Of a DNA stretch of 64,000 bases, positions 1-64,000 are shown one piece after another (within the stretch, counting starts at the first letter, position 1; the number at the start of each line of letters is the position of its first letter). Source of the DNA: an uncultured Chitinophagaceae bacterium (lineage in GTDB: Bacteria; Bacteroidota; Bacteroidia; Chitinophagales; Chitinophagaceae). The position numbers and the translations under genes were made by a program. Below the pieces are notes generated by a model. That model did not search any database and was not told where the DNA came from. It was given only the letters and a program-made list of their open reading frames with translations. Location: assembly GCA_903870685.1 (NCBI GenBank), contig CAIQDX010000013.1, forward strand, positions 1,350-65,349. The letters are read 5' to 3'.

Positions 1-182
1 GTTGGAGAATCAAGACAACCCAATATATTCATCAAAGTACTTTTGCCGCTTCCCGATGGTCCCATCAAAGCAACATATTCGTTCTTGAAAATATCAAGTG
101 TAATTCCTTTTAATACAGGAATGGCTTGATTTCCCATGAAATAACTTTTTTGCAGGTCGTCTAATTTTATAATTGCATCCAT
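1..182 (-). CDS. ABC transporter ATP-binding protein, N-terminal ~60 aa only (gene runs off the left edge)
   Basis: Own translation from ATG at 182-180 on the minus strand: [60 protein letters not shown]. Walker [10 protein letters not shown]; LolD/MacB/FtsE-like N-terminus. Confidence 0.75.
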
Positions 183-218
183 CGATTAAGAATTAAATCT
201 TGAATTAAAATAGTTGGT

Positions 219-509
219 TTATTTTTTTATAACCGTTGGCACCTTAAAAAATTCTTCATCTTTCAATGGCGCATTTTTTAAAGCATCTTCACGGCTTATA
301 CTTCCTTTAATAACATCATCACGCAAAACGTTTTCGGTATCACTCATATGCAATAAAGGCTCAACACCTGTTGTATCAATTTCTTTTAATTGCTCAACAA
401 AGGCGATCATATTTTGAAGGTCTTTTTTGATGGAACCTTTTTCATCTTCATTAAAACGCAATCTGGCCAAATGCGCCAGATTATCAATTGTTGTATCAGT
501 AACTTGCAT
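219..509 (-). CDS. gatC: Asp/Glu-tRNA amidotransferase subunit C
   Basis: ORF 219..608 trimmed to the internal ATG at 509 (MQVTDTTIDNLAHLARLRFNEDEK...). About 96 aa, with a GatC-like sequence through ...EPLLHMSD...LRDD. Confidence 0.85.
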   Translation of the reverse strand: MQVTDTTIDNLAHLARLRFNEDEKGSIKKDLQNMIAFVEQLKEIDTTGVEPLLHMSDTENVLRDDVIKGSISREDALKNAPLKDEEFFKVPTVIKK

Positions 510-621
510 AATGACAAATGTAGCCGAAATGCCTGCATTTTTTTCAATGTTTTTGATGGATGTTAAGATTGCAAAAAAAAAATTATCTTTCCACTCGTCT
601 ATTTTCAATGATCATTTATTT

Positions 622-1053
622 ATGAGTAACCCAAACGAATATCGTTTCGCATTTACTTTAAAAGTATTAATTGCAGAGGATAATGAGATGAATAAACTGC
701 TTCTGTCAAGCGTTTTAAGCAATTGGGGGATCGAATTCAAGATGGCAACCAATGGTATTGAAGTAATTGATTTAATGCAGAACCATGATTTTGATTTGAT
801 ATTAATGGACATTCAAATGCCCGAAAAAGATGGTGTTGAAGCAACTGTTGAGATTCGCAAATTTTTGGATGAACGGAAAAAGAATATCCCGATAATTGCC
901 TTAACCGCCAATGCTGTCAAGGGCGAAGAGAAAAAATATTTTGAAGTTGGCATGAATGGTTTTCTTACCAAACCCTTTAATGAAAAAGATTTATTTGAAA
1001 TAGTGAATGAGGTTCTAAAAGCTCATAAATTAAAATTTCCGGATAGAAAATAA
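622..1053 (+). CDS. Stand-alone response regulator receiver domain
   Basis: Receiver motifs VLIAEDNEMN, DLILMDIQMPEKDG, ALTANA, FLTKPF. Start moved to ATG 622 because the upstream part of ORF 427..1053 is antisense to gatC. Confidence 0.85.
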   Translation: MSNPNEYRFAFTLKVLIAEDNEMNKLLLSSVLSNWGIEFKMATNGIEVIDLMQNHDFDLILMDIQMPEKDGVEATVEIRKFLDERKKNIPIIALTANAVKGEEKKYFEVGMNGFLTKPFNEKDLFEIVNEVLKAHKLKFPDRK

Positions 1054-1064
1054 ATATTGCAATT

Positions 1065-1418
1065 ATGCAAAGTTCATCAAAACTCTATGACCTTTCTTTG
1101 ATAGAAGAATTGCTGAATGGTAATAAAGATTCAATAAAAAAAATAATCGAAATTTTTGTTCAATCTACCCCTTTAACCGTTTCTGCAATGATGGAAGCTT
1201 GTAATGCAAAAGATTGGTCAAGAACCGGAAAAGAAGCGCACAGTTTAAAATCGACTATTGCCACGCTGAAAATGGATTCCATCCTTGCTGATATAAAAAA
1301 AATAGAAATCAACAGTAACACTGCAACTGATGTTGAAGAAATTCCAGTATTAGTTAATAAAGTTAAATCAATAATTGATGAAACGATTCTTCAATTAAAA
1401 CAGGATTTTAATTTCTAA
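1065..1418 (+). CDS. Hpt (histidine phosphotransfer) domain protein
   Basis: 117 aa helical protein with an HPt-type phospho-His context (EAHSLKSTIATLKM), directly downstream of the receiver gene. Confidence 0.7.
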   Translation: MQSSSKLYDLSLIEELLNGNKDSIKKIIEIFVQSTPLTVSAMMEACNAKDWSRTGKEAHSLKSTIATLKMDSILADIKKIEINSNTATDVEEIPVLVNKVKSIIDETILQLKQDFNF

Positions 1419-1967
1419 TTATTTCTTCTTCCTAATTGATTTATAAATTTTAATTCCGCTCATTAAAATAATGATGAAGGCAATTAAGCCAATCAATCCC
1501 CAAACAAAACTGATACTTTCTTTTACGGTTACTAAAAATACGATGGCGAATAAAAGTATCGTAGCTACTTCGTTCCAAACTCTTAATTGTTGCGAGGTAT
1601 ATTTATAAATTCCTTTTGCTTCCTGTAAATAAATTTTGTGCAATGTGAAATGATATGCATATAACAAAACAACAAAAATTAATTTAAGCAATAGCCATCT
1701 TCCTTCTGGTAAAAATAAAATTTGAAACCACGGACCGTTTAATAAAACCACAACACCAAATATTAAAGTTAGAATAGCTGATGGCCAAGTAATAATGTAC
1801 CACAAACGATTGGTCATAAGCAAAAGCTGATCTCGTAATATCTTTTTTTCAATTTCATTTTTTTCACCTGCTTCGGTTAGATAAATAAAAAACCGCGGCA
1901 TATAAAAAAGTCCGGCAAACCATGTTACCACAAAAATGATATGAATTGCTTTTAAATAGAGATACAT
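1419..1967 (-). CDS. hemJ: Protoporphyrinogen IX oxidase HemJ (UPF0093/CopD-like membrane protein)
   Basis: Small multi-TM protein with N-terminus MYLYLKAIHIIFVVTWFAGLFYMPRFFIY typical of HemJ; adjacent to hemH. Confidence 0.8.
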   Translation of the reverse strand: MYLYLKAIHIIFVVTWFAGLFYMPRFFIYLTEAGEKNEIEKKILRDQLLLMTNRLWYIITWPSAILTLIFGVVVLLNGPWFQILFLPEGRWLLLKLIFVVLLYAYHFTLHKIYLQEAKGIYKYTSQQLRVWNEVATILLFAIVFLVTVKESISFVWGLIGLIAFIIILMSGIKIYKSIRKKK

Positions 1968-1973
1968 TTTAAT

Positions 1974-2999
1974 TTATAATTTTTCGTTTATCAATTTAGT
2001 CATCGCATCAACCCACAAACTATTTGTATTTAAACAAGGGATCATGTTAAAACTTTCTCCTCCGGCATGTAAAAAAGTCTCTTTTCCACGTTCAGCAATT
2101 TCTTCCAATGTTTCTAAACAATCGCTCACAAATGCCGGGCAAAGTATCAATATTTTTTTTATGCCTTCTTTTGGTAATTCTTCCAAACGTATATCAGTAA
2201 AGGGTTGCAGCCATCCTTTACCAAGTCGTGATTGAAATGTAAGTGTATATTTATCGGAAGGAATATTTAATTTTTCGGTAACCAATTTTGTTGTTGCAAA
2301 CACTTGATGGCGATAACAAGTTTCATGTGCAGGCGATGCAACATTACAACAATCCATTACTTGCAAGCAATGACATTTTGTTGTATCGCTTTTACGAATA
2401 TGACGTTCGGGAATGCCGTGATAACTAAAAACAATTTTATCGTAATCCTGGTTCAAATAAGGTTGAATAGATGACGCCAATGCATTAATATAATTTGCAT
2501 CGTTATAAAAAGGTTGAACCGTTGTTAACTTAAAATTGTAATTATTTTTCTTATGAATTTCATAAGCATAATCAACTGCTGTTTCAAAACTACTCATGGC
2601 ATAATGCGGATACAAGGGAAACAAAATCACTTCTTCCAAATCCGGAACAGCTTTTAATAATTTTTCAAACCCTTCTGTAGGATTAGGATTTCCATACCGC
2701 ATAATTATTTCAACTGGCTCTTCAAATTTTTGTTGAACCGCTTTTTGTAATTCTTTGGTCAGCACAATTAATGGCGATCCGTCTTTTGTCCAAATTGTTT
2801 TATATGCTTCTGCCGATTTGGGTGCACGAAACGGAACAATAATTCCTCTTACTAATAATGCTCTTGCCAAAAAAGGAATGTCGATTACTTTTTCATCCAT
2901 CAAAAATTCATTCAAATAAATTCTAACGTCTTTAACTGAAGTTGAATTTGGAGAGCCTAAATTCATTAACAATATTCCTTTCTTAACTTTTTGTGGCAT
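1974..2999 (-). CDS. hemH: Ferrochelatase
   Basis: 341 aa with motifs GILLMNLGSP, FSYHGIPERH, ILCPAFVSDCLETLEEI. Confidence 0.9.
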   Translation of the reverse strand: MPQKVKKGILLMNLGSPNSTSVKDVRIYLNEFLMDEKVIDIPFLARALLVRGIIVPFRAPKSAEAYKTIWTKDGSPLIVLTKELQKAVQQKFEEPVEIIMRYGNPNPTEGFEKLLKAVPDLEEVILFPLYPHYAMSSFETAVDYAYEIHKKNNYNFKLTTVQPFYNDANYINALASSIQPYLNQDYDKIVFSYHGIPERHIRKSDTTKCHCLQVMDCCNVASPAHETCYRHQVFATTKLVTEKLNIPSDKYTLTFQSRLGKGWLQPFTDIRLEELPKEGIKKILILCPAFVSDCLETLEEIAERGKETFLHAGGESFNMIPCLNTNSLWVDAMTKLINEKL

Positions 3000-3098
3000 A
3001 GTGCTTGCTTAATTTGCAAATGTAATCAACAAGAGTGTTTTAAGAGATTTGATTGTCATAAAATTGTCGGAAAAAATAAATTTAATTTTTTATTAATT

Positions 3099-3171
3099 GA
3101 ATGATTGATAAAAAATAATCATTCGATTTTAAAGATGACAGATAAATGACACAGAAATGATGAATATCATC
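3099..3171. promoter_or_regulatory. Candidate operator cluster in the hemH/hemA divergent promoter region
   Basis: Inverted repeat GAATGATT-N10-AATCATTC (3099-3124), phased ATGACA/ATGACA/ATGATG at 3135, 3146 and 3157, and palindrome GATGA-ATA-TCATC (3159-3171). Confidence 0.4.
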
Positions 3172-3193
3172 TTTTTCTGGAATCTCTGAAAGA

Positions 3194-3201
3194 TACATTT
3201 G
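3194..3201 (+). promoter_or_regulatory. Candidate Bacteroidota -7 promoter box for hemA
   Basis: TACATTTG matches TAnnTTTG, 28 nt upstream of the hemA ATG; the -33 element is not clear. Confidence 0.35.
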
Positions 3202-3229
3202 CATAAGAATTTTGAAAAAGTAGAAAGCA

Positions 3230-4450
3230 ATGCACTTAAGTCAATTTTTCGTTATCGGAATCAACTACAAAAAAACTGATGCAACCATCAGAGGACAGTT
3301 TGCAGTTAATGCCGATCAATACAATTCAATTCTTCAAAAAGCAGATGCCATGGGCATCAACGAATTATTTGTTTTAAGTACTTGTAACCGCACAGAAGTT
3401 TATGCACTTGCATTCGATGCTGATGTTTTAATTAAATTGCTTTGCAGCGAAACAACCGGTTCGGCAAATACTTTTAAAAATTTGTGTTATATAAAACAAG
3501 GACAAGAAGCTATTGAACATATTTTTTCTGTGGGCGCAGGATTAGATTCACAAATTTTAGGCGATTATGAAATTGTTGGTCAAATGAAACTGGCAGTTAA
3601 ATTCTCAAGAGAGAAAGGTTTCATTGGCACATTTATAGAGAGATTGTTTAATACTGTTTTACAATCTTCAAAAGAAATAAAAAACAAAACTGCATTAAGC
3701 GGCGGAACAGTTTCTGTTTCATTTGCTGCCATCCAATTTTTAAAACAAAATATTTGTGATTTCTCTGATAAAAAAATTGTGTTGTTAGGCACAGGAAAAA
3801 TTGGGAAAAATACTTGCAAGAATTTAGTTGACTACTTACATACTACGAACATTACTTTAATTAATCGTACCGAAGAAAAAGCAATTGAATTAGCAACAGA
3901 ATTAAAATTGCAAACAGCATCGATGGATGAATTAGATAATCAAGTTGCAGCAGCCGATATCATTATCGTTGCAACAAATGCAGAAGAAGCTGTGATTAAA
4001 AAATCTTCACTCATCAACAGCAATCCAAAAATTTTAATTGATCTGTCTATTCCAAATAATATCGAAACTTCCGTTAAAGAATTAGATCATATTATTTTGG
4101 CAAATGTGGATGATCTTTCAAAAATTAATGACGCTACTTTACAAAAAAGAATTGATGAAGTGCCACAAGCAAAAGCAATTATTAAAAAATTCATGAATGA
4201 ATTTTACGAATGGAATTGTTTGCGCAAATATGCTCCTGTTTTAAGAGCATTGAAAGAAAAACTGCACGACATTCATACCTGCAATTTATTTTTATCAGCA
4301 TTTGAATATGATGAAATTCCTGAACCAAATTCAGAATTTATTCAAAAAGCTGTGAACAACATGGCCATTAAAATGCGCCGTCAGCATACCCCCGGCTGCA
4401 ATTATATTCAGGCTATAAATGATTACATTGCACAACCTGTGTTAGCTTAA
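3230..4450 (+). CDS. hemA: Glutamyl-tRNA reductase
   Basis: Catalytic-Cys motif VLSTCNRTEVY, Rossmann motif VLLGTGKIGK, 406 aa. Confidence 0.9.
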   Translation: MHLSQFFVIGINYKKTDATIRGQFAVNADQYNSILQKADAMGINELFVLSTCNRTEVYALAFDADVLIKLLCSETTGSANTFKNLCYIKQGQEAIEHIFSVGAGLDSQILGDYEIVGQMKLAVKFSREKGFIGTFIERLFNTVLQSSKEIKNKTALSGGTVSVSFAAIQFLKQNICDFSDKKIVLLGTGKIGKNTCKNLVDYLHTTNITLINRTEEKAIELATELKLQTASMDELDNQVAAADIIIVATNAEEAVIKKSSLINSNPKILIDLSIPNNIETSVKELDHIILANVDDLSKINDATLQKRIDEVPQAKAIIKKFMNEFYEWNCLRKYAPVLRALKEKLHDIHTCNLFLSAFEYDEIPEPNSEFIQKAVNNMAIKMRRQHTPGCNYIQAINDYIAQPVLA

Positions 4451-4459
4451 TCAGATTTC

Positions 4460-5488
4460 ATGAAAAAAATTTTACGCATCGGTACACGAGACAGTCAATT
4501 AGCTGTTTGGCAAGCAACATTTGTAAAAAATGAATTAGCTAAACACGGAATTGTATCTGAATTAGTTTTAATTAAAAGTGATGGCGATATTGATCTTGTT
4601 ACCCCATTGTACGAAATTGGTGTGCAAGGTGTATTTACAAAAACTTTAGATGCAGCATTATTAAGTAATAAGATTGATATTGCAGTTCACTCGATGAAAG
4701 ATGTGCCTACCCAATTAGCACAAGGCATTCAGCAGGCTGCTGTTTTAAAAAGAGCGAATTTTAAAGATATTTTAGTATTGCATCCGGATATTGATAAAAG
4801 AAATAATCGTTTTGGAATAAGGTTCATTGAAGATATAACCATTGGAAGCAAAACGATAAAAGAAAATGATTGGACTATTAGACTTCGTGAAGATATTTCT
4901 AATCCTGGTAAGCCTGAAAAAATATGTATTGCTACAAGTTCAGTACGCAGAATTGCTCAATGGAAAAATCGTTTCCCCAATAGTATAATAGAAAATTTAC
5001 GTGGCAATGTAAATACGCGATTAAAAAAATTAAAAGAAAGCGAATGGCATGGAGCTATTTTTGCAGCTGCAGGTTTAGAGAGAATAAATCTTCGTCCCGA
5101 AAATTCTATTGAACTGGATTGGATGTTACCTGCGCCTGCGCAAGGTGCCATCATGATTGTTTGTAGAGAAAATGATATTGACTCAAAAAATAAAACTGTT
5201 TTATTGAATGATGAAACAACAGCAATCTGTACTAAACTTGAAAGAGATTTTCTAAGAACATTAATGGGCGGATGCTCAACACCAATAAGTGCTTTGGCTG
5301 AAATAAAAAAAGGCAAAGTAAACTTTAAGTGTAATATTCTTTCTTTGGATGGAAAAGAAAAAGCTGAAACTTCTTTTGGTGGTTACTTAATTAATAACGC
5401 ACTTGATTTAGGTGTAACTGCTGCAAATTATATCTTGGAAAATGGCGGCAGAAAAATTGCAAAAAAAATTCGCAATGGCGGAATATAA
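4460..5488 (+). CDS. hemC: Hydroxymethylbilane synthase (porphobilinogen deaminase), with an internal ~35-aa insertion
   Basis: RIGTRDSQLAVWQA, AVHSMKDVP, SSVRR, NLRGNVNTRL, cofactor-Cys context LMGGCSTPI. Confidence 0.9.
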   Translation: MKKILRIGTRDSQLAVWQATFVKNELAKHGIVSELVLIKSDGDIDLVTPLYEIGVQGVFTKTLDAALLSNKIDIAVHSMKDVPTQLAQGIQQAAVLKRANFKDILVLHPDIDKRNNRFGIRFIEDITIGSKTIKENDWTIRLREDISNPGKPEKICIATSSVRRIAQWKNRFPNSIIENLRGNVNTRLKKLKESEWHGAIFAAAGLERINLRPENSIELDWMLPAPAQGAIMIVCRENDIDSKNKTVLLNDETTAICTKLERDFLRTLMGGCSTPISALAEIKKGKVNFKCNILSLDGKEKAETSFGGYLINNALDLGVTAANYILENGGRKIAKKIRNGGI

Positions 5489-6191
5489 ATTTCAAATATT
5501 ATGCACCAAGTTGCTTGATGAAACAACCATTCACAAAGCAGCAGATCAATCAATAAATATTGACATAATTTCTTTTATTGAAATTGAAAATATTAATTCG
5601 CAAGAACTCATTCAACAAATACAATCACTTCAATCAAAAAAAATAACCGCTGTTTTTACCAGCGTTAATTCAGTTGAATCTGTTGCAAAACATCTTACCG
5701 TAAAACCCGATTGGAAAATATTTTCGATTGGTGGTGCCACCAAAGAAATGGTATTGAAATTTTTTGAAGAGAAATCTATTTTAGCAACTGCAAAAAATGC
5801 AACCGCATTATGCGAAAAAATTATTGCCAATAAATCAATCAAAGAACTAACATTTTTTTGTGGTGATCAACGTTTAAACGAATTACCCGAAACATTATTC
5901 ACTCATGGAATTAATGTAGAAGAATTAGTTGTTTATAAAAATATTTTACGACCAACAACGATAGAAAAAAATTATGACGCTGTTGTTTTTTTTAGTCCGA
6001 GTGCAGTAAATAGTTTTTTTACTTTAAACACTTTGCCCATTAATACTGTTATTTTTTCTATCGGAAAAACAACAACTGCAACCATTCAATCTTATTGCAG
6101 CAATATGATCATTACGAGTGAATGGCCCGGTAAAGAACAAATGATCGAAAGAGTAATTGGTTATTTTAATCCAAATAAAATATCAGCATGA
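5475..6191 (+). CDS. hemD: Uroporphyrinogen-III synthase
   Basis: Position between hemC and hemE, about 238 aa, two-lobed HemD-like sequence (VFTSVNSV..., [11 protein letters not shown]). Start set to ATG 5475, which overlaps the hemC end by 14 nt; the ORF track start of 5442 is also possible. Confidence 0.7.
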
Positions 6192-7225
6192 GTATTATAA
6201 AAAATGATTTGTTATTAAGAACATTGCGTGGCGAAGAAACAGAACGAACACCGGTTTGGATGATGCGTCAGGCAGGAAGATATTTGCCTGAATATTTAGT
6301 GTTGAGAAAACAATATGATTTTTTCACTCGTTGTCAAACGCCTGAATTAGCTGCTGCCATTACATTACAGCCAGTTGATATTGTTGGTGTGGATGCTGCG
6401 ATTTTATTTTCGGATATTTTAGTGGTACCGCAAGCAATGGGATTAGAAGTACAATTAATTGAAAGTAAAGGACCGATTTTACCCGATCCAATTAAAACAA
6501 TAAAAGACTTAATTCGTGTTCGTGTTCCAAATGTTGATGATACATTGGGGTATGTTTTTGATGCGATAAAATTAATTAAACAAGAATTAAATGGTCGTGT
6601 TCCATTGATTGGTTTTGCAGGAGCACCATGGACAATTTTATGTTACATGGTTCAGGGAAAAGGTTCTAAAACTTTTGATGAAGCAAAAGCATTTTGTTAC
6701 ATGCAACCTGAATTGGCACATCAGTTATTGCAAATGATAACTGATACAACCATTGCCTATTTAAAAGGACAAGTAGCTGCGGGTGCTGATACAGTTCAAA
6801 TATTTGATAGCTGGGGTGGGTTATTAGGACCGGATGATTTTGAAAATCTTTCTTTGCAATATATCCGTCAAATCGTTACAGCAGTAAAAGATGATGCACC
6901 TGTAATTATTTTTGCAAAAGGTGCATGGCATAGTTTAGATGCGATGGCAGCAACAGGTGCAGCAGGTTTGGGAATTGATTGGTGCATAAAACCTCAAATA
7001 GCAAGACAATTGTCAGGAAATAATATCACACTTCAAGGTAATTTTGATCCGGCGAAATTGTTGTCGCCAATTCCTGTAATTAAAAAAGAAGTAAAACAAA
7101 TGTTGCATGCTTTTGGAAAAGGACATCATATTGCGAACTTAGGTCATGGTATTTTACCAAATGTTCCTGTTGATCATGCAAGAGCATTTGTTGATACAGT
7201 GAAAGAATTTAAATGGAATGATTAA
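6188..7225 (+). CDS. hemE: Uroporphyrinogen decarboxylase
   Basis: [15 protein letters not shown] and FDSWGG motifs; ATGA overlap with the hemD stop. Confidence 0.95.
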
Positions 7226-7243
7226 TTAGATGAAGAGCGATAA

Positions 7244-7306
7244 GAACGTTGAAGAGTGCGACGCAACAAAAGCTAAATAGAATTTCAAAAGTTGGTAACA
7301 AAAAAA
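7244..7306 (+). repeat. Intergenic repeat copy 1 (ACGTTGAAG-type 5' box)
   Basis: GAACGTTGAAGAGTGCGACGCAAC-27 nt-GTAACAAAAAAA; lies between the hemE stop and the hemB ATG. Confidence 0.9.
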
Positions 7307-7313
7307 TATTAAA

Positions 7314-8288
7314 ATGCATTTACAAAGAAGAAATAGAATATTGCGTGCAACACCTGCAATTAGAAGTATGGTTGCAGAAAGTTCTTTATCGCCAAACGAT
7401 TTTATTGCACCATTATTTATTGATGAAGGAAGTAATTTGGCATACGAAATTCCATCGATGCCAAATTATTTTCGTTACTCGATTGATCTTACTATTCAAG
7501 AAGTAAAACTCTTGTGGAGTTTAGGAATTAAATCTGTTTTATTATTTGTAAAAGCAAAAGACGAAACAAAAGATAACATCGGAAAAGAAGCATGGAACCC
7601 CGATGGTTTAATGCAACGTGCCATTAAAGCAATAAAAGATGCAGTGCCTGAAATGCTTGTTATGACTGATGTTGCGCTGGATCCTTATTCAATTTATGGT
7701 CATGATGGAATTGTAAAAGATGGCGAAATTGTAAATGATGAAACTGTTGATGCTTTGGTACAAATGAGTTTAAGTCATGCACAAGCCGGAGCCGATTTTG
7801 TTGCGCCAAGCGATATGATGGATGGACGAATTGGTGCTATTCGTGAAGCATTAGAACATGAAGGTTTTACTAAAACAGGCATCATGAGTTACAGTGCAAA
7901 ATATGCATCATGTTTTTATGGACCATTCCGCGATGCATTGGATAGTGCACCTGGATTTGGTGATAAGAAAACATATCAAATGGATTATTCAAATCGCAAA
8001 GAAGCGATAAGAGAAACACTGATGGATATTGCTGAAGGTGCAGATATTGTAATGATAAAACCTGCAATGGCTTATTTAGATATTATTCGCGAAATAAAAA
8101 ATACAGTTGATGTTCCGGTAAGTGCTTATCATGTTAGTGGTGAATATGCCATGATTAAAGCTGCTGCAAAAATGGGTTGGCTAAATGAAGAAAAAGCTAT
8201 TCTCGAAAGTTTGGGTTCTATCAAACGTGCCGGTGCTGATTTAATTGCAACTTATTTTGCGAAGGATGCAGTAAAATTAATTTCTTAA
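7314..8288 (+). CDS. hemB: Porphobilinogen synthase (delta-aminolevulinate dehydratase)
   Basis: 324 aa with active-site lysine contexts MSYSAKYAS and VMIKPA, plus ALDPYS..GHDG. Confidence 0.95.
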   Translation: MHLQRRNRILRATPAIRSMVAESSLSPNDFIAPLFIDEGSNLAYEIPSMPNYFRYSIDLTIQEVKLLWSLGIKSVLLFVKAKDETKDNIGKEAWNPDGLMQRAIKAIKDAVPEMLVMTDVALDPYSIYGHDGIVKDGEIVNDETVDALVQMSLSHAQAGADFVAPSDMMDGRIGAIREALEHEGFTKTGIMSYSAKYASCFYGPFRDALDSAPGFGDKKTYQMDYSNRKEAIRETLMDIAEGADIVMIKPAMAYLDIIREIKNTVDVPVSAYHVSGEYAMIKAAAKMGWLNEEKAILESLGSIKRAGADLIATYFAKDAVKLIS

Positions 8289-8304
8289 CCCTTAATAGTT
8301 TTTT

Positions 8305-8610
8305 ATGTATATCATCGAATCAACTTACAAAGTATCAGCAAAAGAAATAGATAAAAATTTAGATGCGCACATGGAATACATTGAAAAATATTCCAACACT
8401 GGTCATTTTTTAGCATCTGGTCGTAAAGTGCCACGCGATGGTGGAATTATTTTAGCAAAGGCCGCCACAAGAAAAAGAATTGAAGATATTGTTTCGAAAG
8501 ATCCTTTAAACATTGCAGGTTTAGCCGAATATCGTATCATCGATTTTAAAGCAACTAAAAATACCAAAGAGTATAAAACATTTATTGGTGAAGACGAATA
8601 TGTTGGTTAA
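8305..8610 (+). CDS. YciI-like family protein
   Basis: 101 aa with a typical YciI pattern (LDAHMEYI...GHFLASGR...GGIILAKA...DPL). Confidence 0.65.
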   Translation: MYIIESTYKVSAKEIDKNLDAHMEYIEKYSNTGHFLASGRKVPRDGGIILAKAATRKRIEDIVSKDPLNIAGLAEYRIIDFKATKNTKEYKTFIGEDEYVG

Positions 8611-8670
8611 TTTTTTTATTGACTAAGCTGCAAATCCTTGTTGGGCTTGAGTTGCGTCGCACTCTTGTAC
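8611..8670 (-). repeat. Intergenic repeat copy 2
   Basis: Plus strand reads TTTTTTTATTGAC...GTTGCGTCGCACTCTTGTAC, starting directly after the YciI-like stop codon. Confidence 0.9.
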
Positions 8671-8698
8671 GGTTTGTTATCAATGAGCAATAATTAAT

Positions 8699-10021
8699 TT
8701 ATCTTCTCATCCCGGGAAACTTACCACCCATGGGCATTTTATTCATCATGCCCATCATTTTTTTCATTTGTTCAAACTGTTTCATAAAAGCATTTACATC
8801 ATTCATATCTTTTCCGCAACCTTTTGCAATACGTAATTTTCTTTTTGCATCAATTAAATCAGGATTACTTCTTTCCTCGGGTGTCATGCTGTGAATGATA
8901 GCTTCAACACCTTTAAACGCGTCATCTTTTATATCAACATCTTTCATTGCTTTACCAACACCCGGAATCATTCCCATCAAATCTTTTAAGTTACCCATCT
9001 TTTTTATTTGTTGCAACTGTTCTAAAAAATCTTGAAAGTCAAATTGATTTTTTTTGATCTTCTTTTCTAATCTTTTTGCTTGCTCTTCATCAAATTGATC
9101 TTGTGCTTTTTCAACTAATGAAGCAATATCACCCATTCCTAAAATTCGTTGCGCCATACGATCGGGATAAAACACATCAAGTGTATCCATCTTCTCGCCG
9201 CTGCTCATGAATTTTATTGGCTTATCAACTGTGTATTTTATGGAGAGCGCAGCACCACCACGAGTATCACCATCCAACTTTGTAAGAACAACTCCTGTAA
9301 AATCTAATTTATCATTAAATGCTTTTGCAGTGTTCACGGCATCTTGTCCGGTCATCGCATCAACCACAAATAAAATTTCTGTAGGATTCACTGCCAGCTT
9401 TATGTTCGACACTTCGGTCATCATCACTTCATCAATCGCCAAACGGCCCGCAGTATCAATAATTACAACATTTTTATTTTTTGATTTTGCTTCTTTAATG
9501 GCATTTTGAACAATCTCAACAGCATTTTTATTTTCTCTTTCGGCATAAATATCAACACCAATTTGTTCGGCTAAAACAGTTAACTGATCTATCGCTGCCG
9601 GACGATAAATATCAGCAGCAACAACCAATGGTGATTTTCCTTTTTTTGTTTTTAAATAATTGGCAAGCTTACCTGTAAAAGTTGTTTTACCACTACCTTG
9701 TAATCCTGCAATTAATATTACTGCGGGGTTTCCGGTGATATTAAATTCTGATGCAGTGCCGCCCATTAAATCAGTTAATTCATCCTGAACAATTTTTACC
9801 ATTAATTGTCCGGGGCTGATTGCATTCAAAACTTTTTCGCCGGTAGCTTTTTCTTTTACTTTATCAGTAAACTCTTTGGCGATCTTAAAATTTACATCGG
9901 CATCAATCAATGCACGACGAATATCTTTTACAGTATTCGCAATATTGAGATCGTTAATGCGTGCTTCGCCTTTAAGGTTCTTAAACGCGGATTCTAATTT
10001 TTCGCTGAGTGAATTAAACAT
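8699..10021 (-). CDS. ffh: Signal recognition particle protein Ffh
   Basis: G-domain motifs GLQGSGKTT, DTAGR, TKLDGD, plus a Met-rich C-terminal M domain. Confidence 0.95.
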   Translation of the reverse strand: MFNSLSEKLESAFKNLKGEARINDLNIANTVKDIRRALIDADVNFKIAKEFTDKVKEKATGEKVLNAISPGQLMVKIVQDELTDLMGGTASEFNITGNPAVILIAGLQGSGKTTFTGKLANYLKTKKGKSPLVVAADIYRPAAIDQLTVLAEQIGVDIYAERENKNAVEIVQNAIKEAKSKNKNVVIIDTAGRLAIDEVMMTEVSNIKLAVNPTEILFVVDAMTGQDAVNTAKAFNDKLDFTGVVLTKLDGDTRGGAALSIKYTVDKPIKFMSSGEKMDTLDVFYPDRMAQRILGMGDIASLVEKAQDQFDEEQAKRLEKKIKKNQFDFQDFLEQLQQIKKMGNLKDLMGMIPGVGKAMKDVDIKDDAFKGVEAIIHSMTPEERSNPDLIDAKRKLRIAKGCGKDMNDVNAFMKQFEQMKKMMGMMNKMPMGGKFPGMRR

Positions 10022-10047
10022 GGTTCTCTATTTTCAATCTTTCACAA

Positions 10048-10078
10048 ATAAAAAAGTGAACTTAATGAGTTCACTTTA
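10048..10078 (-). terminator. Rho-independent terminator after rpoD
   Basis: AGTGAAC/GTTCACT 7-bp stem (10055-10075) followed on the minus strand by a T-run. Confidence 0.65.
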
Positions 10079-10111
10079 AAATGAGGTGCAAATATAATCG
10101 GAGATTTTGTT

Positions 10112-10984
10112 TTATCCGAGATAAACCTTCAAATGCTTGCAGCGACTGGTGCTACGAAGTTTATTAATTGCTTTATCTTTTATTTGACGAACTCGTTCAC
10201 GGGTCAAATTAAATCGAGCGCCAATATCTTCAAGACTTAAAGCATTATCAATTCCAATTCCAAAAAAATAACATATCACAGCTTTTTGTCTGTCGGTTAA
10301 CGATAACATACTACGTTCAATCTCTGTACGCAATGATTCGTGATATTCTAATTTAGAATCAGTTTTTTCAGCATTAGGATTAATCATCACATCCATTAAG
10401 GTACTATCCTCTCCATCGGATAAAGGAGTGTCCATACTGATATGGCGAGTGCCGACATTCATTGTTGCTCTAATTTCTTCCAAATCCATATCCAACAAAT
10501 TTGCTAATTCTTCTGCAGTTGGTTCTCTTTCAAACTCCTGTTCTAATTGCTGATAAGCTTTACTGATTCGATTGGATAATCCAACTTTATTCAATGGTAA
10601 TCGAACAATACGGCTTTGTTCAGCCAATGCTTGTAAAATACTCTGACGAATCCACCAAACTGCGTAAGAAATAAATTTAAAGCCACGTGTTTCATCAAAA
10701 CGAAGTGCAGCTTTAATTAAACCAAGGTTTCCTTCATTAATCAAATCGGGTAATGTTAATCCCTGATTTTGGTATTGTTTCGCAACAGATACCACGAATC
10801 TTAAATTTGATTTTACCAATCGATCCAACGCTCGCTGATCGCCATTTTTAATTAGTATTGCCAGGTTTACCTCTTCTTCGGCAGAAATAAGGTCTACTTT
10901 TCCAATCTCTTGCAAATACTTTTCTAAGCTTTGGCTTTCGCGATTGGTGATAGATTTTGAAATCTTGAGTTGACGCATACTCAT
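10112..10984 (-). CDS. rpoD: Primary-type RNA polymerase sigma-70 factor (short Bacteroidota RpoD architecture)
   Basis: Regions 2-4 are present ([23 protein letters not shown]); 290 aa. Confidence 0.9.
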
Positions 10985-11253
10985 ATATGCAGTATTAGGT
11001 TATGGTGGGTTGAATTTTTTTACGAAAAAATCAGTCTCCTCAGCGTCATATTGTTATAGCAATTTAAGAAACTTACATAATACCTTCCAAAAAAATTATT
11101 GTTGCAACATCAAAAACGATAATTGAGTTGTTTTTTACCCGCTTAAAAACAACCTTTTACCAACATTCCTATCGCATTTAAAAAAAAACATTTGGATGCT
11201 GTGGATTATTTAATATTATTGCAGCCCTACGTTTGTAGTTTAATTAGACATTA

Positions 11254-11637
11254 ATGAGTAAGAAGCAATTATTTACTATCGAATTTCCGGTGCGTTGCTC
11301 ACCGAGTATTTTGTATGAATTTTTAAGCACCCCTGCTGGATTGCAAGAATGGTTTGCCGATAAGGTAGATGAATGGGAAGGTGTTTACAGTTTTACATGG
11401 AATGGTGGCACGCCTGATAAAGCTGAAATTAAAGAAAAAGAAGAAGATAAATTTATTCGATTCAGGTGGTTGCATTCTGAAAAGAACGAATACTTTGAAT
11501 TCAAAATTGAAAAAACTGAAATCTCTAACCAAACAATTTTGGTTATAAAAGATTTTGCAGAAAAAAGTGAAATCAAAGATCAGAGCCAATTGTGGAGTTA
11601 CCAGATAAAAGAATTATTTCATCGATTAGGTAGCTAA
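11254..11637 (+). CDS. START/SRPBCC (AHSA1-like) domain protein
   Basis: 127 aa; the pattern LYEFLSTPAGLQEWFADKV is typical of small Bacteroidota START-like proteins. Confidence 0.55.
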   Translation: MSKKQLFTIEFPVRCSPSILYEFLSTPAGLQEWFADKVDEWEGVYSFTWNGGTPDKAEIKEKEEDKFIRFRWLHSEKNEYFEFKIEKTEISNQTILVIKDFAEKSEIKDQSQLWSYQIKELFHRLGS

Positions 11638-11645
11638 TTTTTTTT

Positions 11646-12215
11646 CTACAATAAACCCAGCATCGTTTCGAAGGTTTCTTTTAAAAATATTTCAACATCA
11701 TCCCACTGATGAAGTGGGATTTTTTTTGCCAGCTTTATAAAAGATAACTGTTGGATTTCTTCTTCAGAAAATTCGTTCAACAGTTTATAATTATCATTTC
11801 TGAAATGATATTGCCATTCATTTTTATTACAACACAAATACCAATCAGGTTTTTCTTGCAACTTGAAATTTGCGACTTGAAGCTTATTTCTAAATTTTCC
11901 TTTCAATTGCAATGTGATTGAAAAATAATTGCCCCACCAGAAATAGGTTCTGATAGCAAAAACATCCTTCTCTGTAAAATATCTTGGATAATCGAGCATC
12001 ACCCATGGCAATCCTTCATAATTTTCGCCTTTCGAAATTTTTGGTGAGATAATTTTTATTTCATCTTCTAAAAAATTATTCGCCTCTTTTACAGCATAAT
12101 CGCTCATCTCACCAAATAAATCATATACTTTGGTAATTATTTTGTTCTTTGTTAAAATAAAATCAGCATTGGTAACTAAGTCCAATTCTCTTTGCGAAAG
12201 TTTTACATTTGCCAT
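11646..12215 (-). CDS. Conserved hypothetical protein
   Basis: Clean 189-aa ORF with no recognisable motif. Confidence 0.55.
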   Translation of the reverse strand: MANVKLSQRELDLVTNADFILTKNKIITKVYDLFGEMSDYAVKEANNFLEDEIKIISPKISKGENYEGLPWVMLDYPRYFTEKDVFAIRTYFWWGNYFSITLQLKGKFRNKLQVANFKLQEKPDWYLCCNKNEWQYHFRNDNYKLLNEFSEEEIQQLSFIKLAKKIPLHQWDDVEIFLKETFETMLGLL

Positions 12216-13684
12216 TCACAATAGTAAGAAAGCATCCGTTGATAAAAAAATTAGACATACTCATTATCCGTGCATTCATTGGTCCTTTTTTGGCAACCTT
12301 TCTTATTTCGCTATTTGTTTTAGTGATGCAATTTTTTTGGTTATACATTGATGATCTTGTTGGCAAAGGATTAGATTTTGGAACTTTAGCTTATCTCACG
12401 GGCATGGTTGCCATCACATGGGTGCCGCTGGCATTGCCATTGGCCTTGTTGCTTTCTTCCATCATGACCTTTGGTAATTTGGGCGAAACATTCGAGATCG
12501 TTGCTATTAAAGCTGCCGGTATTCCTTTGTTACGTTTTATGCGACCATTATTAATAGTTACCGTTTTTATTAGTGGCATTGCATTTTTATTTGCCAATAA
12601 TATTATTCCAGTGGCACAATTAAAATTAGCTGCGATCAAATATGATATTATTGTTTCGAAACCGGCATTTGATATTAAAGAAGGTGTTTTTTATAACAGG
12701 ATTGAAGGTTACATTATTAAATTAGGAAAGAAAGATAAAGACGACAGCACTATTCATAATGTTGTTATTTATAAAAAAACTTACAACCTTCAAGACAATT
12801 TATTAATTGGCGAAAGTGGTATCATGCGTGTAACTGCTGATAAAAAGTTTTTAGAATTTATTTTGAAGAATGGATACAGTTACGAAGAGAAAGGTCCGAG
12901 AATGAACCTGGCAACCGATTTCACTAAAACAGGTTTTAAAGAATATAAAAAAGTTTTTGATCTGAATAGTTTCAGATTAAATAAGTCGGCCGACAGTTCT
13001 TTCAAATACGATCCGAAAATGTTAAGCGTTCGTCAGTTAAATACAACAATTGATTCGCTTGAGAATGTTGGAAAAATTTATTTAAAAAGAGCAACCATTG
13101 AACTAAATCCATTTTTCTCTTTTGGCAAATATGCAGATTCAAGTTGGCCAAAAGCTGATACAGTTGCAATGAAAAAAATAAGAAATCTCAGCGCAATCAT
13201 TCCGGATTCAGTTCGTGGATTAGTTGGCGATAGAGCGATTGCTGAAGTTAATTCTTCAAAAAGCAGCATTAATTTATTATCGGATGATTACTTATTAAAA
13301 ATGCAATCACTCCGTAATCATGAAATTGAGTGGCATCGCAAGTTTACACTAAGTGTTGCCTGTTTGGTTTTATTTTTAATTGGTGCACCATTGGGTTCAA
13401 TCATTCGCAAAGGTGGTTTAGGAACACCATTAGTTTTCGCTATCATATTCTTTGTGATATTCCATTTACTCAACACTTTTGGAGAAAAATTTGCCAAATC
13501 ATTTGAGATGAATGCAATTGGTGGTATGTGGCTTTCAACATTTATTTTAATTCCAATCGGCGGATTTCTTACTTATAAAGCCATGAAAGATTCACAATTA
13601 TTTAATCAGGAATATTATTATCGCACCTTTAAAAAATTGCGACCGTTTTTTGCTAATTTCAAATTCTTTAAATCTTCACAATAA
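12209..13684 (+). CDS. LptF/LptG family permease
   Basis: N-terminus KKLDILIIRAFIGPFLATF, a periplasmic middle domain and three C-terminal TM segments. The true start may be TTG at 12239, which would remove the 7-nt head-to-head overlap with the neighbour. Confidence 0.8.
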   Translation: MPFTIVRKHPLIKKLDILIIRAFIGPFLATFLISLFVLVMQFFWLYIDDLVGKGLDFGTLAYLTGMVAITWVPLALPLALLLSSIMTFGNLGETFEIVAIKAAGIPLLRFMRPLLIVTVFISGIAFLFANNIIPVAQLKLAAIKYDIIVSKPAFDIKEGVFYNRIEGYIIKLGKKDKDDSTIHNVVIYKKTYNLQDNLLIGESGIMRVTADKKFLEFILKNGYSYEEKGPRMNLATDFTKTGFKEYKKVFDLNSFRLNKSADSSFKYDPKMLSVRQLNTTIDSLENVGKIYLKRATIELNPFFSFGKYADSSWPKADTVAMKKIRNLSAIIPDSVRGLVGDRAIAEVNSSKSSINLLSDDYLLKMQSLRNHEIEWHRKFTLSVACLVLFLIGAPLGSIIRKGGLGTPLVFAIIFFVIFHLLNTFGEKFAKSFEMNAIGGMWLSTFILIPIGGFLTYKAMKDSQLFNQEYYYRTFKKLRPFFANFKFFKSSQ

Positions 13685-13696
13685 AAATTTTGAACC

Positions 13697-14443
13697 ATGA
13701 AAAACAAAAATACAAGTCGCAGAAATTTTATTGCAAACACCGGTAAAGCCGGACTTGCAATTGGTTTAAGTGCCACAGTTTTACCGTCGCTTGCAAATCG
13801 GTTTAATGCTGCTTCATCTGCAACCGGTATTCCTTATTCGCAACAACCATTGTTATATGGTTATAAAGATTTGGAAGTTTCGATCGATGCATTAACAATG
13901 GAAATTCATTATTCAAAACATGCTGCCACTTACGCAAAAAATTTAGCTGATGCAGTTGTTGCTGAAAAAATTGATACAAAAGCAATATCGCTGGAAGACT
14001 TGATGGCAAAGGTTTCTAAGTATTCGCCAAAAGTTAGGAATAATGGTGGCGGACATTATAATCACGAATTGTTTTGGCAAAGTATGAGTCCGAAATCTTC
14101 TGCAAAACCTGATGGAAAATTATTATCAAGTATTGAAAAAGATTTTGGTTCGTTCGAAACTTTTAAAACACAATTTACCGATGCTGGTAAAAACAGATTT
14201 GGCAGTGGCTGGGCATGGCTGGTAATTAATAACGATAAAAAATTAATTATCGGTTCAACACCAAACCAGGATAATCCGTTGATGGATGTAAGTGATTTAA
14301 AAGGAACACCATTATTAGGATTGGATGTTTGGGAACATGCTTATTATTTGCGTTATCAAAATAAACGCCCTGATTATATTAATGCCTGGTGGAATGTTGT
14401 TAATTGGGAAATTGTTCAAAAAAGATTTGATGCAGCGAGTTAA
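13697..14443 (+). CDS. Fe/Mn superoxide dismutase with a twin-arginine signal peptide
   Basis: Tat motif SRRNFIANTG; SOD motifs HYSKHAATY and DVWEHAYYL. Confidence 0.9.
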   Translation: MKNKNTSRRNFIANTGKAGLAIGLSATVLPSLANRFNAASSATGIPYSQQPLLYGYKDLEVSIDALTMEIHYSKHAATYAKNLADAVVAEKIDTKAISLEDLMAKVSKYSPKVRNNGGGHYNHELFWQSMSPKSSAKPDGKLLSSIEKDFGSFETFKTQFTDAGKNRFGSGWAWLVINNDKKLIIGSTPNQDNPLMDVSDLKGTPLLGLDVWEHAYYLRYQNKRPDYINAWWNVVNWEIVQKRFDAAS

Positions 14444-14461
14444 AAACTTGCAATGAAAACA

Positions 14462-14529
14462 GTACGTTGAAGAGTGCGACGCAACAGGCGATGCCATGAA
14501 ATACAAAAGCTCGTAACAAAATAAAAAAA
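14462..14529 (+). repeat. Intergenic repeat copy 3
   Basis: GTACGTTGAAGAGTGCGACGCAACAGGCGATGCCATGAAATACAAAAGCTCGTAACAAAATAAAAAAA; lies between the SOD stop and its terminator. Confidence 0.9.
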
Positions 14530-14532
14530 TTA

Positions 14533-14572
14533 AACAGCACAAAGCATTGATAGTTTTGTGCTGTTATTTTTT
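14533..14572 (+). terminator. Rho-independent terminator after the SOD gene (downstream of repeat copy 3)
   Basis: 11-bp stem AACAGCACAAA/TTTGTGCTGTT followed by ATTTTTT. Confidence 0.8.
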
Positions 14573-14584
14573 AAAATAAAAAAT

Positions 14585-14995
14585 ATGAAAGCAACAGCAA
14601 AATGGGTGAGCAATTTAGCATTTGATGCAGTGAGCGATAATAACCATACCATTCGTTTAGACACAACTATTGCAGGTGGAAGTATTGATAGCGGCATGAG
14701 CCCGAAACAATTGCTGCTGGCTTCTTTGTGCGGTTGCAGCGGTATGGATGTGGTGAGTATTTTAGATAAGATGAAAGTTAAATATTCGAAGATCGAAATT
14801 GAAGCTGAAGCCGAACAAACCGATACACAACCAAAAGTTTTTATAGACATTAAAATGATCTATAAAGCTGATGTAACTGTTGCTGATATTGATAAATTAA
14901 ATCGTGCAGTTGAATTATCGCACGAAAAATATTGCGGCGTTTCCGCCATGCTAAAAAAGCATTGCAATATTACTTACAAGGTTGAGTTGATTTAA
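14585..14995 (+). CDS. OsmC family peroxiredoxin-like protein
   Basis: Two conserved Cys contexts (LASLCGCSGMDV and HEKYCGVSAML). Start set to ATG 14585 because the ORF-track start of 14558 lies inside the upstream terminator. Confidence 0.8.
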   Translation: MKATAKWVSNLAFDAVSDNNHTIRLDTTIAGGSIDSGMSPKQLLLASLCGCSGMDVVSILDKMKVKYSKIEIEAEAEQTDTQPKVFIDIKMIYKADVTVADIDKLNRAVELSHEKYCGVSAMLKKHCNITYKVELI

Positions 14996-15004
14996 GTTTT
15001 ACAT

Positions 15005-16024
15005 TTGACTCTCAAAAAAAATTTCTTGCAAAAAGCGCAACAAAATTTTCGATTGCAATCATGGGTCACTGCATTAAGTGTGCTGTTATTTGTGGCAAAA
15101 ATTATTGCATATTATCTCACACATTCTTTAGCAATTTTAACTGATGCATTAGAAAGTATTGTTAATGTACTTGCCGGTTTTATCGGATTATTTTCTTTGT
15201 ATGTTGCTGCGAAACCAAGAGATACCGAACATCCTTATGGTCATGGTAAAGCGGAGTTTGTATCAGCTGCTGCAGAAGGTGCATTGATTGTTGCTGCAGG
15301 GTTCTTTATTATTTACGAAACGGTTCAAAACATTATTACAAAAAATCCGATTGAACAATTAGATACAGGATTAATTCTTGTTGGTATAACAGGTGCAATA
15401 AATTTTATTGCAGGCTCTGTTTGTATTAAACTTGGAAAGAAAAATAATTCGCTTGCATTACAAGCAAGCGGTAAGCATCTGCACATCGATACTTATTCAA
15501 CCATTGCAATCATCGCAGGATTATTAATTATTTTATTTACACAAATATTTTGGTTAGATAAATTAATTGCCGCAGTGTTAAGCATTGTCATAATTTACAA
15601 TGGATATAAAATTCTTCGTTCATCATTAGCCGGTATCATGGATGAGGCTGATATGAATTTGATAAACCAATTTGTTGAAATATTAAATAAGAACAGAAGA
15701 GAGAACTGGATTGATGTTCACAATCTTCGTGTAATCAAATACGGCAGCACTTTACACATAGATTGTCATTTAACAGTGCCATGGTATTTGAATGTTCATG
15801 AAGCACATAATGAAGTTGATGCATTAGAAAAAATAATTACAAAAACATTTTCTGATTCCATCGAATCTTTTGTTCACACCGATGGTTGTTTACCTTTTAG
15901 TTGCAACATCTGTTCTAAAAATGATTGTGAGAAAAGACAACATCCTTTTACGCATCAAATTAATTGGACTTTAAAAAATATCATCACCAATCAAAAACAT
16001 AATTCTGAAACAAGTAATAATTAA
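15005..16024 (+). CDS. Cation diffusion facilitator family transporter
   Basis: Six TM segments with LTDALESIVN and HPYGHGKAEF motifs plus a cytoplasmic C-terminal domain; TTG start in the ORF track. Confidence 0.85.
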   Translation: MTLKKNFLQKAQQNFRLQSWVTALSVLLFVAKIIAYYLTHSLAILTDALESIVNVLAGFIGLFSLYVAAKPRDTEHPYGHGKAEFVSAAAEGALIVAAGFFIIYETVQNIITKNPIEQLDTGLILVGITGAINFIAGSVCIKLGKKNNSLALQASGKHLHIDTYSTIAIIAGLLIILFTQIFWLDKLIAAVLSIVIIYNGYKILRSSLAGIMDEADMNLINQFVEILNKNRRENWIDVHNLRVIKYGSTLHIDCHLTVPWYLNVHEAHNEVDALEKIITKTFSDSIESFVHTDGCLPFSCNICSKNDCEKRQHPFTHQINWTLKNIITNQKHNSETSNN

Positions 16025-16092
16025 TTGTTGATTTTACTCATTAAAAATTAATAGAAACAAATTTATCTTCGTTCAAAATTAAAACACCGATT

Positions 16093-17463
16093 ATGCAAGT
16101 TTGGAAAGATTATCAGGAAAAAAACAAAGAAAGGTTCTTAAATGAATTATTGGAATTGCTCCGTATTCCAAGTGTTAGTTCCAGAAGTGAACACAAACAA
16201 GATATGATTCGCTGTGCCGAATCAGTTAAACAACATTTTCTAGATGCAGGCGCCGATACCGTAACAATTTATCCAACCGAAGGTCATCCGGTTGTGTATG
16301 GCGAAAAATTTGTTGATGCATCAAAGCCAACAGTTTTAGTATACGGACATTATGATGTACAACCAGTCGATCCGCTGGAACTCTGGCACAGCGGGCCTTT
16401 TGAGCCGGTGATAAAAGATGGAAAAATTTTTGCAAGAGGTTCAGCCGATGATAAAGGACAATTCTTTATGCATGTAAAAGCTTTGGAAACTTTAGTAAAA
16501 ACAAATACACTTTCAACAAACATTAAATTTATTATTGAAGGTGAAGAAGAAATTGGAAGTCCTAATTTGGCAAAGTTTGTAAAAGCAAATAAAGAATTAT
16601 TAAAAGCCGATGTTATTTTAATCAGCGATACTTCGATGCTTAGCATGGATACACCTTCCATCGATGTTGGCGTTCGCGGATTAAGTTATATCGAAGTTGA
16701 AGTTACTGCTGCCAACCGCGATCTGCACAGCGGTGTGTATGGCGGTGCTGTTGCAAATCCAATCACTGTTTTGGCAAAGATGATTGCTTCTTGTCACGAT
16801 GAAAATAATCACATCACCATTCCGGGATTTTATGATGATGTTGTAAATGCAACTTCCGAAGAAAGAGCAAAAATGGCTAAAGCTCCTTTCGATGAAAATG
16901 AATACAAAAAAGATTTAGGTGTTGCAGAATTGTGGGGCGAAAAAGGTTATACAACAAATGAAAGAACAGGCATTCGTCCAACCATTGAGGTAAATGGAAT
17001 TTGGGGCGGTTACCAGGGCGAAGGTGCAAAAACTGTTTTGCCCGGAAAAGCATTTGCAAAAATTTCTGCACGTTTGGTTCCTAATCAATCATCAACAAAA
17101 ATCACCGAAAAATTAATTAATTATTTTACAAGCATTGCACCAAAAAGTGTTACGGTAAAAGCTGCAGAACACCATGGTGGCGAGCCTTACATGACACCAA
17201 TCGATTCTAACGAATATCGTGCAGCCGCAAAAGCAGTGGCAGCAACGTTTGGCAAAGAACCTATTCCTGTTCGGGGCGGTGGAAGTATTCCTATTTGTGC
17301 TTTGTTCGAGCAAGTGTTGGGAATAAAAATTGTGTTCATGGGTTTTGGTTTGGATAGCGATAACCTTCATTCGCCCAACGAAAAATTCGATCTCGTTAAT
17401 TTTTATAAAGGCATCGAAACCATTCCTTATTTCCACCAGTTCTATGCTGAAATGAAAAAGTAA
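16093..17463 (+). CDS. M20 family dipeptidase
   Basis: HYDVQPVD, GSADDKG, EGEEEIGS metal-ligand motifs; 456 aa. Confidence 0.85.
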   Translation: MQVWKDYQEKNKERFLNELLELLRIPSVSSRSEHKQDMIRCAESVKQHFLDAGADTVTIYPTEGHPVVYGEKFVDASKPTVLVYGHYDVQPVDPLELWHSGPFEPVIKDGKIFARGSADDKGQFFMHVKALETLVKTNTLSTNIKFIIEGEEEIGSPNLAKFVKANKELLKADVILISDTSMLSMDTPSIDVGVRGLSYIEVEVTAANRDLHSGVYGGAVANPITVLAKMIASCHDENNHITIPGFYDDVVNATSEERAKMAKAPFDENEYKKDLGVAELWGEKGYTTNERTGIRPTIEVNGIWGGYQGEGAKTVLPGKAFAKISARLVPNQSSTKITEKLINYFTSIAPKSVTVKAAEHHGGEPYMTPIDSNEYRAAAKAVAATFGKEPIPVRGGGSIPICALFEQVLGIKIVFMGFGLDSDNLHSPNEKFDLVNFYKGIETIPYFHQFYAEMKK

Positions 17464-17487
17464 ATAATTCAAAAAATAACAACTAAA

Positions 17488-17522
17488 ATCAACAATCATA
17501 AAAATGGTTGTTGATTTTTTTG
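17488..17522 (+). terminator. Rho-independent terminator after the M20 dipeptidase gene
   Basis: ATCAACAA/TTGTTGAT stem followed by TTTTTTT. Confidence 0.7.
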
Positions 17523-17572
17523 TTACCAACTACAACACTTTAATCATCACCGGTTGCGTCGCACACTTGTAC
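17515..17572 (-). repeat. Intergenic repeat copy 4
   Basis: TTTTTTTGTTACC...GGTTGCGTCGCACACTTGTAC; its T-run is shared with the terminator of the M20 peptidase gene. Confidence 0.9.
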
Positions 17573-17717
17573 TGCATAACATTGTTCATCTTTTTTAACG
17601 TCACTAACACTAAGATGCACTAAGAAAATTCTTTACATTTCTTTGTGCCTTTGAGCCTTCGTGGCAAAAAATTATTTGCGTAAATCCGTGTTCGCATCAT
17701 TTCATTATTTTTGAATC

Positions 17718-18107
17718 ATGAGCGAAGCGAAAGAAAAATTAAGGATCGATAAATATCTCTGGGCAATTCGTTTATTTAAAACACGCAGTCAGGCCGGCGA
17801 TGCATGCAGCAAAGGCAAAGTAAAATTCTTGGGCGAAAATATTAAAGCTTCAAAAATTATAAACATCAACGATGAATACGAAGTAAAAACAGAAAATAAA
17901 AGATGGCGAATTAAAGTAACTGGTTTATTGGAAAAACGTGTGCAGTACAGCGAAGCCATAAAATTTTATACTGATATCACACCTCCTGAAGAGCTCGACA
18001 GGATTGCATTTCAGGCCGCAACATTCAATACCGGCAAACGCCAAAGTAAAATTGGACGACCAACCAAAAAAGATAAAAGAGACCTGGATGATTTTATGGA
18101 AAGTTAA
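17718..18107 (+). CDS. hslR: S4-domain RNA-binding protein (heat shock protein 15-like)
   Basis: LRIDKYLWAIRLFKTRSQA S4 motif; 129 aa with a basic tail. Confidence 0.75.
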   Translation: MSEAKEKLRIDKYLWAIRLFKTRSQAGDACSKGKVKFLGENIKASKIININDEYEVKTENKRWRIKVTGLLEKRVQYSEAIKFYTDITPPEELDRIAFQAATFNTGKRQSKIGRPTKKDKRDLDDFMES

Positions 18108-18121
18108 TTATCTTATAAAAA

Positions 18122-18574
18122 ATGCTTATGAAAAGTTTGTGTCTTTTTTTCGTTTTAATTTTTTCGTTGAGTATTTTATCAGCCCAACAAAAATTTAAGG
18201 TTAAGAATTCTATGGGAACTATAACTGAGATTCTAAGACAAGATTCTTTTCCAGCAGGATACAGATCTTTAGAATTATATATCAAACAAAATACAAATCC
18301 ACGTCTTGGTTGCAAATGTTTGAAAATACCTGCAAAAGATAGTGTTATTAGAAAAACTGTAGTTGTAGATTTTATAATTAGTGAAGATGGATACCCAATT
18401 GAATTGCACGTTGAGAATGAAAATACAATTAATAGAAAACTAGTTAAAGAATCTATAAGAGTTATAAAACAAAGCCCACAATGGACACCTTCTGTGCAAA
18501 ATGGAATCAAAGTGATTATTCGCCATAGAAGCTTTATTTACTTTGAATGTAAGAAAAAGACGAAACAAATTTAA
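18122..18574 (+). CDS. Secreted TonB C-terminal-like domain protein
   Basis: Signal peptide, then FPAGYRSLELYI...VVVDFIISEDG...PQWTPSVQNG, resembling a TonB_C fold. Confidence 0.5.
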   Translation: MLMKSLCLFFVLIFSLSILSAQQKFKVKNSMGTITEILRQDSFPAGYRSLELYIKQNTNPRLGCKCLKIPAKDSVIRKTVVVDFIISEDGYPIELHVENENTINRKLVKESIRVIKQSPQWTPSVQNGIKVIIRHRSFIYFECKKKTKQI

Positions 18575-18612
18575 CTTGTGATTTTACTGGAATCTTTTCA
18601 CAACTTTGCACC

Positions 18613-19296
18613 ATGAACATTCACATCATAACAGTTGCACCAGAATTATTAGAAAGTCCTTTTTCACACAGCATCATGAAACGTGCACAGGATAAGGGTT
18701 TGCTCAATGTGCAATTACATAACTTAAGAAAGTGGGCAATTAATAAACATGCGCAGGTTGACGACTATCAATATGGTGGCGGTGCCGGAATGGTGATGAT
18801 GTGCGAACCTTTGGCAAACGCCATTGATGAATTACAAAAAGAAAAAAAGTTTGATGAAATTATTTTCATGACACCCGATGGTGATGCATTAAATCAACAA
18901 TCAGCCAATCAGTTGTCAATGAAAGAAAATATTTTAATTATTTGCGGACATTACAAAGGCGTCGATCAACGCATTCGTGAATTGTATATCACCAAAGAAA
19001 TTTCTATTGGCGATTATGTATTGAGCGGTGGCGAATTGGCCGCTGCTGTTGTGGTTGATGCGATAGGCAGATTAATTCCCGGTGTGTTGAATGATGAAAC
19101 ATCTGCGCTCTTCGATTCGTTTCAGGATAATTTATTGGCACCACCTGTTTATACGCGTCCTGCTGATTTCAGGGGAATGAAAGTTCCTGAAATATTATTA
19201 CAAGGCGATCCAAAAAAAGTGGAAGAATGGCGTTACGAACAATCATTGCAACACACAAAAGACAGACGCCCTGATCTTTTAAAAAACGATGAATAA
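18613..19296 (+). CDS. trmD: tRNA (guanine37-N1)-methyltransferase
   Basis: DDYQYGGGAGMVM, ICGHYKGVDQR, SIGDYVLSGGE motifs. Confidence 0.95.
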   Translation: MNIHIITVAPELLESPFSHSIMKRAQDKGLLNVQLHNLRKWAINKHAQVDDYQYGGGAGMVMMCEPLANAIDELQKEKKFDEIIFMTPDGDALNQQSANQLSMKENILIICGHYKGVDQRIRELYITKEISIGDYVLSGGELAAAVVVDAIGRLIPGVLNDETSALFDSFQDNLLAPPVYTRPADFRGMKVPEILLQGDPKKVEEWRYEQSLQHTKDRRPDLLKNDE

Positions 19297-19314
19297 AATA
19301 AACCGAATTATTCT

Positions 19315-21666
19315 TTACAATTTTATCTGCACTACAATTGGTGTTCCGGTGTAAATTGTTTTTACAATCAGAACATGATTTTCTTCATTTAAAAAAATAT
19401 TGCTTTCGGAATTCTTATCAATGTCAAACGCCTTGCCATTAAGGATTACAGCCATTGGCTTTTTCTCAAATGGGATCATCAGATCAAATTCTTTTTGCGC
19501 TAATTTATTTTTATAATTACCATTGTTTGAATTAATGATAATAGAAATTTCATTATTTATCAATCCAGATGAAATAAAATTCGTTAACACAAATTGTTTT
19601 TGTACAATGGCGTTTTTCGATTCACCATCATCTTCATATAATTCATACGAAGATTTATTTTTTGAAGGAACAAACAACACCAGCATTTTACTGTTCACTA
19701 TTTCTTTTGTGTTTCCTTCACCCTGATACATCGGCAAAAAACTTCCCTCTTTAATGAAATAAGGCATCTTAAATAAATTCACATCATAATCGATCCATTG
19801 ATTGCCTTTATAAAATCTATTATCGGTTGCATCGTACCATTTATTATTTGGCAAATAAATTTTTCTTGTTGTAGCATTCTTCTGTAATACAGGTGCCACC
19901 AGCATTTCATCACCCCACATAAATTCATCTTCGATTTTTGAAGCGATTGTATCATTTGTAAATTGATAATACAATGGTCTCACCAACGGCTCTCCATATT
20001 TCGCCTGACGATAACTTAAAGTATAATTATATGGCAACATTTGATACCTGCGTTTAATAACTTGTTTAGCAGCTTGTTTGTAGGGTTCATCAATTAATGC
20101 TGGTTCACTTGGAAAACTAAATGCATTTGGATCTACTTCGTACAACGCTGTTCCATGCGGACGAAATATTGGCGTGAATGATGCAAACTGCAACCAACGA
20201 ACATATAATTCTTTATCACCTTCTCCACCGGCAAAACCTCCTGCATCAGCATGTGTGTAAGGAATACCGCTCATACTCATACCTAACATGATTTGCAATT
20301 GTGCCCGAAACCCGCTCCAGTTGCGACTTACATCGCCACTCCAAGGAAAAATACTGTATCGCTGACTACCTGCAAATCCTGAACGGTTTAAATGAAACAA
20401 TCTTTGATTGGGATAATCTTTTGCATAATTTTCAAACAACATTTTATTCCAATATTGTCCATAAACATTGTGCACTTCGTCTGCTTTTAATAAACGCTGT
20501 ACATTTTCATCTTTTAAATTATGCAACATAGCAGATGGATGTTTTTCGGGTTCGCCAAGATCGGTCCACCAACCACCAACACCATTGCCAATCTGTTTTT
20601 TATAATGATCGTTCCAAATCCATTGTTGTGCATCTTTTCTAAAAATATCTAACAAGCCACCCAAGCCAAAATAAAAATCCTGTATAATGAAAGGCTTTCC
20701 AGCACTGTCTTTCGCTAAATATTGTTGTGAGGCATCATACATTTTTGTGTGCTGCAAAAAGAATGGTTCCGAAATTAAAATGGTATTGATATTTTGCTTT
20801 TTAAAATCAGCGATCATTTGTTGTGGGTGTGGCCATTTAGTTTTATTCATCCAATCTAAATTTCCAAGTGTTCCTTTAATGCTGTCGCCAAACCAAAACA
20901 AATCGAAGATAATAGCATCAAAAGGAATTTTTTCAGCTTTCATTTTTGCAGCAATTTCTTTAACCTGCATTTCACTTGTGTAACCAAACCTGCTCATAAA
21001 ATTTCCCAAAGCCCAACGCGGCGGCAATGGTTGAGTGCCCGTTAATTTTTGATACGATGTAAGAATTTCTTTGTAATCATTTCCAAGAATAACAAAGAAA
21101 TTTATTTCGCCACTTAAGAATCCAACTTCAAAAATATTGTTGATCGATTTTCCAATATCTGCATATCCTTTCGAGCCATTATCAAAAAATAATCCATAAC
21201 CTTTTGATGAAGTAAAGAACGGAACAGAAAAATTTAAATTATCAGCTCCTTCGCCATAACCATACCATGGATTGTTGTACAAATTAATTTTATATCCTCT
21301 GCGATTCAATGGCAGCGAACGTTCGCCGCCACCAAATATTTTTTCATCATCATTCAATAAAAAAGAAAAACTATGATATTCATTTGTTTGATGCGCATTT
21401 ATCAATCGCAGATTACCTATTAAAATAGTATCGCCTTTTTGTTTAAAAAATGATTTTAAAATTGCAGAAGGTTTTAAAATAACCGCATCGGTATAATTTT
21501 CGTTGCTTGTATAATCCTTACGCTGAAAAGTAATTTTAAAAATATTGGGCGCATATTGCTGATAAGAAATAGTTCCACCCTGATATGCGATATTATTTTT
21601 TACTTTCGTTTGCGCATTTGCGATCATTGCAAAGAAAGCAAACACAATTACAAGCTTTTGTTTCAT
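19315..21666 (-). CDS. Glycoside hydrolase family 31 (alpha-glucosidase/xylosidase-like), secreted
   Basis: 783 aa with a signal peptide and GH31-type segments IIFDLFWFGD, WWTDLGEPE, HNVYG. Confidence 0.85.
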   Translation of the reverse strand: MKQKLVIVFAFFAMIANAQTKVKNNIAYQGGTISYQQYAPNIFKITFQRKDYTSNENYTDAVILKPSAILKSFFKQKGDTILIGNLRLINAHQTNEYHSFSFLLNDDEKIFGGGERSLPLNRRGYKINLYNNPWYGYGEGADNLNFSVPFFTSSKGYGLFFDNGSKGYADIGKSINNIFEVGFLSGEINFFVILGNDYKEILTSYQKLTGTQPLPPRWALGNFMSRFGYTSEMQVKEIAAKMKAEKIPFDAIIFDLFWFGDSIKGTLGNLDWMNKTKWPHPQQMIADFKKQNINTILISEPFFLQHTKMYDASQQYLAKDSAGKPFIIQDFYFGLGGLLDIFRKDAQQWIWNDHYKKQIGNGVGGWWTDLGEPEKHPSAMLHNLKDENVQRLLKADEVHNVYGQYWNKMLFENYAKDYPNQRLFHLNRSGFAGSQRYSIFPWSGDVSRNWSGFRAQLQIMLGMSMSGIPYTHADAGGFAGGEGDKELYVRWLQFASFTPIFRPHGTALYEVDPNAFSFPSEPALIDEPYKQAAKQVIKRRYQMLPYNYTLSYRQAKYGEPLVRPLYYQFTNDTIASKIEDEFMWGDEMLVAPVLQKNATTRKIYLPNNKWYDATDNRFYKGNQWIDYDVNLFKMPYFIKEGSFLPMYQGEGNTKEIVNSKMLVLFVPSKNKSSYELYEDDGESKNAIVQKQFVLTNFISSGLINNEISIIINSNNGNYKNKLAQKEFDLMIPFEKKPMAVILNGKAFDIDKNSESNIFLNEENHVLIVKTIYTGTPIVVQIKL

Positions 21667-21724
21667 ATCATTACATTAAATATCAAAGTTAGTATATCAA
21701 CAAAATCATTCTGAAATAAAATAT

Positions 21725-23395
21725 ATGGCAACCTCATTCAGTATACAAGGTAATCTGGTAGATGTTTGGAAGAAAGAAATTTATCCGGCAGAAATAATTG
21801 TTGAAAATGGAAAAATAAAATCTATAAAACACATTCAACATTTAGAATCATACATTCAACATTTTATTCTTCCCGGTTTTGTGGATAGCCATGTGCATGT
21901 TGAGAGTAGTATGTTGGTACCGAGTGAATTTGCAAAATTAGCCGTAGTACACGGCAGTGTTGGAAGTGTGAACGATCCTCATGAAATAGCCAATGTATGC
22001 GGATTAGAAGGCGTTGAATTTATGATCGAGAATGGAAAGAAAGTAAACTTCAAATTTAATTTTGGTGCACCAAGTTGTGTACCCGCAACTATTTTTGAAA
22101 CAGCAGGTGCAGCTTTAAACAGCAATGCTGTAAAAAAATTGTTGGAGAAAAAAGAAATAAAATATTTGAGTGAGATGATGAATTTTCCGGGTGTTTTATT
22201 TGGAGATGATGAGGTGATGAAGAAAATAAAATATGCGCACGAATTAAATAAACCCGTTGATGGTCATGCCCCGGGATTGCGTGGCGATGATGCAAAAAAA
22301 TATATTGCTGCAGGAATTTCTACCGATCATGAATGTTTTACCGAAGCAGAAGCTTTGGATAAATTAAAATACGGTATGAAGATTTTAATTCGTGAGGGAA
22401 GTGCCGCAAAAAATTTTGAAGCATTAATTAATTTAATGCATGAACATTATGAGAACATGATGTTTTGCAGTGATGACAAGCATCCTGATAGTTTAGCAGT
22501 TGGTCATATCAATCAACTTTGTGCAAGAGCAATTGCAAAAGAAATTGATGTTTTTAAAGTGTTGCAAGCTGCTTGCGTTAATCCTGTTCTGCATTATAAA
22601 TTGGATATTGGTTTATTGAGAGAAGGTGACGATGCAGATTTTATTGTGGCTGAAGATCTAATCAACTTCAACATCAAAAAAACATTTATTAACGGCGAGT
22701 TGGTTGCAGAGAATGAAAAATCATTTATTAAATCTGTTCCTGTAATACCTATCAATAATTTCAATTGCAATGAAATTAAAGTTGAACAAATGCTGTTTAC
22801 ATTAAATCGTTGGGGTGATGCAGAAAAAGAAAATATTGAACAGGTAAATGTTATTGAAGCTTTGGAAGGACAACTCATCACCAATAAATTAATTTATTCC
22901 ATCACCGATTTTAATGTGGAGAATGAAAATATTTTTTCGAACACAGAAAAAGATCTGTTGAAAATGGTGGTGGTGAATCGTTATTTTAATGCGCCCATTG
23001 CAAAAACATTTATTAAAAATTTTGGATTGAAAGAAGGCGCCATTGCATCATCGGTTGCACACGACAGTCATAATATTGTTGCTGTTGGTGTTGATGATAT
23101 TAGTTTAGCAAGAGCCATTAATTTGGTGATTCAACATAAAGGCGGCGTTAGTGCGGTAAGTATAAATAACGAAAAAATTTTAGGTTTACCTGTTGCCGGA
23201 TTAATGAGTGCCGATGATGGTTATAAAGTTGCAGATGCTTACACTGCAATTGATAAAATGGTAAAGCAAGAGCTGAAAAGCACGCTGGCAGCACCTTTCA
23301 TGACATTAAGTTTTATGGCGTTGTTGGTAATTCCGCATTTAAAACTAAGCGACATGGGATTATTTGACGGAGATAAATTTGAATTTGTAAAATAA
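21725..23395 (+). CDS. ade: Adenine deaminase
   Basis: [14 protein letters not shown] metal motif; 556-aa two-domain architecture. Confidence 0.9.
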
Positions 23396-23397
23396 GC

Positions 23398-23727
23398 ATG
23401 AACAACAAATCAATTATTATTAAAGGAAAAATTGTTGATGAACATTCGCGTTGTTCGCATTATCATTCTCTGCTGGATATTATTGCCATTAGGATGAAAT
23501 GTTGCAACGAATATTTTTCTTGTATTTATTGTCATGATGAAGAAGCAGATCACAAAACAGAAGTTTGGCTTAAAAAGGAATTCGATACCAAAGCAATTTT
23601 ATGTGGTAATTGTTTTAACGAATTAACCATCACTCAATATTTGGATAGTAATTATCAATGTCCGTTTTGCGAAGCTGCATTTAATCCGCGTTGCAGTAAT
23701 CACAATCATTTTTATTTTGAAGTATAA
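23398..23727 (+). CDS. CHY zinc-finger protein
   Basis: Cys/His-rich: CSHYH, CCNEYFSCIYCHD, CGNC, CPFC. Confidence 0.7.
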   Translation: MNNKSIIIKGKIVDEHSRCSHYHSLLDIIAIRMKCCNEYFSCIYCHDEEADHKTEVWLKKEFDTKAILCGNCFNELTITQYLDSNYQCPFCEAAFNPRCSNHNHFYFEV

Positions 23728-23732
23728 TTTTA

Positions 23733-23790
23733 TTTTTTGTTGACGAGCTGCAATGCTATTCTCAGCTTTTGTTGCGTCGCACACTTCTAC
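23733..23790 (-). repeat. Intergenic repeat copy 5a (left member of a head-to-head pair)
   Basis: TTTTTTGTTGACGAGCTGCAATGCTATTCTCAGCTTTTGTTGCGTCGCACACTTCTAC. Confidence 0.9.
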
Positions 23791-23829
23791 AAAAGAAAAG
23801 CTATCAGCGATTAGCTAATGGCTTTTTCA

Positions 23830-23886
23830 GTACAAGAGTGCGACGCAACAGGCGATGCCATGAAATACAACAGCCGGTTTAATAAA
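23830..23886 (+). repeat. Intergenic repeat copy 5b (right member of the pair, degenerate 3' box)
   Basis: GTACAAGAGTGCGACGCAACAGGCGATGCCATGAAATACAACAGCCGGTTTAATAAA. Confidence 0.85.
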
Positions 23887-23990
23887 TATTTTTTTAAAAG
23901 AAATCAACTGCATAACAATTTGTAATTTTGATTGTTGCCAATTAGGTCTTACTTTTCGGGCAAAATCCGTCACCAAAAAATACTGTACCA

Positions 23991-24644
23991 ATGATCGTTA
24001 ATTTAAGTGAGCAGCACAGTTTAGTTAGCAATTGGATAGCTGAAATAAGAGACATAAATATTCAGTGTGATCGAATGCGTTTTCGTCGCAACTTAGAACG
24101 TGTTGGCGAAATTGCTGCTTATGAAATAAGTAAAGAATTAGCGTGGACAGAAGTGGAAACACAAACTCCGTTAGGAATTCATACCAGCAAAGTTTTAGAA
24201 CAACAACCGGTACTGGCAACTATTTTAAGAGCAGGATTACCATTGCATCAGGGCATGTTGAATTATTTTGATAAAGCAGATAATGCATTTATTTCTGCTT
24301 ATCGCAAGCATCATCATGATGGCACTTTCGAAATAAGTTTGGAATACATGAGTTGCCCATCGTTAAATAATAGAGTTGTTATTATCAGCGATCCAATGCT
24401 TGCCACAGGCTCTTCGATTGTAAAAACAATTCAATACATGAAAGCAGAAAATGCTCCTGCTAAATTTCATGTGGTGGTTGCCATAGCTTGTACGATTGGA
24501 ATTGAATATGTATTGCGTGAATGTGGTTCTGATACCACCATCTGGTGTGGTGATATTGATGATGAATTAACAGCCAAAGGATATATTGTTCCGGGTTTGG
24601 GTGATGCAGGCGACCTTGCATTTGGAACAAAAATGCAGGCTTAG
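23991..24644 (+). CDS. upp: Uracil phosphoribosyltransferase
   Basis: PRPP loop VVIISDPMLATGSS and C-terminal GYIVPGLGDAGD. Confidence 0.9.
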   Translation: MIVNLSEQHSLVSNWIAEIRDINIQCDRMRFRRNLERVGEIAAYEISKELAWTEVETQTPLGIHTSKVLEQQPVLATILRAGLPLHQGMLNYFDKADNAFISAYRKHHHDGTFEISLEYMSCPSLNNRVVIISDPMLATGSSIVKTIQYMKAENAPAKFHVVVAIACTIGIEYVLRECGSDTTIWCGDIDDELTAKGYIVPGLGDAGDLAFGTKMQA

Positions 24645-24739
24645 TTCAAATTTGAAGAGGAATCTATTTTTTGTTAAAAGATATTTTTATTAATTCTTCT
24701 TACAGCATTTCATCTATTTTAGGAGTCTTAAATTTTGTA

Positions 24740-25744
24740 ATGAGAAAAATTGCAATGATTTGTTGTGTATTTTTTATGTTGGGAAAAGCCTCAGCACAGG
24801 ATCCGCATTTTTCGCAATTCTTTTCATCACCACTTACTTTAAGTCCTGCATTTACCGGAAAATTTGATGGCAATTATCGCATTGCCGGTAACTATCGCAA
24901 TCAATGGGCTACCATATATAATGCATTTACAACTGCAACTGCTTCAGTTGATTTTAGAGTCCTGCAAGATCATATTCCTTCGAACGATGCATGGGGATTG
25001 GGTTTCATGGCTTACAATGATAACAGTGCAGCCGGTGCTGTTAATTTTAATTATGCAACTATATCAACAGCTTATCACAAAGGATTGGATGAAGAAGGTT
25101 ATCACCAATTAAGCGCAGGCTTTCAAGTAACTTATGCCAATATGTTTATCAATACTGCTAATTTAAAATTTGCAGATCAATTAACTAACAATGGATTTAC
25201 CGGAGTTACAAACGAAATATTTAATAACACTACTTTAAAATCGAATTATGTTGATATTAATGCCGGCATATTATATAACGGCAGTACTAACGACAAAAAT
25301 AATTTTTATTTTGGGCTGAGTTTATATCACATAACAAGACCACAGCAACAATTTACCGGAGGATATTTTGCATTAAATTCCAGAGCAACAATTCATGCCG
25401 GCACTTATTTTCCAATAGGCGAAATAAGCACTTTGCATTTAAGTGCAATGCAGAGTTTTCAGGGTGGTGCTGCAGAAACTGTGTTGGGTGGCGCATTTCA
25501 ATTCGTTGCAAATAATGGCGACGATAATCCTGCGAGTTTATATTTAGGAAGCTGGGTTCGATTAAATGATGCAATCATTCCCTATGTAGGTTTAGAATTT
25601 AATAATTTGCGTTTAGGATTAACTTATGATTCTAATACTTCTTCTTTAAAAACTGCTTCGCAAGGACAAGGCGGTTTTGAATTTTCTCTTATTTATATTT
25701 ATAAAGCTTCAACAGAAAAAGTGTTGAATTGCCCTAAGTTTTAG
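24740..25744 (+). CDS. Type IX secretion system membrane protein PorP/SprF family
   Basis: Signal peptide, then the QDPHFSQFFSSPLTLSPAFTG signature. Start set to ATG 24740. Confidence 0.85.
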   Translation: MRKIAMICCVFFMLGKASAQDPHFSQFFSSPLTLSPAFTGKFDGNYRIAGNYRNQWATIYNAFTTATASVDFRVLQDHIPSNDAWGLGFMAYNDNSAAGAVNFNYATISTAYHKGLDEEGYHQLSAGFQVTYANMFINTANLKFADQLTNNGFTGVTNEIFNNTTLKSNYVDINAGILYNGSTNDKNNFYFGLSLYHITRPQQQFTGGYFALNSRATIHAGTYFPIGEISTLHLSAMQSFQGGAAETVLGGAFQFVANNGDDNPASLYLGSWVRLNDAIIPYVGLEFNNLRLGLTYDSNTSSLKTASQGQGGFEFSLIYIYKASTEKVLNCPKF

Positions 25745-25754
25745 AAATAATTTT

Positions 25755-26216
25755 ATGAAAATATTTTCTGTTTTATTTTTCTTGGTTACAATTATATCTT
25801 GCAATAATCAGGAAACAATTGAAAAAGAAACAACAATCATAAATTCTGATACTATCCCGGAAACCAGAACTGTATTGAGTTCCAGGCCAATTGCAAATCT
25901 CATAGAAAATGCAGGTGATGCATTAAATAAGGATTGGGCTTTTTCAGTTAAAGTATATCAGACTGAAAAAACATTTCATTTTATTATGAAAGTAAAGTAT
26001 CAGGAATTAGAAGCTGTTGATACTTTGAAAATACCAAACATCGGTATTCAACCGGTTGTTGTTTTAAAATCAGGTAAAGAAAAGTTTTCTTGTATTGTTG
26101 GATTTAGAGATAAGGCACAACAATTTAAAGAATATAAAAAAGTAAGAGTAGAGAACAATCAATTAAAGATTTCGGTATTGAAACATTATGCGGTATATAC
26201 CTCCATCAAAAAATAA
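25755..26216 (+). CDS. Hypothetical lipoprotein
   Basis: Lipobox LVTIISC; 153 aa with no known motif. Confidence 0.5.
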   Translation: MKIFSVLFFLVTIISCNNQETIEKETTIINSDTIPETRTVLSSRPIANLIENAGDALNKDWAFSVKVYQTEKTFHFIMKVKYQELEAVDTLKIPNIGIQPVVVLKSGKEKFSCIVGFRDKAQQFKEYKKVRVENNQLKISVLKHYAVYTSIKK

Positions 26217-26849
26217 TTATTTTAATTTCTTGCCACTAACAAAAGGATTGTTTTTTATGATGAATCGATAAGGTAACAAAGCATCTTCGCCCGAATATTC
26301 AACACCAATTCTTGCTGAGGCAACAATATCTTTTTTATTTATTTTATAATCATCCTCTGCAATAAATAATTCATTACTTACGAAACTTTTCCCGGTTAAT
26401 TTAGTTGAGATGCCTAATGCTTTGGAGAGATTGCCCGGCCCTTTTGTAATTGAATGATCGAGTTTTATTTTTTTAGTTCGTTGCAACATTGTTTCCATTC
26501 CAACAATTGGTTCTACTGCACGAATTAAAACTGCATGTGGAATATTTTCGGCATTTGTTACAACATTAAATAAATGATGAACACCATAACATAAATAAAC
26601 ATAAGCACAACCGCCTTTTGCAAACATAATTTCGGTGCGTTGTGTTCGTCTGTTTCCAAAAGCATGCGATGCTTTATCGATTGCACCATTGTATGCTTCC
26701 GTTTCAACAATCCTTCCTGCTGTTAAAATATTATTGAATTGTGTTACCAAAACCTTACCCAGTAAGTCTTTCGCAATGGTGATCACATTATCTCTCAAAT
26801 AAAATTCATTGGATAATTTTTTCCAGTTTTTGTTAAATTTTTTTTGCAT
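26217..26849 (-). CDS. DNA-3-methyladenine glycosylase (Mpg/AAG family)
   Basis: ETEAY..D.ASHAF and GGCAYVYLCYGVHHLFNVV motifs. Confidence 0.85.
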   Translation of the reverse strand: MQKKFNKNWKKLSNEFYLRDNVITIAKDLLGKVLVTQFNNILTAGRIVETEAYNGAIDKASHAFGNRRTQRTEIMFAKGGCAYVYLCYGVHHLFNVVTNAENIPHAVLIRAVEPIVGMETMLQRTKKIKLDHSITKGPGNLSKALGISTKLTGKSFVSNELFIAEDDYKINKKDIVASARIGVEYSGEDALLPYRFIIKNNPFVSGKKLK

Positions 26850-26900
26850 TTCGGTTTACATTGTTAAACAGTTAATTTCGCGTACTAAAATTAATCCTCT

Positions 26901-27671
26901 TTGCTTAAAGAAATCATTATCGCGATTCAATCATATTTTCAGGCACATGAATTTATTAAGAAACATAAATTAATGAAGTGGATCTTAGTGCCGGGTATTT
27001 TGTATGCAATACTTTTCATGATCAGTATGTATTATTTCGGACATACCGCTAATAATTTTATTGAATGGCTGAGTTTAAAAACAGGATTAAAAACATGGTT
27101 AGATAAAATGAACAGCGGTTGGTTGGGGTTTTTCTTTACCATAGGAAGTTTAATGTTGTGGATATTGATGATGCTCGTTTATTTTTCATTGTTCAAATAT
27201 TTATTTTTAATTGTTGGCTCACCATTATTTGCATATCTCAGCGAAAAAACAGAAGCCATCATCGAGGGAAAAGATTTTCCGTTCAGTTTTTCTCAATTAG
27301 CAAAAGATATTTTTCGTGGTGTTAGCATTGCCGGAAAAAATAGTATCACACAAACTGTTTATGCTCTAGCGATTTTATTTGCATGTACCATTCCTATTGC
27401 GGGAATGATAGCACCTATACTTGCTTTGTTGGTTGAATGTTACTACTACGGTTATTCGATGCTTGATTATAGTTTGAAACGCCATAATAAATCTATTGCC
27501 GAAAGCAGTTTTTATATTTCGCATCATAAAGGACTGGCCGTAGGCAACGGAATTGTTTTTTATGCCATGCATTTATTACCTTTTGTTGGTTGGGCATTAG
27601 CTCCGGCATATTCAGTGATAGCAGCTACTTTAAGCATTTATCCTTTAAAAGAAAGTTCCAATTCAAATTAA
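26901..27671 (+). CDS. EI24/CysZ-like membrane protein
   Basis: Multi-TM, 256 aa, TTG start; the N-terminus pattern fits the EI24-domain family. Confidence 0.6.
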   Translation: MLKEIIIAIQSYFQAHEFIKKHKLMKWILVPGILYAILFMISMYYFGHTANNFIEWLSLKTGLKTWLDKMNSGWLGFFFTIGSLMLWILMMLVYFSLFKYLFLIVGSPLFAYLSEKTEAIIEGKDFPFSFSQLAKDIFRGVSIAGKNSITQTVYALAILFACTIPIAGMIAPILALLVECYYYGYSMLDYSLKRHNKSIAESSFYISHHKGLAVGNGIVFYAMHLLPFVGWALAPAYSVIAATLSIYPLKESSNSN

Positions 27672-27684
27672 TTAATTTAGTGCA

Positions 27685-28389
27685 ATGAGTGTAGGTAAAG
27701 TTTTTTTGATACCAACTGTTTTGCACGAAGAAGCGCTTGAAACTATTCCAACTTATATTTTGGATGCAGTAAAAGATTGCCAGATATTTTTTGTTGAGAA
27801 TGAAAAAACCGCAAGACGTTTTTTAAAAAAAATATGGAAAGAAATGGTGATCGATGATTACCAATGGTTCGCAATTCATAAAGCCGAGGAAGAAGTAAAA
27901 CAACAATTTATTCAATTATTAAAGCAAGGAAAAAATATTGGTATCATCAGTGAAGCCGGTTGTCCCGGTGTTGCTGATCCCGGGCAAATTTTAGTTGATA
28001 CTGCTCAACATATTCATGCAACGGTGAAACCTTTGGTAGGACCGAGTTCTATCTTATTAGCATTAATGGCAAGTGGCATGAACGGACAAAATTTTCAATT
28101 CATTGGTTATTTACCTATCGATAGTTTGGAAAGAAAAAATGCTATCAAAGAATTAGAAAATTACTCTCATAAAAAAAACAGCACGCAAATTTTTATTGAA
28201 ACTCCTTACCGAAACAATCAATTAATTAAAGAATTGCTTGCTACATGCAGAGAAGAGACAAAACTTTGCATCGCTGTTGACATCACTGCATCATCAGAAA
28301 GTATTAAAACAAAAACAATCAAAGAGTGGAAAACCTCTGTTCCCGATTTCCATAAACGATTGGCAATTTTTTTACTGCATTCCGCTTAG
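27685..28389 (+). CDS. SAM-dependent methyltransferase (tetrapyrrole-methylase fold, RsmI-like)
   Basis: LIPTVL..., IISEAGCPGVADPG, ETPYRN motifs. Confidence 0.75.
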   Translation: MSVGKVFLIPTVLHEEALETIPTYILDAVKDCQIFFVENEKTARRFLKKIWKEMVIDDYQWFAIHKAEEEVKQQFIQLLKQGKNIGIISEAGCPGVADPGQILVDTAQHIHATVKPLVGPSSILLALMASGMNGQNFQFIGYLPIDSLERKNAIKELENYSHKKNSTQIFIETPYRNNQLIKELLATCREETKLCIAVDITASSESIKTKTIKEWKTSVPDFHKRLAIFLLHSA

Positions 28390-28429
28390 AAAGCAGATTT
28401 ATTCTCAAACTACTATCTTCGCCGCCATT

Positions 28430-28876
28430 ATGAAAAAAATTGAAGCTCATAGAAAGCTGCTTGGCGTTACGAAAGATGCAGAATTAAGCGAACTTAAATC
28501 GGTTTACAGAAATCTGATGAAAGATTGGCACCCGGATAAATTTCAGGATGATCATGAACAAAAATCTAATGCCGAAGCAAAAAGCAAAACTATTATTGAA
28601 GCCTATCATTTTTTAGTAAGCATAGCACCCGAAACCCTTGCTGCCACTGCCGATCAATACAATCAAACTATTGGTGCTGCAGGCATAGAAGACTACGATT
28701 ATAAAGGCGAAAAATTAACTATCGAATTTTCTGATGGTTGCAGTTACGAATATTTTGGTGTTCCAAAAGCAACCTATGTAAAATTTGTGAATGCTCCTTC
28801 GCAGGCAAGATTTGCACGCCGCCATATTTGCAATTCGTTTATTTACCGCAGCGTAAATAAATTAGTGGCAGCTTAA
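28430..28876 (+). CDS. J-domain protein with a C-terminal KTSC domain
   Basis: J-domain YRNLMKDWHPDKF and C-terminal KLTIEFSDGCSYEYFGVPKATYVKF. Start set to ATG 28430. Confidence 0.75.
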   Translation: MKKIEAHRKLLGVTKDAELSELKSVYRNLMKDWHPDKFQDDHEQKSNAEAKSKTIIEAYHFLVSIAPETLAATADQYNQTIGAAGIEDYDYKGEKLTIEFSDGCSYEYFGVPKATYVKFVNAPSQARFARRHICNSFIYRSVNKLVAA

Positions 28877-28889
28877 TTTACGAATTATA

Positions 28890-28954
28890 TTTTTTTATTT
28901 TTTTAGTCAGCACCTGCAACGCGATTGAACAGCGGTTGCGTCGCACACTTGTAC
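28890..28954 (-). repeat. Intergenic repeat copy 6a (left member of a head-to-head pair)
   Basis: T-rich end ...GCGGTTGCGTCGCACACTTGTAC. Confidence 0.85.
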
Positions 28955-28995
28955 CGAAGAAAAAAATGAACAATTTAAATGCTGATAATAGTTCA

Positions 28996-29058
28996 GAACG
29001 TTGAAGAGTGCGACGCAACAGGCGATGCCATAAAAAACAAAAGCTCGCTAACAAAAAA
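28996..29058 (+). repeat. Intergenic repeat copy 6b (right member of the pair)
   Basis: GAACGTTGAAGAGTGCGACGCAACAGGCGATGCCATAAAAAACAAAAGCTCGCTAACAAAAAA; its A-run abuts the stop codon of the minus-strand DUF4249 gene. Confidence 0.9.
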
Positions 29059-29844
29059 TTATGGTATCGCAACTTTTTTTCTTTGCGTTGTATTTGCACT
29101 AAAATATCCTAAACATCCGCCCGTGATATTGCTTACAGGATTTTCGGGTGTTGTAGAATTTTGTTGAAGACCTGATAATGAATTGTAATATCGATAAACA
29201 TTTTTATCAATACAACGCATTTCAACATTTACAGTATCTCCGGATATTATTGTGCTATCGGCAACAATTAAAGGCCTTGTACTAACACCGCCATCATTAA
29301 ATCTATCATCCCAAACAAAAAAGAACCCTGAAGAAGAAGTGTTATTTGGATACGTTATTGTTTCAATAAAACTATAATAATTGGCAATGCCTGTTGGATC
29401 TTTATATTGAGGTTGCACAACAGTCAGCATCTTATTGAAATATGGAATTTTTGTAAGCAATAAAGTATCAAGATTTACTTTTTGCGGCATGGTTGAACTT
29501 GCAGTATAATTAACGCCATTAATTGTTACAGATAAATTATAAGTGCGACCCGGAACTCCAAATAATATTTTATTGCTGTAAAAACCAGGAGCACTTTCTG
29601 TCAAAGAAAAATTATTATTTAAGTTGTCGGTAACTTTAACTGTAGCACCAGTAACAGTGGGGAAATTATTGCTGTTGCTGAACATTACAGATTGTGTAAT
29701 ATTTACCTGAGCAAAAGTTTGATCGGTAATAATACCTTCAATAACTATTTGTGGTGACGCATTATTTAAATCAACATTAATAGTTTTTGTACAAGACATT
29801 AATGCTATGAAGAAAAAAAATGTTATGGTAAAATATTTTTTCAT
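29059..29844 (-). CDS. DUF4249-like lipoprotein (usual partner of the upstream TonB-dependent receptor)
   Basis: Lipobox ALMSC; position directly after the TBDR gene. Start set to ATG 29844. Confidence 0.65.
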   Translation of the reverse strand: MKKYFTITFFFFIALMSCTKTINVDLNNASPQIVIEGIITDQTFAQVNITQSVMFSNSNNFPTVTGATVKVTDNLNNNFSLTESAPGFYSNKILFGVPGRTYNLSVTINGVNYTASSTMPQKVNLDTLLLTKIPYFNKMLTVVQPQYKDPTGIANYYSFIETITYPNNTSSSGFFFVWDDRFNDGGVSTRPLIVADSTIISGDTVNVEMRCIDKNVYRYYNSLSGLQQNSTTPENPVSNITGGCLGYFSANTTQRKKVAIP

Positions 29845-29860
29845 GTTCAATAAAAGCAAA

Positions 29861-32212
29861 TTAAAATTTAAAATTCCATGTTACGCTTGGTACAAAACGA
29901 AATAAAGAAGTTTGTACTGCAATTGTTTTTGACGCATCATTTGGATCATTTTTAAACTGAATAAAATAAGCATTCTCTCTACCATAAACATTGTATAAAC
30001 CGTAAGTCCAACTGCTTTGATATTTTCTTATTTTATTTTTTTTGCTTTCCCATGTTGCCGCAAAATCTAATCGATGATACGCAGGCATTCGGTATCCATT
30101 TCGTTCGGTGTAAAGAAAAATTACTTGCCCGTTCACATAATATTTTCCACTTGGAAAAGTAACTGCATTGCCTGTATTATACACCCAAGTACCTGATAAT
30201 GTCCATCGTTCATTTAACTTATAAATTCCAACCAACGAAAAATTATGTGTTTGATCTTGCTTTGCAGGAAAATAATTTCCATTATTAATTTCTGCAAAAC
30301 GTTTTTCTGTTTTAGATAAAGTATAACCCGTCCAACCGCTAAATCGTCCAAACTTTTTCTTTAAATAAAACTCAATACCGTAAGCTCTTCCTGTGCCGTA
30401 TAGCAATTCGCTTTCTACATTATCATTCGCTTGCAGATCGGCACCACTTCTATAATCGATTTGATTTTGCATCCACTTGTAATAAGTTTCAACACTAAAT
30501 TCAAATTGATCGTTTTTAAAATTTTTAAAATAGCCCAAAGAAATCTGATCAGCAATTTCCGGTTTCACATTGTTGGTACTTGGCAACCAAAGATCTGTTG
30601 GTGTTGATGCCGTTGCATTACTTAATAGATGAAGGTTCTGTACATTTCTATTGTAAGAAAGTTTGATGGAATTAATTTCACTCAATTGATAACTTGCTGA
30701 AAAACGCGGTTCAAGATTCCAATATGATGCAACTATTTGTCCTGCGTTATAATGAACAGTATCGAGTGTATTTCCATGTTGATCGTAATGATAATAATTA
30801 CCAGGACCAACACATGATAAATTAGATAATCGCAAACCATACACAAAATTCAATTTGTCATTTACAGTCAATTCATGCGAAACATACATCGCACTTTCGA
30901 TGGAAAAACGATTTTGTATTTCACTGCTTTTAATATTTGAAACACCAGTAGCGGTAATGCGACCGGGAGAAACAATATGTCGAATAATATCGGCACCAAA
31001 TTTTATTTTATTATTGTTGTTGATATAAAAATCAAAATCCTGTTTAAGATTTACATCCTGAATTTGTGAAGTGATCTTAAAATTATCGGTGCCTGATTGT
31101 ATTTTAATATTGTAACTATAATCGCTGTAAATAAGCGATGTGTTAGAAAATATTTTATTACTCACAATATGGTTCCAACGCAAAGTGCCGGTGGCATTAC
31201 CCCAATCGGTGCTGAAAGACTGACCAAAGCCTAACATATCTCTTCCAAAATATCCAGATAAAAATAATCGGTCTTTCTTTCCTAATTTATAATTTGCCTT
31301 TGCATTCAGATCATAAAAATAAATGGTGTTGTCGCGCATCACAGTATCAGGCGAAAGTTTTAAAAACACATCAGCATAAGTTCTTCTTCCACTAATGATG
31401 AATGAACCATTATCTTTTACAATTGGTCCTTCAATATTTATGCGTGAAGAAATTAAACCAATGCCGCCGCTTACTTCATAGTCTTTAATGTTACCATCTT
31501 TCATTTTAATATCAACAACTGAAGATAATCGTCCGCCATATTGTGCAGGCATTCCACCTTTATACAGCGTTACATCTTTAATTGCATCGGAATTAAAAGT
31601 TGAAAAGAACCCCAATAAATGAGAAGCATTATAAACGGGAGCTTCATCCAATAAAATTAAATTTTGATCGGCACCACCGCCACGAACATAAAAACCACTG
31701 TTACCTTCTCCGGCCGATTTTATGCCTGGTAATAACTGAATACTTTTTAAAACATCTTTTTCTCCCAACAAAACAGGTAATTGATTGATCTCTTTCAAGC
31801 TGAGCTTTTCCACGCCCATCAAGGGTTTCGAGATATTCTCATTTTTCTTTTTTGTTGACACGATTACTTCAGTCAACAAATTAGATATTGGCTGCAATTC
31901 AATTATTAATTGAATATTTTTATTGAGATTTATTTTTTGTGAATTGATTTGATACCCTGAATAATTAAATGAAATGGTATAATTATTTTGTGTTGCGGTG
32001 ATGGAATAAAAACCATAACCGTTGGTAACAGCAGCAACATTTGATTCTTCTAATTTTACCGATGCCCCAATTAATAATTCACCGGTTTGTTTATCTTTTA
32101 CAATACCGCTGACAGTAAATTTATTTTGTGCAGAAAGATGAATGCTCACTGAAAAAAATAAAAAAATGAAAAAACTTCTTCTTAAATAAAGGAACATAAA
32201 TTTTAATGCCAT
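29861..32212 (-). CDS. TonB-dependent receptor with a CarboxypepD_reg-like N-terminal domain
   Basis: FTVSGIVKDKQTGELLIGASV, a plug region, and a long beta-barrel ending in an aromatic residue (...VTWNFKF). Confidence 0.85.
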   Translation of the reverse strand: MALKFMFLYLRRSFFIFLFFSVSIHLSAQNKFTVSGIVKDKQTGELLIGASVKLEESNVAAVTNGYGFYSITATQNNYTISFNYSGYQINSQKINLNKNIQLIIELQPISNLLTEVIVSTKKKNENISKPLMGVEKLSLKEINQLPVLLGEKDVLKSIQLLPGIKSAGEGNSGFYVRGGGADQNLILLDEAPVYNASHLLGFFSTFNSDAIKDVTLYKGGMPAQYGGRLSSVVDIKMKDGNIKDYEVSGGIGLISSRINIEGPIVKDNGSFIISGRRTYADVFLKLSPDTVMRDNTIYFYDLNAKANYKLGKKDRLFLSGYFGRDMLGFGQSFSTDWGNATGTLRWNHIVSNKIFSNTSLIYSDYSYNIKIQSGTDNFKITSQIQDVNLKQDFDFYINNNNKIKFGADIIRHIVSPGRITATGVSNIKSSEIQNRFSIESAMYVSHELTVNDKLNFVYGLRLSNLSCVGPGNYYHYDQHGNTLDTVHYNAGQIVASYWNLEPRFSASYQLSEINSIKLSYNRNVQNLHLLSNATASTPTDLWLPSTNNVKPEIADQISLGYFKNFKNDQFEFSVETYYKWMQNQIDYRSGADLQANDNVESELLYGTGRAYGIEFYLKKKFGRFSGWTGYTLSKTEKRFAEINNGNYFPAKQDQTHNFSLVGIYKLNERWTLSGTWVYNTGNAVTFPSGKYYVNGQVIFLYTERNGYRMPAYHRLDFAATWESKKNKIRKYQSSWTYGLYNVYGRENAYFIQFKNDPNDASKTIAVQTSLFRFVPSVTWNFKF

Positions 32213-32298
32213 TTTCTTTTTCGATGCTAAATAAAATTATTTCTGACTAATGGCAACCGGCGGCAAAGATATTATGATTGAAGAAACTTATTTGAACA

Positions 32299-32336
32299 AT
32301 AAAAAAACCTGTAAGTATTTTAACAATTACAGGTTT
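32299..32336 (-). terminator. Rho-independent terminator after the 32357..32752 gene
   Basis: AACCTGTAA/TTACAGGTT 9-bp stem; T-run on the minus strand. Confidence 0.75.
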
Positions 32337-32356
32337 AAAAAGGTTTGATGCTATTA

Positions 32357-32752
32357 TTATTTTGAATTAATAATTTCTCCGTTCAATCCTCTTACTTCAT
32401 AAACACTATCTACAATGTATTTCGAATCGCCCCGCCAAAAAAGAATTCCTTTCTTTTCCTGATAATGAAGTATCACTTTTAATCCTTCGAACTGCATTAA
32501 TTTTTCGCCAATTCGTTTTTCACCAACTGAAAAATAAAATTTTTCGGATGAAACCTGACTCGTTCCATTTATCAAAAGACTATTTAAAACCAATTCACCT
32601 TCGTACGTTTTAAAAACATTTCCTTTATGACTCATTTTTTGTAACAAGCCGGTTCTGTTTCCATCGCTGTAAGTATAATAAAAACTCCACCAAAACCACA
32701 GCGCAGCAATGGAAAGAATTAAAACAAAAATTATAAAAATAATTTTACGCAT
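32357..32752 (-). CDS. Membrane-anchored hypothetical protein
   Basis: 131 aa with a single N-terminal TM segment. Confidence 0.5.
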   Translation of the reverse strand: MRKIIFIIFVLILSIAALWFWWSFYYTYSDGNRTGLLQKMSHKGNVFKTYEGELVLNSLLINGTSQVSSEKFYFSVGEKRIGEKLMQFEGLKVILHYQEKKGILFWRGDSKYIVDSVYEVRGLNGEIINSK

Positions 32753-32754
32753 AA

Positions 32755-34122
32755 TTATAAACCGTATTTATCGATCAAATAAATTAATGCCGACATATTT
32801 ATAGCACCTAATAATAATTCTCTTTTATTTACACTTTCAAAAACATCACTTCGAGCATGATGAATATCGAAATAACGTTGGTTATCGGGATTCAATCCAG
32901 CAACAGGCGTTTTGAAAGTTCTTGCCAACGGACCAATATCAGCACCGCCACCACCATTCACGAAATCGCCGCCACCATAGGGTTTCAGAAGATTTTGCCA
33001 TGCCAATACTTTTTGATATTGTGCTGGACTAACTCCAAAGCCAAAACCTCGTGGTGTAAATCCACCTTCATCACTTTCTAGAGCAAAAATGTGTTTTTCA
33101 TTTTTTGATTTTGCAACTTCAGCGTATTTTGTTCCGCCACGCAAACCATTTTCTTCATTCGCAAATAAAACAAAACGGATAGAATGTTTTGGATGATAGC
33201 CAACAGCCCGTAATGCACGCAGCACTTCAATGGTATGAACTATGCCGGCACCATCATCGTGTGCACCTTCATTAACATCCCAACTATCTAAATGACCACC
33301 AACAGTAATAAACTCATCAGGAAATTCTGTTCCTTTTAATTCTGCAATTACATTATGACCAATGGTATCGGGCATTTGTTTTCCATGCATGATAACAGCA
33401 ATTTTTACTTTACCATTCTTACATTCATTCCATAATTTATCTGCATCTTTTAATCCTAAAGCTGCAGCAGGGATCTTTGCAAATGCACTGTCGTATTGCA
33501 TTGCACCTGTATGCGGGTTATTATCAGTTGCTTCGGTTAATGAACGAATAACCACTGCAACTGCGCCATATTTTGCAGCACGACTTGGGCCACTGTGACG
33601 ATACACACCACTTTCTCCATAAGCTCTTCCAGGTATAATATAAGTTGGATTGAAAGGATAATTAAAAAAAACAATTTTGCCTTTTATTTCATCTTTTCTT
33701 TTTTCTAATTCAGCAAAATCTTTAACAGCAATCACTTCTGCGGTAACCGTTTTTCCATTGCCTAATGAATTTCCCAATGCCAAAGCATCAAGTGAAATTG
33801 ATACAGGTTTTTTATTCAATTCAACAATTGAAACTTTATCACCGTTTCCGCGAACCCAATGCGGCAACATACATTCCTGCAAGTAAACAGTATCTGCGCC
33901 AATCGATTGCATTGTTATTTTCCCCCATTGCACAGCTTTTGCAAATTGAGGTGAACCTGCTAATCTTCCCCCAACTTTTTTTGTAAGCTGATATAAAAGG
34001 TCGTAGGCTTTTCCATTTGTAAAAATATCATCTGATAATTTTTTTATGAAGATCGAATCTTCATTGTTTTGTGCAATTGCAAAAAATGGCAATGCTAAAA
34101 AGAGGAATAATATTTTTTTCAT
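32755..34122 (-). CDS. M28 family aminopeptidase, secreted
   Basis: GGHLDSWD, AHDDGAG, NEENGLRG metal-ligand motifs. Start set to ATG 34122 (MKKILFLF signal peptide). Confidence 0.85.
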   Translation of the reverse strand: MKKILFLFLALPFFAIAQNNEDSIFIKKLSDDIFTNGKAYDLLYQLTKKVGGRLAGSPQFAKAVQWGKITMQSIGADTVYLQECMLPHWVRGNGDKVSIVELNKKPVSISLDALALGNSLGNGKTVTAEVIAVKDFAELEKRKDEIKGKIVFFNYPFNPTYIIPGRAYGESGVYRHSGPSRAAKYGAVAVVIRSLTEATDNNPHTGAMQYDSAFAKIPAAALGLKDADKLWNECKNGKVKIAVIMHGKQMPDTIGHNVIAELKGTEFPDEFITVGGHLDSWDVNEGAHDDGAGIVHTIEVLRALRAVGYHPKHSIRFVLFANEENGLRGGTKYAEVAKSKNEKHIFALESDEGGFTPRGFGFGVSPAQYQKVLAWQNLLKPYGGGDFVNGGGGADIGPLARTFKTPVAGLNPDNQRYFDIHHARSDVFESVNKRELLLGAINMSALIYLIDKYGL

Positions 34123-34212
34123 AGAAATAAAGATATTGAAATAAAACAATTATTACGTAATGATGGATGGATGAACCAAATGAAGAAATAGTTGTTACTT
34201 CGTTGAGAGAAA

Positions 34213-34271
34213 GTTCATGATTAATGGATGATGGGTCATAGTAGAAACTCTATGAACAATAACCTATGAAC
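34213..34271. promoter_or_regulatory. Repeated CTATGAAC-type octamers in the M28 peptidase/bshA divergent region
   Basis: GTTCATGA (34213), GGTCATAG (34234), CTATGAAC (34250), CTATGAAC (34264). Confidence 0.35.
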
Positions 34272-34291
34272 TATCACCAAAAAACAAATTT

Positions 34292-35431
34292 ATGCGCATT
34301 GGAATTGTTTGCTATCCTACGTTTGGTGGCAGTGGTGTTTTGGCTACAGAATTAGGTAAAGCATTGGCCGACGAAGGTCATCAGGTTCATTTTATTACTT
34401 ATCAGCAACCGGTTCGGTTAAATGTTTTTAATACAAATATTTTTTATCACGAAGTTCGAGTACCTACTTATCCTTTATTCGATTATCCTCCATACGAAAT
34501 TGCATTGGCAAGTACCATGGTGGATGTGATCATGAATTATGATCTGGATCTGTTGCATGTGCATTATGCTATTCCGCATGCATCGGCTGCGTACATGGCA
34601 AAACAAATTGTAAAAAGTAAGAATGGAAGAAACATTCCTGTAATTACAACATTACATGGAACCGATATTACTTTGGTTGGAAAAGATAAAACATACGAAC
34701 CTGTTGTAACTTTTTCAATCAATGAAAGCGATGCCATTACTGCTGTTTCAGAAAATTTAAAACAGGTAACATATAAAAGTTTCCCTATCACTAAAGAGAT
34801 CGAAGTGATTCCGAACTTTGTTGATGTGTCACGTTTTAATAAAAAACCTTTTGATGCTTTTAAAAAAGTAATTGCACATGAAGGTGAAAAAATATTAGTG
34901 CATGCTTCCAACTTCAGAAAGATAAAACGTGTTGATGATGTGATAAAAATTTTTGCAGCAGTACGAAAACAAATGCCTGCAAAATTATTAATGGTGGGTG
35001 ATGGACCCGAAAGACCTGCTACCGAGGAATTGGCAAGAGAATTAAATGTTATTGATGATATCCGTTTTGTAGGTAAGCAGGAACAGATGGAAGAAATATT
35101 AGCCGTGAGCGATTTATTTTTATTGCCAAGCGAATATGAAAGTTTTGGATTGGCGGCTTTAGAAGCAATGGCAGCAAGGGTTGTAGTGATCAGCACCAAT
35201 GCCGGTGGTTTACCCGAAATAATTATTCATGGCGAAACAGGTTTTATGGCAAATGTTGGTGATGTTGATGCAATGAGTGAATTTGCGATTTCAATTTTAA
35301 AGAATGAATCTCATTTAGAACAAATGAAACAAGCTGCTTTTGAACGTGCCTGCACATTCGATATTCAATATATCATTCCTCAGTACGAAAAATTATACAG
35401 TCGCTTTTGCAGAATGGAAATAATAAAATAA
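34292..35431 (+). CDS. bshA: N-acetyl-alpha-D-glucosaminyl L-malate synthase (bacillithiol biosynthesis GT4)
   Basis: MRIGIVCYPTFGGSGVLATELGKALADEGHQVHFITY N-terminus and the GT4 E-x7-E region (SEYESFGLAALEAMA). Confidence 0.8.
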   Translation: MRIGIVCYPTFGGSGVLATELGKALADEGHQVHFITYQQPVRLNVFNTNIFYHEVRVPTYPLFDYPPYEIALASTMVDVIMNYDLDLLHVHYAIPHASAAYMAKQIVKSKNGRNIPVITTLHGTDITLVGKDKTYEPVVTFSINESDAITAVSENLKQVTYKSFPITKEIEVIPNFVDVSRFNKKPFDAFKKVIAHEGEKILVHASNFRKIKRVDDVIKIFAAVRKQMPAKLLMVGDGPERPATEELARELNVIDDIRFVGKQEQMEEILAVSDLFLLPSEYESFGLAALEAMAARVVVISTNAGGLPEIIIHGETGFMANVGDVDAMSEFAISILKNESHLEQMKQAAFERACTFDIQYIIPQYEKLYSRFCRMEIIK

Positions 35432-35438
35432 TTGAAAA

Positions 35439-35939
35439 TTAAAACCAACCGTCAGTTGATGGTGGTTCGGATGAAATAGATTTTCTTACTTCAATTGCCG
35501 GAATTGAATTTGCTGCAGGTGAAACAACTTTTCTTTGTTGATGCATTTTTTCCATTCCCGGAATTTTTGGTTTTTCATCCAAAGGATTGTAGCGATTTTT
35601 AGTCATAGAACCTTCGATCACTGCACCTTCTTCTATTTCTAAAGTTGTTGCAATGATGCCGCCTTTGATCACAGCATTATTACAAATAACTGCTTTTGTT
35701 TTGCATTCGATATTACCTTCCACTCTTCCGTAAACAATTAAATGAGCCGCAGAAATATCACCATTAATTGTTGCTTCTTCACCAATCACAAGTTTTGCTT
35801 CAACATTAATATTTCCTGAAACATTGCCATCAATTCGTCCAGATATTTTTGATTCAATATCTCCAAGTATCAAGATTCCCTTTGGCAACAGAAAGCTGTC
35901 GGTTGGCTTATTTCCAATTAACTGATTTAGTTTAAACAC
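35439..35939 (-). CDS. Bactofilin (polymer-forming cytoskeletal protein) with a disordered C-terminal tail
   Basis: Beta-helical repeats G.I.G.V.G.I throughout (ISGRIDGNVSGNINVEAKLVIGEEATINGDISAAHLIVYGRVEGNI...). GTG start 21 nt after the upstream stop. Confidence 0.85.
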   Translation of the reverse strand: MFKLNQLIGNKPTDSFLLPKGILILGDIESKISGRIDGNVSGNINVEAKLVIGEEATINGDISAAHLIVYGRVEGNIECKTKAVICNNAVIKGGIIATTLEIEEGAVIEGSMTKNRYNPLDEKPKIPGMEKMHQQRKVVSPAANSIPAIEVRKSISSEPPSTDGWF

Positions 35940-35960
35940 ATCAAATGTTAATTAATGAAT

Positions 35961-36998
35961 TTATCTTTTTTCATTTTCAAAAGTTGATACAATGGTACTC
36001 GCATTACCAAGATCAATGCCAATGGCACTTTCGGACTTATCGTCAGAAATTCTAAGTGAATTATATAAATAACCAATGCTTGCTAACTTTTCAGCATCAG
36101 GCGCAACTTCTACTGCCATCACATCTTTAAATTCTTCCTGAAATGCATCTTGCAAATCCTGATAATATGCACCACCACCTAATAAAAATATTTTTTCGCA
36201 GTTTTCGAAATCACTATCAGTAAAATATCTTTTGAATAATGGCGAAATGATTTCTTTATAATATTGCGTCAATATCTCTTTACGTAATTGTTTAAGATCG
36301 ATATTTTTTCTGTTAATGAAGATGAAACCTTTTACAAATGCATCATCTAACTGATGTTCATTCTTCATTTCTAAATAATATTTCTTATTCAGTTCACGAG
36401 TAAGATTATTAATTGCATAACGCAATCCATGAGAACTGAAAACGGTACGTTGTACCAATCCATCGCTGGTTGCCATTGCACCTTCAATAGTTCCAAAACC
36501 AATACTGATGGCAATAAAACTTTTTGGTTGTAACGGACCTAACATTTTTTTCAAACCAATGATACCGCCAACAATTTCCGGGATTACATCAAATTTTTCA
36601 ATATCAAATAATGCTTTTTTAACAGCACCTCTGTTATGAAAAGTTTGTGTATCATATTCGACCAAGAAATTTTTTCTACTCAAAAAACGCTCAGCTGCTT
36701 CTTTGTAAACATTATAAGTTGAAAAAGGAAATCCAACAGTAATATACATAGGTTGCTGCATCGTTTCTGCAATTGTAATTAGAGCAGCTTTAAATAATAT
36801 TTCATAATCTTCTTCTTGTGGAGATGCATTAACAACTTTATTCGGGCTAACACCACCTCTTTTGGCTAAACTTCCTGCCAAATACCAGGTGTTTTCATTT
36901 TTTATTTTTAATCCGTTTAATAGGTCTCTAGATGAATTTTCTGTGTTACCAAATGCTGATTCAAATACACTCGGGAAACTGATTGTTGATACTTTCAT
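35961..36998 (-). CDS. Actin-like (ParM/Alp-type ASKHA) protein, apparently circularly permuted
   Basis: Phosphate-2-like FIAISIGFGTIEG, adenosine motif FLLGGGAYY, ParM-like IPEIVGG and ASIGYLY. The phosphate-1 hairpin AIGIDLGNASTIVS is at the C-terminus and absent from the N-terminus. Confidence 0.7.
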   Translation of the reverse strand: MKVSTISFPSVFESAFGNTENSSRDLLNGLKIKNENTWYLAGSLAKRGGVSPNKVVNASPQEEDYEILFKAALITIAETMQQPMYITVGFPFSTYNVYKEAAERFLSRKNFLVEYDTQTFHNRGAVKKALFDIEKFDVIPEIVGGIIGLKKMLGPLQPKSFIAISIGFGTIEGAMATSDGLVQRTVFSSHGLRYAINNLTRELNKKYYLEMKNEHQLDDAFVKGFIFINRKNIDLKQLRKEILTQYYKEIISPLFKRYFTDSDFENCEKIFLLGGGAYYQDLQDAFQEEFKDVMAVEVAPDAEKLASIGYLYNSLRISDDKSESAIGIDLGNASTIVSTFENEKR

Positions 36999-37087
36999 TG
37001 CTTGATAGATTGAATAGAGCGAAAATAATTAAATTTTCGGCAAAAAAATATTTTGATTCATTTTTGTAATATGTGGCAATATTAAGT

Positions 37088-38284
37088 TCAGAAATCCGCA
37101 TCTGCAACACTTTCCAAAACTATTCGGCAAATATCTTTCAATTCATTTTCGGTGGTTATCAATGGTGGCGCAATTCTCATACAATTCGCAGCAAATAAAA
37201 ACCAGTCTGTGATCAACCCTTTTGATATACATTCTTGAATGACTGCATGATTTGTTTTGAATGAATCAAATTCAATCGCCATCCATAATCCTGCCGAACG
37301 AATTGCTTTTATTTTTTTATGATGAATATTATCTATTAAAAACTGCTCTTTATTTTTTACAGATGAAATAAAGTTTCCATCTAACAAAACTTCAAACGCT
37401 GCTTTTCCTGCTGCACAAGAAACCGGATGACCACCAAATGTGGTAATGTGCCCTAACACAGGATCATGCGTTAACAGATTCATTAATTTTTTATCAGCAA
37501 TAAAAGCACCCAATGGCATTCCGCCACCTAATGCTTTTCCTAATAATAAAATATCAGGAACAATATTAAATTGTTCGAATGCCCATAATGTTCCCGTTCT
37601 TCCAAAGCCTGCCTGAATTTCATCTAAAATTAATATTGCACCATGTTCATCACATTTTTTGCGAATGGTTTGCAACCATTCTTTTTTTGGTTGAATGATT
37701 CCTGCTTCGGCTTGAATTGTTTCTGCAATTACACAACAAGTATTATTATCAATGGCATTAATTGCTTCATCACTTCCATAATTAAAATGAAAAACATCCG
37801 GCAATAAAGGACGAAAAGCATTTCGCCAATATTCATCACCCATCACACTTAATGCACCTTGTGTGCTGCCGTGATAAGATTTATTAAATGAGATTATTTT
37901 TGAACGATTGGTAAAACGTTTTGCCAACTTCATCGCACCTTCAGTTGCTTCTGTTCCGCTGTTAGTGAAATAAACACAGTTGAGTGATGAAGGAAGGTTA
38001 TCGGTCAACAGTTTTGCATAACTGATTTGTGGCTGTTCAATAAATTCTCCATACACAATCAAATGCATGTATTGCGCAGTTTGAGTTTGAACTGCCTTCA
38101 CAACTTTAGGATTGCTATGACCAATATTAGCAACACTGAATCCCGAAATAGCATCAATATATTTTTTTCCATCTGCATCATACAAATAAATTCCTTCAGC
38201 CTTCACCATTTCAATACCGATTGGCTCTGGCGATGTTTGTGCAACATGGTTAAGAAAAAGTTGTTTGTTAGAAATTCCACTCAT
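37088..38284 (-). CDS. Class III (acetylornithine/ornithine-type) aminotransferase
   Basis: FTNSGTEATEGAMKLA, ILDEIQAGFGRTG, and a PLP-lysine context (LLLGKALGGG). Confidence 0.85.
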   Translation of the reverse strand: MSGISNKQLFLNHVAQTSPEPIGIEMVKAEGIYLYDADGKKYIDAISGFSVANIGHSNPKVVKAVQTQTAQYMHLIVYGEFIEQPQISYAKLLTDNLPSSLNCVYFTNSGTEATEGAMKLAKRFTNRSKIISFNKSYHGSTQGALSVMGDEYWRNAFRPLLPDVFHFNYGSDEAINAIDNNTCCVIAETIQAEAGIIQPKKEWLQTIRKKCDEHGAILILDEIQAGFGRTGTLWAFEQFNIVPDILLLGKALGGGMPLGAFIADKKLMNLLTHDPVLGHITTFGGHPVSCAAGKAAFEVLLDGNFISSVKNKEQFLIDNIHHKKIKAIRSAGLWMAIEFDSFKTNHAVIQECISKGLITDWFLFAANCMRIAPPLITTENELKDICRIVLESVADADF

Positions 38285-38334
38285 TATATTTCCATTGATC
38301 GATTTAATGTTCGAAATTCGAAATTCGTCATTTT

Positions 38335-38871
38335 ATGGCAACAATAATTTCTGTTCTTAATAAACATCCGCAGTTTGGTGAAAAATGTTTTGTAGCGCCA
38401 AATGCAACAATTGTTGGTGATGTGGTAATGGGCGATGATTGCAGCGTTTGGTTTAATGCAGTCATCAGAGGTGATGTACATTATATTAAAATGGGAAATA
38501 AAGTCAATGTTCAGGACGGAGCAGTTATTCATTGCACTTACGAAAAACATCCAACAAATATTGGTAACAATGTTTCCATCGGACATAATGCTTTGGTGCA
38601 CGGATGTACCATTCATGATAATGTTTTAATCGGCATGGGCGCAATTGTAATGGATCGCTGCGAAGTGCACAGCAACTCAATTGTAGCCGCAGGTGCAGTT
38701 TTATTGGAAGGAACAATTGTTGATTCAGGAAGTATTTATGCCGGTGTTCCTGCAAAAAAAGTAAAAGAAATTTCGCAGGATACCGTGCATGGTGAAATTG
38801 AACGCATCGCAAATAATTATACCAAATATTCAACTTGGTTTGATGAGCATAATGATGCACAAAAAAAATAA
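38335..38871 (+). CDS. Gamma-class carbonic anhydrase-like left-handed beta-helix protein
   Basis: Hexapeptide repeats and FVAPNATIVGDV..., IRGDV..I.IG...NVQDG..IH. Confidence 0.85.
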   Translation: MATIISVLNKHPQFGEKCFVAPNATIVGDVVMGDDCSVWFNAVIRGDVHYIKMGNKVNVQDGAVIHCTYEKHPTNIGNNVSIGHNALVHGCTIHDNVLIGMGAIVMDRCEVHSNSIVAAGAVLLEGTIVDSGSIYAGVPAKKVKEISQDTVHGEIERIANNYTKYSTWFDEHNDAQKK

Positions 38872-38911
38872 AAAGAATATTTATCCGTTAATGAATCACA
38901 AATTTGTTTTC

Positions 38912-39157
38912 ATGAAAAAAATATTGATCATCTTAATTTCACTCTCTGCTTTCACTGCCTGCAACATTTTTAAAAAAGTAGATAAGAATGGTTGTCCGCC
39001 ATCTACCAGAAATATGGGAGCTGAAAAATTATTGATGTATCAACAGCAAGGATATAAACCAAGGACCGATAAAGAAAAAAAAGAGTACGATATGGCAATG
39101 AAAGAAATGAAAAATAATAAGCCAATTGTAAAAGAAGCTGTAAACACAAAAGATTAA
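38912..39157 (+). CDS. Small hypothetical lipoprotein
   Basis: Lipobox LSAFTAC; 81 aa. Start set to ATG 38912. Confidence 0.45.
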   Translation: MKKILIILISLSAFTACNIFKKVDKNGCPPSTRNMGAEKLLMYQQQGYKPRTDKEKKEYDMAMKEMKNNKPIVKEAVNTKD

Positions 39158-40083
39158 CTCCAACTATTTTCGTCCATCGTTTCCATAATTGTTAAATAAC
39201 TCACGTAACGTTCTTCCGAGATAGAACCTGCATTCACAGCAGCTTTTACAGCACAACCGGGTTCATTAAAATGTTTGCAATTATTAAACTGACAATCATT
39301 CACCAACTTTTTCATCTCAGGAAAATAACCGCTTAACTCTTCTTTCTTTAAATCAACCAATCCTAATTCTCTGATGCCGGGTGTATCAATTATTTTTCCG
39401 CCAAAAGGCAGATCGAACATTTCGGCAAATGTGGTACTGTGCATTCCTTTGCCGCTCCAACCACTCACTTCTAAAATTTTCAAATCAAGTTCAGGAAAAA
39501 TATTATTAATTAAAGTTGATTTACCAACACCGCTATGTCCGCTTAATAAAGTTGTTTTATTTTTCAATAATTCTTTTACTTCATCAACTCCCTGATGTTG
39601 CATAACACTTGCCAGCACAACTTTGTAGCCGATGGTTTCATAAATAGATTTTAACAACTCAAACTTTTCTGTTTCTTTCTTTTTATAAATATCTGCTTTA
39701 TTAAAAACAATGATTGCCGGCACATGATACATTTCACAGGCAACTAAAAACCTGTCGATAAATCCCTGCGATGTTTTTGGATCTTTTAATGTTGCAAACA
39801 AAATACTCTGATCTAAATTAGATGCAACAATATGATGCTGGTGTTTATTATGCGGACTAACTCTTGCAACATAATTTCTTCGCAGCAAAATTTCCGAAAT
39901 GGTGGCGGTGTTCTCCAATTCGTTTTCAATTTCAATTTCTACTTCATCGCCAACTGCAATGGGGTTGGTAGAAGTAATGCCATCGATCTTTAACACACCT
40001 TTTATACGTGCGTTGAAAAGCCTGCCATCATTGGCTTTCACCACATACCAACTGCCGGTAGATTTATAAACAAGTGCTTTCAT
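39154..40083 (-). CDS. rsgA: Ribosome small-subunit-dependent GTPase A
   Basis: Circularly permuted GTPase motif order: NKADI, SGHSGVGKSTLIN, DTPG; zinc knuckle CQFNNCKHFNEPGC. Confidence 0.9.
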   Translation of the reverse strand: MKALVYKSTGSWYVVKANDGRLFNARIKGVLKIDGITSTNPIAVGDEVEIEIENELENTATISEILLRRNYVARVSPHNKHQHHIVASNLDQSILFATLKDPKTSQGFIDRFLVACEMYHVPAIIVFNKADIYKKKETEKFELLKSIYETIGYKVVLASVMQHQGVDEVKELLKNKTTLLSGHSGVGKSTLINNIFPELDLKILEVSGWSGKGMHSTTFAEMFDLPFGGKIIDTPGIRELGLVDLKKEELSGYFPEMKKLVNDCQFNNCKHFNEPGCAVKAAVNAGSISEERYVSYLTIMETMDENSWS

Positions 40084-40112
40084 TGCCTTACGAAGATAAG
40101 GTGGAAGATTCT

Positions 40113-41120
40113 TTACGGAAACTTTTTAAACAAAGTAAAACGCAGCACCATTTCAATAACAATAAGAATTAATCCCGCTAATAAAAAATAAAAGAACTCT
40201 TCGGTGTAACGGTTGTAAGTTGATATTTCTACTTTATTTTTTTCGAGTAAATTAATACTGTTGTAAATTTTCTTTAATGCCGCATTATCGGTTGCATGAA
40301 AATATTGACCGCCGGTTTCTGTTGCCAACTCTTTTAACAAGCCTTCGTTAAATTCCATCTGCCGCGTTTGTGTGGTTGTACCAAACTGCGATTGCACCTG
40401 CACATCCATTACTTTTGTACTTCCAACACCAATAGTATAAACTTTTATGCCATATAATTTTGCCATTTCTTTGGCTTTATCGGGCGGAATAAAACCACCA
40501 AAATCTACACCATCAGTCAACAAAATAATTACTTTACTTTTTGATGTGCTGCTTTTTAAACGATCAACACTTGTTGCCAAACCAGAACCGATTGCAGTGC
40601 CATCTTCGGGTAAATATCCATTCTGAATATTATTAATTTGTGCAAGTACCGTGTTATGGTCGGTTGTTATCGGACACAATGTAAAACTCTGACTACTAAA
40701 AATTACAATGCCAATTCTATCACCGGGGCGATTGCGTACAAACTCGGCTGCCACTGCTTTTGAGGCTTCGAGGCGATTGGGCGTAAAGTCTTGTTCCGTC
40801 ATACTTCCACTGATGTCGAAACATAAAACAATATCTATTCCTTCGCCATCGGTTTGTTGTTCGGTAAACTTTTGTTGCGGTCTTGCCAATGCAATAATTA
40901 ATAATGCCAAGCCAATGCAACGCAAAGCAAAAGGCAAATGACGCGATTGTGTTTTCCAAGTATTTACATGATGTAAGAAATAGGTTGTTGTTATTTTAAA
41001 AGATGCTGTTTGTTGATTTTTGCTTTTTATATAAACATAGATCATGTATGGTATCACCAATAACACCGGCAATAACCACGGGTATGCAAAATTGGTATGT
41101 TGTAACCAGTTACTCAGCAT
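40113..41120 (-). CDS. batA: VWA-domain membrane protein (BatA-like)
   Basis: N-terminal TM segments, MIDAS motif DISGSM, C-terminal TM segment. Confidence 0.8.
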   Translation of the reverse strand: MLSNWLQHTNFAYPWLLPVLLVIPYMIYVYIKSKNQQTASFKITTTYFLHHVNTWKTQSRHLPFALRCIGLALLIIALARPQQKFTEQQTDGEGIDIVLCFDISGSMTEQDFTPNRLEASKAVAAEFVRNRPGDRIGIVIFSSQSFTLCPITTDHNTVLAQINNIQNGYLPEDGTAIGSGLATSVDRLKSSTSKSKVIILLTDGVDFGGFIPPDKAKEMAKLYGIKVYTIGVGSTKVMDVQVQSQFGTTTQTRQMEFNEGLLKELATETGGQYFHATDNAALKKIYNSINLLEKNKVEISTYNRYTEEFFYFLLAGLILIVIEMVLRFTLFKKFP

Positions 41121-42076
41121 TAAACTTTCTTTGCGAATTGAAAATTATAAATTGTTTGAACAAATGTTTTTGCATTGGCAAAAGCTTCGTCACATTCGAT
41201 ATTTGAAGGAATGAATTTTGCAAACTTCACAGCATCGGCCAAACGCAATAACTGAAAATATTTTATTTGTGTTGGTTCGTTACCAATTTTATTTTTCAGC
41301 AACAACATGTATTCGTCGGTTGTTTTATTTGCTGAAAAAATATTTAATTGTTGATCTGAAAAATTTCTGCAAATAAAAATCAACTCGGTAAAAAATAATT
41401 TGTGCTGATTTTTTTGAATGAGATTTTTTTGCTGCAACGCATCTAATTGCTGCAACACTTCTTTGATGCCAAATTGTTTTAAAACAGCTTTTGGTTTTGA
41501 TTTTCTTTTCTTAAGATAACGAATTAAAAAGAAAATGAAAATTGCCAGAACTATTGCTGCTGCTGCAATTGCGCCGATGAACAGCCAATCAGTTTCTTTT
41601 TTAACTTCGATGATTTCTTTAAAATCGTGATAGTCTTTTAAATTAGAAACATCAACCGGCAACACCGAAATATTAATTGGCATTGCATTTATACTTTGTT
41701 TATCGTTAAACGAAACATTGGCAGCAGGAATTTGCCAGTAACCCGAATCGAATGATGTCAGCATTATTTTTTGAGAATAAGAAACTAACCCTGAATTCGA
41801 AATAGTATCAATCGGTAATCGTTTTACAATTTCGAAATGATTAAATGAATCAGGAAGATTAAACCATTGAGAAACATCAGCAGTATTTTTATCAACATCA
41901 GTCACCAAAATTTTTAATTCGATCTGCTCACCAATTAATATTTTATCACGATCAACTGTTGCAGAAATTTTTTGTGCGAACGAAAAAGAAGAGATGCATA
42001 AAAATAAAATCACTATCGAAACTCTTACGAATCCCAACTCCCGACTCTCGACTAAAAACTCCCGACTCTTCCTCAT
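41120..42076 (-). CDS. BatD-N-like / DUF4381-like membrane protein
   Basis: Signal peptide, BatD-like ATVDRDKILIGEQIELKILV, a central TM segment, and a C-terminal ...LLRLADAVKFAKFIP pattern like DUF4381. Confidence 0.55.
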   Translation of the reverse strand: MRKSREFLVESRELGFVRVSIVILFLCISSFSFAQKISATVDRDKILIGEQIELKILVTDVDKNTADVSQWFNLPDSFNHFEIVKRLPIDTISNSGLVSYSQKIMLTSFDSGYWQIPAANVSFNDKQSINAMPINISVLPVDVSNLKDYHDFKEIIEVKKETDWLFIGAIAAAAIVLAIFIFFLIRYLKKRKSKPKAVLKQFGIKEVLQQLDALQQKNLIQKNQHKLFFTELIFICRNFSDQQLNIFSANKTTDEYMLLLKNKIGNEPTQIKYFQLLRLADAVKFAKFIPSNIECDEAFANAKTFVQTIYNFQFAKKV

Positions 42077-42939
42077 GCTCGTTTAATAAAAAATTGTTGC
42101 AGAATTTTTACGTAATCCTCTCCGGTGGCTATTTGCAGCAGATCGGCTCCGGCAGTTCTGAAAACATTTTTTGCATCGTTCGAAATTTTTGCAAACTGCT
42201 GTTCGTAATAAAATTTTGTTGAAATATCGCTCGTATCCAACCAAACAGATTTTCCTGTTTCAGCATCCTGCACCTGAATTAAACCAATATCAGGAAGTTT
42301 AAAATCATTATTATCATACACCTGAATACCGATTACATCATGTTTTTTTGCGGCAACACGCAATGCTTCGTGATAACCTTCATCAGCAAAATCACTCAAC
42401 ACAAAAACAATACTTTTATGACGAGTGATATTATTTAAAAACTGCAATGCTTTTACAATATTTGTTTGTTTAGCTTTTGCTTCGAAGGTTAATAATTCAC
42501 GAACCATGTACAACACATGTTCACGGCCTTTTGAAGATGGAATATATTTTTCAACGGTATCGGTAAAAAATATTAATCCTGTTTTATCATTATTGCTTAA
42601 TGCGCTAAATGCAAGCACAGCGCATATTTCGGTAATTAATTCTTTTTTATTTTGCAAGTGCGTACCAAATAAATTACTCTCACTTGCGTCAACCAATAAA
42701 AAAACACTCAGCTCTCTTTCTTCTTCAAAAACTTTACTGTAAGTACCGTTCATTCTTGCACTAACATTCCAATCAATAAAACGAATATCATCACCGGCAC
42801 TATATTCTTTCACTTCTTTAAACGCCATTCCTTGTCCTTTGAACGCCGTGTGATATTCGCCGGTGAACAAATGATTAGTAAGCTTCTTACTTTTTATTTC
42901 GAGCTCACGAACTTTTTTTAAAATTTCTGCGGCTGTCAT
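42073..42939 (-). CDS. DUF58 domain protein
   Basis: GDDIRFIDWNVSAR signature; start and stop codons overlap those of its neighbours. Confidence 0.85.
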   Translation of the reverse strand: MTAAEILKKVRELEIKSKKLTNHLFTGEYHTAFKGQGMAFKEVKEYSAGDDIRFIDWNVSARMNGTYSKVFEEERELSVFLLVDASESNLFGTHLQNKKELITEICAVLAFSALSNNDKTGLIFFTDTVEKYIPSSKGREHVLYMVRELLTFEAKAKQTNIVKALQFLNNITRHKSIVFVLSDFADEGYHEALRVAAKKHDVIGIQVYDNNDFKLPDIGLIQVQDAETGKSVWLDTSDISTKFYYEQQFAKISNDAKNVFRTAGADLLQIATGEDYVKILQQFFIKRA

Positions 42940-43943
42940 TATGGAACTTGAATGGTGCGAAGAATATCATCAATTAAATTTTCTGTTGTAACATTTTCTG
43001 CTTCGGCTTCGTATGTTAAACCAATGCGATGCCGCATTACATCTTTTGCAATGGCTTTAATATCATCAGGAATAACATAACCGCGCTTGTTCATGAACGC
43101 ATGTGCTTTTGCCGCCAAAGCCAAGTTGATACTAGCTCTCGGCGATCCTCCATAACTGATCATGTTCTTCATTTTACTTAATCCGTATTGATCGGGGTAA
43201 CGCGTTGCAAAAACAATATCGATAATATATTGTTCAATTTTTTCATCCAAATAAACCTGACGAACCAAGTCTCTGCACTCAATAATTTCTTTTGTTGTAA
43301 TAACTTTTGAAACAGTTGGTATATCAAATCCCTGTACCTGCTGGCGAATAATTAATTGTTCTTCATTTTTATTTGGATAACCAACAACAACTTTCAACAT
43401 GAAACGATCAACCTGTGCTTCGGGTAAAGGATAAGTTCCTTCCTGCTCCAAAGGATTTTGTGTGGCGAGAACTAAAAATGGTTCTTCTAATTTATAAGTG
43501 TGTTCGCTGATGGTAACTTGTTTTTCCTGCATGGCTTCAAGTAATGCACTTTGCACTTTTGCAGGAGCACGATTAATTTCATCAGCTAAAATAAAATTGG
43601 CGAAGATGGGACCGCGACGAACAACAAATTCGTTTTTTGATTGATTGTAAATCATGGTTCCAATTACATCGGCAGGCAACAGATCGGGCGTGAATTGTAT
43701 GCGACTGAATTTGCCGTCAACCGCTTGTGCCAAGGATTTGATGGTAAGTGTTTTTGCAAGACCCGGCACACCTTCGAGCAAAACGTGACCATTACTTAAT
43801 AAGCCAATTAATAAACGATCGACCATGTATTGCTGACCGATAATAACTTTTGCCAATTCGTTTCTTAAACGATCAACAAATTGAGAATTGAATTGAATGC
43901 GTTGATTTAATTCTTGAATATCAGGCGCTGTTTGCATGAACAA
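42939..43943 (-). CDS. MoxR-family AAA+ ATPase
   Basis: Walker A LLEGVPGLAKT, Walker B ILADEINRA; 334 aa. Confidence 0.9.
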   Translation of the reverse strand: MFMQTAPDIQELNQRIQFNSQFVDRLRNELAKVIIGQQYMVDRLLIGLLSNGHVLLEGVPGLAKTLTIKSLAQAVDGKFSRIQFTPDLLPADVIGTMIYNQSKNEFVVRRGPIFANFILADEINRAPAKVQSALLEAMQEKQVTISEHTYKLEEPFLVLATQNPLEQEGTYPLPEAQVDRFMLKVVVGYPNKNEEQLIIRQQVQGFDIPTVSKVITTKEIIECRDLVRQVYLDEKIEQYIIDIVFATRYPDQYGLSKMKNMISYGGSPRASINLALAAKAHAFMNKRGYVIPDDIKAIAKDVMRHRIGLTYEAEAENVTTENLIDDILRTIQVP

Positions 43944-44052
43944 AATTTATTTTAGAAATGTGAAAGTACAAAGTTGATTGTATTGAATGGAAATGAATTG
44001 GACGAATTGGGAAATCTTTAAATGATTTTGTTTGTTGAAAAAAGTACAAAGC

Positions 44053-44109
44053 GTACAAGTGTGCGACGCAACGAAGATGCCATGAAATTCAAAAGCCGGT
44101 ATCAAAAAA
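44053..44109 (+). repeat. Intergenic repeat copy 7
   Basis: GTACAAGTGTGCGACGCAACGAAGATGCCATGAAATTCAAAAGCCGGTATCAAAAAA; abuts the stop codon at 44110-44112. Confidence 0.9.
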
Positions 44110-45333
44110 TTATTCCGAGCTTATTTTTAATCTTTCGACCGACACAGTTAAAAATTGTTTTGAAAAGATCTGCCACGAGATGATGATCCACAAAATAAAG
44201 CAGGGCATAGCTTTCAGCGCATATGGGCGAATAATATTTTCGCGTAACCAAGGCGTAAACAGATCGGAATAAGAGAAGCTGGTTAATATTAATGCATAGA
44301 TGAAAACTGCATTTACAATTTTAGTATGTTGTTGTAAAACATACCAGATACAAACTGCAGGAAATGCAATGATATAAGTTGGCGACTCGGCACTGGTTGT
44401 ATAAATAACGGTTGTAATTAAAACAGAAGCCAACAAATACAAACGAAAACGTGTATCGGAAAAATATTGATAACGCAGATATTGTAATCCGAATATGATC
44501 ATCGCCGGAATGGTGACGTAAACATTTTTGAAATGGTTAAGATTAAAAATTCTACGGATCATTCCCATCACACAAATATCCTGATAATCGTTTGTGTCAT
44601 TTGGATCAATGTTTTTTAATGCCTTAAAATGCAATGCTGCGTACCAATCTTTATACGATTGAATGATGAATGAAGGCGGTGCCAACAGCATGGGTAATAT
44701 AAAAAATGCAACGGCCCAAATGATGGTCCATTTAATAAAATTAATTTTATCTTTTGCGAAAAAGAAAAAAGCAAAACCTACAATGCCATAGATTTTAACG
44801 AAGGTGCCGAGCATGATAAAAAATAAAGCCCAAACATTTTTTCCTTCATGAATAAATACAAAACCAAAAATGATACAAGCAGCTATCAACGGATTACTTT
44901 GCAACCAGGATGCGGCTGTCATCATTTCGTGAGCCGATAAAATAATAATTGCATTTTGCCATTTTTCCTGAATTGGTAGTTTTCTAATCGCGAAATATAA
45001 AATACCGGTATTAAACATTCCCCAACAAATAATTCCTAACCAATCGGGCAAGAAAGTAAAAGGTGCTATCACCATACTAAAAACCGGACCGTATAAATTT
45101 ACATCAACATATTGCTGCGGATATTCGAGATATAGATTAACATGTTGCAGCGTATGAATATAAACATGCTTAAAGATGATGTAGTTATTTGTCTTCTCAT
45201 GCAAGAAATCGAGCAGCACTGCAATCAATGCCAAACCAAACCACAAAACAATCGCTAATGTCTTATCGTATAAAAATTCACCGGATAAAAACCAATTTTT
45301 TGTTTTGTTTTCTCTCATATTCTTACGCAACAA
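44110..45333 (-). CDS. GT-C type membrane glycosyltransferase (DUF2029/GT87-like)
   Basis: About 10-12 TM segments in 407 aa; follows a GT2 gene. Confidence 0.6.
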   Translation of the reverse strand: MLRKNMRENKTKNWFLSGEFLYDKTLAIVLWFGLALIAVLLDFLHEKTNNYIIFKHVYIHTLQHVNLYLEYPQQYVDVNLYGPVFSMVIAPFTFLPDWLGIICWGMFNTGILYFAIRKLPIQEKWQNAIIILSAHEMMTAASWLQSNPLIAACIIFGFVFIHEGKNVWALFFIMLGTFVKIYGIVGFAFFFFAKDKINFIKWTIIWAVAFFILPMLLAPPSFIIQSYKDWYAALHFKALKNIDPNDTNDYQDICVMGMIRRIFNLNHFKNVYVTIPAMIIFGLQYLRYQYFSDTRFRLYLLASVLITTVIYTTSAESPTYIIAFPAVCIWYVLQQHTKIVNAVFIYALILTSFSYSDLFTPWLRENIIRPYALKAMPCFILWIIISWQIFSKQFLTVSVERLKISSE

Positions 45334-45336
45334 TTT

Positions 45337-46266
45337 TTACAAAAGATTAGATTCTTTAATTATAAAATGTGGACGTTGTTTACTCTGCATAAATAATTTT
45401 CCTAAATAAATTCCTAAGATACCTAAGATCATTAATTGTAAACCCCCAAAAAATGCAATGGTAACAATGATAGATGTCCAACCCGAAATTGCATAGCCTT
45501 TATATAAACTGATCACTACATAAGGAATGTATAAAATTGATAGAACTGCAAAAGTTAATCCCAGATAAATTGCAATGTTAAGTGGCTTAACACTGAAAGA
45601 TGTTATTCCTTGCAAAGCTAATCTGGTCAAGGCTTTTGTGCTATATTTAGTAACGCCTGTTGTTCTTGCATTAGGCATGTATGGAATTCCTTTTTGTTGA
45701 AAGCCCACCCACTTAACCAATCCACGAAAGAATGGTCTGTCTTCATGAATATTATTTAAAACATTCACTACTTTTTTATCTAATAAACGATAATCGGCAA
45801 TGCCATCTTCCATTTCAACATCAGATAAACTATTGACAACCTTATAAAACATTTTTGAAGAGAACTGATTAAAATTACTGGCGTGTTCATTTTTATCTTC
45901 ACGATAAGTATAAACAACATCATTGCCTTCCTCCCACAATTGCAACATATCATGAATCATTTCCGGCGGATGTTGCAGATCTGCATCAATAGTAATCACT
46001 GCATCGCCTTTGGCATATTTTAATCCGGCCAACAGGGCATTATCTTTTCCAAAATTCCTTGAGAAAGAAATATAAAAAATGTTGCTGTGTGTTGCTACAA
46101 CTTGTTTAATGATCGACAAACTTTTATCGGCACTTCCATCATTCACAAAAATGATTTCAAAATCATGAATGGGATCTTCAAAAACTTCCTGAACCGCTTT
46201 TGTAATAGAAGGTATATTACCTTCCTCGTTATAAACAGGTATTAATATGCTGATAAGTTTCTTCAT
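45337..46266 (-). CDS. Family 2 glycosyltransferase (polyprenyl-phosphate sugar transferase type, two C-terminal TM segments)
   Basis: ILIPVYNEE, VNDGSAD, DADLQHPPE motifs. Confidence 0.85.
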   Translation of the reverse strand: MKKLISILIPVYNEEGNIPSITKAVQEVFEDPIHDFEIIFVNDGSADKSLSIIKQVVATHSNIFYISFSRNFGKDNALLAGLKYAKGDAVITIDADLQHPPEMIHDMLQLWEEGNDVVYTYREDKNEHASNFNQFSSKMFYKVVNSLSDVEMEDGIADYRLLDKKVVNVLNNIHEDRPFFRGLVKWVGFQQKGIPYMPNARTTGVTKYSTKALTRLALQGITSFSVKPLNIAIYLGLTFAVLSILYIPYVVISLYKGYAISGWTSIIVTIAFFGGLQLMILGILGIYLGKLFMQSKQRPHFIIKESNLL

Positions 46267-46375
46267 GCTTGGGAATGCAAATTAAAAGTATAATTTTTAG
46301 ATGGATAAAAGCTTATTGGTTTATTTCTTTTAAAACGATGTAAAAAATTTACTTTTGCGCCACTAAAAACAAGTT

Positions 46376-47350
46376 ATGAGTAAAGGACCCGTTTCTCAAT
46401 TTATCGAACACCATTATCACCACTTCAATGCAGCCGCATTAATGGACGCGGCCAAAGGCTACGAAACACATTTATTAGAAGGTGGAAAAATGATGGTTAC
46501 ATTGGCAGGTGCTATGAGTACCGCCGAATTAGGAATTTCGTTTGCAGAAATGATTCGCCAGGGAAAAGTTGATATCATCAGTTGCACTGGTGCAAATCTG
46601 GAAGAAGATGTAATGAATTTAGTTGCACATTCGCATTATAAAAGAGTTCCGCATTATCGTGATCTAACGCCACAGGATGAATGGGATTTATTAGAGCATC
46701 ATTATAATCGTGTTACCGATACTTGTATTCCCGAAGAAGAAGCATTTCGCCGTTTACAAAAACATTTGGTTAAACAATGGAAAGATGCTGAAGCAAAAGG
46801 TGAAAGATATTTACCACACGAATTTTTATATAAAGTTGTGTTGAGTAAAGAGCTGGAAGAATATTATGAAATTGATCCTAAAGACAGTTGGATATTAGCA
46901 GCAGCCGAAAAAAATATTCCAATCATTGTTCCGGGATGGGAAGATAGTACTACCGGAAATATTTTTGCCAGCTATGTTATTAAAGGCGAACTAAAAGCAA
47001 GCACTGTAAAAAGTGGTATTGAATACATGATTTATTTAACTGAATGGTATCGTGCAAACAGTGGCGGAAAAGGTGTTGGATTTTTTCAAATTGGTGGTGG
47101 CATTGCCGGCGATTTTCCAATTTGTGTGGTGCCCATGATGTATCAGGATCTGGAATGGCACGATGTTCCGTTCTGGAGTTATTTCTGTCAAATCAGCGAC
47201 AGCACTACATCTTACGGTTCTTACAGCGGCGCTGTTCCTAACGAAAAAATTACCTGGGGTAAATTAGATATTCATACACCAAAATTTATTGTAGAAAGCG
47301 ATGCAACAATTGTGGCACCATTAATGTTTGCATGGATCCTCGGTTGGTAA
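46376..47350 (+). CDS. Deoxyhypusine synthase family protein
   Basis: 324 aa with a DHS-like sequence throughout (TLAGAMSTAELG, GANLEEDV, IGGGIAGDFPI). Confidence 0.8.
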   Translation: MSKGPVSQFIEHHYHHFNAAALMDAAKGYETHLLEGGKMMVTLAGAMSTAELGISFAEMIRQGKVDIISCTGANLEEDVMNLVAHSHYKRVPHYRDLTPQDEWDLLEHHYNRVTDTCIPEEEAFRRLQKHLVKQWKDAEAKGERYLPHEFLYKVVLSKELEEYYEIDPKDSWILAAAEKNIPIIVPGWEDSTTGNIFASYVIKGELKASTVKSGIEYMIYLTEWYRANSGGKGVGFFQIGGGIAGDFPICVVPMMYQDLEWHDVPFWSYFCQISDSTTSYGSYSGAVPNEKITWGKLDIHTPKFIVESDATIVAPLMFAWILGW

Positions 47351-47388
47351 TGCAAATAAATTAATGTGCAGATTTGCAAATAAAAAAA

Positions 47389-47419
47389 GACTTTGAAAAA
47401 ATCAGAGTTTTTTTTTGTT
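47389..47419 (+). terminator. Weak terminator-like hairpin after the DHS-like gene
   Basis: ACTTTGA/TCAGAGT stem (one G-U pair) flanked by an A-run and a 9-T run. Confidence 0.45.
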
Positions 47420-47467
47420 ACAAGCGATAGAATAAAATTTAGCTGTTGTTGCGTCGCACACTTGTAC
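47408..47467 (-). repeat. Intergenic repeat copy 8
   Basis: TTTTTTTGTTACAAGCGATAG...GTTGTTGCGTCGCACACTTGTAC; its T-run is shared with the hairpin after the DHS-like gene. Confidence 0.9.
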
Positions 47468-47484
47468 GGTAGAAATTTTATTCA

Positions 47485-47515
47485 AACAAAAAACGCTTCC
47501 TAGAAAAGAAGCGTT
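47485..47515 (-). terminator. Rho-independent terminator after the OM beta-barrel gene
   Basis: AACGCTTC/GAAGCGTT 8-bp stem; TTTTTT on the minus strand. Confidence 0.75.
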
Positions 47516-47560
47516 ATGTTATTAAGCAACATAAGAAAAATCGTTCAAAATATTTTTAAA

Positions 47561-48511
47561 TTACCAGTTACTAAATCGTAAACCAACCGCATATGGAAAC
47601 TGATCTACGCCTGTACTTTCTTTATGCAATGCATTTAAACTATAACTTCCGTATAATCTTATTGGACCCAATCCAAGTTCTGTAATTGCAGCTAAACGCC
47701 ATGGTTGCAAAGCAAGATCACCACGATATTTTTGTTTGCCATTTTGTGCACTTATTTGTTTATTGTGATTGCCCAATAAATAACCTGCACTAACACCTGC
47801 ACTCATACTAAATCCATTGTGCTTATGTGGTGTGGTGTTTATGTTTAACATTAAAGGCACAGTTAAATAACCGACATATAATTTATTCTTCGAAAAATTA
47901 ATCGTGTCGTTAAAAACATAAGGGGTTGGATTACTTCTGTAACTCAAACTATGATCGTAACGAAAATTATACATCTCTAAACCCAAACCATATTTCAGGT
48001 TTAATACATGCTGAGAGATATTTAATTTTTGCATGAAGATCCACAGGTTTACATTAGATGATTTTCCGGTATTTAAAGCAAAACTATTTTGATTTATTGC
48101 AGATCCATTTACAGTTTTAAAATAACCCATCGATTGCGCTGATGTATAATTTGTATTATCGCGAACATTGGTAAAACCTAAATCAAATATCCACCAATTG
48201 GTACTGATGTTATTTAAGTTCCTCTTTTTATGATTGTCAAAACGAACATTAACACCAATATGCGGTTTTTCCGGAACGCTATCAGAAGTTATCTTAATAG
48301 GTTCTTCTTCACCATTGCCAAAATGGATCCTTAAGTTTTGATATTTTTTATGTTGACTATTATCATCAATTTCTTTGTTTTTATTTTTTTTGATGATAAA
48401 AAAGTTGCCAACCTTAACAGTGTCGGTACTTTCAGAAGAACTACTATCCTTTTGGGCAAAGGTCATCAAGTTCATTAATGTGGCTACAATCAAAATTATC
48501 AAACGTTTCAT
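47561..48511 (-). CDS. Outer-membrane beta-barrel protein
   Basis: Signal peptide, alternating beta-strand pattern, C-terminal aromatic residue (...GLRFSNW). Confidence 0.6.
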   Translation of the reverse strand: MKRLIILIVATLMNLMTFAQKDSSSSESTDTVKVGNFFIIKKNKNKEIDDNSQHKKYQNLRIHFGNGEEEPIKITSDSVPEKPHIGVNVRFDNHKKRNLNNISTNWWIFDLGFTNVRDNTNYTSAQSMGYFKTVNGSAINQNSFALNTGKSSNVNLWIFMQKLNISQHVLNLKYGLGLEMYNFRYDHSLSYRSNPTPYVFNDTINFSKNKLYVGYLTVPLMLNINTTPHKHNGFSMSAGVSAGYLLGNHNKQISAQNGKQKYRGDLALQPWRLAAITELGLGPIRLYGSYSLNALHKESTGVDQFPYAVGLRFSNW

Positions 48512-48529
48512 AAGATATTTTTTAAAAAA

Positions 48530-49588
48530 TTATTTTAAGGATTTTGTATTAACAGAAAAATTTGCAATGGCAACATTATTGTCATCATCATTTTTAGATT
48601 TTGCAAATGCAGCTTTAGCTCTTTTAAAGAATCCGCGAATTTTATCTTTATTCAATTCTATATTTCCTACATAAATATTATTATTTCTTTCATCCTCATC
48701 GGTGTTTAATTCTTTATAAACTGTTTGATGAAAAATACTTTTTTCTTCGGTAGGTGAAACAGTTGAATTGTTTACTGCTAATTGTCTTTCGTTATTGCCA
48801 ACCGGAGCAACAATTGATTTTTTTTGATCGATAATATTTTCCTGGACAGTTTTGCTTGGTGAAGATTTTTTATCGACGATATTATTTTCTGCAATTAAAT
48901 TATTTGTTTGGTTAGTTGTTGGAAGAACAGCCTGTTTAAAAGTATTTGTTTCTTTCTTTTCGATTTTATTTTTTGCAGCAACTACAATTTTATTTTCAGG
49001 TACTACAATTTTATTATTCAATAACTTATTCGTGTCAGGTACAACAACTTTATTTTTTGTAGATACAATCTGATTTGAAGTTTCGTTTTTACCTGGAATT
49101 ACTGTCCAAACCAAAAACACTAAACCAATAAAAGCCGCTGCCACAGCTATTCTTGAGAAACTAAAATAAACAAATGGCTTTTCTTTTTTTCTGTACAACG
49201 ATTTTTTATCGGAGAAAATAATAGTTTCTGGTTCTAATTTTGTTTGCTTTAATAAAATAAATTTTTCCTGTACCTGCGGATGCTGCAACACAAAAATCTC
49301 TACTTTATTTCTTTCATCATCGTTTAATTCATTATCAACATACAATAAGAACTGTTCTTCATAATTGTTCAAATTCAATTTGGCATCATCTGTTTTATAT
49401 AAAGAATTTTTATCAGCAAAAACCATTTCATCGTCCTCTAATTTTGTTTGCACCAACATTTTTAATTCGTTTGCAACATCGGGATTCTCTTTTATAAACA
49501 GTTCAACAGCCTGCTGCTCCTGAGCAGAAAGTTCTCCATCGGCATAAAGCAAAAAGAATTCTTCGTAATTATTTCTGTTGATGTTCAT
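48530..49588 (-). CDS. Membrane-spanning anti-sigma-like protein with a duplicated N-terminal domain
   Basis: Immediately follows the ECF sigma gene (a single nucleotide separates its ATG at 49588 from the sigma stop at 49590-49592). Central TM segment; the N-terminal ~60-aa module is present twice. Confidence 0.55.
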   Translation of the reverse strand: MNINRNNYEEFFLLYADGELSAQEQQAVELFIKENPDVANELKMLVQTKLEDDEMVFADKNSLYKTDDAKLNLNNYEEQFLLYVDNELNDDERNKVEIFVLQHPQVQEKFILLKQTKLEPETIIFSDKKSLYRKKEKPFVYFSFSRIAVAAAFIGLVFLVWTVIPGKNETSNQIVSTKNKVVVPDTNKLLNNKIVVPENKIVVAAKNKIEKKETNTFKQAVLPTTNQTNNLIAENNIVDKKSSPSKTVQENIIDQKKSIVAPVGNNERQLAVNNSTVSPTEEKSIFHQTVYKELNTDEDERNNNIYVGNIELNKDKIRGFFKRAKAAFAKSKNDDDNNVAIANFSVNTKSLK

Positions 49589-49589
49589 T

Positions 49590-50075
49590 TTATAAAACGT
49601 TTTCGGGACTCACTAAATAATTTCTTAATGTTAATCTTGCACGATGTAAATAAACTTTCACCTGGCTTTCATTTAATCCCATTATCTCACCAATTTCTCC
49701 ATAATTATATCCTTCATAATCTTTAAGCATTACCAAACTTCTTTGTGTTTCATTCAGTTTATTTAAAGCTTCCATCAATACTTTCTTTGTATTTGAATTA
49801 GTTTGATGCACAATTTTACTTCCTTCTGCAAATTCATCTTTCAAATTAATTCGTTTCACTTTTCTGATATGATCGATCATCTGGTTATAAGCAACAGTAA
49901 ACAAATAAGATTTCGATTTTTCATTCTCTACATCTTCACGATTACGCCATAATTTTTCGAAAGCTGTTTGCACAATGTCCTTTGCATCTTCCTCATGACG
50001 AAGATTCTTGACAATGAATCGGTATACATTGTCAGCATATTGATTAACGCATTGATTATATTCTTTCTCTGTCAT
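49590..50075 (-). CDS. ECF-type RNA polymerase sigma-70 factor
   Basis: Region 2 (DIVQTAFEKLW) and region 4 (YEGYNYGEIGEIMGLNESQVKVYLHRAR). Confidence 0.9.
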   Translation of the reverse strand: MTEKEYNQCVNQYADNVYRFIVKNLRHEEDAKDIVQTAFEKLWRNREDVENEKSKSYLFTVAYNQMIDHIRKVKRINLKDEFAEGSKIVHQTNSNTKKVLMEALNKLNETQRSLVMLKDYEGYNYGEIGEIMGLNESQVKVYLHRARLTLRNYLVSPENVL

Positions 50076-50118
50076 AAACAGCCTTGAAAATTCAGAATGT
50101 TCGCTTTATTGTAAGTTA

Positions 50119-50143
50119 TACGAAACAGCGCTCAATAAGTTAC
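50119..50143 (-). promoter_or_regulatory. Candidate ECF-type autoregulated promoter
   Basis: The minus strand reads TGTAAC-N16-CGTATAA about 45-70 nt upstream of the ECF sigma ATG at 50075. Confidence 0.4.
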
Positions 50144-50182
50144 AGTGCACAAAAAAAAAATACCGTGGATTAGCGGGTTAGG

Positions 50183-50404
50183 TTATTTATAAACGGCAAC
50201 GATCATATGACTAAGCGGATTGAAAAAAATATCATCCGAATTATCGTTTTTTTGCTTACACTCTTTACAATTTTGATGGCAACATGTTTTAGCCGGTGAT
50301 CTCTTTTTTTTAGTACGAGCTTGTTGAAGAAATGTCATTGCCGTTACAGCAATAACAACAATTATCGATAACTGCAATAAATATTTTGATTTCATAAACA
50401 GCAT
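50183..50404 (-). CDS. Small Cys-rich membrane protein (hypothetical)
   Basis: 73-aa ORF with one TM segment and a CCHQNCKEC cluster; weak support. Confidence 0.35.
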   Translation of the reverse strand: MLFMKSKYLLQLSIIVVIAVTAMTFLQQARTKKKRSPAKTCCHQNCKECKQKNDNSDDIFFNPLSHMIVAVYK

Positions 50405-50567
50405 TTAAAAATTGTTAGACGAATTTAGTTCCAAAATGTTACAGTTTATATAAACTAAAAGTTAAATTGGTAGTTGATTGTTAACGGTATTTATATGCTA
50501 TAATTCACTCCAGTTTATCCAAAAAAGCAATGTTTAAAAATAATCTTTACAAATTCGGCTGTAACCT

Positions 50568-50575
50568 TAATTTTG
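50568..50575 (+). promoter_or_regulatory. Candidate -7 promoter box for the CarB-like gene
   Basis: TAATTTTG matches TAnnTTTG; it favours the ATG at 50591 over the TTG at 50573. Confidence 0.3.
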
Positions 50576-50590
50576 CGCAATCCTTCAAAA

Positions 50591-51784
50591 ATGAGTACAG
50601 CACTAAATTCCAACGAATCTGTTCGTTCACAGAAAAAGAAGATCATTGTTTTAGGCAGTGGCCCAAATCGCATTGGTCAGGGTATTGAATTTGATTATTG
50701 TTGCGTTCACGGCCTGATCGCCATAAAAGAAAGCGGTTATGAAGCCATTATGGTGAACTGCAATCCTGAAACAGTTTCTACTGATTTTGATATTGCCGAC
50801 AAACTTTATTTCGAGCCCGTTTATTGGGAACATCTCTGGGAAATTATTGAATTAGAAAAACCCGAAGGAGTTATTGTTCAGTTAGGCGGACAAACTGCTT
50901 TGAAATTGTCGAAACGTTTACACGAAAAAGGAATTAAAATCATTGGAACTTCTTTCGATGATATGGATATTGCCGAAGACCGCGGAAGATTTAGTGATCT
51001 TTTAAAAGAATTAGATATTCCTTATCCCGAGTACGGAACTGCTCTCGATGCTGATGAAGCTATTGAAGTTGCAAACAGAGTTGGTTACCCGGTTTTGGTT
51101 CGTCCGAGTTATGTGTTAGGTGGACAAAGAATGCGAATAGTAATTAATGATGAAGATGTTGAAAAAGCTGTTATCAGTTTATTAAAACATCTTCCCGGAA
51201 ATAAAATTTTAATTGATCATTTTTTAGATCGTTGTCAAGAAGCAGAAGTTGATGCGATTTTTGACGGAGAGAATTTTCATGTGATGGGTGTGATGGAACA
51301 TATTGAACCGGCTGGTATTCATAGTGGCGATAGTAATGCGGTTTTACCTGCATTTAATTTAACGCCGTTGATCGTTGAAACAATGGAATATTACAGCGAG
51401 AAGATTGCACGTGCATTAAACATAAAAGGTTTGATCAATATTCAGTTTGCCATTAAAGGCGATAAGGTATTTGTTATAGAAGCTAATCCAAGAGCATCTC
51501 GTACAACGCCTTTCATTGCTAAGGCTTACGGAATTCCGTTTTTAAATATTGCAACTAAAGTAATGTTGGGTTCGGCAAAATTGACCGACTTTAATTTAGA
51601 AAAAAAGTTAGATGGTTATGCCATTAAAGAACCTGTTTTTAGTTTCGATAAATTTCCCGGCGTAAGTAAAGAATTAGGACCAGAAATGAAAAGTACCGGT
51701 GAAGCTATTCGTTTTATAAAAGATCTACGCGACCCATACTTCAGAACTTTGTACAAAGAAAGAAGTATGAATTTGAGCAAATAG
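50591..51784 (+). CDS. Stand-alone ATP-grasp protein matching only the second (carbamoyl-phosphate) half of CarB
   Basis: KKIIVLGSGPNRIGQGIEFDYCCVHG, MVNCNPETVSTDFD, GYPVLVRPSYVLGGQ, EANPRASRTTPF. There is no N-terminal half and no MGS-like allosteric domain. Start set to ATG 50591. Confidence 0.8.
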   Translation: MSTALNSNESVRSQKKKIIVLGSGPNRIGQGIEFDYCCVHGLIAIKESGYEAIMVNCNPETVSTDFDIADKLYFEPVYWEHLWEIIELEKPEGVIVQLGGQTALKLSKRLHEKGIKIIGTSFDDMDIAEDRGRFSDLLKELDIPYPEYGTALDADEAIEVANRVGYPVLVRPSYVLGGQRMRIVINDEDVEKAVISLLKHLPGNKILIDHFLDRCQEAEVDAIFDGENFHVMGVMEHIEPAGIHSGDSNAVLPAFNLTPLIVETMEYYSEKIARALNIKGLINIQFAIKGDKVFVIEANPRASRTTPFIAKAYGIPFLNIATKVMLGSAKLTDFNLEKKLDGYAIKEPVFSFDKFPGVSKELGPEMKSTGEAIRFIKDLRDPYFRTLYKERSMNLSK

Positions 51785-51794
51785 TTTTTCAAAT

Positions 51795-51837
51795 AAAAAA
51801 GTCATTCGAGTTTGTACAAACTCGAATGACTTTTTTT
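51795..51837. terminator. Bidirectional terminator between convergent genes (CarB-like and the response regulator)
   Basis: Perfect 14-bp stem GTCATTCGAGTTTG/CAAACTCGAATGAC flanked by AAAAAA and TTTTTTT. Confidence 0.85.
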
Positions 51838-51867
51838 ATAATGAATCTTTCCAAGAATTATTTCTTA

Positions 51868-52533
51868 CTAAACTATTTCTACGATCTTATTCTTAATGGC
51901 ATACATGGCCAATCCCATTCTGGTATGCACATTTAGTTTTTCGAATAAAGCGTTACGATAATCATCAACTGTTCGAGGACTAACAAAAAGTTTTTCTGCA
52001 ATATCTTTATAAGTCAATTCGGTGCAGATCAAACGAAGAAATTCTTTTTCTTTATCCGATAACATCGTTGGTTCCAATGGTTGATGATAATCCTGATGTA
52101 AACCTGAAATAACTTTACCTGAAATAGTTTCAGACAAATAAAAATCTTTTTTTATCACTGATTCTAAAGCAATATTTAATTCATCAGGCTCCACATTTTT
52201 CATCAAATAACCTTTTGCACCCAAGCGCAACATACGAATGATACTGCTTTCATCACTTTGCATCGAAAGTGCCAATACTTTTATTTGCGGATAATTTCGT
52301 GTTAACCATTTTGCAGTATCAAAGCCATCCATTTCGGGCATATTAATATCCAATAAAATAATATCAGGGATTTGAATGGTTTGAATTTTTTCTATTAATT
52401 CTTTTCCATTTCCTGCTTCATAAATAACTGAATAATTGTCGAATGATGCAATGAGTCTTGCCAAAGCACTGCGCATCAATGTGTGATCGTCGGTAACAGC
52501 TACTTGATAAATTTTGTTTGAATTTGCGGCCAT
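51868..52533 (-). CDS. NarL/LuxR-family response regulator
   Basis: Receiver motif DIILLDINMPEMDG and LuxR HTH (TYKDIAEKLFVSPRTVDDYR). Confidence 0.9.
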   Translation of the reverse strand: MAANSNKIYQVAVTDDHTLMRSALARLIASFDNYSVIYEAGNGKELIEKIQTIQIPDIILLDINMPEMDGFDTAKWLTRNYPQIKVLALSMQSDESSIIRMLRLGAKGYLMKNVEPDELNIALESVIKKDFYLSETISGKVISGLHQDYHQPLEPTMLSDKEKEFLRLICTELTYKDIAEKLFVSPRTVDDYRNALFEKLNVHTRMGLAMYAIKNKIVEIV

Positions 52534-52535
52534 TG

Positions 52536-53366
52536 TTATTCTTCTTTAGGTATTGTTTCTTTTTGCAAAGGTAATGTTATCGTAATACTTGTTCCAGTTC
52601 CAATTATACTATTGATTATAAATTTCGCGCTAATCAATTTAGCTCGATTGATCATACTCTTTAAACCAACACCACCTGATGCTGAAGGTTTATCTTTTTT
52701 CTCTTCAACATTAAAACCTACACCATTGTCTTTAACGGCTAAAATAAAAATATCGTCTTTTGTATAATTGATAGAAACATTTACAAGGGTGGCTTTAGAA
52801 TGCTTTAAAGTGTTGTTGAGAATTTCCTGAAACATGCGAAAAAGAAAAATAGATTTTTGGGGATCCAATATTTTAGTACTGTCATTCTTGTTGTGTGTAA
52901 ATTCAATCGGCATCAATCCTGTTCTGCGAATAGTATTGATCTCAAATTCGATGGCTTGTTCTAATCCAATTTGAGTGATGCGATCGGTGTGCAAACTTTT
53001 TGTAAGGTTCCCCAGATCGAGAATAGCTTTATTAAGAATTTCTCTTGATTCGAAAATAGTTTGATATGCCGGATGCTGTTTATCAATGCCTGCACTGGCC
53101 ATTGTAAGTTTAACTACAGAAAGCATTTGACCAACATTATCATGCAACTCCTGGCTGATTGTTTTTAAAGTTTTTTCCTGAATTTCTAATTGGCTGCGTA
53201 ATAATTCCTGATCAAATTCTTCTTTTAATTTGACCATCTCTTTTTCATATCGCTGCTGTCTGCTTTGATATAGAAATACCATTGCAACAATAAATAAAAC
53301 CAAGAAAACCGCAATGATTGCGCCTATAATTAAGACTGTGAGTATTTCCGTATTTTGATTTTGCAT
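52536..53366 (-). CDS. Sensor histidine kinase (HisKA_3/NarX-DesK type)
   Basis: One TM segment, H-box ELHDNVGQ, N-box EILNNTLKHS, G-boxes DNGVGF and GVGLKSM. Confidence 0.85.
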   Translation of the reverse strand: MQNQNTEILTVLIIGAIIAVFLVLFIVAMVFLYQSRQQRYEKEMVKLKEEFDQELLRSQLEIQEKTLKTISQELHDNVGQMLSVVKLTMASAGIDKQHPAYQTIFESREILNKAILDLGNLTKSLHTDRITQIGLEQAIEFEINTIRRTGLMPIEFTHNKNDSTKILDPQKSIFLFRMFQEILNNTLKHSKATLVNVSINYTKDDIFILAVKDNGVGFNVEEKKDKPSASGGVGLKSMINRAKLISAKFIINSIIGTGTSITITLPLQKETIPKEE

Positions 53367-54007
53367 AAAAAAGCAATACTAAACATTGAATATAAAAATA
53401 CATTTAATAAGTCCGTGATTCGCTCTATATTTTTTAAAATCACTTTAGGTAAACTCATCATTAAATTACTCAACCCATATAAAGGATATGTAAAAGCATA
53501 AAAAAATAATAGAGCTGAACAAATCCAAAATGGTGGTTGTTTTAATAAATTAACAGCATTTGGAAATAGAAACAATTCATAAAAATAAAAAATACAGCAA
53601 CCAACAATTAATAAACATCCTAATGCATAAGTAAAAGTCTGAAAGCCATGCCTACCCTGAAAGAAAAAAATATTTATTAAAGCTGCTATTGGGAAGAAAA
53701 ATAAAATAAACAGTATTATTTTATTTGCAATCTTGTTTCTAATAAACCCTCGTAACATCCATAAATAAAAACCAAACTCACAAGTTGTAAAAATATTATA
53801 CAACACTACAGTATTCTCTTCCTTTTCTATCCGAATAAGAAATGAAGCTAAAAGCTCTACAAATAATGAAACAACCAAAAAAATAATAAAAAGTTTTAAA
53901 TATAAATTTTGACCTTTCTTTTTAAATATTCCATATAAGCCAGAAGCAACAGCAAAAATTATTGCATATATGTATGGAGGAATTTTCATTGGTAATAAAA
54001 GTAGCAT
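53330..54007 (-). CDS. Seven-TM membrane protein, possibly the detached sensor domain of the downstream kinase
   Basis: About 7 hydrophobic helices; its stop overlaps the kinase start by 37 nt in a different frame. Confidence 0.55.
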   Translation of the reverse strand: MLLLLPMKIPPYIYAIIFAVASGLYGIFKKKGQNLYLKLFIIFLVVSLFVELLASFLIRIEKEENTVVLYNIFTTCEFGFYLWMLRGFIRNKIANKIILFILFFFPIAALINIFFFQGRHGFQTFTYALGCLLIVGCCIFYFYELFLFPNAVNLLKQPPFWICSALLFFYAFTYPLYGLSNLMMSLPKVILKNIERITDLLNVFLYSMFSIAFLCKIKIRKYSQS

Positions 54008-54021
54008 GTATTAACCTGTAT

Positions 54022-54050
54022 AAAAAATAAAACCTCCAATCAAGGAGGTT
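54022..54050 (-). terminator. Rho-independent terminator after the 54073..54558 gene
   Basis: AACCTCC/GGAGGTT stem; TTATTTTTT on the minus strand. Confidence 0.7.
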
Positions 54051-54072
54051 TTATTAAGATTTTAATACAGAA

Positions 54073-54558
54073 TTAAATAACTACAAATCCTTTATCTTTT
54101 GTATCAACAATTGTAATACCAATTTCATCGTTATCTAAATCCTGACTTTGTCCGCATAGAGGAGGACATAATCTTCCAGCATTGTAGGCAACAATGTTTG
54201 TTCCTTTATCGGTAGCAACATAAATGTCTTTATTTTTAGTAGTGCCGTCAGCATTCTCTTTTTGTTTGGTAGCAACCATAACTAAAGTTTGTCTGTCAGT
54301 ATATTCAGCCATTGGAGCTGTTTCTTTATCATAAGCCGCAAAATAAAATTTAACACCATCAGCGCCATGAGTTTTTGCATGTTCAATAAATTCTTCTAAT
54401 TCTTCTACGCTCCACCAAGCACTCAAAGAGTCTTCTTTACCTATTCTTTCACTGTTTTGAACCCATCTTTCTTGTTTGTAATTTCTGATTACATTGTCAA
54501 CATGACTGGTATTTACATATTTACCAACCTTTAGGGATTTTGTTTCAATTGTTTGCAT
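54073..54558 (-). CDS. Hypothetical protein (161 aa, cytoplasmic, no recognisable motif)
   Basis: Clean ORF followed by a strong terminator; long structured upstream region. Confidence 0.6.
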   Translation of the reverse strand: MQTIETKSLKVGKYVNTSHVDNVIRNYKQERWVQNSERIGKEDSLSAWWSVEELEEFIEHAKTHGADGVKFYFAAYDKETAPMAEYTDRQTLVMVATKQKENADGTTKNKDIYVATDKGTNIVAYNAGRLCPPLCGQSQDLDNDEIGITIVDTKDKGFVVI

Positions 54559-54715
54559 GGTTACTAGTTTTTGAAGTGGATAATTTATATGTACACCGTA
54601 AAAATATTTTCAAACAACGTTTGATTTTTGAGAAAAATGATGACTGTCAATCAATTATGAATTACTTCAATTCATAAACGATTAAATATCCCCTAATTCG
54701 GTGTAAAATGACGCT

Positions 54716-54822
54716 AAAAAAACCGTTAATAAAACCTCAATAAACCGTTAATAAAACAAGGAAAATACCGTTGAATAACGGTATTCAGGTACCGTTATTC
54801 AACGGTCAAAAAATACCGTGCA
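54716..54822 (+). repeat. Five iteron-like direct repeats centred on ACCGTT
   Basis: ACCGTT at 54722, 54744, 54767 and 54791, and ACCGTG at 54815. The first two units are identical over 16 nt (AAACCGTTAATAAAAC). Confidence 0.85.
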
Positions 54823-54930
54823 AATTTATTAGATCAATTCTTAGTTATTTGATTACAAGTTAAGATATTAGCTAGAGGTTAGTAATTTCTCCGTTTCTGA
54901 AATCCAATATTCTATTTACAAAACCTCCCA

Positions 54931-54975
54931 TTTCCTCAGAAGTTTTCCTTAAAACTGATGAGGAAATTTTTGTTT
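54931..54975 (+). terminator. Orphan terminator-like hairpin with no upstream plus-strand gene
   Basis: TTTCCTCA...TGAGGAAA outer stem plus AGTTTT/AAAACT inner stem with a CCTT loop, followed by TTTTTGTTT. Confidence 0.5.
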
Positions 54976-55108
54976 AGGAAGATGCTATATTATATCAAAA
55001 ATTTTTAAATTTTTCTATCCGCACTAAATAATTATAGTAATTACTTTTTAATATCCTCAATGAATTAAAAATCTTCTTTCTTAAAAAAATTTACAAACAA
55101 TTAGCTAC

Positions 55109-57196
55109 ATGAACAGATTCAACAAACCTATTTGGAAAACTGTTCCGATGTTGCGTTTCTTGTTGCCATTAATTGCCGGAATTTTATTGCAATTCTATTT
55201 TAATATTGAAATGAAAATGTTTCTTTTTGTTTTTATTATTTCAATAACTATTTTTTTTGCTATTAATTTATTAAACGCTTCAGTAAAATTTAAACTTATT
55301 TGGCTAACTGGTATTTGCATTAGTTTAATTTTTATATCTCTGGGCAATGGAATAACTTATTTAAAAAATGCCGAACACAATGATAACAGCTTTCTAAAAA
55401 ATTATACAAACAATGCAGCCATAATTGTAACTATTCAAGAATCCTTAGTTGAAAAAGCAAAATCGTTTAAGGCTTTAGCAAAGATTGAAACTGTTATAAA
55501 CAATCAAATCAAAACAGTTAATGGAAATATTTTGTTGTACTTCAAAAAAAATGATTCAAAACCATTGCTTCATTATGGATCAAGAATTCTCATTCGTAAA
55601 TCTTTGCAACCGATTACTAATTCGGGCAATCCGGGTTCATTTAATTACAAACAATTTTGTGCTTTTCAAGAAATTTATTATCAGGTATTTTTGAATGATG
55701 GTGATTATAAAATACTTTCATCCGAGAATAAATTTTTCTTCGACGACTGGTTGCAAAAAACCCGAACAAGTGTGCTCGCAGTGTTGCGGCAGAACATTTC
55801 AAACCCCGATGCAGCAAGCATTGCAGAAGCTTTATTAATTGGTTATCGCGATGATTTAGATAAAGATCTGGTACAAGCTTACAGCAATACCGGCGTAGTT
55901 CACATCATTGCGATAAGCGGTTTGCATATTGCCATGATTTATGGATTGCTTATTTTTTTATTCAGACCATTTAATCGATTCAAATTTATAAAATGGATTA
56001 AACCTTTTGTTGTTTTAATTATTATTTGGGGGTTTACTTTTGTAGCTGGCGCAGTTCCTTCTATTTTGCGAAGTGCAGTAATGTTTTCATTTATCGTTAT
56101 TGGCGAAAGCTTCAGTAAGAAAATTAATATCTATAATAATCTTGCGGCATCGGCATTTACAATTTTATTATTTAATCCGTTTAGTTTGTGGGATGTTGGA
56201 TTTCAACTCAGTTATGCTGCAGTGTTGAGCATTGTCATTTTTTCAAAACACATCAACAACTGGATCTATTTTAAAAATAAAATCCTGAAATATATTTGGG
56301 AGCTGAGTTCTGTAACTTTATCGGCACAAATTCTTACGCTTCCATTAATTCTATTTTATTTTCACCAATTTCCTGGATTATTTTTATTTACTAATCTGAT
56401 TGCAGTTCCTTTATCGGGATTGATTTTGTTCATCGAACTTTTATTATTAATTGTTTCGCCATTTACAATCGTTGCAAATTTTGTTGGCTCTGCAACAGGC
56501 ATAACAATTAATTGGATGAATGATTTTATACTGCGCATCAACAGCATTCCATTTTCAACATGGCAATCACTTCAAATAAATATTGTGCAAACAATTTTTT
56601 TATACTTTATGATTATTGCTTTGGCGATTTGGTTATTACGAAAACAAACAACTTCTTTGATAGTTGCACTTTATTGTTCGCTGATATTTTTTGCGATTAG
56701 AAGTTTTGATTTTCTCAAACGAGATCAACAACAAAAATTAATTGTATACAATGTACCGCAACATAAGGCCATGGACTTAATTGATGGAAGAAATTACCAA
56801 TTTATTGGCGACAGCATTTTATTGCAGAATGGATTTCTGCAAAACTTTCATTTAAACCCTTCGCGAATTTTACATCGCACTACTGCAGCAAATCAACTTC
56901 TAACAATTAATTATTCCTCGCATTTAATTGCTTCATCAAACAAGAAAATTGTTTTGATTGATGAGCCGATTAATAATTTGTTTGTTGATAAAAAACTAAA
57001 AGTGGATGTTATTATCATTTCTCAAAACCCCAAACTTAATATCAGCCAATTGATACAGGCATTTGATTGTAACGAATTTATTTTTGATGCAAGCAATCCG
57101 TTGTGGAAAATCAACCAATGGAAAAAAGATTGCGAAAACTTACATTTGCGGCATCTTTCCATACCAGAGCAAGGTGCTTTTGTAATGGAGCTTTAA
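55109..57196 (+). CDS. comEC: ComEC/Rec2 family competence membrane protein
   Basis: Multi-TM protein with the competence-domain motif GVVHIIAISGLHI; 695 aa. Confidence 0.85.
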   Translation: MNRFNKPIWKTVPMLRFLLPLIAGILLQFYFNIEMKMFLFVFIISITIFFAINLLNASVKFKLIWLTGICISLIFISLGNGITYLKNAEHNDNSFLKNYTNNAAIIVTIQESLVEKAKSFKALAKIETVINNQIKTVNGNILLYFKKNDSKPLLHYGSRILIRKSLQPITNSGNPGSFNYKQFCAFQEIYYQVFLNDGDYKILSSENKFFFDDWLQKTRTSVLAVLRQNISNPDAASIAEALLIGYRDDLDKDLVQAYSNTGVVHIIAISGLHIAMIYGLLIFLFRPFNRFKFIKWIKPFVVLIIIWGFTFVAGAVPSILRSAVMFSFIVIGESFSKKINIYNNLAASAFTILLFNPFSLWDVGFQLSYAAVLSIVIFSKHINNWIYFKNKILKYIWELSSVTLSAQILTLPLILFYFHQFPGLFLFTNLIAVPLSGLILFIELLLLIVSPFTIVANFVGSATGITINWMNDFILRINSIPFSTWQSLQINIVQTIFLYFMIIALAIWLLRKQTTSLIVALYCSLIFFAIRSFDFLKRDQQQKLIVYNVPQHKAMDLIDGRNYQFIGDSILLQNGFLQNFHLNPSRILHRTTAANQLLTINYSSHLIASSNKKIVLIDEPINNLFVDKKLKVDVIIISQNPKLNISQLIQAFDCNEFIFDASNPLWKINQWKKDCENLHLRHLSIPEQGAFVMEL

Positions 57197-57228
57197 TTCA
57201 GTTCGTCGAGATTCGTCAATCAATTATC

Positions 57229-58746
57229 ATGTCAAAAAAAATTCAGTCAGCACTTATTTCCGTTTTTTATAAAGACGGTTTAGAACCTATTGCAAAAAAA
57301 TTACACGAGTTAGGAATAATAATATATTCAACTGGCGGCACACAAAAGTTTTTAGAAGAAGCAGGCATTCCTTGTATTGCTGTTGAAAGTTTAACAACAT
57401 ATCCTTCTATTTTGGGAGGACGAGTAAAAACATTACATCCGGTTTTATTTGGCGGAATTTTAGGTAGACGATATGAACCACAGGATTTAATTGAAATGAA
57501 ACAATATTCAATTCCCGAAATTGATTTGGTAATTGTTGATCTCTATCCGTTTGAAGAAACCTTAAAAACTACTTCGGAAGAAAAATTAATTATTGATAAG
57601 ATTGATATTGGTGGACCGTCCATGATTCGTGCTGCTGCTAAAAACTTTAAAGATGTTGTGGTGATCGCTGCAAAAGATGATTATACTTCTTTAGAAAATT
57701 TATTGAACGAACAACATGGCGAAACTAATTTAGAACAACGCAAAGCTTATGCTGCAAAAGCTTTTCAGGTAGTGATGAATTATGATATTGCCATCAACAA
57801 TTATTTTAATCCTGATAATACAACAACGCAAACATCATCAATAAAACAAGTCTTGCGTTATGGAGAAAATCCACATCAGTCAGCAATATTTTATGGTGAC
57901 CTGAAAGAACTATTTAATCAATTAAATGGCAAAGAATTATCGTATAATAACCTTGTTGATGTTGATGCAGCTGTTCAATTAATTACTGAGTTTAATGATT
58001 CGCAGGAAAAAATATTTGCTATCATTAAACATACCAATGTTTGCGGTGTTGCTGCAAGAGAAACTGTAAAAGACAGTTGGGATGCGGCTTTAGCCGGAGA
58101 TCCAGAAAGTGCATTTGGCGGTGTTTTAGTTTGCAATGGAACAATTGATTTGTCAACAGCAAACGCGATAAACGAAATCTTCTTCGAAGTTTTAATTGCG
58201 CCAAGCTTTGATGAAGATGCATTGCAAATTTTAAAATCAAAAAAGAATCGTATCCTTCTTCAACTTGCGACTAACGATTTACGATTCACATCGCAAAGAA
58301 AATCTTTACTAAACGGAACATTAATTCAAGAAACAGATAAAGGAAATTATACCGATTGGAAAGAAGTTGGTGGTAGAGAAGCTTCATCATCCGAAAAAGA
58401 AAATTTAATTTTTGCCAACATTATTTGTAAGCATTTAAAAAGTAATGCCATTGCTTTAATTAAAAATAAACAATTGGTTGGAAAAGGTTGCGGACAAACT
58501 TCGCGTATTGATTCATTGCGTCAGGCAATTGATAAATCCAAACAATTTAATTTTGATTTGCATGAAGCTGTTTTAGCAAGCGATGCATTTTTCCCGTTTA
58601 ATGATTGTGTGCAGATTGCACATGAAGCCGGAATCGAAGCATTCATTCAGCCCGGTGGTTCTATCAGAGATAAAGACAGTATTCAATATGCAGTTGAAAA
58701 TAAATTGGCAATGGTGATAACTGGATTAAGGCATTTTAAACATTAA
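57229..58746 (+). CDS. purH: Bifunctional AICAR transformylase / IMP cyclohydrolase
   Basis: ALISVFYKDGL, GRVKTLHP, and C-terminal GLRHFKH. Start set to ATG 57229. Confidence 0.95.
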   Translation: MSKKIQSALISVFYKDGLEPIAKKLHELGIIIYSTGGTQKFLEEAGIPCIAVESLTTYPSILGGRVKTLHPVLFGGILGRRYEPQDLIEMKQYSIPEIDLVIVDLYPFEETLKTTSEEKLIIDKIDIGGPSMIRAAAKNFKDVVVIAAKDDYTSLENLLNEQHGETNLEQRKAYAAKAFQVVMNYDIAINNYFNPDNTTTQTSSIKQVLRYGENPHQSAIFYGDLKELFNQLNGKELSYNNLVDVDAAVQLITEFNDSQEKIFAIIKHTNVCGVAARETVKDSWDAALAGDPESAFGGVLVCNGTIDLSTANAINEIFFEVLIAPSFDEDALQILKSKKNRILLQLATNDLRFTSQRKSLLNGTLIQETDKGNYTDWKEVGGREASSSEKENLIFANIICKHLKSNAIALIKNKQLVGKGCGQTSRIDSLRQAIDKSKQFNFDLHEAVLASDAFFPFNDCVQIAHEAGIEAFIQPGGSIRDKDSIQYAVENKLAMVITGLRHFKH

Positions 58747-58772
58747 TTATTTTGCTCAATTTAATCTCAACA

Positions 58773-58831
58773 GTACAAGAGTGCGACGCAACGGAAGCTA
58801 AATTAATATTCAAAGGATAAAAACAAAAAAA
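58773..58831 (+). repeat. Intergenic repeat copy 9 (degenerate 3' box)
   Basis: GTACAAGAGTGCGACGCAACGGAAGCTAAATTAATATTCAAAGGATAAAAACAAAAAAA; lies after the purH stop. Confidence 0.85.
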
Positions 58832-58869
58832 TAGAAATCAGTTCGATTGATAAAAAATTAAACAACTAA

Positions 58870-58892
58870 AGCCCCTCTTTCGGAGGGGTTTG
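58870..58892 (+). other. GC-rich hairpin between purH and the EamA gene
   Basis: CCCCTC-TTTCG-GAGGGG followed only by TTT; a possible weak terminator or leader structure. Confidence 0.4.
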
Positions 58893-58908
58893 GGGAGGCT
58901 GAAAATAA

Positions 58909-59829
58909 ATGGCACTTACAACAAATCAAAAAGCTTACATCGCATTAACTGCAACCAGTATTATCTGGGGCACAACATGGGTTGCAAGTAAAGTTGCCGT
59001 TACAAATGCGCCGCCACTGGAGGTTTCAGCGATTCGTCAATTTATTGCAGGATTTATTTATATTGTTTTTTTTAAGTTGAAAGGCGAACCATGGCCTTCG
59101 TTAAAACAATTGAAACCATTATTAATCATGAGTTTTTTTCTGCTCATCATTGCCAATGGTTTTGCAACATGGAGCATTAAATTTATTTCGAGCGGACTGG
59201 CAGCATTGATCGCTGCTTTATATCCTTTGTGTGTTGTTATTATTGAAATGATTTTTTATAAAACAAAAAATACCATTGCAACTTTTATTGGATTAACATT
59301 AGGTCTCGCCGGAATTTGTGTTGTGTTTTACGACAATGCATTTCATCATAATTCTGCAAATTATTTATTTGGTGTTGTGCTGTCGTTAATTGCAATGTTA
59401 TCATGGGGTATTGGTACGATTTTCGTTGCAAGAAAGAAATTAAATATCAATCCTTATTACGGAATGGGTTGGCAAATGATGCTGGCATCACCATTTATTT
59501 TTATCATGTCACTTGGCGCCGGAAATAATATTTCGCTTGCACAAATTCCAACACAAACATGGTTGGCATTAGGTTATTTGGTACTCATCGGTTCGTGCAT
59601 TGCATTTGTTTGTTTTATTTATACTATGAAACATTTACCAGCAGCCATCGCATCGTTGTATGCCTACATAAACCCAATAGTAGCAATGATTACGGGCTAT
59701 TTATTATTAAGCGAAAAATTAACCATCAATATTTTAATTGGAACTGCCATCACCATTTTTGGTGTATATCTCGTTAACCACAGCTTGAAAGAAAAACCAA
59801 CAAGCGAGTTAATTGAAAATGAGATTTAA
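58909..59829 (+). CDS. EamA/DMT family transporter
   Basis: Ten TM segments in two EamA repeats. Confidence 0.85.
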   Translation: MALTTNQKAYIALTATSIIWGTTWVASKVAVTNAPPLEVSAIRQFIAGFIYIVFFKLKGEPWPSLKQLKPLLIMSFFLLIIANGFATWSIKFISSGLAALIAALYPLCVVIIEMIFYKTKNTIATFIGLTLGLAGICVVFYDNAFHHNSANYLFGVVLSLIAMLSWGIGTIFVARKKLNINPYYGMGWQMMLASPFIFIMSLGAGNNISLAQIPTQTWLALGYLVLIGSCIAFVCFIYTMKHLPAAIASLYAYINPIVAMITGYLLLSEKLTINILIGTAITIFGVYLVNHSLKEKPTSELIENEI

Positions 59830-59889
59830 TTTATGTTACCGGCTGATGTACTAATGGCATCGTCTGTTGCGTCGCACTCTTCAACGTTC
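59830..59889 (-). repeat. Intergenic repeat copy 10
   Basis: TTTATGTTACCGGCTGATG...GGCATCGTCTGTTGCGTCGCACTCTTCAACGTTC, starting directly after the EamA stop codon. Confidence 0.9.
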
Positions 59890-59934
59890 AAAACTTTATT
59901 CAAATTTATTTATTGAATAAAAAGGTTATGACAT

Positions 59935-60369
59935 TTAATTTATTGCCTCTTTAATTTGATTAAATGAAATATTATAAAAACGGCTTCGATTTTTCTTAAG
60001 CACTCTATCGTAATAATCAATTTTTAAATTTACAGTTCCATCTTTATTTTCTTTAAAAGAAATATTATCTCTGGCTGCATAAATATCTTTCAAGACAAAA
60101 AGATGATGCTCAGGATATTCATCAAACTCAGAAGTGGTGATATAAATATTATCAGATACCTCACAATCAGGCATTCTAGCACTTCCACTAAGGTTAGATA
60201 CAATAAACAACTGAATTAAAAAAGTATGCGTTTCAAATTTTTTGGTTTCAACAATATTATTCAATACATAACTCAGTGTAGAATCTTTGCTGATCTTAAA
60301 ACTAAATTTTTCTTGCGCATGGATATTTGTGACGAAGAGTAAGAATAAAATTAATTGAGCTTTCCGCAT
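59935..60369 (-). CDS. Secreted hypothetical protein
   Basis: Signal peptide ...NIHAQ; 144 aa. Confidence 0.5.
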   Translation of the reverse strand: MRKAQLILFLLFVTNIHAQEKFSFKISKDSTLSYVLNNIVETKKFETHTFLIQLFIVSNLSGSARMPDCEVSDNIYITTSEFDEYPEHHLFVLKDIYAARDNISFKENKDGTVNLKIDYYDRVLKKNRSRFYNISFNQIKEAIN

Positions 60370-60376
60370 AAATAAT

Positions 60377-61684
60377 TTATTGCTTGAAATTACTAAAATT
60401 CTTTTCTAAGAATTCTTCATACATTTTTCTCCATACGATCCATTCAGTTTGCTCTGTTAAAAAATGGTTATGAAACAGAGTGATCAATTCTCCATTTACA
60501 CTTTTTACAACATCAAAATAGTGTTGCAATTCTTCAGCAGTTTGTTCGGCAGAATATTTTTGTTCGAAGATGGAATTAGCATCCATAAAACAAAACGGAT
60601 GCAATAATAAATTGGCTGTTTCATTTTTCTCCAGATCAAACCAATAAAACGGCAAAGTATAAGAAGCTCTGAAACCGTTGATGCCACCATATCCCATCGA
60701 ATACTCATCAGTAATTCCTGCTTCAATTAATTTTCGAAATGTTTGCGGAATAGTAAATCGTAAATAATGTTGCCGACTTTTTGTTATTGAATGTTGTGCG
60801 ATGTTTTGCAAAACCGAAATCTCTTTCTTCAACTCCGGACTCTCGACTCCCGACCACCGACTTTCTTCTCCGCTCTGCCAGCTTGGATGAATTCCAATTT
60901 CATTTTTTGCAGCAGTTTGTTTAATTAAATCCTGCATTGCTTTCTTGCGTGGCGAAATATTTTTGTCAACGCCTTTTCTTTTTTCGGCCAATAAAAAAAA
61001 GTACGACAGATTTAATTTATGTTCTTTATGCAAATCATTTAACCAATCATAAATATCAAACGGATCTTTTTTCCAGCCGCTGTAAACATTGCCGCGTTCA
61101 ACAAATTTTTCAAAATTGCCTACAAACAAATCACGATAAAAACCATACAGATTTAACAACAAAGGTTGATGTAGGTAAGCAAATGCAATATCAATATCGT
61201 ACGATGGAATGTATTTGAAACTTGTAACCTGAAATTTGTAACCTGATACTTTCTCCAATTCTTTCAACCACAAGTTGACCAATGGTTGTTGTAAAAAATT
61301 TTCTTTGTACGCCAAACTGTTGCTGTGCGAATATCTTCCGTACTCATCTTTTTCATGCGGTAAATATTCTTCGTAGCGGGTTAATAAATAAAATGCCGCC
61401 GAAAAAATATCAAACGGAATATCACCATTGGTTTTAAAAAATACTTTTAATCCGTTCCAGTTAAAACAATTTATTTGCTGTTGTTTTATTTCTGTTTCAA
61501 ATAATAGGCCATGAGGTTTTATCTGAAATTCTTCATGGTCAATGTGATTATATGAGTAATTAATTTTTGCTCCATTGTGATCTAAAAAATTTTCTTTCGA
61601 ATCGGTTAGAACAACTTTTTCACCCAATAATGTTTTGGAGATGTATTCAAGTCGAGATGTGATATGTTCTGAATAAATAATCAA
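60377..61684 (-). CDS. Polysaccharide deacetylase-family-like protein
   Basis: The N-terminus (M)IIYSEHITSRLEYI and the FDIFSAAFYLLTRYEEYLPHEKDEYGRY pattern resemble, from memory, a Bacteroidota family annotated this way. Start moved to TTG 61684 because the ORF-track N-terminus (61685..61732) is read through a repeat copy. Confidence 0.55.
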   Translation of the reverse strand: MIIYSEHITSRLEYISKTLLGEKVVLTDSKENFLDHNGAKINYSYNHIDHEEFQIKPHGLLFETEIKQQQINCFNWNGLKVFFKTNGDIPFDIFSAAFYLLTRYEEYLPHEKDEYGRYSHSNSLAYKENFLQQPLVNLWLKELEKVSGYKFQVTSFKYIPSYDIDIAFAYLHQPLLLNLYGFYRDLFVGNFEKFVERGNVYSGWKKDPFDIYDWLNDLHKEHKLNLSYFFLLAEKRKGVDKNISPRKKAMQDLIKQTAAKNEIGIHPSWQSGEESRWSGVESPELKKEISVLQNIAQHSITKSRQHYLRFTIPQTFRKLIEAGITDEYSMGYGGINGFRASYTLPFYWFDLEKNETANLLLHPFCFMDANSIFEQKYSAEQTAEELQHYFDVVKSVNGELITLFHNHFLTEQTEWIVWRKMYEEFLEKNFSNFKQ

Positions 61685-61713
61685 ATTTAGAAAAGTTGAA
61701 GAATGAACAAAAA

Positions 61714-61771
61714 GTACAAGAGTGCGACGCAACCACTGCCCAATTTTTATTCAACAGCTTGTAACAAAAAA
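61714..61771 (+). repeat. Intergenic repeat copy 11
   Basis: GTACAAGAGTGCGACGCAACCACTGCCCAATTTTTATTCAACAGCTTGTAACAAAAAA; abuts the lutB-like stop at 61772-61774. Confidence 0.9.
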
Positions 61772-63151
61772 TTAATTGAGCTTATTTTTTTCGATCCACA
61801 TTTCATTAAATGTTTTATTGCTGAAATCAAGATCACTTCTGTGTGTTGTCCATGCGCCGGCCACTTTATTAACCACCCAATTTTTTAATTTGCCATTACT
61901 CATGTTGTACATCTTTCTGTTAAGACTTGCTGTCTTCCAAATTTTCCACGCGATCCTTTCGCCTAAAGCGCTATCGCCTTCAACAACAGATTCGTGGCGA
62001 TTCTCTAATAATAATTCGTGCAGATTAATTCTAACAGGACAAACCTGCGTGCAATTGCCGCAAAGCGACGATGCAAAACTTAAATGTTTATATTCTTTCA
62101 TACCACTTAAATGCGGTGTGATAACGCTTCCTATTGGTCCGCTATAAGTTGTATCGTAAGCATGTCCGCCAATATTTTTATACACCGGACAAGCATTTAA
62201 ACATGCTCCGCAACGGATGCAATACAATGCTTCGCGTGTGAGTGGATTCTTTAATAAATTGGTGCGGCCATTGTCTAAAAGAATAACATACATTTCTTCG
62301 GGGCCATCCGTTTCGTTTGCTTGTCGCGGACCGGTAACAATGGTATTATACACAGTAACTTTTTGTCCGGTACCAAATGTTGAAAGCAATGGCCAAAACA
62401 AACCAAGATCATTAATTGATGGCAGCATTTTTTCAATACCAACAATAACAATATGTGTTTTAGGAAACGCACAACTTAATCTTGCATTGCCTTCGTTTTC
62501 TGTTACGGCAATGCCGCCAATATCGGCGATAATAAAATTAGCGCCGGTAACACCCACTTCTGCTTCAACATATTTTTCGCGCAATTTTATTCTTGCAACT
62601 TGAGTTAATTCTTCTGGCGATAAACCTCCGGGCACACCTAATTTATTTGCAAAAAGTTTTGCAACATCTTCTTTGCTTTTGTGCATGGCCGGTGTAACAA
62701 TATGATAAGGTGCTTCACCATCTAACTGTTGAATATATTCTCCAAGATCTGTTTCAACACTTTCAATATTATTTTTTTCTAAGAATTTATTTAAATGAAT
62801 TTCTTCAGTAACCATGCTCTTGCTCTTCACCAATGTTTTGCAATTTTTTTCTTTGCATATTTTTCCAATTTCATCTAGAGCTTGTTGTGCATTCTCGGCC
62901 CACAATACTTTTGCGCCACGCGAAGTAATTTCTTTTTCAAAATTCTCTAAATATTGATCTAAGTGTTCAATGGCACGCCACTTGGTATCCTTGGCACGTT
63001 CACGAGCAGTAAGTACATCTGTAAATTGTTCCTTGCCTTTTGGAACAACAGCATTGTATTTACCAATATTGAAATTAATTTTCCGGCGATGATCTAAATC
63101 GGCCGCTTTAATGGTACTCTTTGCAATAAATGAAGCTGCGTTGTTACTCAT
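61772..63151 (-). CDS. lutB: LutB-like iron-sulfur protein (LUD domain plus 2x[4Fe-4S])
   Basis: CIRCGACLNACPVY and CGNCTQVCPV clusters; 459 aa. Confidence 0.8.
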   Translation of the reverse strand: MSNNAASFIAKSTIKAADLDHRRKINFNIGKYNAVVPKGKEQFTDVLTARERAKDTKWRAIEHLDQYLENFEKEITSRGAKVLWAENAQQALDEIGKICKEKNCKTLVKSKSMVTEEIHLNKFLEKNNIESVETDLGEYIQQLDGEAPYHIVTPAMHKSKEDVAKLFANKLGVPGGLSPEELTQVARIKLREKYVEAEVGVTGANFIIADIGGIAVTENEGNARLSCAFPKTHIVIVGIEKMLPSINDLGLFWPLLSTFGTGQKVTVYNTIVTGPRQANETDGPEEMYVILLDNGRTNLLKNPLTREALYCIRCGACLNACPVYKNIGGHAYDTTYSGPIGSVITPHLSGMKEYKHLSFASSLCGNCTQVCPVRINLHELLLENRHESVVEGDSALGERIAWKIWKTASLNRKMYNMSNGKLKNWVVNKVAGAWTTHRSDLDFSNKTFNEMWIEKNKLN

Positions 63152-63219
63152 AATTTTTATTTTGTTACCAGCTTTTATTTTTCAAGTCATCGGTTGTTGC
63201 GTCGCACACTTCAACGTTC
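63152..63219 (-). repeat. Intergenic repeat copy 12
   Basis: The minus strand reads GAACGTTGAAGTGTGCGACGCAACAACCGATGAC...GCTGGTAACAAAATAAAAATT, followed directly by the lutB-like ATG. Confidence 0.9.
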
Positions 63220-63232
63220 AAAACTTATCTCA

Positions 63233-63811
63233 TCATTTTTCTCTTTCTGCCGTTGCCTTTAATGTTTCATAAAATTCTTCACCATATTTTCTGATGATCG
63301 CATCTTTCAGAAATACATACACAGGAACTTTTAATTTTTTTCCCAAACTGCAAGCTGCTTTGCACAGATCTTGTCTTGGTTCGTAATTTAAATATTCCAT
63401 ATCAGGATCCATTTTACTTTTTGTAATTCTTATCGGAAATAAATGGCAACTGATTGGCTTTTTCCATGCAATCTTTTTATCAATAAACGCTTGTTCAATG
63501 CCACATAAAATTACGCCATTTGCATCTCTGAAACCATACGCACAAATGCCGCTGTTAACTGTTGGTGTTACCCAACCAAACTCACGGTCGTATTGATATT
63601 TGCCGTGTTTTTGAATAGCAGCTAAACCTTCTTCGCTTAAATAAGGTTTAATGATTTCAAAGTATTCAACCAAATGATCCAATTCTTCTTTTAATAAGGG
63701 AGCACCGGCATCGCCATCTTCGCAGCATGCACCTTTACATTTCGAAAGATCACAAACAAATTGTTCTTCAATTATATCATCACTTATTAATTTATTATCT
63801 ATCGCTATCAT
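63233..63811 (-). CDS. DUF3109-like Cys-rich protein
   Basis: CDLSKCKGACCEDGDAGAPL N-terminal cluster; 192 aa. Confidence 0.65.
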   Translation of the reverse strand: MIAIDNKLISDDIIEEQFVCDLSKCKGACCEDGDAGAPLLKEELDHLVEYFEIIKPYLSEEGLAAIQKHGKYQYDREFGWVTPTVNSGICAYGFRDANGVILCGIEQAFIDKKIAWKKPISCHLFPIRITKSKMDPDMEYLNYEPRQDLCKAACSLGKKLKVPVYVFLKDAIIRKYGEEFYETLKATAEREK

Positions 63812-63828
63812 AATCTTTCAAAAAAATT

Positions 63829-64000
63829 TATTTCCACTTAAAACTATTGATCAGATGTTTCATATCATCTAATAAAAATTTATTTACAATGGCCAACGAA
63901 TCTGCATTCGGTGCAGCATCAAAATATAATGCTCCGCGTAAAAAATGTTTGGTAGAATCTGTTAAAAAAAATTGATTAGCCGTTGCCACATCACCGCCAA
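63829..64000 (-). CDS. C-terminal fragment of an unidentified protein (gene starts beyond the right edge)
   Basis: Own translation in the frame ending TAA at 63831-63829: ...GGDVATANQFFLTDSTKHFLRGALYFDAAPNADSLAIVNKFLLDDMKHLINSFKWK. Confidence 0.35.

Follow-up and report, generated by a model that had tools for sequence, protein, structure and literature searches.

An apparently undescribed intergenic repeat of Chitinophagaceae with REP-like behaviour and few direct neighbours within 2 kb

The stretch of DNA analysed here (64,000 nt from an uncultured Chitinophagaceae bacterium, hereafter the window) raises the question of why one GC-rich 12-mer, GTGCGACGCAAC, should recur so often between its genes. 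The sequence occurs 14 times, seven times on each strand, where dinucleotide shuffles lead to an expectation of 0.13, and its density is about one per 4.6 kb. A preliminary description of the window had located 14 copies and called every one of them intergenic; both observations hold, with 14 of 14 lying between open reading frames. The longer 16-mer AAG-N-GTGCGACGCAAC is exact in all 14 copies, and a search of the window that allowed up to three mismatches yielded no degenerate core copies besides one chance match.

The repeat unit spans about 82 nt (-31 to +50 counted from the core start) and not the roughly 60 bp first estimated. It begins with a loose upstream module of the type TTGCTGAATAG, followed by a 5' box (GTACAAG, GTTGAAG or GATGAAG), any one base, and the 12-nt core, which is built around the 9-bp palindrome TGCG-A-CGCA. 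Then come about 20 nt of exchangeable inner module, of which two or three classes recur, a 3' box that consists of GCYGG and then GTAAC, GTAC, GCTC or the like, and an A-run that tends to adjoin a gene end directly. Among the window copies the 5' box reads GTACAAG, GTTGAAG or, once, GTAGAAG, and the 3' box is regular in only about half. For these copies the original account of 5' box, A-run and spacer "lineages" was accurate. The copies are listed below by the coordinates of the unit, with L numbers for other loci.

7225..7310, plus strand: copy 1, core 7256-7267, exact core, 5' box ACGTTGAAGA, nhmmer 51.0 bits; flanked by a stop at 7225 and by the start of hemB at 7314; orthologous copy in L021.
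8609..8694, minus strand: copy 2, core 8651-8662, exact core; A-run adjoins the YCII gene stop at 8610, with the ffh stop on the 5' side.
14449..14527, plus strand: copy 3, core 14474-14485, class-A inner module AGGCGATGCCATGAAA; downstream of sodA.
17511..17594, minus strand: copy 4, core 17553-17564, exact core; A-run fused with the terminator T-tract that follows the M20 peptidase gene.
23728..23814, minus strand: copy 5, core 23771-23782, 5' box GTAGAAGT, head-to-head with copy 6 as the left half of a dimer; A-run adjoins the zf-CHY stop at 23727; the orthologous partner in L127 has a GAGTGACACAAC core, and synteny with L124 ends at the outer edge.
23825..23894, plus strand: copy 6, core 23838-23849, right half of the dimer with copy 5; upstream of the upp promoter; orthologous copies in L124 and L127.
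28891..28962, minus strand: copy 7, core 28935-28946, left half of a second head-to-head dimer; 14 nt separate the A-run from the stop of the DnaJ/KTSC gene.
28975..29062, plus strand: copy 8, core 29008-29019, pairs with copy 7 as the right half of that dimer; A-run adjoins the DUF4249 stop at 29059; orthologue intact in L126, with a ...CAAG core in L127, and with the core decayed or interrupted in L124 and L125.
44028..44114, plus strand: copy 9, core 44061-44072, exact core; A-run adjoins the GT87 gene stop at 44110.
47408..47484, minus strand: copy 10, core 47448-47459; between convergent genes.
58750..58816, plus strand: copy 11, core 58781-58792; between purH and EamA; missing from the corresponding spacer in L121 and L122.
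59824..59903, minus strand: copy 12, core 59866-59877, exact core; A-run adjoins the EamA stop at 59829; present in L121 and not in L122, with an indel breakpoint exactly at the 5' edge.
61690..61776, plus strand: copy 13, core 61722-61733, exact core; A-run adjoins the stop of the LUD-domain gene (61772); L121 and L122 have orthologous copies.
63152..63238, minus strand: copy 14, core 63196-63207, exact core; A-run adjoins the LUD-domain gene start at 63151; in the L121 orthologue flanks, box, core and 3' box are identical and the inner module of about 20 nt is wholly different.

The same box and core are found across many Chitinophagaceae genera with GC contents of 31-57%, in at least 119 genome loci (almost all Chitinophagaceae or Chitinophagales) and in 120 metagenome loci. 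Because box and core are common to so many genera, the repeat is neither a lineage-specific burst of copying and divergence nor a MITE of one genome. The intergenic bias extends beyond the window, with 159 of 167 copies intergenic in a wider sample, and some elements lie within operons (for example, between trpB and trpA in L072). Others lie within the terminase-portal-capsid-sheath modules of (pro)phages, which shows that newly acquired (pro)phage DNA is invaded by the element. The preliminary description had not recognized the family, and we likewise found no match in Rfam, in the literature or in repeat catalogues. It is apparently an undescribed family of interspersed, intergenic repeats common to the Chitinophagaceae.

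The core is invariant while the remainder of the unit drifts, and the asymmetric 5' box is conserved to the same degree as the core palindrome. Recurrent core subtypes are GTGCGACGCAAC, a form ending in ...CAAG, and GAGTGACACAAC; the three main types number 176, 35 and 21 copies. Core positions 4 and 8, which are mirror-symmetric, carry C:G in most copies (230), T:A in 23, and never T:G. This change could reflect a founder effect or double CpG deamination and not a constraint imposed by pairing or by a dimer site. The centre of the core is also where GC-rich palindromes repeatedly expand or interrupt it.

Does the unit act as RNA or as DNA? The check for folding and covariation that had been recommended gave no consensus fold and no covariation on either strand of 165 copies, with RNAalifold returning only a 3-bp UGC/GCA pairing, at best a weak mini-stem. 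The fold z-score per copy is -0.31, compared with -0.39 for controls, and the complementary termini pointed out in two copies are not a general feature. There is no Rfam match at the gathering threshold or at E<=5, and no consistent open reading frame within the element. The observation that nine of 14 copies adjoin a stop codon or terminator stands for the window, but among 165 copies 72 are co-oriented and 79 anti-oriented with the downstream gene. Random orientation relative to genes contradicts the suggested role at mRNA 3' ends. These results exclude a structured RNA, a peptide gene, a promoter and a terminator, and they show that the element acts at the DNA level, like REP, BIME and REPIN repeats.

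Copies are far from random in their orientation relative to one another. Among 51 close dimers, 49 are head-to-head, two are tail-to-tail and none is head-to-tail; many are heterodimers of core subtypes. Their halves are spaced 52 to 337 nt apart, often with other repeats inserted between them, and the dimers, which account for approximately 15-25% of copies, fold as long hairpins. Pairs less than 2 kb apart, measured centre to centre, comprise 80 inverted and only three direct examples. The ratio is 12 inverted to seven direct at 2-2.5 kb and 66 to 66 at 2.5 kb or more, and the density of direct pairs below 2 kb is at least 10-fold under the baseline. This deficit is seen separately in genome loci and in metagenome loci, and of the three direct pairs at short range in the genome set, two combine unlike core subtypes. 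Inverted pairs that surround single genes take both possible arrangements (21 versus 14).

Many copies are solitary, with no second copy for at least 4 kb.

Comparisons among relatives that are 87-96% identical reveal differences in the presence or absence of copies, and the breakpoints of rearrangements and indels coincide with element edges. At one clean filled/empty site L124 has a head-to-head dimer where the window has 13 nt, and the flank there shows nothing clearer than an ambiguous TAA/ATAA. Gain and loss are shown both for units and for head-to-head dimers, and no insertion of a single unit with clean target duplications was seen among the sites compared. Elsewhere, orthologous sites with intact flanks differ in their inner module and in some cases in core subtype as well, and the spacer "lineages" recur in different genera. 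Both observations point to gene conversion or replacement, in which copies overwrite one another.

The family resembles REP, BIME and REPIN repeats of E. coli and Pseudomonas in its high copy number (14 per 64 kb), its extragenic location (159/167), its neutrality with respect to gene orientation, and its head-to-head dimers without head-to-tail ones (49:2:0). As with the Y and Z REPs of BIMEs, two sequence types pair as heterodimers, and as with REPs generally the repeat persists for long periods in its lineage with other repeats nested beside or inside it. The early impression of REP/MITE-like behaviour therefore stands with regard to REP-like behaviour, but not with regard to structure. The 5-13 bp hairpin of REPs is replaced by nothing more than the 3-bp pairing with control-like z-scores, and the GT[AG]G tag is lacking (GTAG occurs in one of 14 window copies). 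Single units carry neither the terminal inverted repeats nor the target duplications of MITEs; only the dimers are inverted repeats. Additionally, the unit of about 82 nt has further modules and an A-run, and its core is conserved over a whole bacterial family, whereas REPs are conserved over a species group. To our knowledge, exclusion of direct pairs on a kilobase scale has not been reported for REPs.

A further likeness is to REPs tagged with CGTC: read on the antisense strand, the core is GTTG-CGTC-GCAC. Such REPs are present in Bacteroidetes, form head-to-head dimers in the main, are not associated with transposase genes, and do not flank the RAYT genes of the species that carry them (PMC3733652, Di Nocera et al. 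2013). Their defining features are a stem of 8-9 bp, a loop of 4-5 nt and, immediately behind the tag, a CCA-like tail (PMC3733652), whereas in our element CGTC lies inside the core and is followed by no such stem, loop or CCA-like tail. ERIC/IRU sequences of Enterobacteriaceae are likewise intergenic repeats of about 100 nt that are conserved across genera, lack a transposase of their own and are found in transcribed intergenic regions. However, ERIC is a long imperfect palindrome without a short invariant core, and the present element is not such a palindrome.

The presence of RAYT genes elsewhere in these bacteria, for which a search had been advised, was established, but these genes have a different repeat partner. 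A conserved RAYT family (PF01797, with NHIH..WQ..YIHSNP motifs) is flanked in seven of seven loci (L141 and L304-L309) by a hairpin REP, TTGTTGGTG-AAGAA-CACCAACAA-GGC, and not by the ~82-bp element, in contrast to REPIN-RAYT systems, in which a single-copy RAYT gene has inverted copies of its own repeat on either side. An AAG-N-GTG box is common to the element and the RAYT-flanking REP in two genomes and is absent in two fresh loci. The RayT of L141 is the only match to a Y1-type motif in the 2.2 Mb searched. The window, as had been remarked, holds no transposase.

We consider that the orientation rule is best approached through enzymes that act on single-stranded DNA. Box and core may be what a conserved DNA-processing enzyme with strand specificity recognizes or cleaves. 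The likeliest candidate is a transposase of the HUH/Y1 type that acts on single strands, or else an ssDNA recombinase of comparable kind, and the enzyme would mobilize and homogenize the copies. If two of them lie on one strand less than about 2 kb apart, they could become single-stranded together between Okazaki fragments, and the DNA between them could then be excised or lost by slippage. Because direct pairs would in this way delete housekeeping genes, they would be purged, and only inverted neighbours would be kept at short range. The single-stranded DNA between Okazaki fragments measures about 1.5-2 kb (PMC5027513). Excision between two attC sites falls for cassettes of 1.5 kb or more, an effect of length seen earlier for IS608, and both effects have been attributed to the need for the two sites to be single-stranded together (PMC5371416).

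IS200/IS605 TnpA and IntI-attC offer precedents in which sites on one strand are used, joining two of them removes the DNA in between, and efficiency drops beyond about 1.5-2 kb, the scale of the exclusion zone described here. However, these enzymes recognize folded hairpins (LE/RE or attC), of which none was found in the element, and linkage to a TnpA or IntI gene was not found either. An integron attC array, with all its sites in one orientation next to intI, was itself rejected: orientation here is mixed and alternates at short range, direct reading shows ACGCAAC and GTTGCGT to depart from the consensus of attC core sites (RYYYAAC / GTTRRRY), and the flanking genes are housekeeping genes.

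Overall, we assign a probability of about 0.5 to the reading that this is a REP/BIME-like repeat of Chitinophagaceae whose box and core are the site of a ssDNA enzyme and whose co-exposed direct copies are purged. Weighing against it are the different REP that flanks the only conserved RAYT family found and the lack in the unit of a hairpin of the kind that Y1 enzymes normally recognize. A mechanism confined to the lagging strand would moreover predict the loss of about half of direct pairs, whereas more than 90% are missing. More doubtful is the extension that the putative enzyme is distinct from RayT and conserved across the Chitinophagaceae, that it forms a hairpin-free partnership with the repeat, and that the 2-kb zone is a footprint of the replication fork.

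A host protein-binding site is an unlikely alternative. A conserved dimeric protein (nucleoid-associated, topological or insulator) would bind TGCG-A-CGCA and the A-tract, function-based selection would keep the core invariant, and recombination would spread the unit without a dedicated transposase. E. coli BIMEs bind IHF and gyrase. Such a site would suit an invariant palindromic core in a drifting unit, a change between subtypes that is mirror-symmetric and touches both half-sites, family-wide conservation, neutrality to gene orientation and an A-run adjoining the 3' box. Yet a symmetric site in double-stranded DNA gives no cause for excluding head-to-tail neighbours below a sharp 2-kb limit, and it leaves unexplained the colonization of phage structural modules, the insertion of whole dimers and a 5' box that is asymmetric and equals the palindrome in conservation.

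It is less probable still that the element is a decayed MITE, in which the head-to-head dimer would be the full mobile unit with terminal inverted repeats of about 80 bp, served by a DDE transposase encoded elsewhere, and single copies would be broken halves. The predominance of head-to-head dimers, their folding as long hairpins and the whole dimer present in L124 and not in the window, with its possible TAA/ATAA flank, are what such an element would leave. However, only a minority of copies are in close dimers, loss of partners cannot give the observed spacing, and the distance between halves is variable and often occupied by other repeats. DDE enzymes act on inverted ends, which would make inverted pairs around genes dangerous, and the opposite is seen. 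The tips of terminal inverted repeats are usually the best conserved part of real elements, whereas the outer tips of these dimers (A-runs and 3' box) are the least conserved, and no related IS was seen in the Y1-type motif search of 2.2 Mb.

We think it very unlikely that the repeat serves as an RNA-level element, either a 3'-UTR stabilizer or terminator or a sense-antisense duplex around an open reading frame for RNase III processing or protection. Neighbours within 2 kb are nearly always complementary and would form duplexes of at least 20 bp if co-transcribed, nine window copies adjoin stop codons or terminators, and some elements lie within operons. Against this, the 72:79 balance shows no gene-orientation bias, single genes are enclosed by inverted pairs of either arrangement, conserved folding and covariation are both lacking, the copy at upp lies upstream of the promoter, many copies are without a nearby partner, and complementarity alone would be insufficient to hold one 16-mer fixed throughout a bacterial family.

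The DUS of Neisseria and USS of Pasteurellaceae share with the element a short invariant motif once per few kilobases, family-level conservation with variant "dialects" and frequent inverted pairs near gene ends, and the window includes a ComEC gene; but maintenance of perfect copies by biased uptake in natural transformation and then recombination is hardly credible here. DUS and USS are 9-12-mers that stand alone, are found within genes as well, belong to no extended homologous unit and follow no neighbour-orientation rule (nor would uptake bias predict one), whereas this core is confined to intergenic DNA and forms part of a homologous 82-nt unit whose modules are exchangeable. ComEC occurs widely and has no diagnostic value, and natural competence is not known in the Chitinophagaceae.

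These findings show that REP-like population behaviour is possible without the hairpin and tag used in automated REP detection, and such families may therefore escape automated detection systematically. The 2-kb orientation rule is simple and quantitative, can be checked in other bacterial repeat families, and could reveal the underlying mechanism, be it a ssDNA enzyme or slippage at the fork. If the fork-footprint interpretation is true, exposure of single-stranded DNA on the scale of Okazaki fragments would be readable from repeat orientation. The invariant 16-20-mer offers a ready taxonomic marker for Chitinophagaceae and an anchor for typing PCR, and the elements mark breakpoints of recombination and rearrangement. 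The Chitinophagaceae are a large and environmentally dominant family of soil, freshwater and activated sludge, and if the density seen in the window holds genome-wide, this one element would make up a substantial share of their intergenic DNA.

The 12-nt core GTGCGACGCAAC of the repeat element occurs exactly 14 times in the window, seven times on each strand, compared with an expected count of 0.13 in dinucleotide-preserving shuffles of the same DNA. The preliminary description had reported 14 identical 12-mers within 64 kb, all of them intergenic, and both statements hold, with 14 of 14 copies located between ORFs. A 16-mer consisting of AAG-N followed by GTGCGACGCAAC is likewise exact in all 14. 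Because allowing up to three mismatches to this 16-mer yields only one extra chance match, the window appears to be free of decayed copies. Alignment of the copies reveals an invariant G-T-n-n-A-A-G-n-GTGCGACGCAAC and an A-run on either side of a variable middle. Conservation among 165 copies from many genomes, anchored on the core, spans from about -31 to +50. The unit is thus about 82 nt long and comprises an upstream module, a 5′ box, the core, an inner module of about 20 nt, a 3′ box, and the A-run. The repeat itself was correctly recognized earlier, but the length of ~60 bp assigned to it overlooked the loose upstream module, which is of the type AATGCTGAATAG. The upstream edge of the element coincides exactly with a breakpoint that separates two close relatives.

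A scan of species-representative genomes uncovered at least 119 loci with AAGNGTGCGACGCAAC. Among the matches listed, nearly all belong to Chitinophagaceae or Chitinophagales, the group of which the window source is an uncultured member. The genera in this list include Segetibacter, Terrimonas, Ferruginibacter, Flavihumibacter, Lacibacter, Sediminibacterium, Parasediminibacterium, Flavisolibacter, Flavitalea, Puia, and others, and the GC contents of the listed genomes range from 31% to 57%. A metagenome collection holds at least 120 element loci. Spacer lineages, as proposed previously, are indeed seen, but they do not reflect spread within one genome, because the types AGGCGATGCCATGAAA and AGCTNAATAG are found again in different genera. 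Phage structural modules also carry the element in intergenic gaps (terminase gpA, lambda-type portal, capsid, and tail sheath), and its presence or absence differs between related phages. The phage or prophage modules in four IMG/VR contigs (L252, L287, L260, and L263; L-numbers denote compared loci) have about 44% GC and two or three full elements, and those in L287 alternate in orientation at a spacing of about 3 kb. We consider the element to be a family-wide, apparently uncatalogued repeat.

It is very improbable that the element serves as a DNA uptake sequence. A ComEC/Rec2-type competence protein gene (DUF4131 + PF03772) at positions 55109-57196 of the window is relevant to this explanation, although such a gene is not diagnostic of natural competence. 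A structured RNA is ruled out by several analyses: RNAalifold, applied to both strands of the 14 and of the 165 copies, finds nothing beyond a trivial pairing of 3 bp; APC-corrected mutual information reveals no long-range covariation in the 165 copies; single copies show no folding advantage over flanking controls (z = -0.31, +0.10, and -0.39); and Rfam contains no match at the gathering threshold or at E ≤ 5. The suggestion that folding and covariation on both strands might be informative therefore led to a negative result, and the impression that the sequence resembles no described family agrees with the Rfam search.

Relative to the 165 copies, downstream genes are co-oriented in 72 cases and anti-oriented in 79, upstream genes are co-oriented in 74 and anti-oriented in 66, and single enclosed genes are present in both inverted layouts (21 and 14 times). 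This random gene orientation, the absence of a Bacteroidetes -33/-7 motif from the element, and the location of the upp promoter (TTTG...TAATTTTG) outside it rule out a promoter, leader, or terminator. The downstream counts also contradict the earlier assignment of copies to mRNA 3′ ends. Mobile gene cassettes bracketed by elements are rejected because copies are surrounded and separated by ordinary housekeeping genes such as hemB, upp, trpA/B, and pgk, and because the EamA gene stays in place with or without flanking elements. No transposase or recombinase gene is encoded in the window, which bears out the earlier remark that no transposase accompanies the copies. A short peptide gene, suggested by an upstream ATG and a downstream TAG or TAA, is dismissed by nearby stops in all three frames and the lack of a consistent start.

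Relatives with 96%, 92%, 87%, 84%, and 70% protein identity were compared with the window. The same spacer can be filled in one relative and empty in another, for example between purH and EamA and downstream of EamA. Locus L124 carries a whole head-to-head dimer (two inverted neighboring units) of about 290 nt where the window has 13 nt, and a synteny break between the two coincides exactly with an element edge, as does the end of an indel of one gene that separates L121 from the window. Orthologous copies can retain an unchanged box and core and yet have a wholly exchanged inner module of about 20 nt. Thus, window copy 63196- (named by core start and strand) and its L121 orthologue have identical flanks and different inner modules. 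The core subtype at one orthologous site is canonical in the window and L124 and GAGTGACACAAC in L127, and decayed cores exist in other genomes (L124/L125). Filled and empty sites, dimer gain, breakpoints at element edges, module swaps, and phage occupancy together point to ongoing insertion, loss, and copy-to-copy conversion. That the element operates at the DNA level and is mobile or converting is well supported.

Some additional rearrangements are found at these sites. In the window and L127, zf-CHY borders the head-to-head dimer that precedes upp; in L124, a UPF0093/hem cluster takes its place. A genome rearrangement distinguishes the window lineage from GCA_001875625.1 (L124:15380-15650 versus window:23715-24000 and window:1418), and its breakpoint is the outer A-run edge of the upp dimer. 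A 144-aa ORF without a Pfam match (window:59935-60369, minus strand) is replaced in L121 by a 126-nt segment (L121:8093-8218) whose ends are CCACTAAG...CTTAGTGG inverted repeats, and this swap starts exactly at the 5′ edge of element 59866-. At L127:10816 and 16386, two independent orthologous copies have a GTGCGACGCAAG core where the window has ...CAAC, which suggests that the core subtype changed in concert, or was replaced, across the lineage of this 70%-identity relative.

A profile HMM detects 257 copies in the genome loci, including 76 without the canonical core. The most common cores are GTGCGACGCAAC (176 copies), GTGCGACGCAAG (35), GAGTGACACAAC (21), and [A/T]TGCGACGCAAC (10), the last of which has its own 5′ box, GATGAACGNA. 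Non-canonical cores are not products of random decay but discrete subtypes, and these share genomes and reappear across genera. In the palindrome TGCG-A-CGCA, core positions 4 and 8 mirror each other; 230 copies have C:G there, 23 have T:A, and none has T:G. This pattern fits a tiny stem, paired half-sites within a dimer-binding site, or a double CpG deamination in a founder copy. A regex scan for interrupted cores returned mostly noise, with about six credible, independent copies in which the core is split at or near the central GAC, this being replaced or expanded by a GC-rich perfect palindrome of 16-52 nt (L252:~14230-14300 versus L287:7603-7691; L015, L066, L268, L088, and L124). One interruption, GTGCGA-CCTGCCTGCCGGCAGGCAGG-CGCAAG, postdates the divergence of two related phages. 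Split cores could represent either targeted insertion of hairpin elements or family members with a longer stem.

Close pairs follow a strict arrangement. Cores lie less than 400 nt apart in 51 pairs, of which 49 are head-to-head, two tail-to-tail, and none head-to-tail. In about 20 dimers, one copy is of the GAGTGACACAA[C/G] type and the other of the GTGCGACGCAA[C/G] type, and no dimer within the 51 combines GAGTGACACAAC with GAGTGACACAAC. Dimers fold as long imperfect hairpins, whereas single units do not. E. coli BIMEs exhibit Y/Z alternation, which the heterodimers of the element resemble. The pattern also agrees with published REP families, whose dimers are predominantly head-to-head and only negligibly head-to-tail, and among which heterodimers are common (PMC3733652).

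Small hairpin repeats are frequent between dimer heads, and nested repeats seem to accumulate preferentially at the dimer center. Hairpin families at this position include CCGCAGAG...CTCTGCGG and CGTCATTGCGAGG...CCTCGCAATGACG (L124:1140-1270, L127:16410-16480, L128, L281/L288/L299, and L236). Another family of small repeats consists of a CCCC(T)C-TTT/TTCG-G(A)GGGG hairpin with TTGGGG after it; its window copy, at 58875-58905, separates element 58781+ from the EamA start. This repeat also appears in L022, L042, L088, L136, L207, and L252, and elsewhere it is found inside or beside elements or replaces the element in the same spacer.

We classify the element among the bacterial interspersed intergenic repeats. 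It works like REP/BIME/REPIN elements but fails to show their defining structural features, and no match was found for it among the TnpA(Y1) REPs catalogued by Quentin et al. The earlier view that its behavior is REP-like holds, and the finding is wider in scope than first described. A motif scan for Y1 transposases covering 2.2 Mb found one gene, whose product scores 27.2 bits against PF01797 (cutoff 23) and contains NHIH..WQ..YIHSNP, described as the signature of Bacteroidetes TnpA(Y1) subclass 2.6, alias RAYT group 5. Proteins of this RayT family are about 171 aa long, with 710 relatives at 57-100% identity, many from Chitinophagaceae and some named RayT by JGI.

L141, 2444-3016, minus strand: Y1 transposase gene
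L304-L309, 6001-6519 or 3001-3519: RayT gene

A hairpin REP, TTGTTGGTG-AAGAA-CACCAACAA-GGC(G), brackets the RayT gene in seven of seven loci, and the element studied here is adjacent to the gene in none of the seven. The hairpin REP is absent from the window and the other ~300 loci and occurs nowhere else in the 2.2 Mb; L307 has 16 copies in the 12 kb around its RayT gene. The combination resembles a REPtron with a REP that did not spread. A search for Y1 or RAYT transposases elsewhere, as had been advised, thus did reveal RayT, but with another REP at its flanks, and the family is rejected as the mobilizing enzyme of the element because a REPtron gene should be bracketed by the repeat that it mobilizes. 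In two genomes (L141 and L307), an AAG-N-GTG box like that of the element precedes the hairpin REP, which there shares with the element a TGC..GCAA foot and a GGCG tail. This box was predicted to be general and failed to appear in the fresh loci L308 and L309. Judged by sequence resemblance, possible homology of the element box and core to the RayT REP is a weak lead.

Orientation alternates in 92 of 113 neighboring copy pairs (p about 9e-12). In the genome loci, gaps of 0.3-2 kb separate three direct (same-strand) pairs versus 42 inverted pairs (20 -+ and 22 +-), gaps of 2-2.5 kb separate eight versus 11, and gaps of >2.5 kb separate 69 versus 68. Independent metagenome loci give one direct versus 28 inverted pairs at <2 kb and 16 versus 17 at >2.5 kb. 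After correction for exposure in both sets, the density of direct pairs at <2 kb is only 0-0.016 per kb against a baseline of ~0.11, whereas inverted pairs are at baseline or slightly higher (0.16-0.17 per kb for 1-2 kb). What the counts show is thus chiefly a shortage of same-strand neighbors that ends sharply near 2 kb. Of the three short-range direct exceptions in the genome set, two pair different core subtypes. Because the -+ and +- configurations are equally common, polarity-specific bracketing of units is excluded. To our knowledge, such a neighbor-orientation rule at the kilobase scale has not been described before.

An assembly artifact is unlikely to explain the missing direct pairs because exact identity between copies extends over only ~20-30 nt, isolate genomes and chromosome-level assemblies were sampled, and the window obeys the same rule. 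Decayed head-to-head dimers do not account for long-range alternation, since most inverted pairs are spaced 1-2 kb apart and enclose genes. Duplicative inversion is rejected because the trpB-trpA operon of L072 contains three alternating copies with gene order and strand intact.

Because the rule separates strands, ignores gene direction, and ends at ~2 kb, it argues for a DNA process with a physical window limit. Single-stranded DNA (ssDNA) between Okazaki fragments measures 1.5-2 kb (PMC5027513). Same-strand excision between two attC sites drops at spacings of ≥1.5 kb, which was ascribed to a requirement that the two sites be single-stranded at the same time, and the same effect was noted for IS608 (PMC5371416). 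Because the exclusion limit matches these published scales, we propose that the box and core may be the site of a strand-specific enzyme that would join two same-strand copies and delete the DNA between them. A weaker, enzyme-free variant would invoke replication slippage between identical segments of ~20 nt. If the mechanism were confined to the lagging strand, only half of the direct pairs should be lost, whereas >90% are missing; either both orientations are dangerous enough, or another mechanism is involved. With moderate support, we infer that an enzyme acting on ssDNA operates on the element, such that direct arrangements would be purged because the intervening DNA consists of housekeeping genes.

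Follow-up and report, generated by a model that had tools for sequence, protein, structure and literature searches.

In the window, that is the whole stretch of 64,000 nucleotides that was analysed, the gene at 35961..36998 on the minus strand (345 aa, stop codon counted in) very probably encodes an actin-fold ATPase of the ParM/Alp type in a truly circularly permuted form, and one that has been fixed in evolution. The preliminary description of this DNA had proposed such a permutation, and the ALP_N and hhalign alignments across the junction, the hairpin in the AlphaFold models and the coevolution all agree with it. To our knowledge, the actin-fold cytoskeletal ATPases (actin, MreB, ParM, FtsA, MamK and others) have the same strand order in all descriptions, with the phosphate-1 hairpin first. 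The earlier reader knew of no permuted bacterial actin; our literature search likewise gave no account of a permuted actin/ASKHA protein or of an actin-bactofilin operon.

Order of the motifs

All motifs and coordinates given in the preliminary description were reproduced when the sequence of 35961-36998 (minus strand, as for all features below) was read again. The new N-terminus, VSTISFPSVFE (aa 3-13, 36960..36992; FPSVF is aa 8-12), is the counterpart of YIFPSVVG in canonical relatives, which forms strand beta3 of subdomain IA. This assignment is based on a strand predicted by AF2 (E3-9), on hhalign, where the pairing starts at template position 23, and on the conservation of P9 and S10. Further along the chain follow YLAGSLA (aa 39-45) and strand beta4 of subdomain IA with YITVGFPFSTY (aa 85-95, 36714..36746; ITVGFPFSTY is 86-95), predicted by AF2 as E84-90 and holding I86. 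In VIPEIVGG (aa 138-145, 36564..36587) the invariant Glu141 stands where actin-like ATPases have their catalytic Glu/Gln. The phosphate-2 motif FIAISIGFGTIEG (aa 161-173, 36480..36518) has Ser165 for the canonical Asp, while the adenosine motif FLLGGGAYY (aa 271-279, 36162..36188) aligns with ISGGGA of canonical relatives.

ASIGYLY (aa 306-312) lies in the last predicted helix (H305-317), after which the linker SDDKSES (aa 318-324, 36027..36047), variable in sequence over the family, bridges the former C-terminal helix and the former N-terminus, and strand E325 follows. The chain closes with AIGIDLGNASTIVSTF. The relocated phosphate-1 beta1-beta2 hairpin, AIGIDLGNASTIVSTFENEKR, occupies aa 325-345 (35964..36026, motif 35985-36026) and contains the invariant G-x-D-x-G-N. 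The order of the elements that were mapped is hence E141 segment, phosphate-2, adenosine and, as the last, phosphate-1 (aa 325-338); it departs from the Bork-Sander-Valencia order of phosphate-1, connect-1, phosphate-2, adenosine and connect-2.

When a single window is viewed, a frameshift, a mis-assembly or a truncation that mimics a ParM without its N-terminus suggests itself, as does a pseudogene. Beyond this view we found no point in its support. An in-frame TAA at 37029..37031, 10 codons 5' of the ATG, was read directly, as in the preliminary description, and excludes an N-terminal extension. The preceding gene ends at 37088, with 89 nt between the two genes, and an N-terminal hairpin therefore cannot fit. 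Further, the architecture is identical in 210 distinct sequences and in at least 80 species genomes, some of them with multi-megabase contigs. Because the homologues retain the permuted layout a frameshift is ruled out, and the probability that we are dealing with an artefact is negligible.

Conservation over the family

The search gave 229 homologues, with a coverage of 99% of the query, and the same layout is found in all 210 distinct relatives examined. In these the residues of the hairpin are nearly invariant (D329 99.5%, G331 100%, N332 99.5%), which, judged from the sequences, is far above the chance level. An N-terminal hairpin in homologues, which according to the earlier reader would speak for a damaged gene, was not seen: the motif is N-terminal in 0 of the 120 closest homologues, and in all 120 GxDxGN is present at the C-terminus alone. 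The full-length divergent homologues, too, all have GxDxGN at the C-terminus only.

In total 113 species genomes matched, and the 80 that were fetched all belong to Chitinophagaceae or Chitinophagales. The contigs that carry the homologues are chromosomal and reach 8 Mb, and the flanking housekeeping genes vary by genus.

Profile alignments across the junction

The native protein scores 41.1 bits against the Pfam family ALP_N (PF17989), above the gathering threshold (cut-off 26.3). As expected from the absence of an N-terminal phosphate-1 hairpin, which the preliminary description had pointed out, aa 4-141 align with positions 17-145 of the 148 in the profile; ALP_N covers only 17-145, so the hairpin positions 1-16 are exactly those missing at the N-terminus. 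When the C-terminal segment is rejoined to the N-terminus the match extends over profile positions 1-145 and the score rises to 49.7 bits. In a tandem copy of the protein, the best stretch (327-486) crosses the junction and covers 1-145 as well.

The comparison with canonical relatives by hhalign gives the same picture: the native set aligns with E = 7.5e-35 (template 23-334), and the rejoined set with E = 1.2e-37 (template 4-334). The hairpin, aa 325-345, pairs in the profile alignments with ALP_N positions 1-16 and with the N-termini of the canonical relatives. These are offset by +17-21 residues, and in them, PRTRC protein D included, the hairpin sits N-terminally.

Canonical subdomain IA is built as beta1-beta2-beta3-(IB)-alpha1-beta4-alpha2-beta5, followed by domain II and the C-terminal helix. 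The permuted chain instead begins at beta3 and runs from the old C-terminal helix through the 7-residue linker into beta1-beta2 at its end, and the new termini lie in the former beta2-beta3 loop. In canonical actin folds subdomain IA holds both termini.

Because of the permutation the family has been annotated merely as partial ParM/StbA matches. In the NCBIfam scan no family reached its cut-off, and neither the protein by itself nor a close-family profile had a match in a sequence search of the PDB. A broader rejoined profile reached ParMs, CorM, Hsp70 and MreB. An identity as MreB was rejected, given scores of 12.5 bits against a cut-off of 27 for Pfam MreB_Mbl and 10.6 against 293 for the NCBIfam MreB family.

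Predicted fold and coevolution

The AF2 model of the 345-aa protein has a pLDDT of 82.4 and a pTM of 0.85. In the C-terminal hairpin two strands are predicted, E325-330 and E334-340, with pLDDT of about 93 and 83; for the region of subdomain IB (aa 16-60) the prediction is poor. In a second AlphaFold model, of a plasmid-type member with about 22-24% identity, the hairpin is again confident (pLDDT 92.3, pTM 0.87 for the model). According to AF2 and Foldseek the protein has the actin/ASKHA fold, with two RNase-H-like lobes and a nucleotide cleft. The best Foldseek matches of the window protein are Ta0583, pCBH ParM, Dh-cParM1 and CorM, and ParM R1 also counts among the nearest folds (E = 4e-17, TM 0.68 for the ParM/Alp group, from alignments that are sequential only). 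For both models the probability is 1.00 to Ta0583, ParMs, CorM, MreB, Hsp70 and actin; filament-forming actin-like proteins (Ta0583, CorM, ParMs) come at the top, and MreB, Hsp70 and actin from rank ~18-23.

Coevolution was studied by DCA, with ~76 effective sequences, kinship ignored, and intra- and inter-protomer contacts looking alike. The first-ranked of ~58,000 pairs is I86 in beta4 with I328 in the first strand of the hairpin (z = 13.2), and D137-A325, A71-I336 and K70-A333 are among the top 20. The couplings of the hairpin reach beta4, beta5 and alpha1. That the hairpin is embedded in the subdomain IA sheet is thus supported by predicted confidence (pLDDT), secondary structure, homology and coevolution.

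It should be considered whether the GIDLGN segment could be a conserved tail peptide outside the fold, for instance one that binds a partner or the membrane, on an actin fold that lacks beta1-beta2. In favour of this, the motif is short, and its placement was judged indirectly. However, an RNase-H-like subdomain IA that lacked beta1, its central strand, would not be complete, the profile alignments cross the junction unbroken and with a rising score, AF2 predicts the hairpin with high confidence in two distant members, and the strongest coevolution joins I328 to I86 of beta4. We regard a tail peptide as very improbable.

A permuted hairpin could also be donated to the neighbouring protomer by a domain swap, and oligomerisation would then complete the ATP sites. 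Swapping is possible in principle because only one end of the hairpin is tethered, contacts in cis and in trans cannot be told apart by DCA, and the linkers of some members are long, with up to 34 residues between Y310 and G327. In the window protein, on the other hand, the linker has 7 residues only, and in the plasmid-type member helix H287-309 runs directly into beta1 (E310-315), with no slack for reaching another subunit. Further, the hairpin is confidently placed in the AF2 monomer models, and the location of both canonical termini in subdomain IA, noted above, also argues against a swap. Completion in trans is therefore improbable, and we infer that the hairpin inserts in cis.

Predicted nucleotide site and activity

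The predicted nucleotide site would consist of D329, G331 and N332 of the hairpin, Glu141, the phosphate-2 residues S165-x-G-F-G-T-x-E172 and the adenosine loop G274-G276. In the 210 sequences E141 is present in all, the adenosine loop is ~100% conserved, and phosphate-2 shows S165 in 99%, G169 in 100%, T170 in 99% and E172 in 99%. The replacement of the phosphate-2 Asp by Ser, already seen in the preliminary description, is consequently a real feature of the family. While the canonical relatives have D-x-G-F-x-T-T-D, here the canonical Asp of D-x-G-x-x-T-x-D is absent and E172 stands for the last Asp. At the position of E141 the canonical relatives and pCBH ParM have Q.

The engineered D199S variant of Hsc70 carries the same change from Asp to Ser, and its hydrolysis is strongly impaired. 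Given Ser165, hydrolysis of ATP by the protein may hence be slow, or its activity may be limited to nucleotide binding. By analogy with the closest structural relatives, we infer nucleotide binding and filament formation.

The same Ser, invariant in place of the phosphate-2 Asp, together with the poorly predicted subdomain IB, would fit a non-cytoskeletal ASKHA ATPase that does not polymerise and serves as an enzyme, a chaperone or a regulator; capping or remodelling of bactofilin polymers would be an example. Against this, the top Foldseek matches are filament-forming actin-like proteins in both searches, the sequence belongs to Pfam ALP_N, and the plasmid-type relatives are found in ParM/ParR-like two-gene cassettes beside replication genes. 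Such an enzyme has a small but appreciable chance, and a filament-forming protein appears likelier.

The bactofilin neighbour

A bactofilin gene (166 aa, 35439..35939) lies 21 nt 3' of the actin-like gene on the same strand, and the two are probably co-transcribed. A scan for sigma-70 promoters and terminators was at chance level, which says little for Bacteroidota, since their promoters differ. The beta-helical core of PF04519 covers aa 18-112 of the bactofilin with 85.2 bits (cut-off 27.9), and the protein ends in the tail STDGWF (35442..35459).

A bactofilin is located directly downstream of the actin-like gene in 80 of 80 Chitinophagaceae loci. Among partners collected partly by extending tblastn matches, the terminal Trp-Phe is invariant in those found by tblastn itself (78/78), while the other five end in WF (four) and WI (one). 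The WF end is absent from the retrieved bactofilins of other taxa. In one Sediminibacterium genome the actin-bactofilin pair is duplicated (L066, L081). Three divergent chromosomal members (P0124, P0130 and P0122) lack a bactofilin beside them, which makes the pairing specific to a lineage.

At one divergent locus (L093) a bactofilin and an M23-peptidase fragment are found upstream. As a link to the cell wall this was given little weight, because that bactofilin has no WF end and the peptidase ORF is merely a C-terminal fragment.

In Chitinophagaceae the permuted actin would act jointly with the co-transcribed bactofilin, which fills the gene slot held by ParR in ParMR cassettes. Its invariant acidic-x-x-Trp-Phe tail would dock on the actin-like protein as the C-terminal peptide of ParR does on ParM. 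The outcome would be a chromosomal two-polymer cytoskeletal module descended from a plasmid partition system. For this part of the explanation, i.e. a polymer with bactofilin as its partner, which is drawn from analogy, we consider the chances evenly balanced.

A more far-reaching proposal joins the permuted actin with the WF-tailed bactofilin in a single composite cytoskeleton, where the permutation would have a function in assembly or in bactofilin binding. Here a nucleotide-independent bactofilin scaffold would supplant ParR as anchor and nucleator of the filament derived from ParM, and its Trp-Phe tail would dock in the groove that binds ParR. The phosphate-1 strands, because only one of their ends is fixed, could come loose or change places between protomers, and completion of the nucleotide site would then be linked to assembly or to the binding of bactofilin. 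The regulation of actin-like polymers would thereby gain a new principle, but we think this reading unlikely.

Divergent relatives and proposed plasmid ancestry

Divergent permuted members are followed by an ORF of 89-106 aa and have TrfA, DnaB, integrase or PolB as neighbours. The small ORFs after plasmid-type members have no Pfam match, so that the label ParR-like reflects their position and size only. With the partner judged in this way, the divergent permuted relatives sit in plasmid-like cassettes of the ParM/ParR type. In tblastn a plasmid-type member (P0187) had no match among PLSDB plasmids and INPHARED phages; the assignment to mobile elements is therefore based on neighbouring genes in metagenomic contigs.

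The window protein has no full-length match in the plasmid collection, where the nearest match is PRTRC system protein D (23-24% identity, aa 30-278). Directly downstream of the actin-like gene the window has the bactofilin and no ParR-type adaptor, the homologues are on chromosomal contigs and not on plasmids or other mobile elements, and a search for parC-like iterons or direct repeats within 35300-37200 gave only chance-level two-copy repeats.

Relative to the literature searched, both the pairing with a bactofilin that has the WF end and the occurrence of divergent permuted members in plasmid-like cassettes are new. As far as our searches reach, the strict pairing connects an actin-like protein genetically with a bactofilin for the first time, and it opens the hypothesis that the WF tail binds the actin-like protein. 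The family may be, next to CorMR, another independent example of plasmid partition machinery that became a chromosomally encoded cytoskeletal module, with bactofilin in the slot of ParR. A natural and widespread permutant would further mean that the actin fold tolerates a cut in the beta2-beta3 loop and the fusion of its old termini, and it could serve as a natural template for engineered split or permuted nucleotide sensors of the ParM type.

Comparison with known systems

The two-lobed actin fold is common to the window protein and the ParM/Alp proteins (Ta0583 2FSJ, pCBH ParM 6IZR/6IXW, Dh-cParM1 8X1I, ParM R1 1MWM), as are FPS(V/L) in beta3, GxP in beta4, GGGA in the adenosine motif and (G/A)Y towards the C-terminus. 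In contrast to them, the window protein has phosphate-1 last and not first, Ser in place of the phosphate-2 Asp and an invariant Asn after D-x-G; at the catalytic position it has Glu, where its nearest canonical relatives have Gln.

With type II ParMRC (ParM, the ParR adaptor and parC) the locus shares a two-gene cassette in which the actin-like gene comes first and a small partner next, and the divergent permuted members adjoin TrfA, DnaB, integrase or PolB, as on plasmids and phages. However, the partner in the window is a bactofilin and not ParR, there is no iteron array, and the spread is chromosomal and family-wide.

Anabaena CorMR (structure 9RMI), in which a chromosomal ParMR now serves cell shape (bioRxiv 10.1101/2025.06.27.661541), is likewise a chromosomal descendant of the ParM type with a presumed role outside segregation, and both by structure and by profile CorM belongs to the best matches of the window protein. 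CorM differs in that it matches the rejoined profile from position 5, i.e. from the hairpin onward, which fits a canonical N-terminal hairpin. The words bactofilin, permut and Bacteroid are all absent from that preprint. PRTRC system protein D, from ParB-related/ThiF-related cassettes on Burkholderiaceae plasmids, belongs to the same ALP_N family but is canonical, with an N-terminal IDVGYGNTK hairpin, a match to ALP_N 1-148 and the phosphate-2 Asp.

On the bactofilin side, an eLife 2025 survey of bactofilin termini includes no ParM and no Chitinophagaceae, and mentions actin as general background only. As in BacA-LmdC of Hyphomonas (eLife 2024, PMC10945521) and CcmA-Csd of Helicobacter, a bactofilin with the PF04519 beta-helical core is encoded beside a dedicated partner with which it presumably cooperates. 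In contrast to these modules, the partner in the window is an actin-like ATPase, and the bactofilin carries a lineage-specific C-terminal Trp-Phe.

The permuted actin-like gene

The 345-aa product of the minus-strand ORF at 35961-36998 is very probably a conserved, circularly permuted actin fold of the ParM/Alp type. The motifs listed for it in the preliminary description are all recovered, at the same residues and nucleotides. The ORF cannot be extended at its N-terminus, because an in-frame TAA (37029-37031, minus strand) lies 10 codons before the ATG and the upstream gene, for a class-III aminotransferase, ends at 37088; this agrees with the earlier claim that there is no room upstream for the phosphate-1 hairpin, the beta1-beta2 unit of subdomain IA. 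In a Pfam scan, ALP_N (PF17989) matches aa 4-141 with 41.1 bits (cut-off 26.3), corresponding to profile positions 17-145 of 148. Positions 1-16 of the profile are the phosphate-1 hairpin, and exactly these are absent from the N-terminal match, as had been read from the sequence by eye.

No artefact underlies the layout without an N-terminal hairpin. Among 5.8 billion proteins searched, 229 homologues were found, annotated publicly as "ParM/StbA family protein" or "hypothetical", and the named sources among the matches listed include Chitinophaga, Arachidicoccus, Flavisolibacter, Ferruginibacter, Foetidibacter, Compostibacter and others. The best 120 of the 229 are 339-385 aa long with 99-100% query coverage, and in a regular-expression survey of these the phosphate-1 motif is N-terminal in none and C-terminal in all. 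All 25 aligned proteins start with M-x3-(T/S)-x-x-FPSVFE and finish with G-x-D-x-G-N-x-(S/T), followed by a tail that is short and variable. The closest relatives, at 92% identity, come from freshwater Chitinophagaceae metagenome-assembled genomes (MAGs). When one genome per species was scanned, 113 species had a match, and all 80 loci retrieved from them belong to Chitinophagaceae or Chitinophagales. A frameshift or mis-assembly, a possibility raised beforehand, is ruled out, since the same layout is found in every close homologue and across species genomes.

Rejoining the termini

If the hairpin has been moved from the N- to the C-terminus, as was proposed earlier, the alignments should run continuously once it is put back, and this is what both ALP_N and profile-profile comparison show. 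With residues 322-345 placed before residue 1, ALP_N scores 49.7 bits instead of 41.1 and the match now covers profile positions 1-145; in a tandem duplicate of the protein the best ALP_N stretch is residues 327-486, crossing the C-to-N junction. In hhalign, a set of 38 permuted proteins aligns to 21 canonical relatives with E = 7.5e-35 (query 7-319, template 23-334) for the sequences as encoded and E = 1.2e-37 (query 2-338, template 4-334) for the rejoined ones, where AIGIDLGNASTIVS pairs with IIGLDLGYGFSKVT of the canonical relatives. Searched against PDB sequences, the close-family profile as encoded has no match at E <= 1; a broader, rejoined profile finds pCBH ParM (1e-7), Dh-cParM1, CorM, Hsc70 and MreB. 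The CorM match begins at position 5 of this profile and therefore includes the hairpin.

Predicted fold and coevolution

The AlphaFold2 monomer model built on the family alignment (pLDDT 82.4, pTM 0.85) has strands at residues 3-9 (beta3), 84-90 (beta4) and 126-140 (including beta5), a last helix at 305-317, and then two strands at 325-330 and 334-340. With a block pLDDT of 93 over residues 321-330 and 83 over 331-340, the C-terminal end is unlike a loose tail. The model of P0333, a plasmid-type member from Silvanigrellaceae with 24% identity (pLDDT 92.3, pTM 0.87), has the same confident hairpin (310-315 and 319-323), and its last helix passes directly into beta1. The sole poorly predicted part of the window protein is aa 16-60 (nt 36819-36953), the subdomain IB region, with pLDDT 50-63. 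This region is nevertheless well conserved in sequence (GNTENS..DLLNGLKIK..WY.VGNLA), and, unlike in the window protein, it is confidently predicted in the plasmid-type member. In Foldseek searches of the PDB the top ranks are held by Ta0583, pCBH ParM, Dh-cParM1, CorM, Alp12, B. thuringiensis ParM, pSK41 ParM and R1 ParM, followed lower down by MreB, Hsp70, AlfA, MamK and actin.

Direct-coupling analysis ties the relocated hairpin to elements of subdomain IA. It was run in mean-field form on 235 permuted sequences, with an effective number of only about 76 and no correction for phylogeny. The first of ~58,000 pairs is I86 (beta4, YITVGFP) with I328 (beta1 of the hairpin), z = 13.2, with the size-compensating combinations V/I, L/L, I/I and I/L. 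The RNase-H-like sheet of subdomain IA has the strand order 3-2-1-4-5, in which beta1 pairs with beta4; the coupling is exactly this pairing, although the method is blind to whether the contact is in cis or in trans. The chance that the top pair falls in beta1 x beta4 is ~7e-4 (42 of ~58,000 pairs). Further couplings join the hairpin to beta5 and helix alpha1, namely D137-A325 (rank 6), A71-I336 (rank 11) and K70-A333 (rank 20), and the internal control V88-V138 between beta4 and beta5 ranks 8.

Nucleotide site

From the alignments, phosphate-1 is D329-x-G331-N332, the catalytic Glu/Gln position is E141 and the adenosine loop is G274-G276. In 210 distinct sequences these are nearly invariant (E141 and G331 100%, D329 and N332 99.5%, G274-276 ~100%). 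The catalytic residue is Glu in the permuted family, whereas it is Gln in the nearest canonical relatives and in pCBH ParM. Phosphate-2 reads S165-x-G-F-G-T-x-E172, with Ser for the first Asp (codon 36504-36506) and Glu for the last. The replacement of this Asp, already pointed out from the single sequence, is a family trait: S165 is present in 99% of the 210, as are T170 and E172, and G169 in 100%. When the family profile is compared with the PDB, the D199S mutant of bovine Hsc70 (1QQM) outscores most wild-type Hsp70 entries, because it carries the same Ser. In mutant studies by Wilbanks and McKay, D199 mutants of Hsc70 reportedly hydrolyse ATP much more slowly, and the permuted family may thus be a slow ATPase or have altered hydrolysis.

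Divergent members and canonical relatives

Three tiers of relatives emerged when 1.84 billion cluster representatives were searched exhaustively with a profile. Tier 1 (P0121-P0137) is full-length, 33-45% identical and has the same termini as the window protein. Tier 2 (P0185, P0187, P0189-P0191, P0193, P0202, P0203, P0210, P0223, P0226, P0238, P0240, P0252 and P0253) is only ~21-26% identical, and shares the C-terminal (I/V)D(I/V/F)GN, the phosphate-2 Ser and an ALP_N match that starts at profile position 17 or 18. The third tier is canonical (P0200, P0204, P0205, P0207, P0214, P0216, P0218, P0228, P0229 and others): these proteins open with IG(L/I)D(L/V)G(Y/F)G followed ~20 residues in by YIFPSVVG, have the phosphate-2 Asp, end directly behind the (G/A)Y motif, and in alignment are offset from the window protein by +17 to +21 residues. 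In the plasmid collection the nearest match is PRTRC system protein D from Paraburkholderia and Ralstonia plasmids, which has canonical topology (ALP_N 1-148), in contrast to the permuted window protein (17-145).

Long additions are tolerated at both new termini, as a position in a surface loop would predict: P0122 (L092 6001-7608) carries a Glu/Lys-rich extension of ~190 residues behind the hairpin, and P0129 has ~110 residues ahead of beta3.

Tier-2 genes are followed after 0-38 nt by a small ORF of 89, 91 or 106 aa where complete (two run off the contig end), none with a Pfam match. These two-gene cassettes (L090 8001-9297, L091 8001-9364, L095 8001-9311, L004 and L009) have as neighbours a TrfA replication initiator, DnaB with a phage-type integrase, or PolB with a 5'-3' exonuclease, and they resemble ParM/ParR-type partition modules of plasmids or phages in which the actin is permuted. 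A Silvanigrellaceae (Bdellovibrionota) MAG is the source of one of them.

The putative bactofilin partner

After a 21-nt spacer the actin-like gene is followed by a bactofilin gene (35439-35939, minus strand; PF04519, 85.2 bits) whose product ends in ...STDGWF (35442-35459, minus strand). The two ORFs share a reading frame (35939-36998, minus strand), being separated by TAA ATT CAT TAA TTA ACA TTT GAT before a GTG start; the two stop codons within 12 nt are probably meaningless, and the ~20-nt spacing is preserved in the closest MAGs. A bactofilin lies directly 3' of the actin-like gene at each of the 80 genome loci (tblastn found 75, inspection the other 5). The genes flanking the pair vary from genus to genus. 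A Trp-Phe end is found in 78 of 78 partners detected by tblastn (the 75 genome loci and 3 from protein look-up); of the other five, four end in WF and one in WI. An acidic stretch usually precedes this end, which is absent from all 16 more distant bactofilins retrieved in the same search (the three whose source is named come from three other phyla).

The Sediminibacterium sp. MAG Z5-A1_MAG_6 holds two complete, diverged pairs (L066 4001-5505 and L081 4001-5446), and the pair has therefore been duplicated as a unit. Their actin-like proteins are 66% and 60% identical to the window protein, and one bactofilin ends in WF, the other in WI.

No iteron array was found near the operon, and the divergent chromosomal members P0124, P0130 and P0122 have no bactofilin beside them. 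At L093 (1716-4415), the locus of a high-GC divergent member, an M23-peptidase fragment lies upstream of the permuted gene and a bactofilin without the WF end 1.2 kb further upstream, an arrangement that may point to a connection with cell-wall remodelling or may be coincidental.

Comparison with known systems

In the full-text literature searched, which included the chromosomal ParM paper, the CorMR preprint, the BeeR paper, a survey of membrane binding by bactofilins and a preprint on detecting circular permutation, we found no description of a permuted actin or ASKHA protein, in line with the preliminary description, nor of an actin-bactofilin operon; subscription journals are mostly outside this scope, and an earlier mention is possible.

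Since the linker is short or absent and the monomer models are confident, the hairpin would insert in cis and complete the nucleotide site. Like its nearest structural relatives, the protein may form filaments. Ancestrally the gene probably sat in a plasmid cassette of the ParM/ParR type, of which Chitinophagaceae would keep a chromosomal copy with bactofilin in the ParR slot. For this model of a polymer with a bactofilin partner we see the chances as evenly balanced. The invariant WF tail of the bactofilin would contact the actin-like protein much as the C-terminal peptide of ParR contacts ParM in 4A62, an entry among the Foldseek matches of both models.
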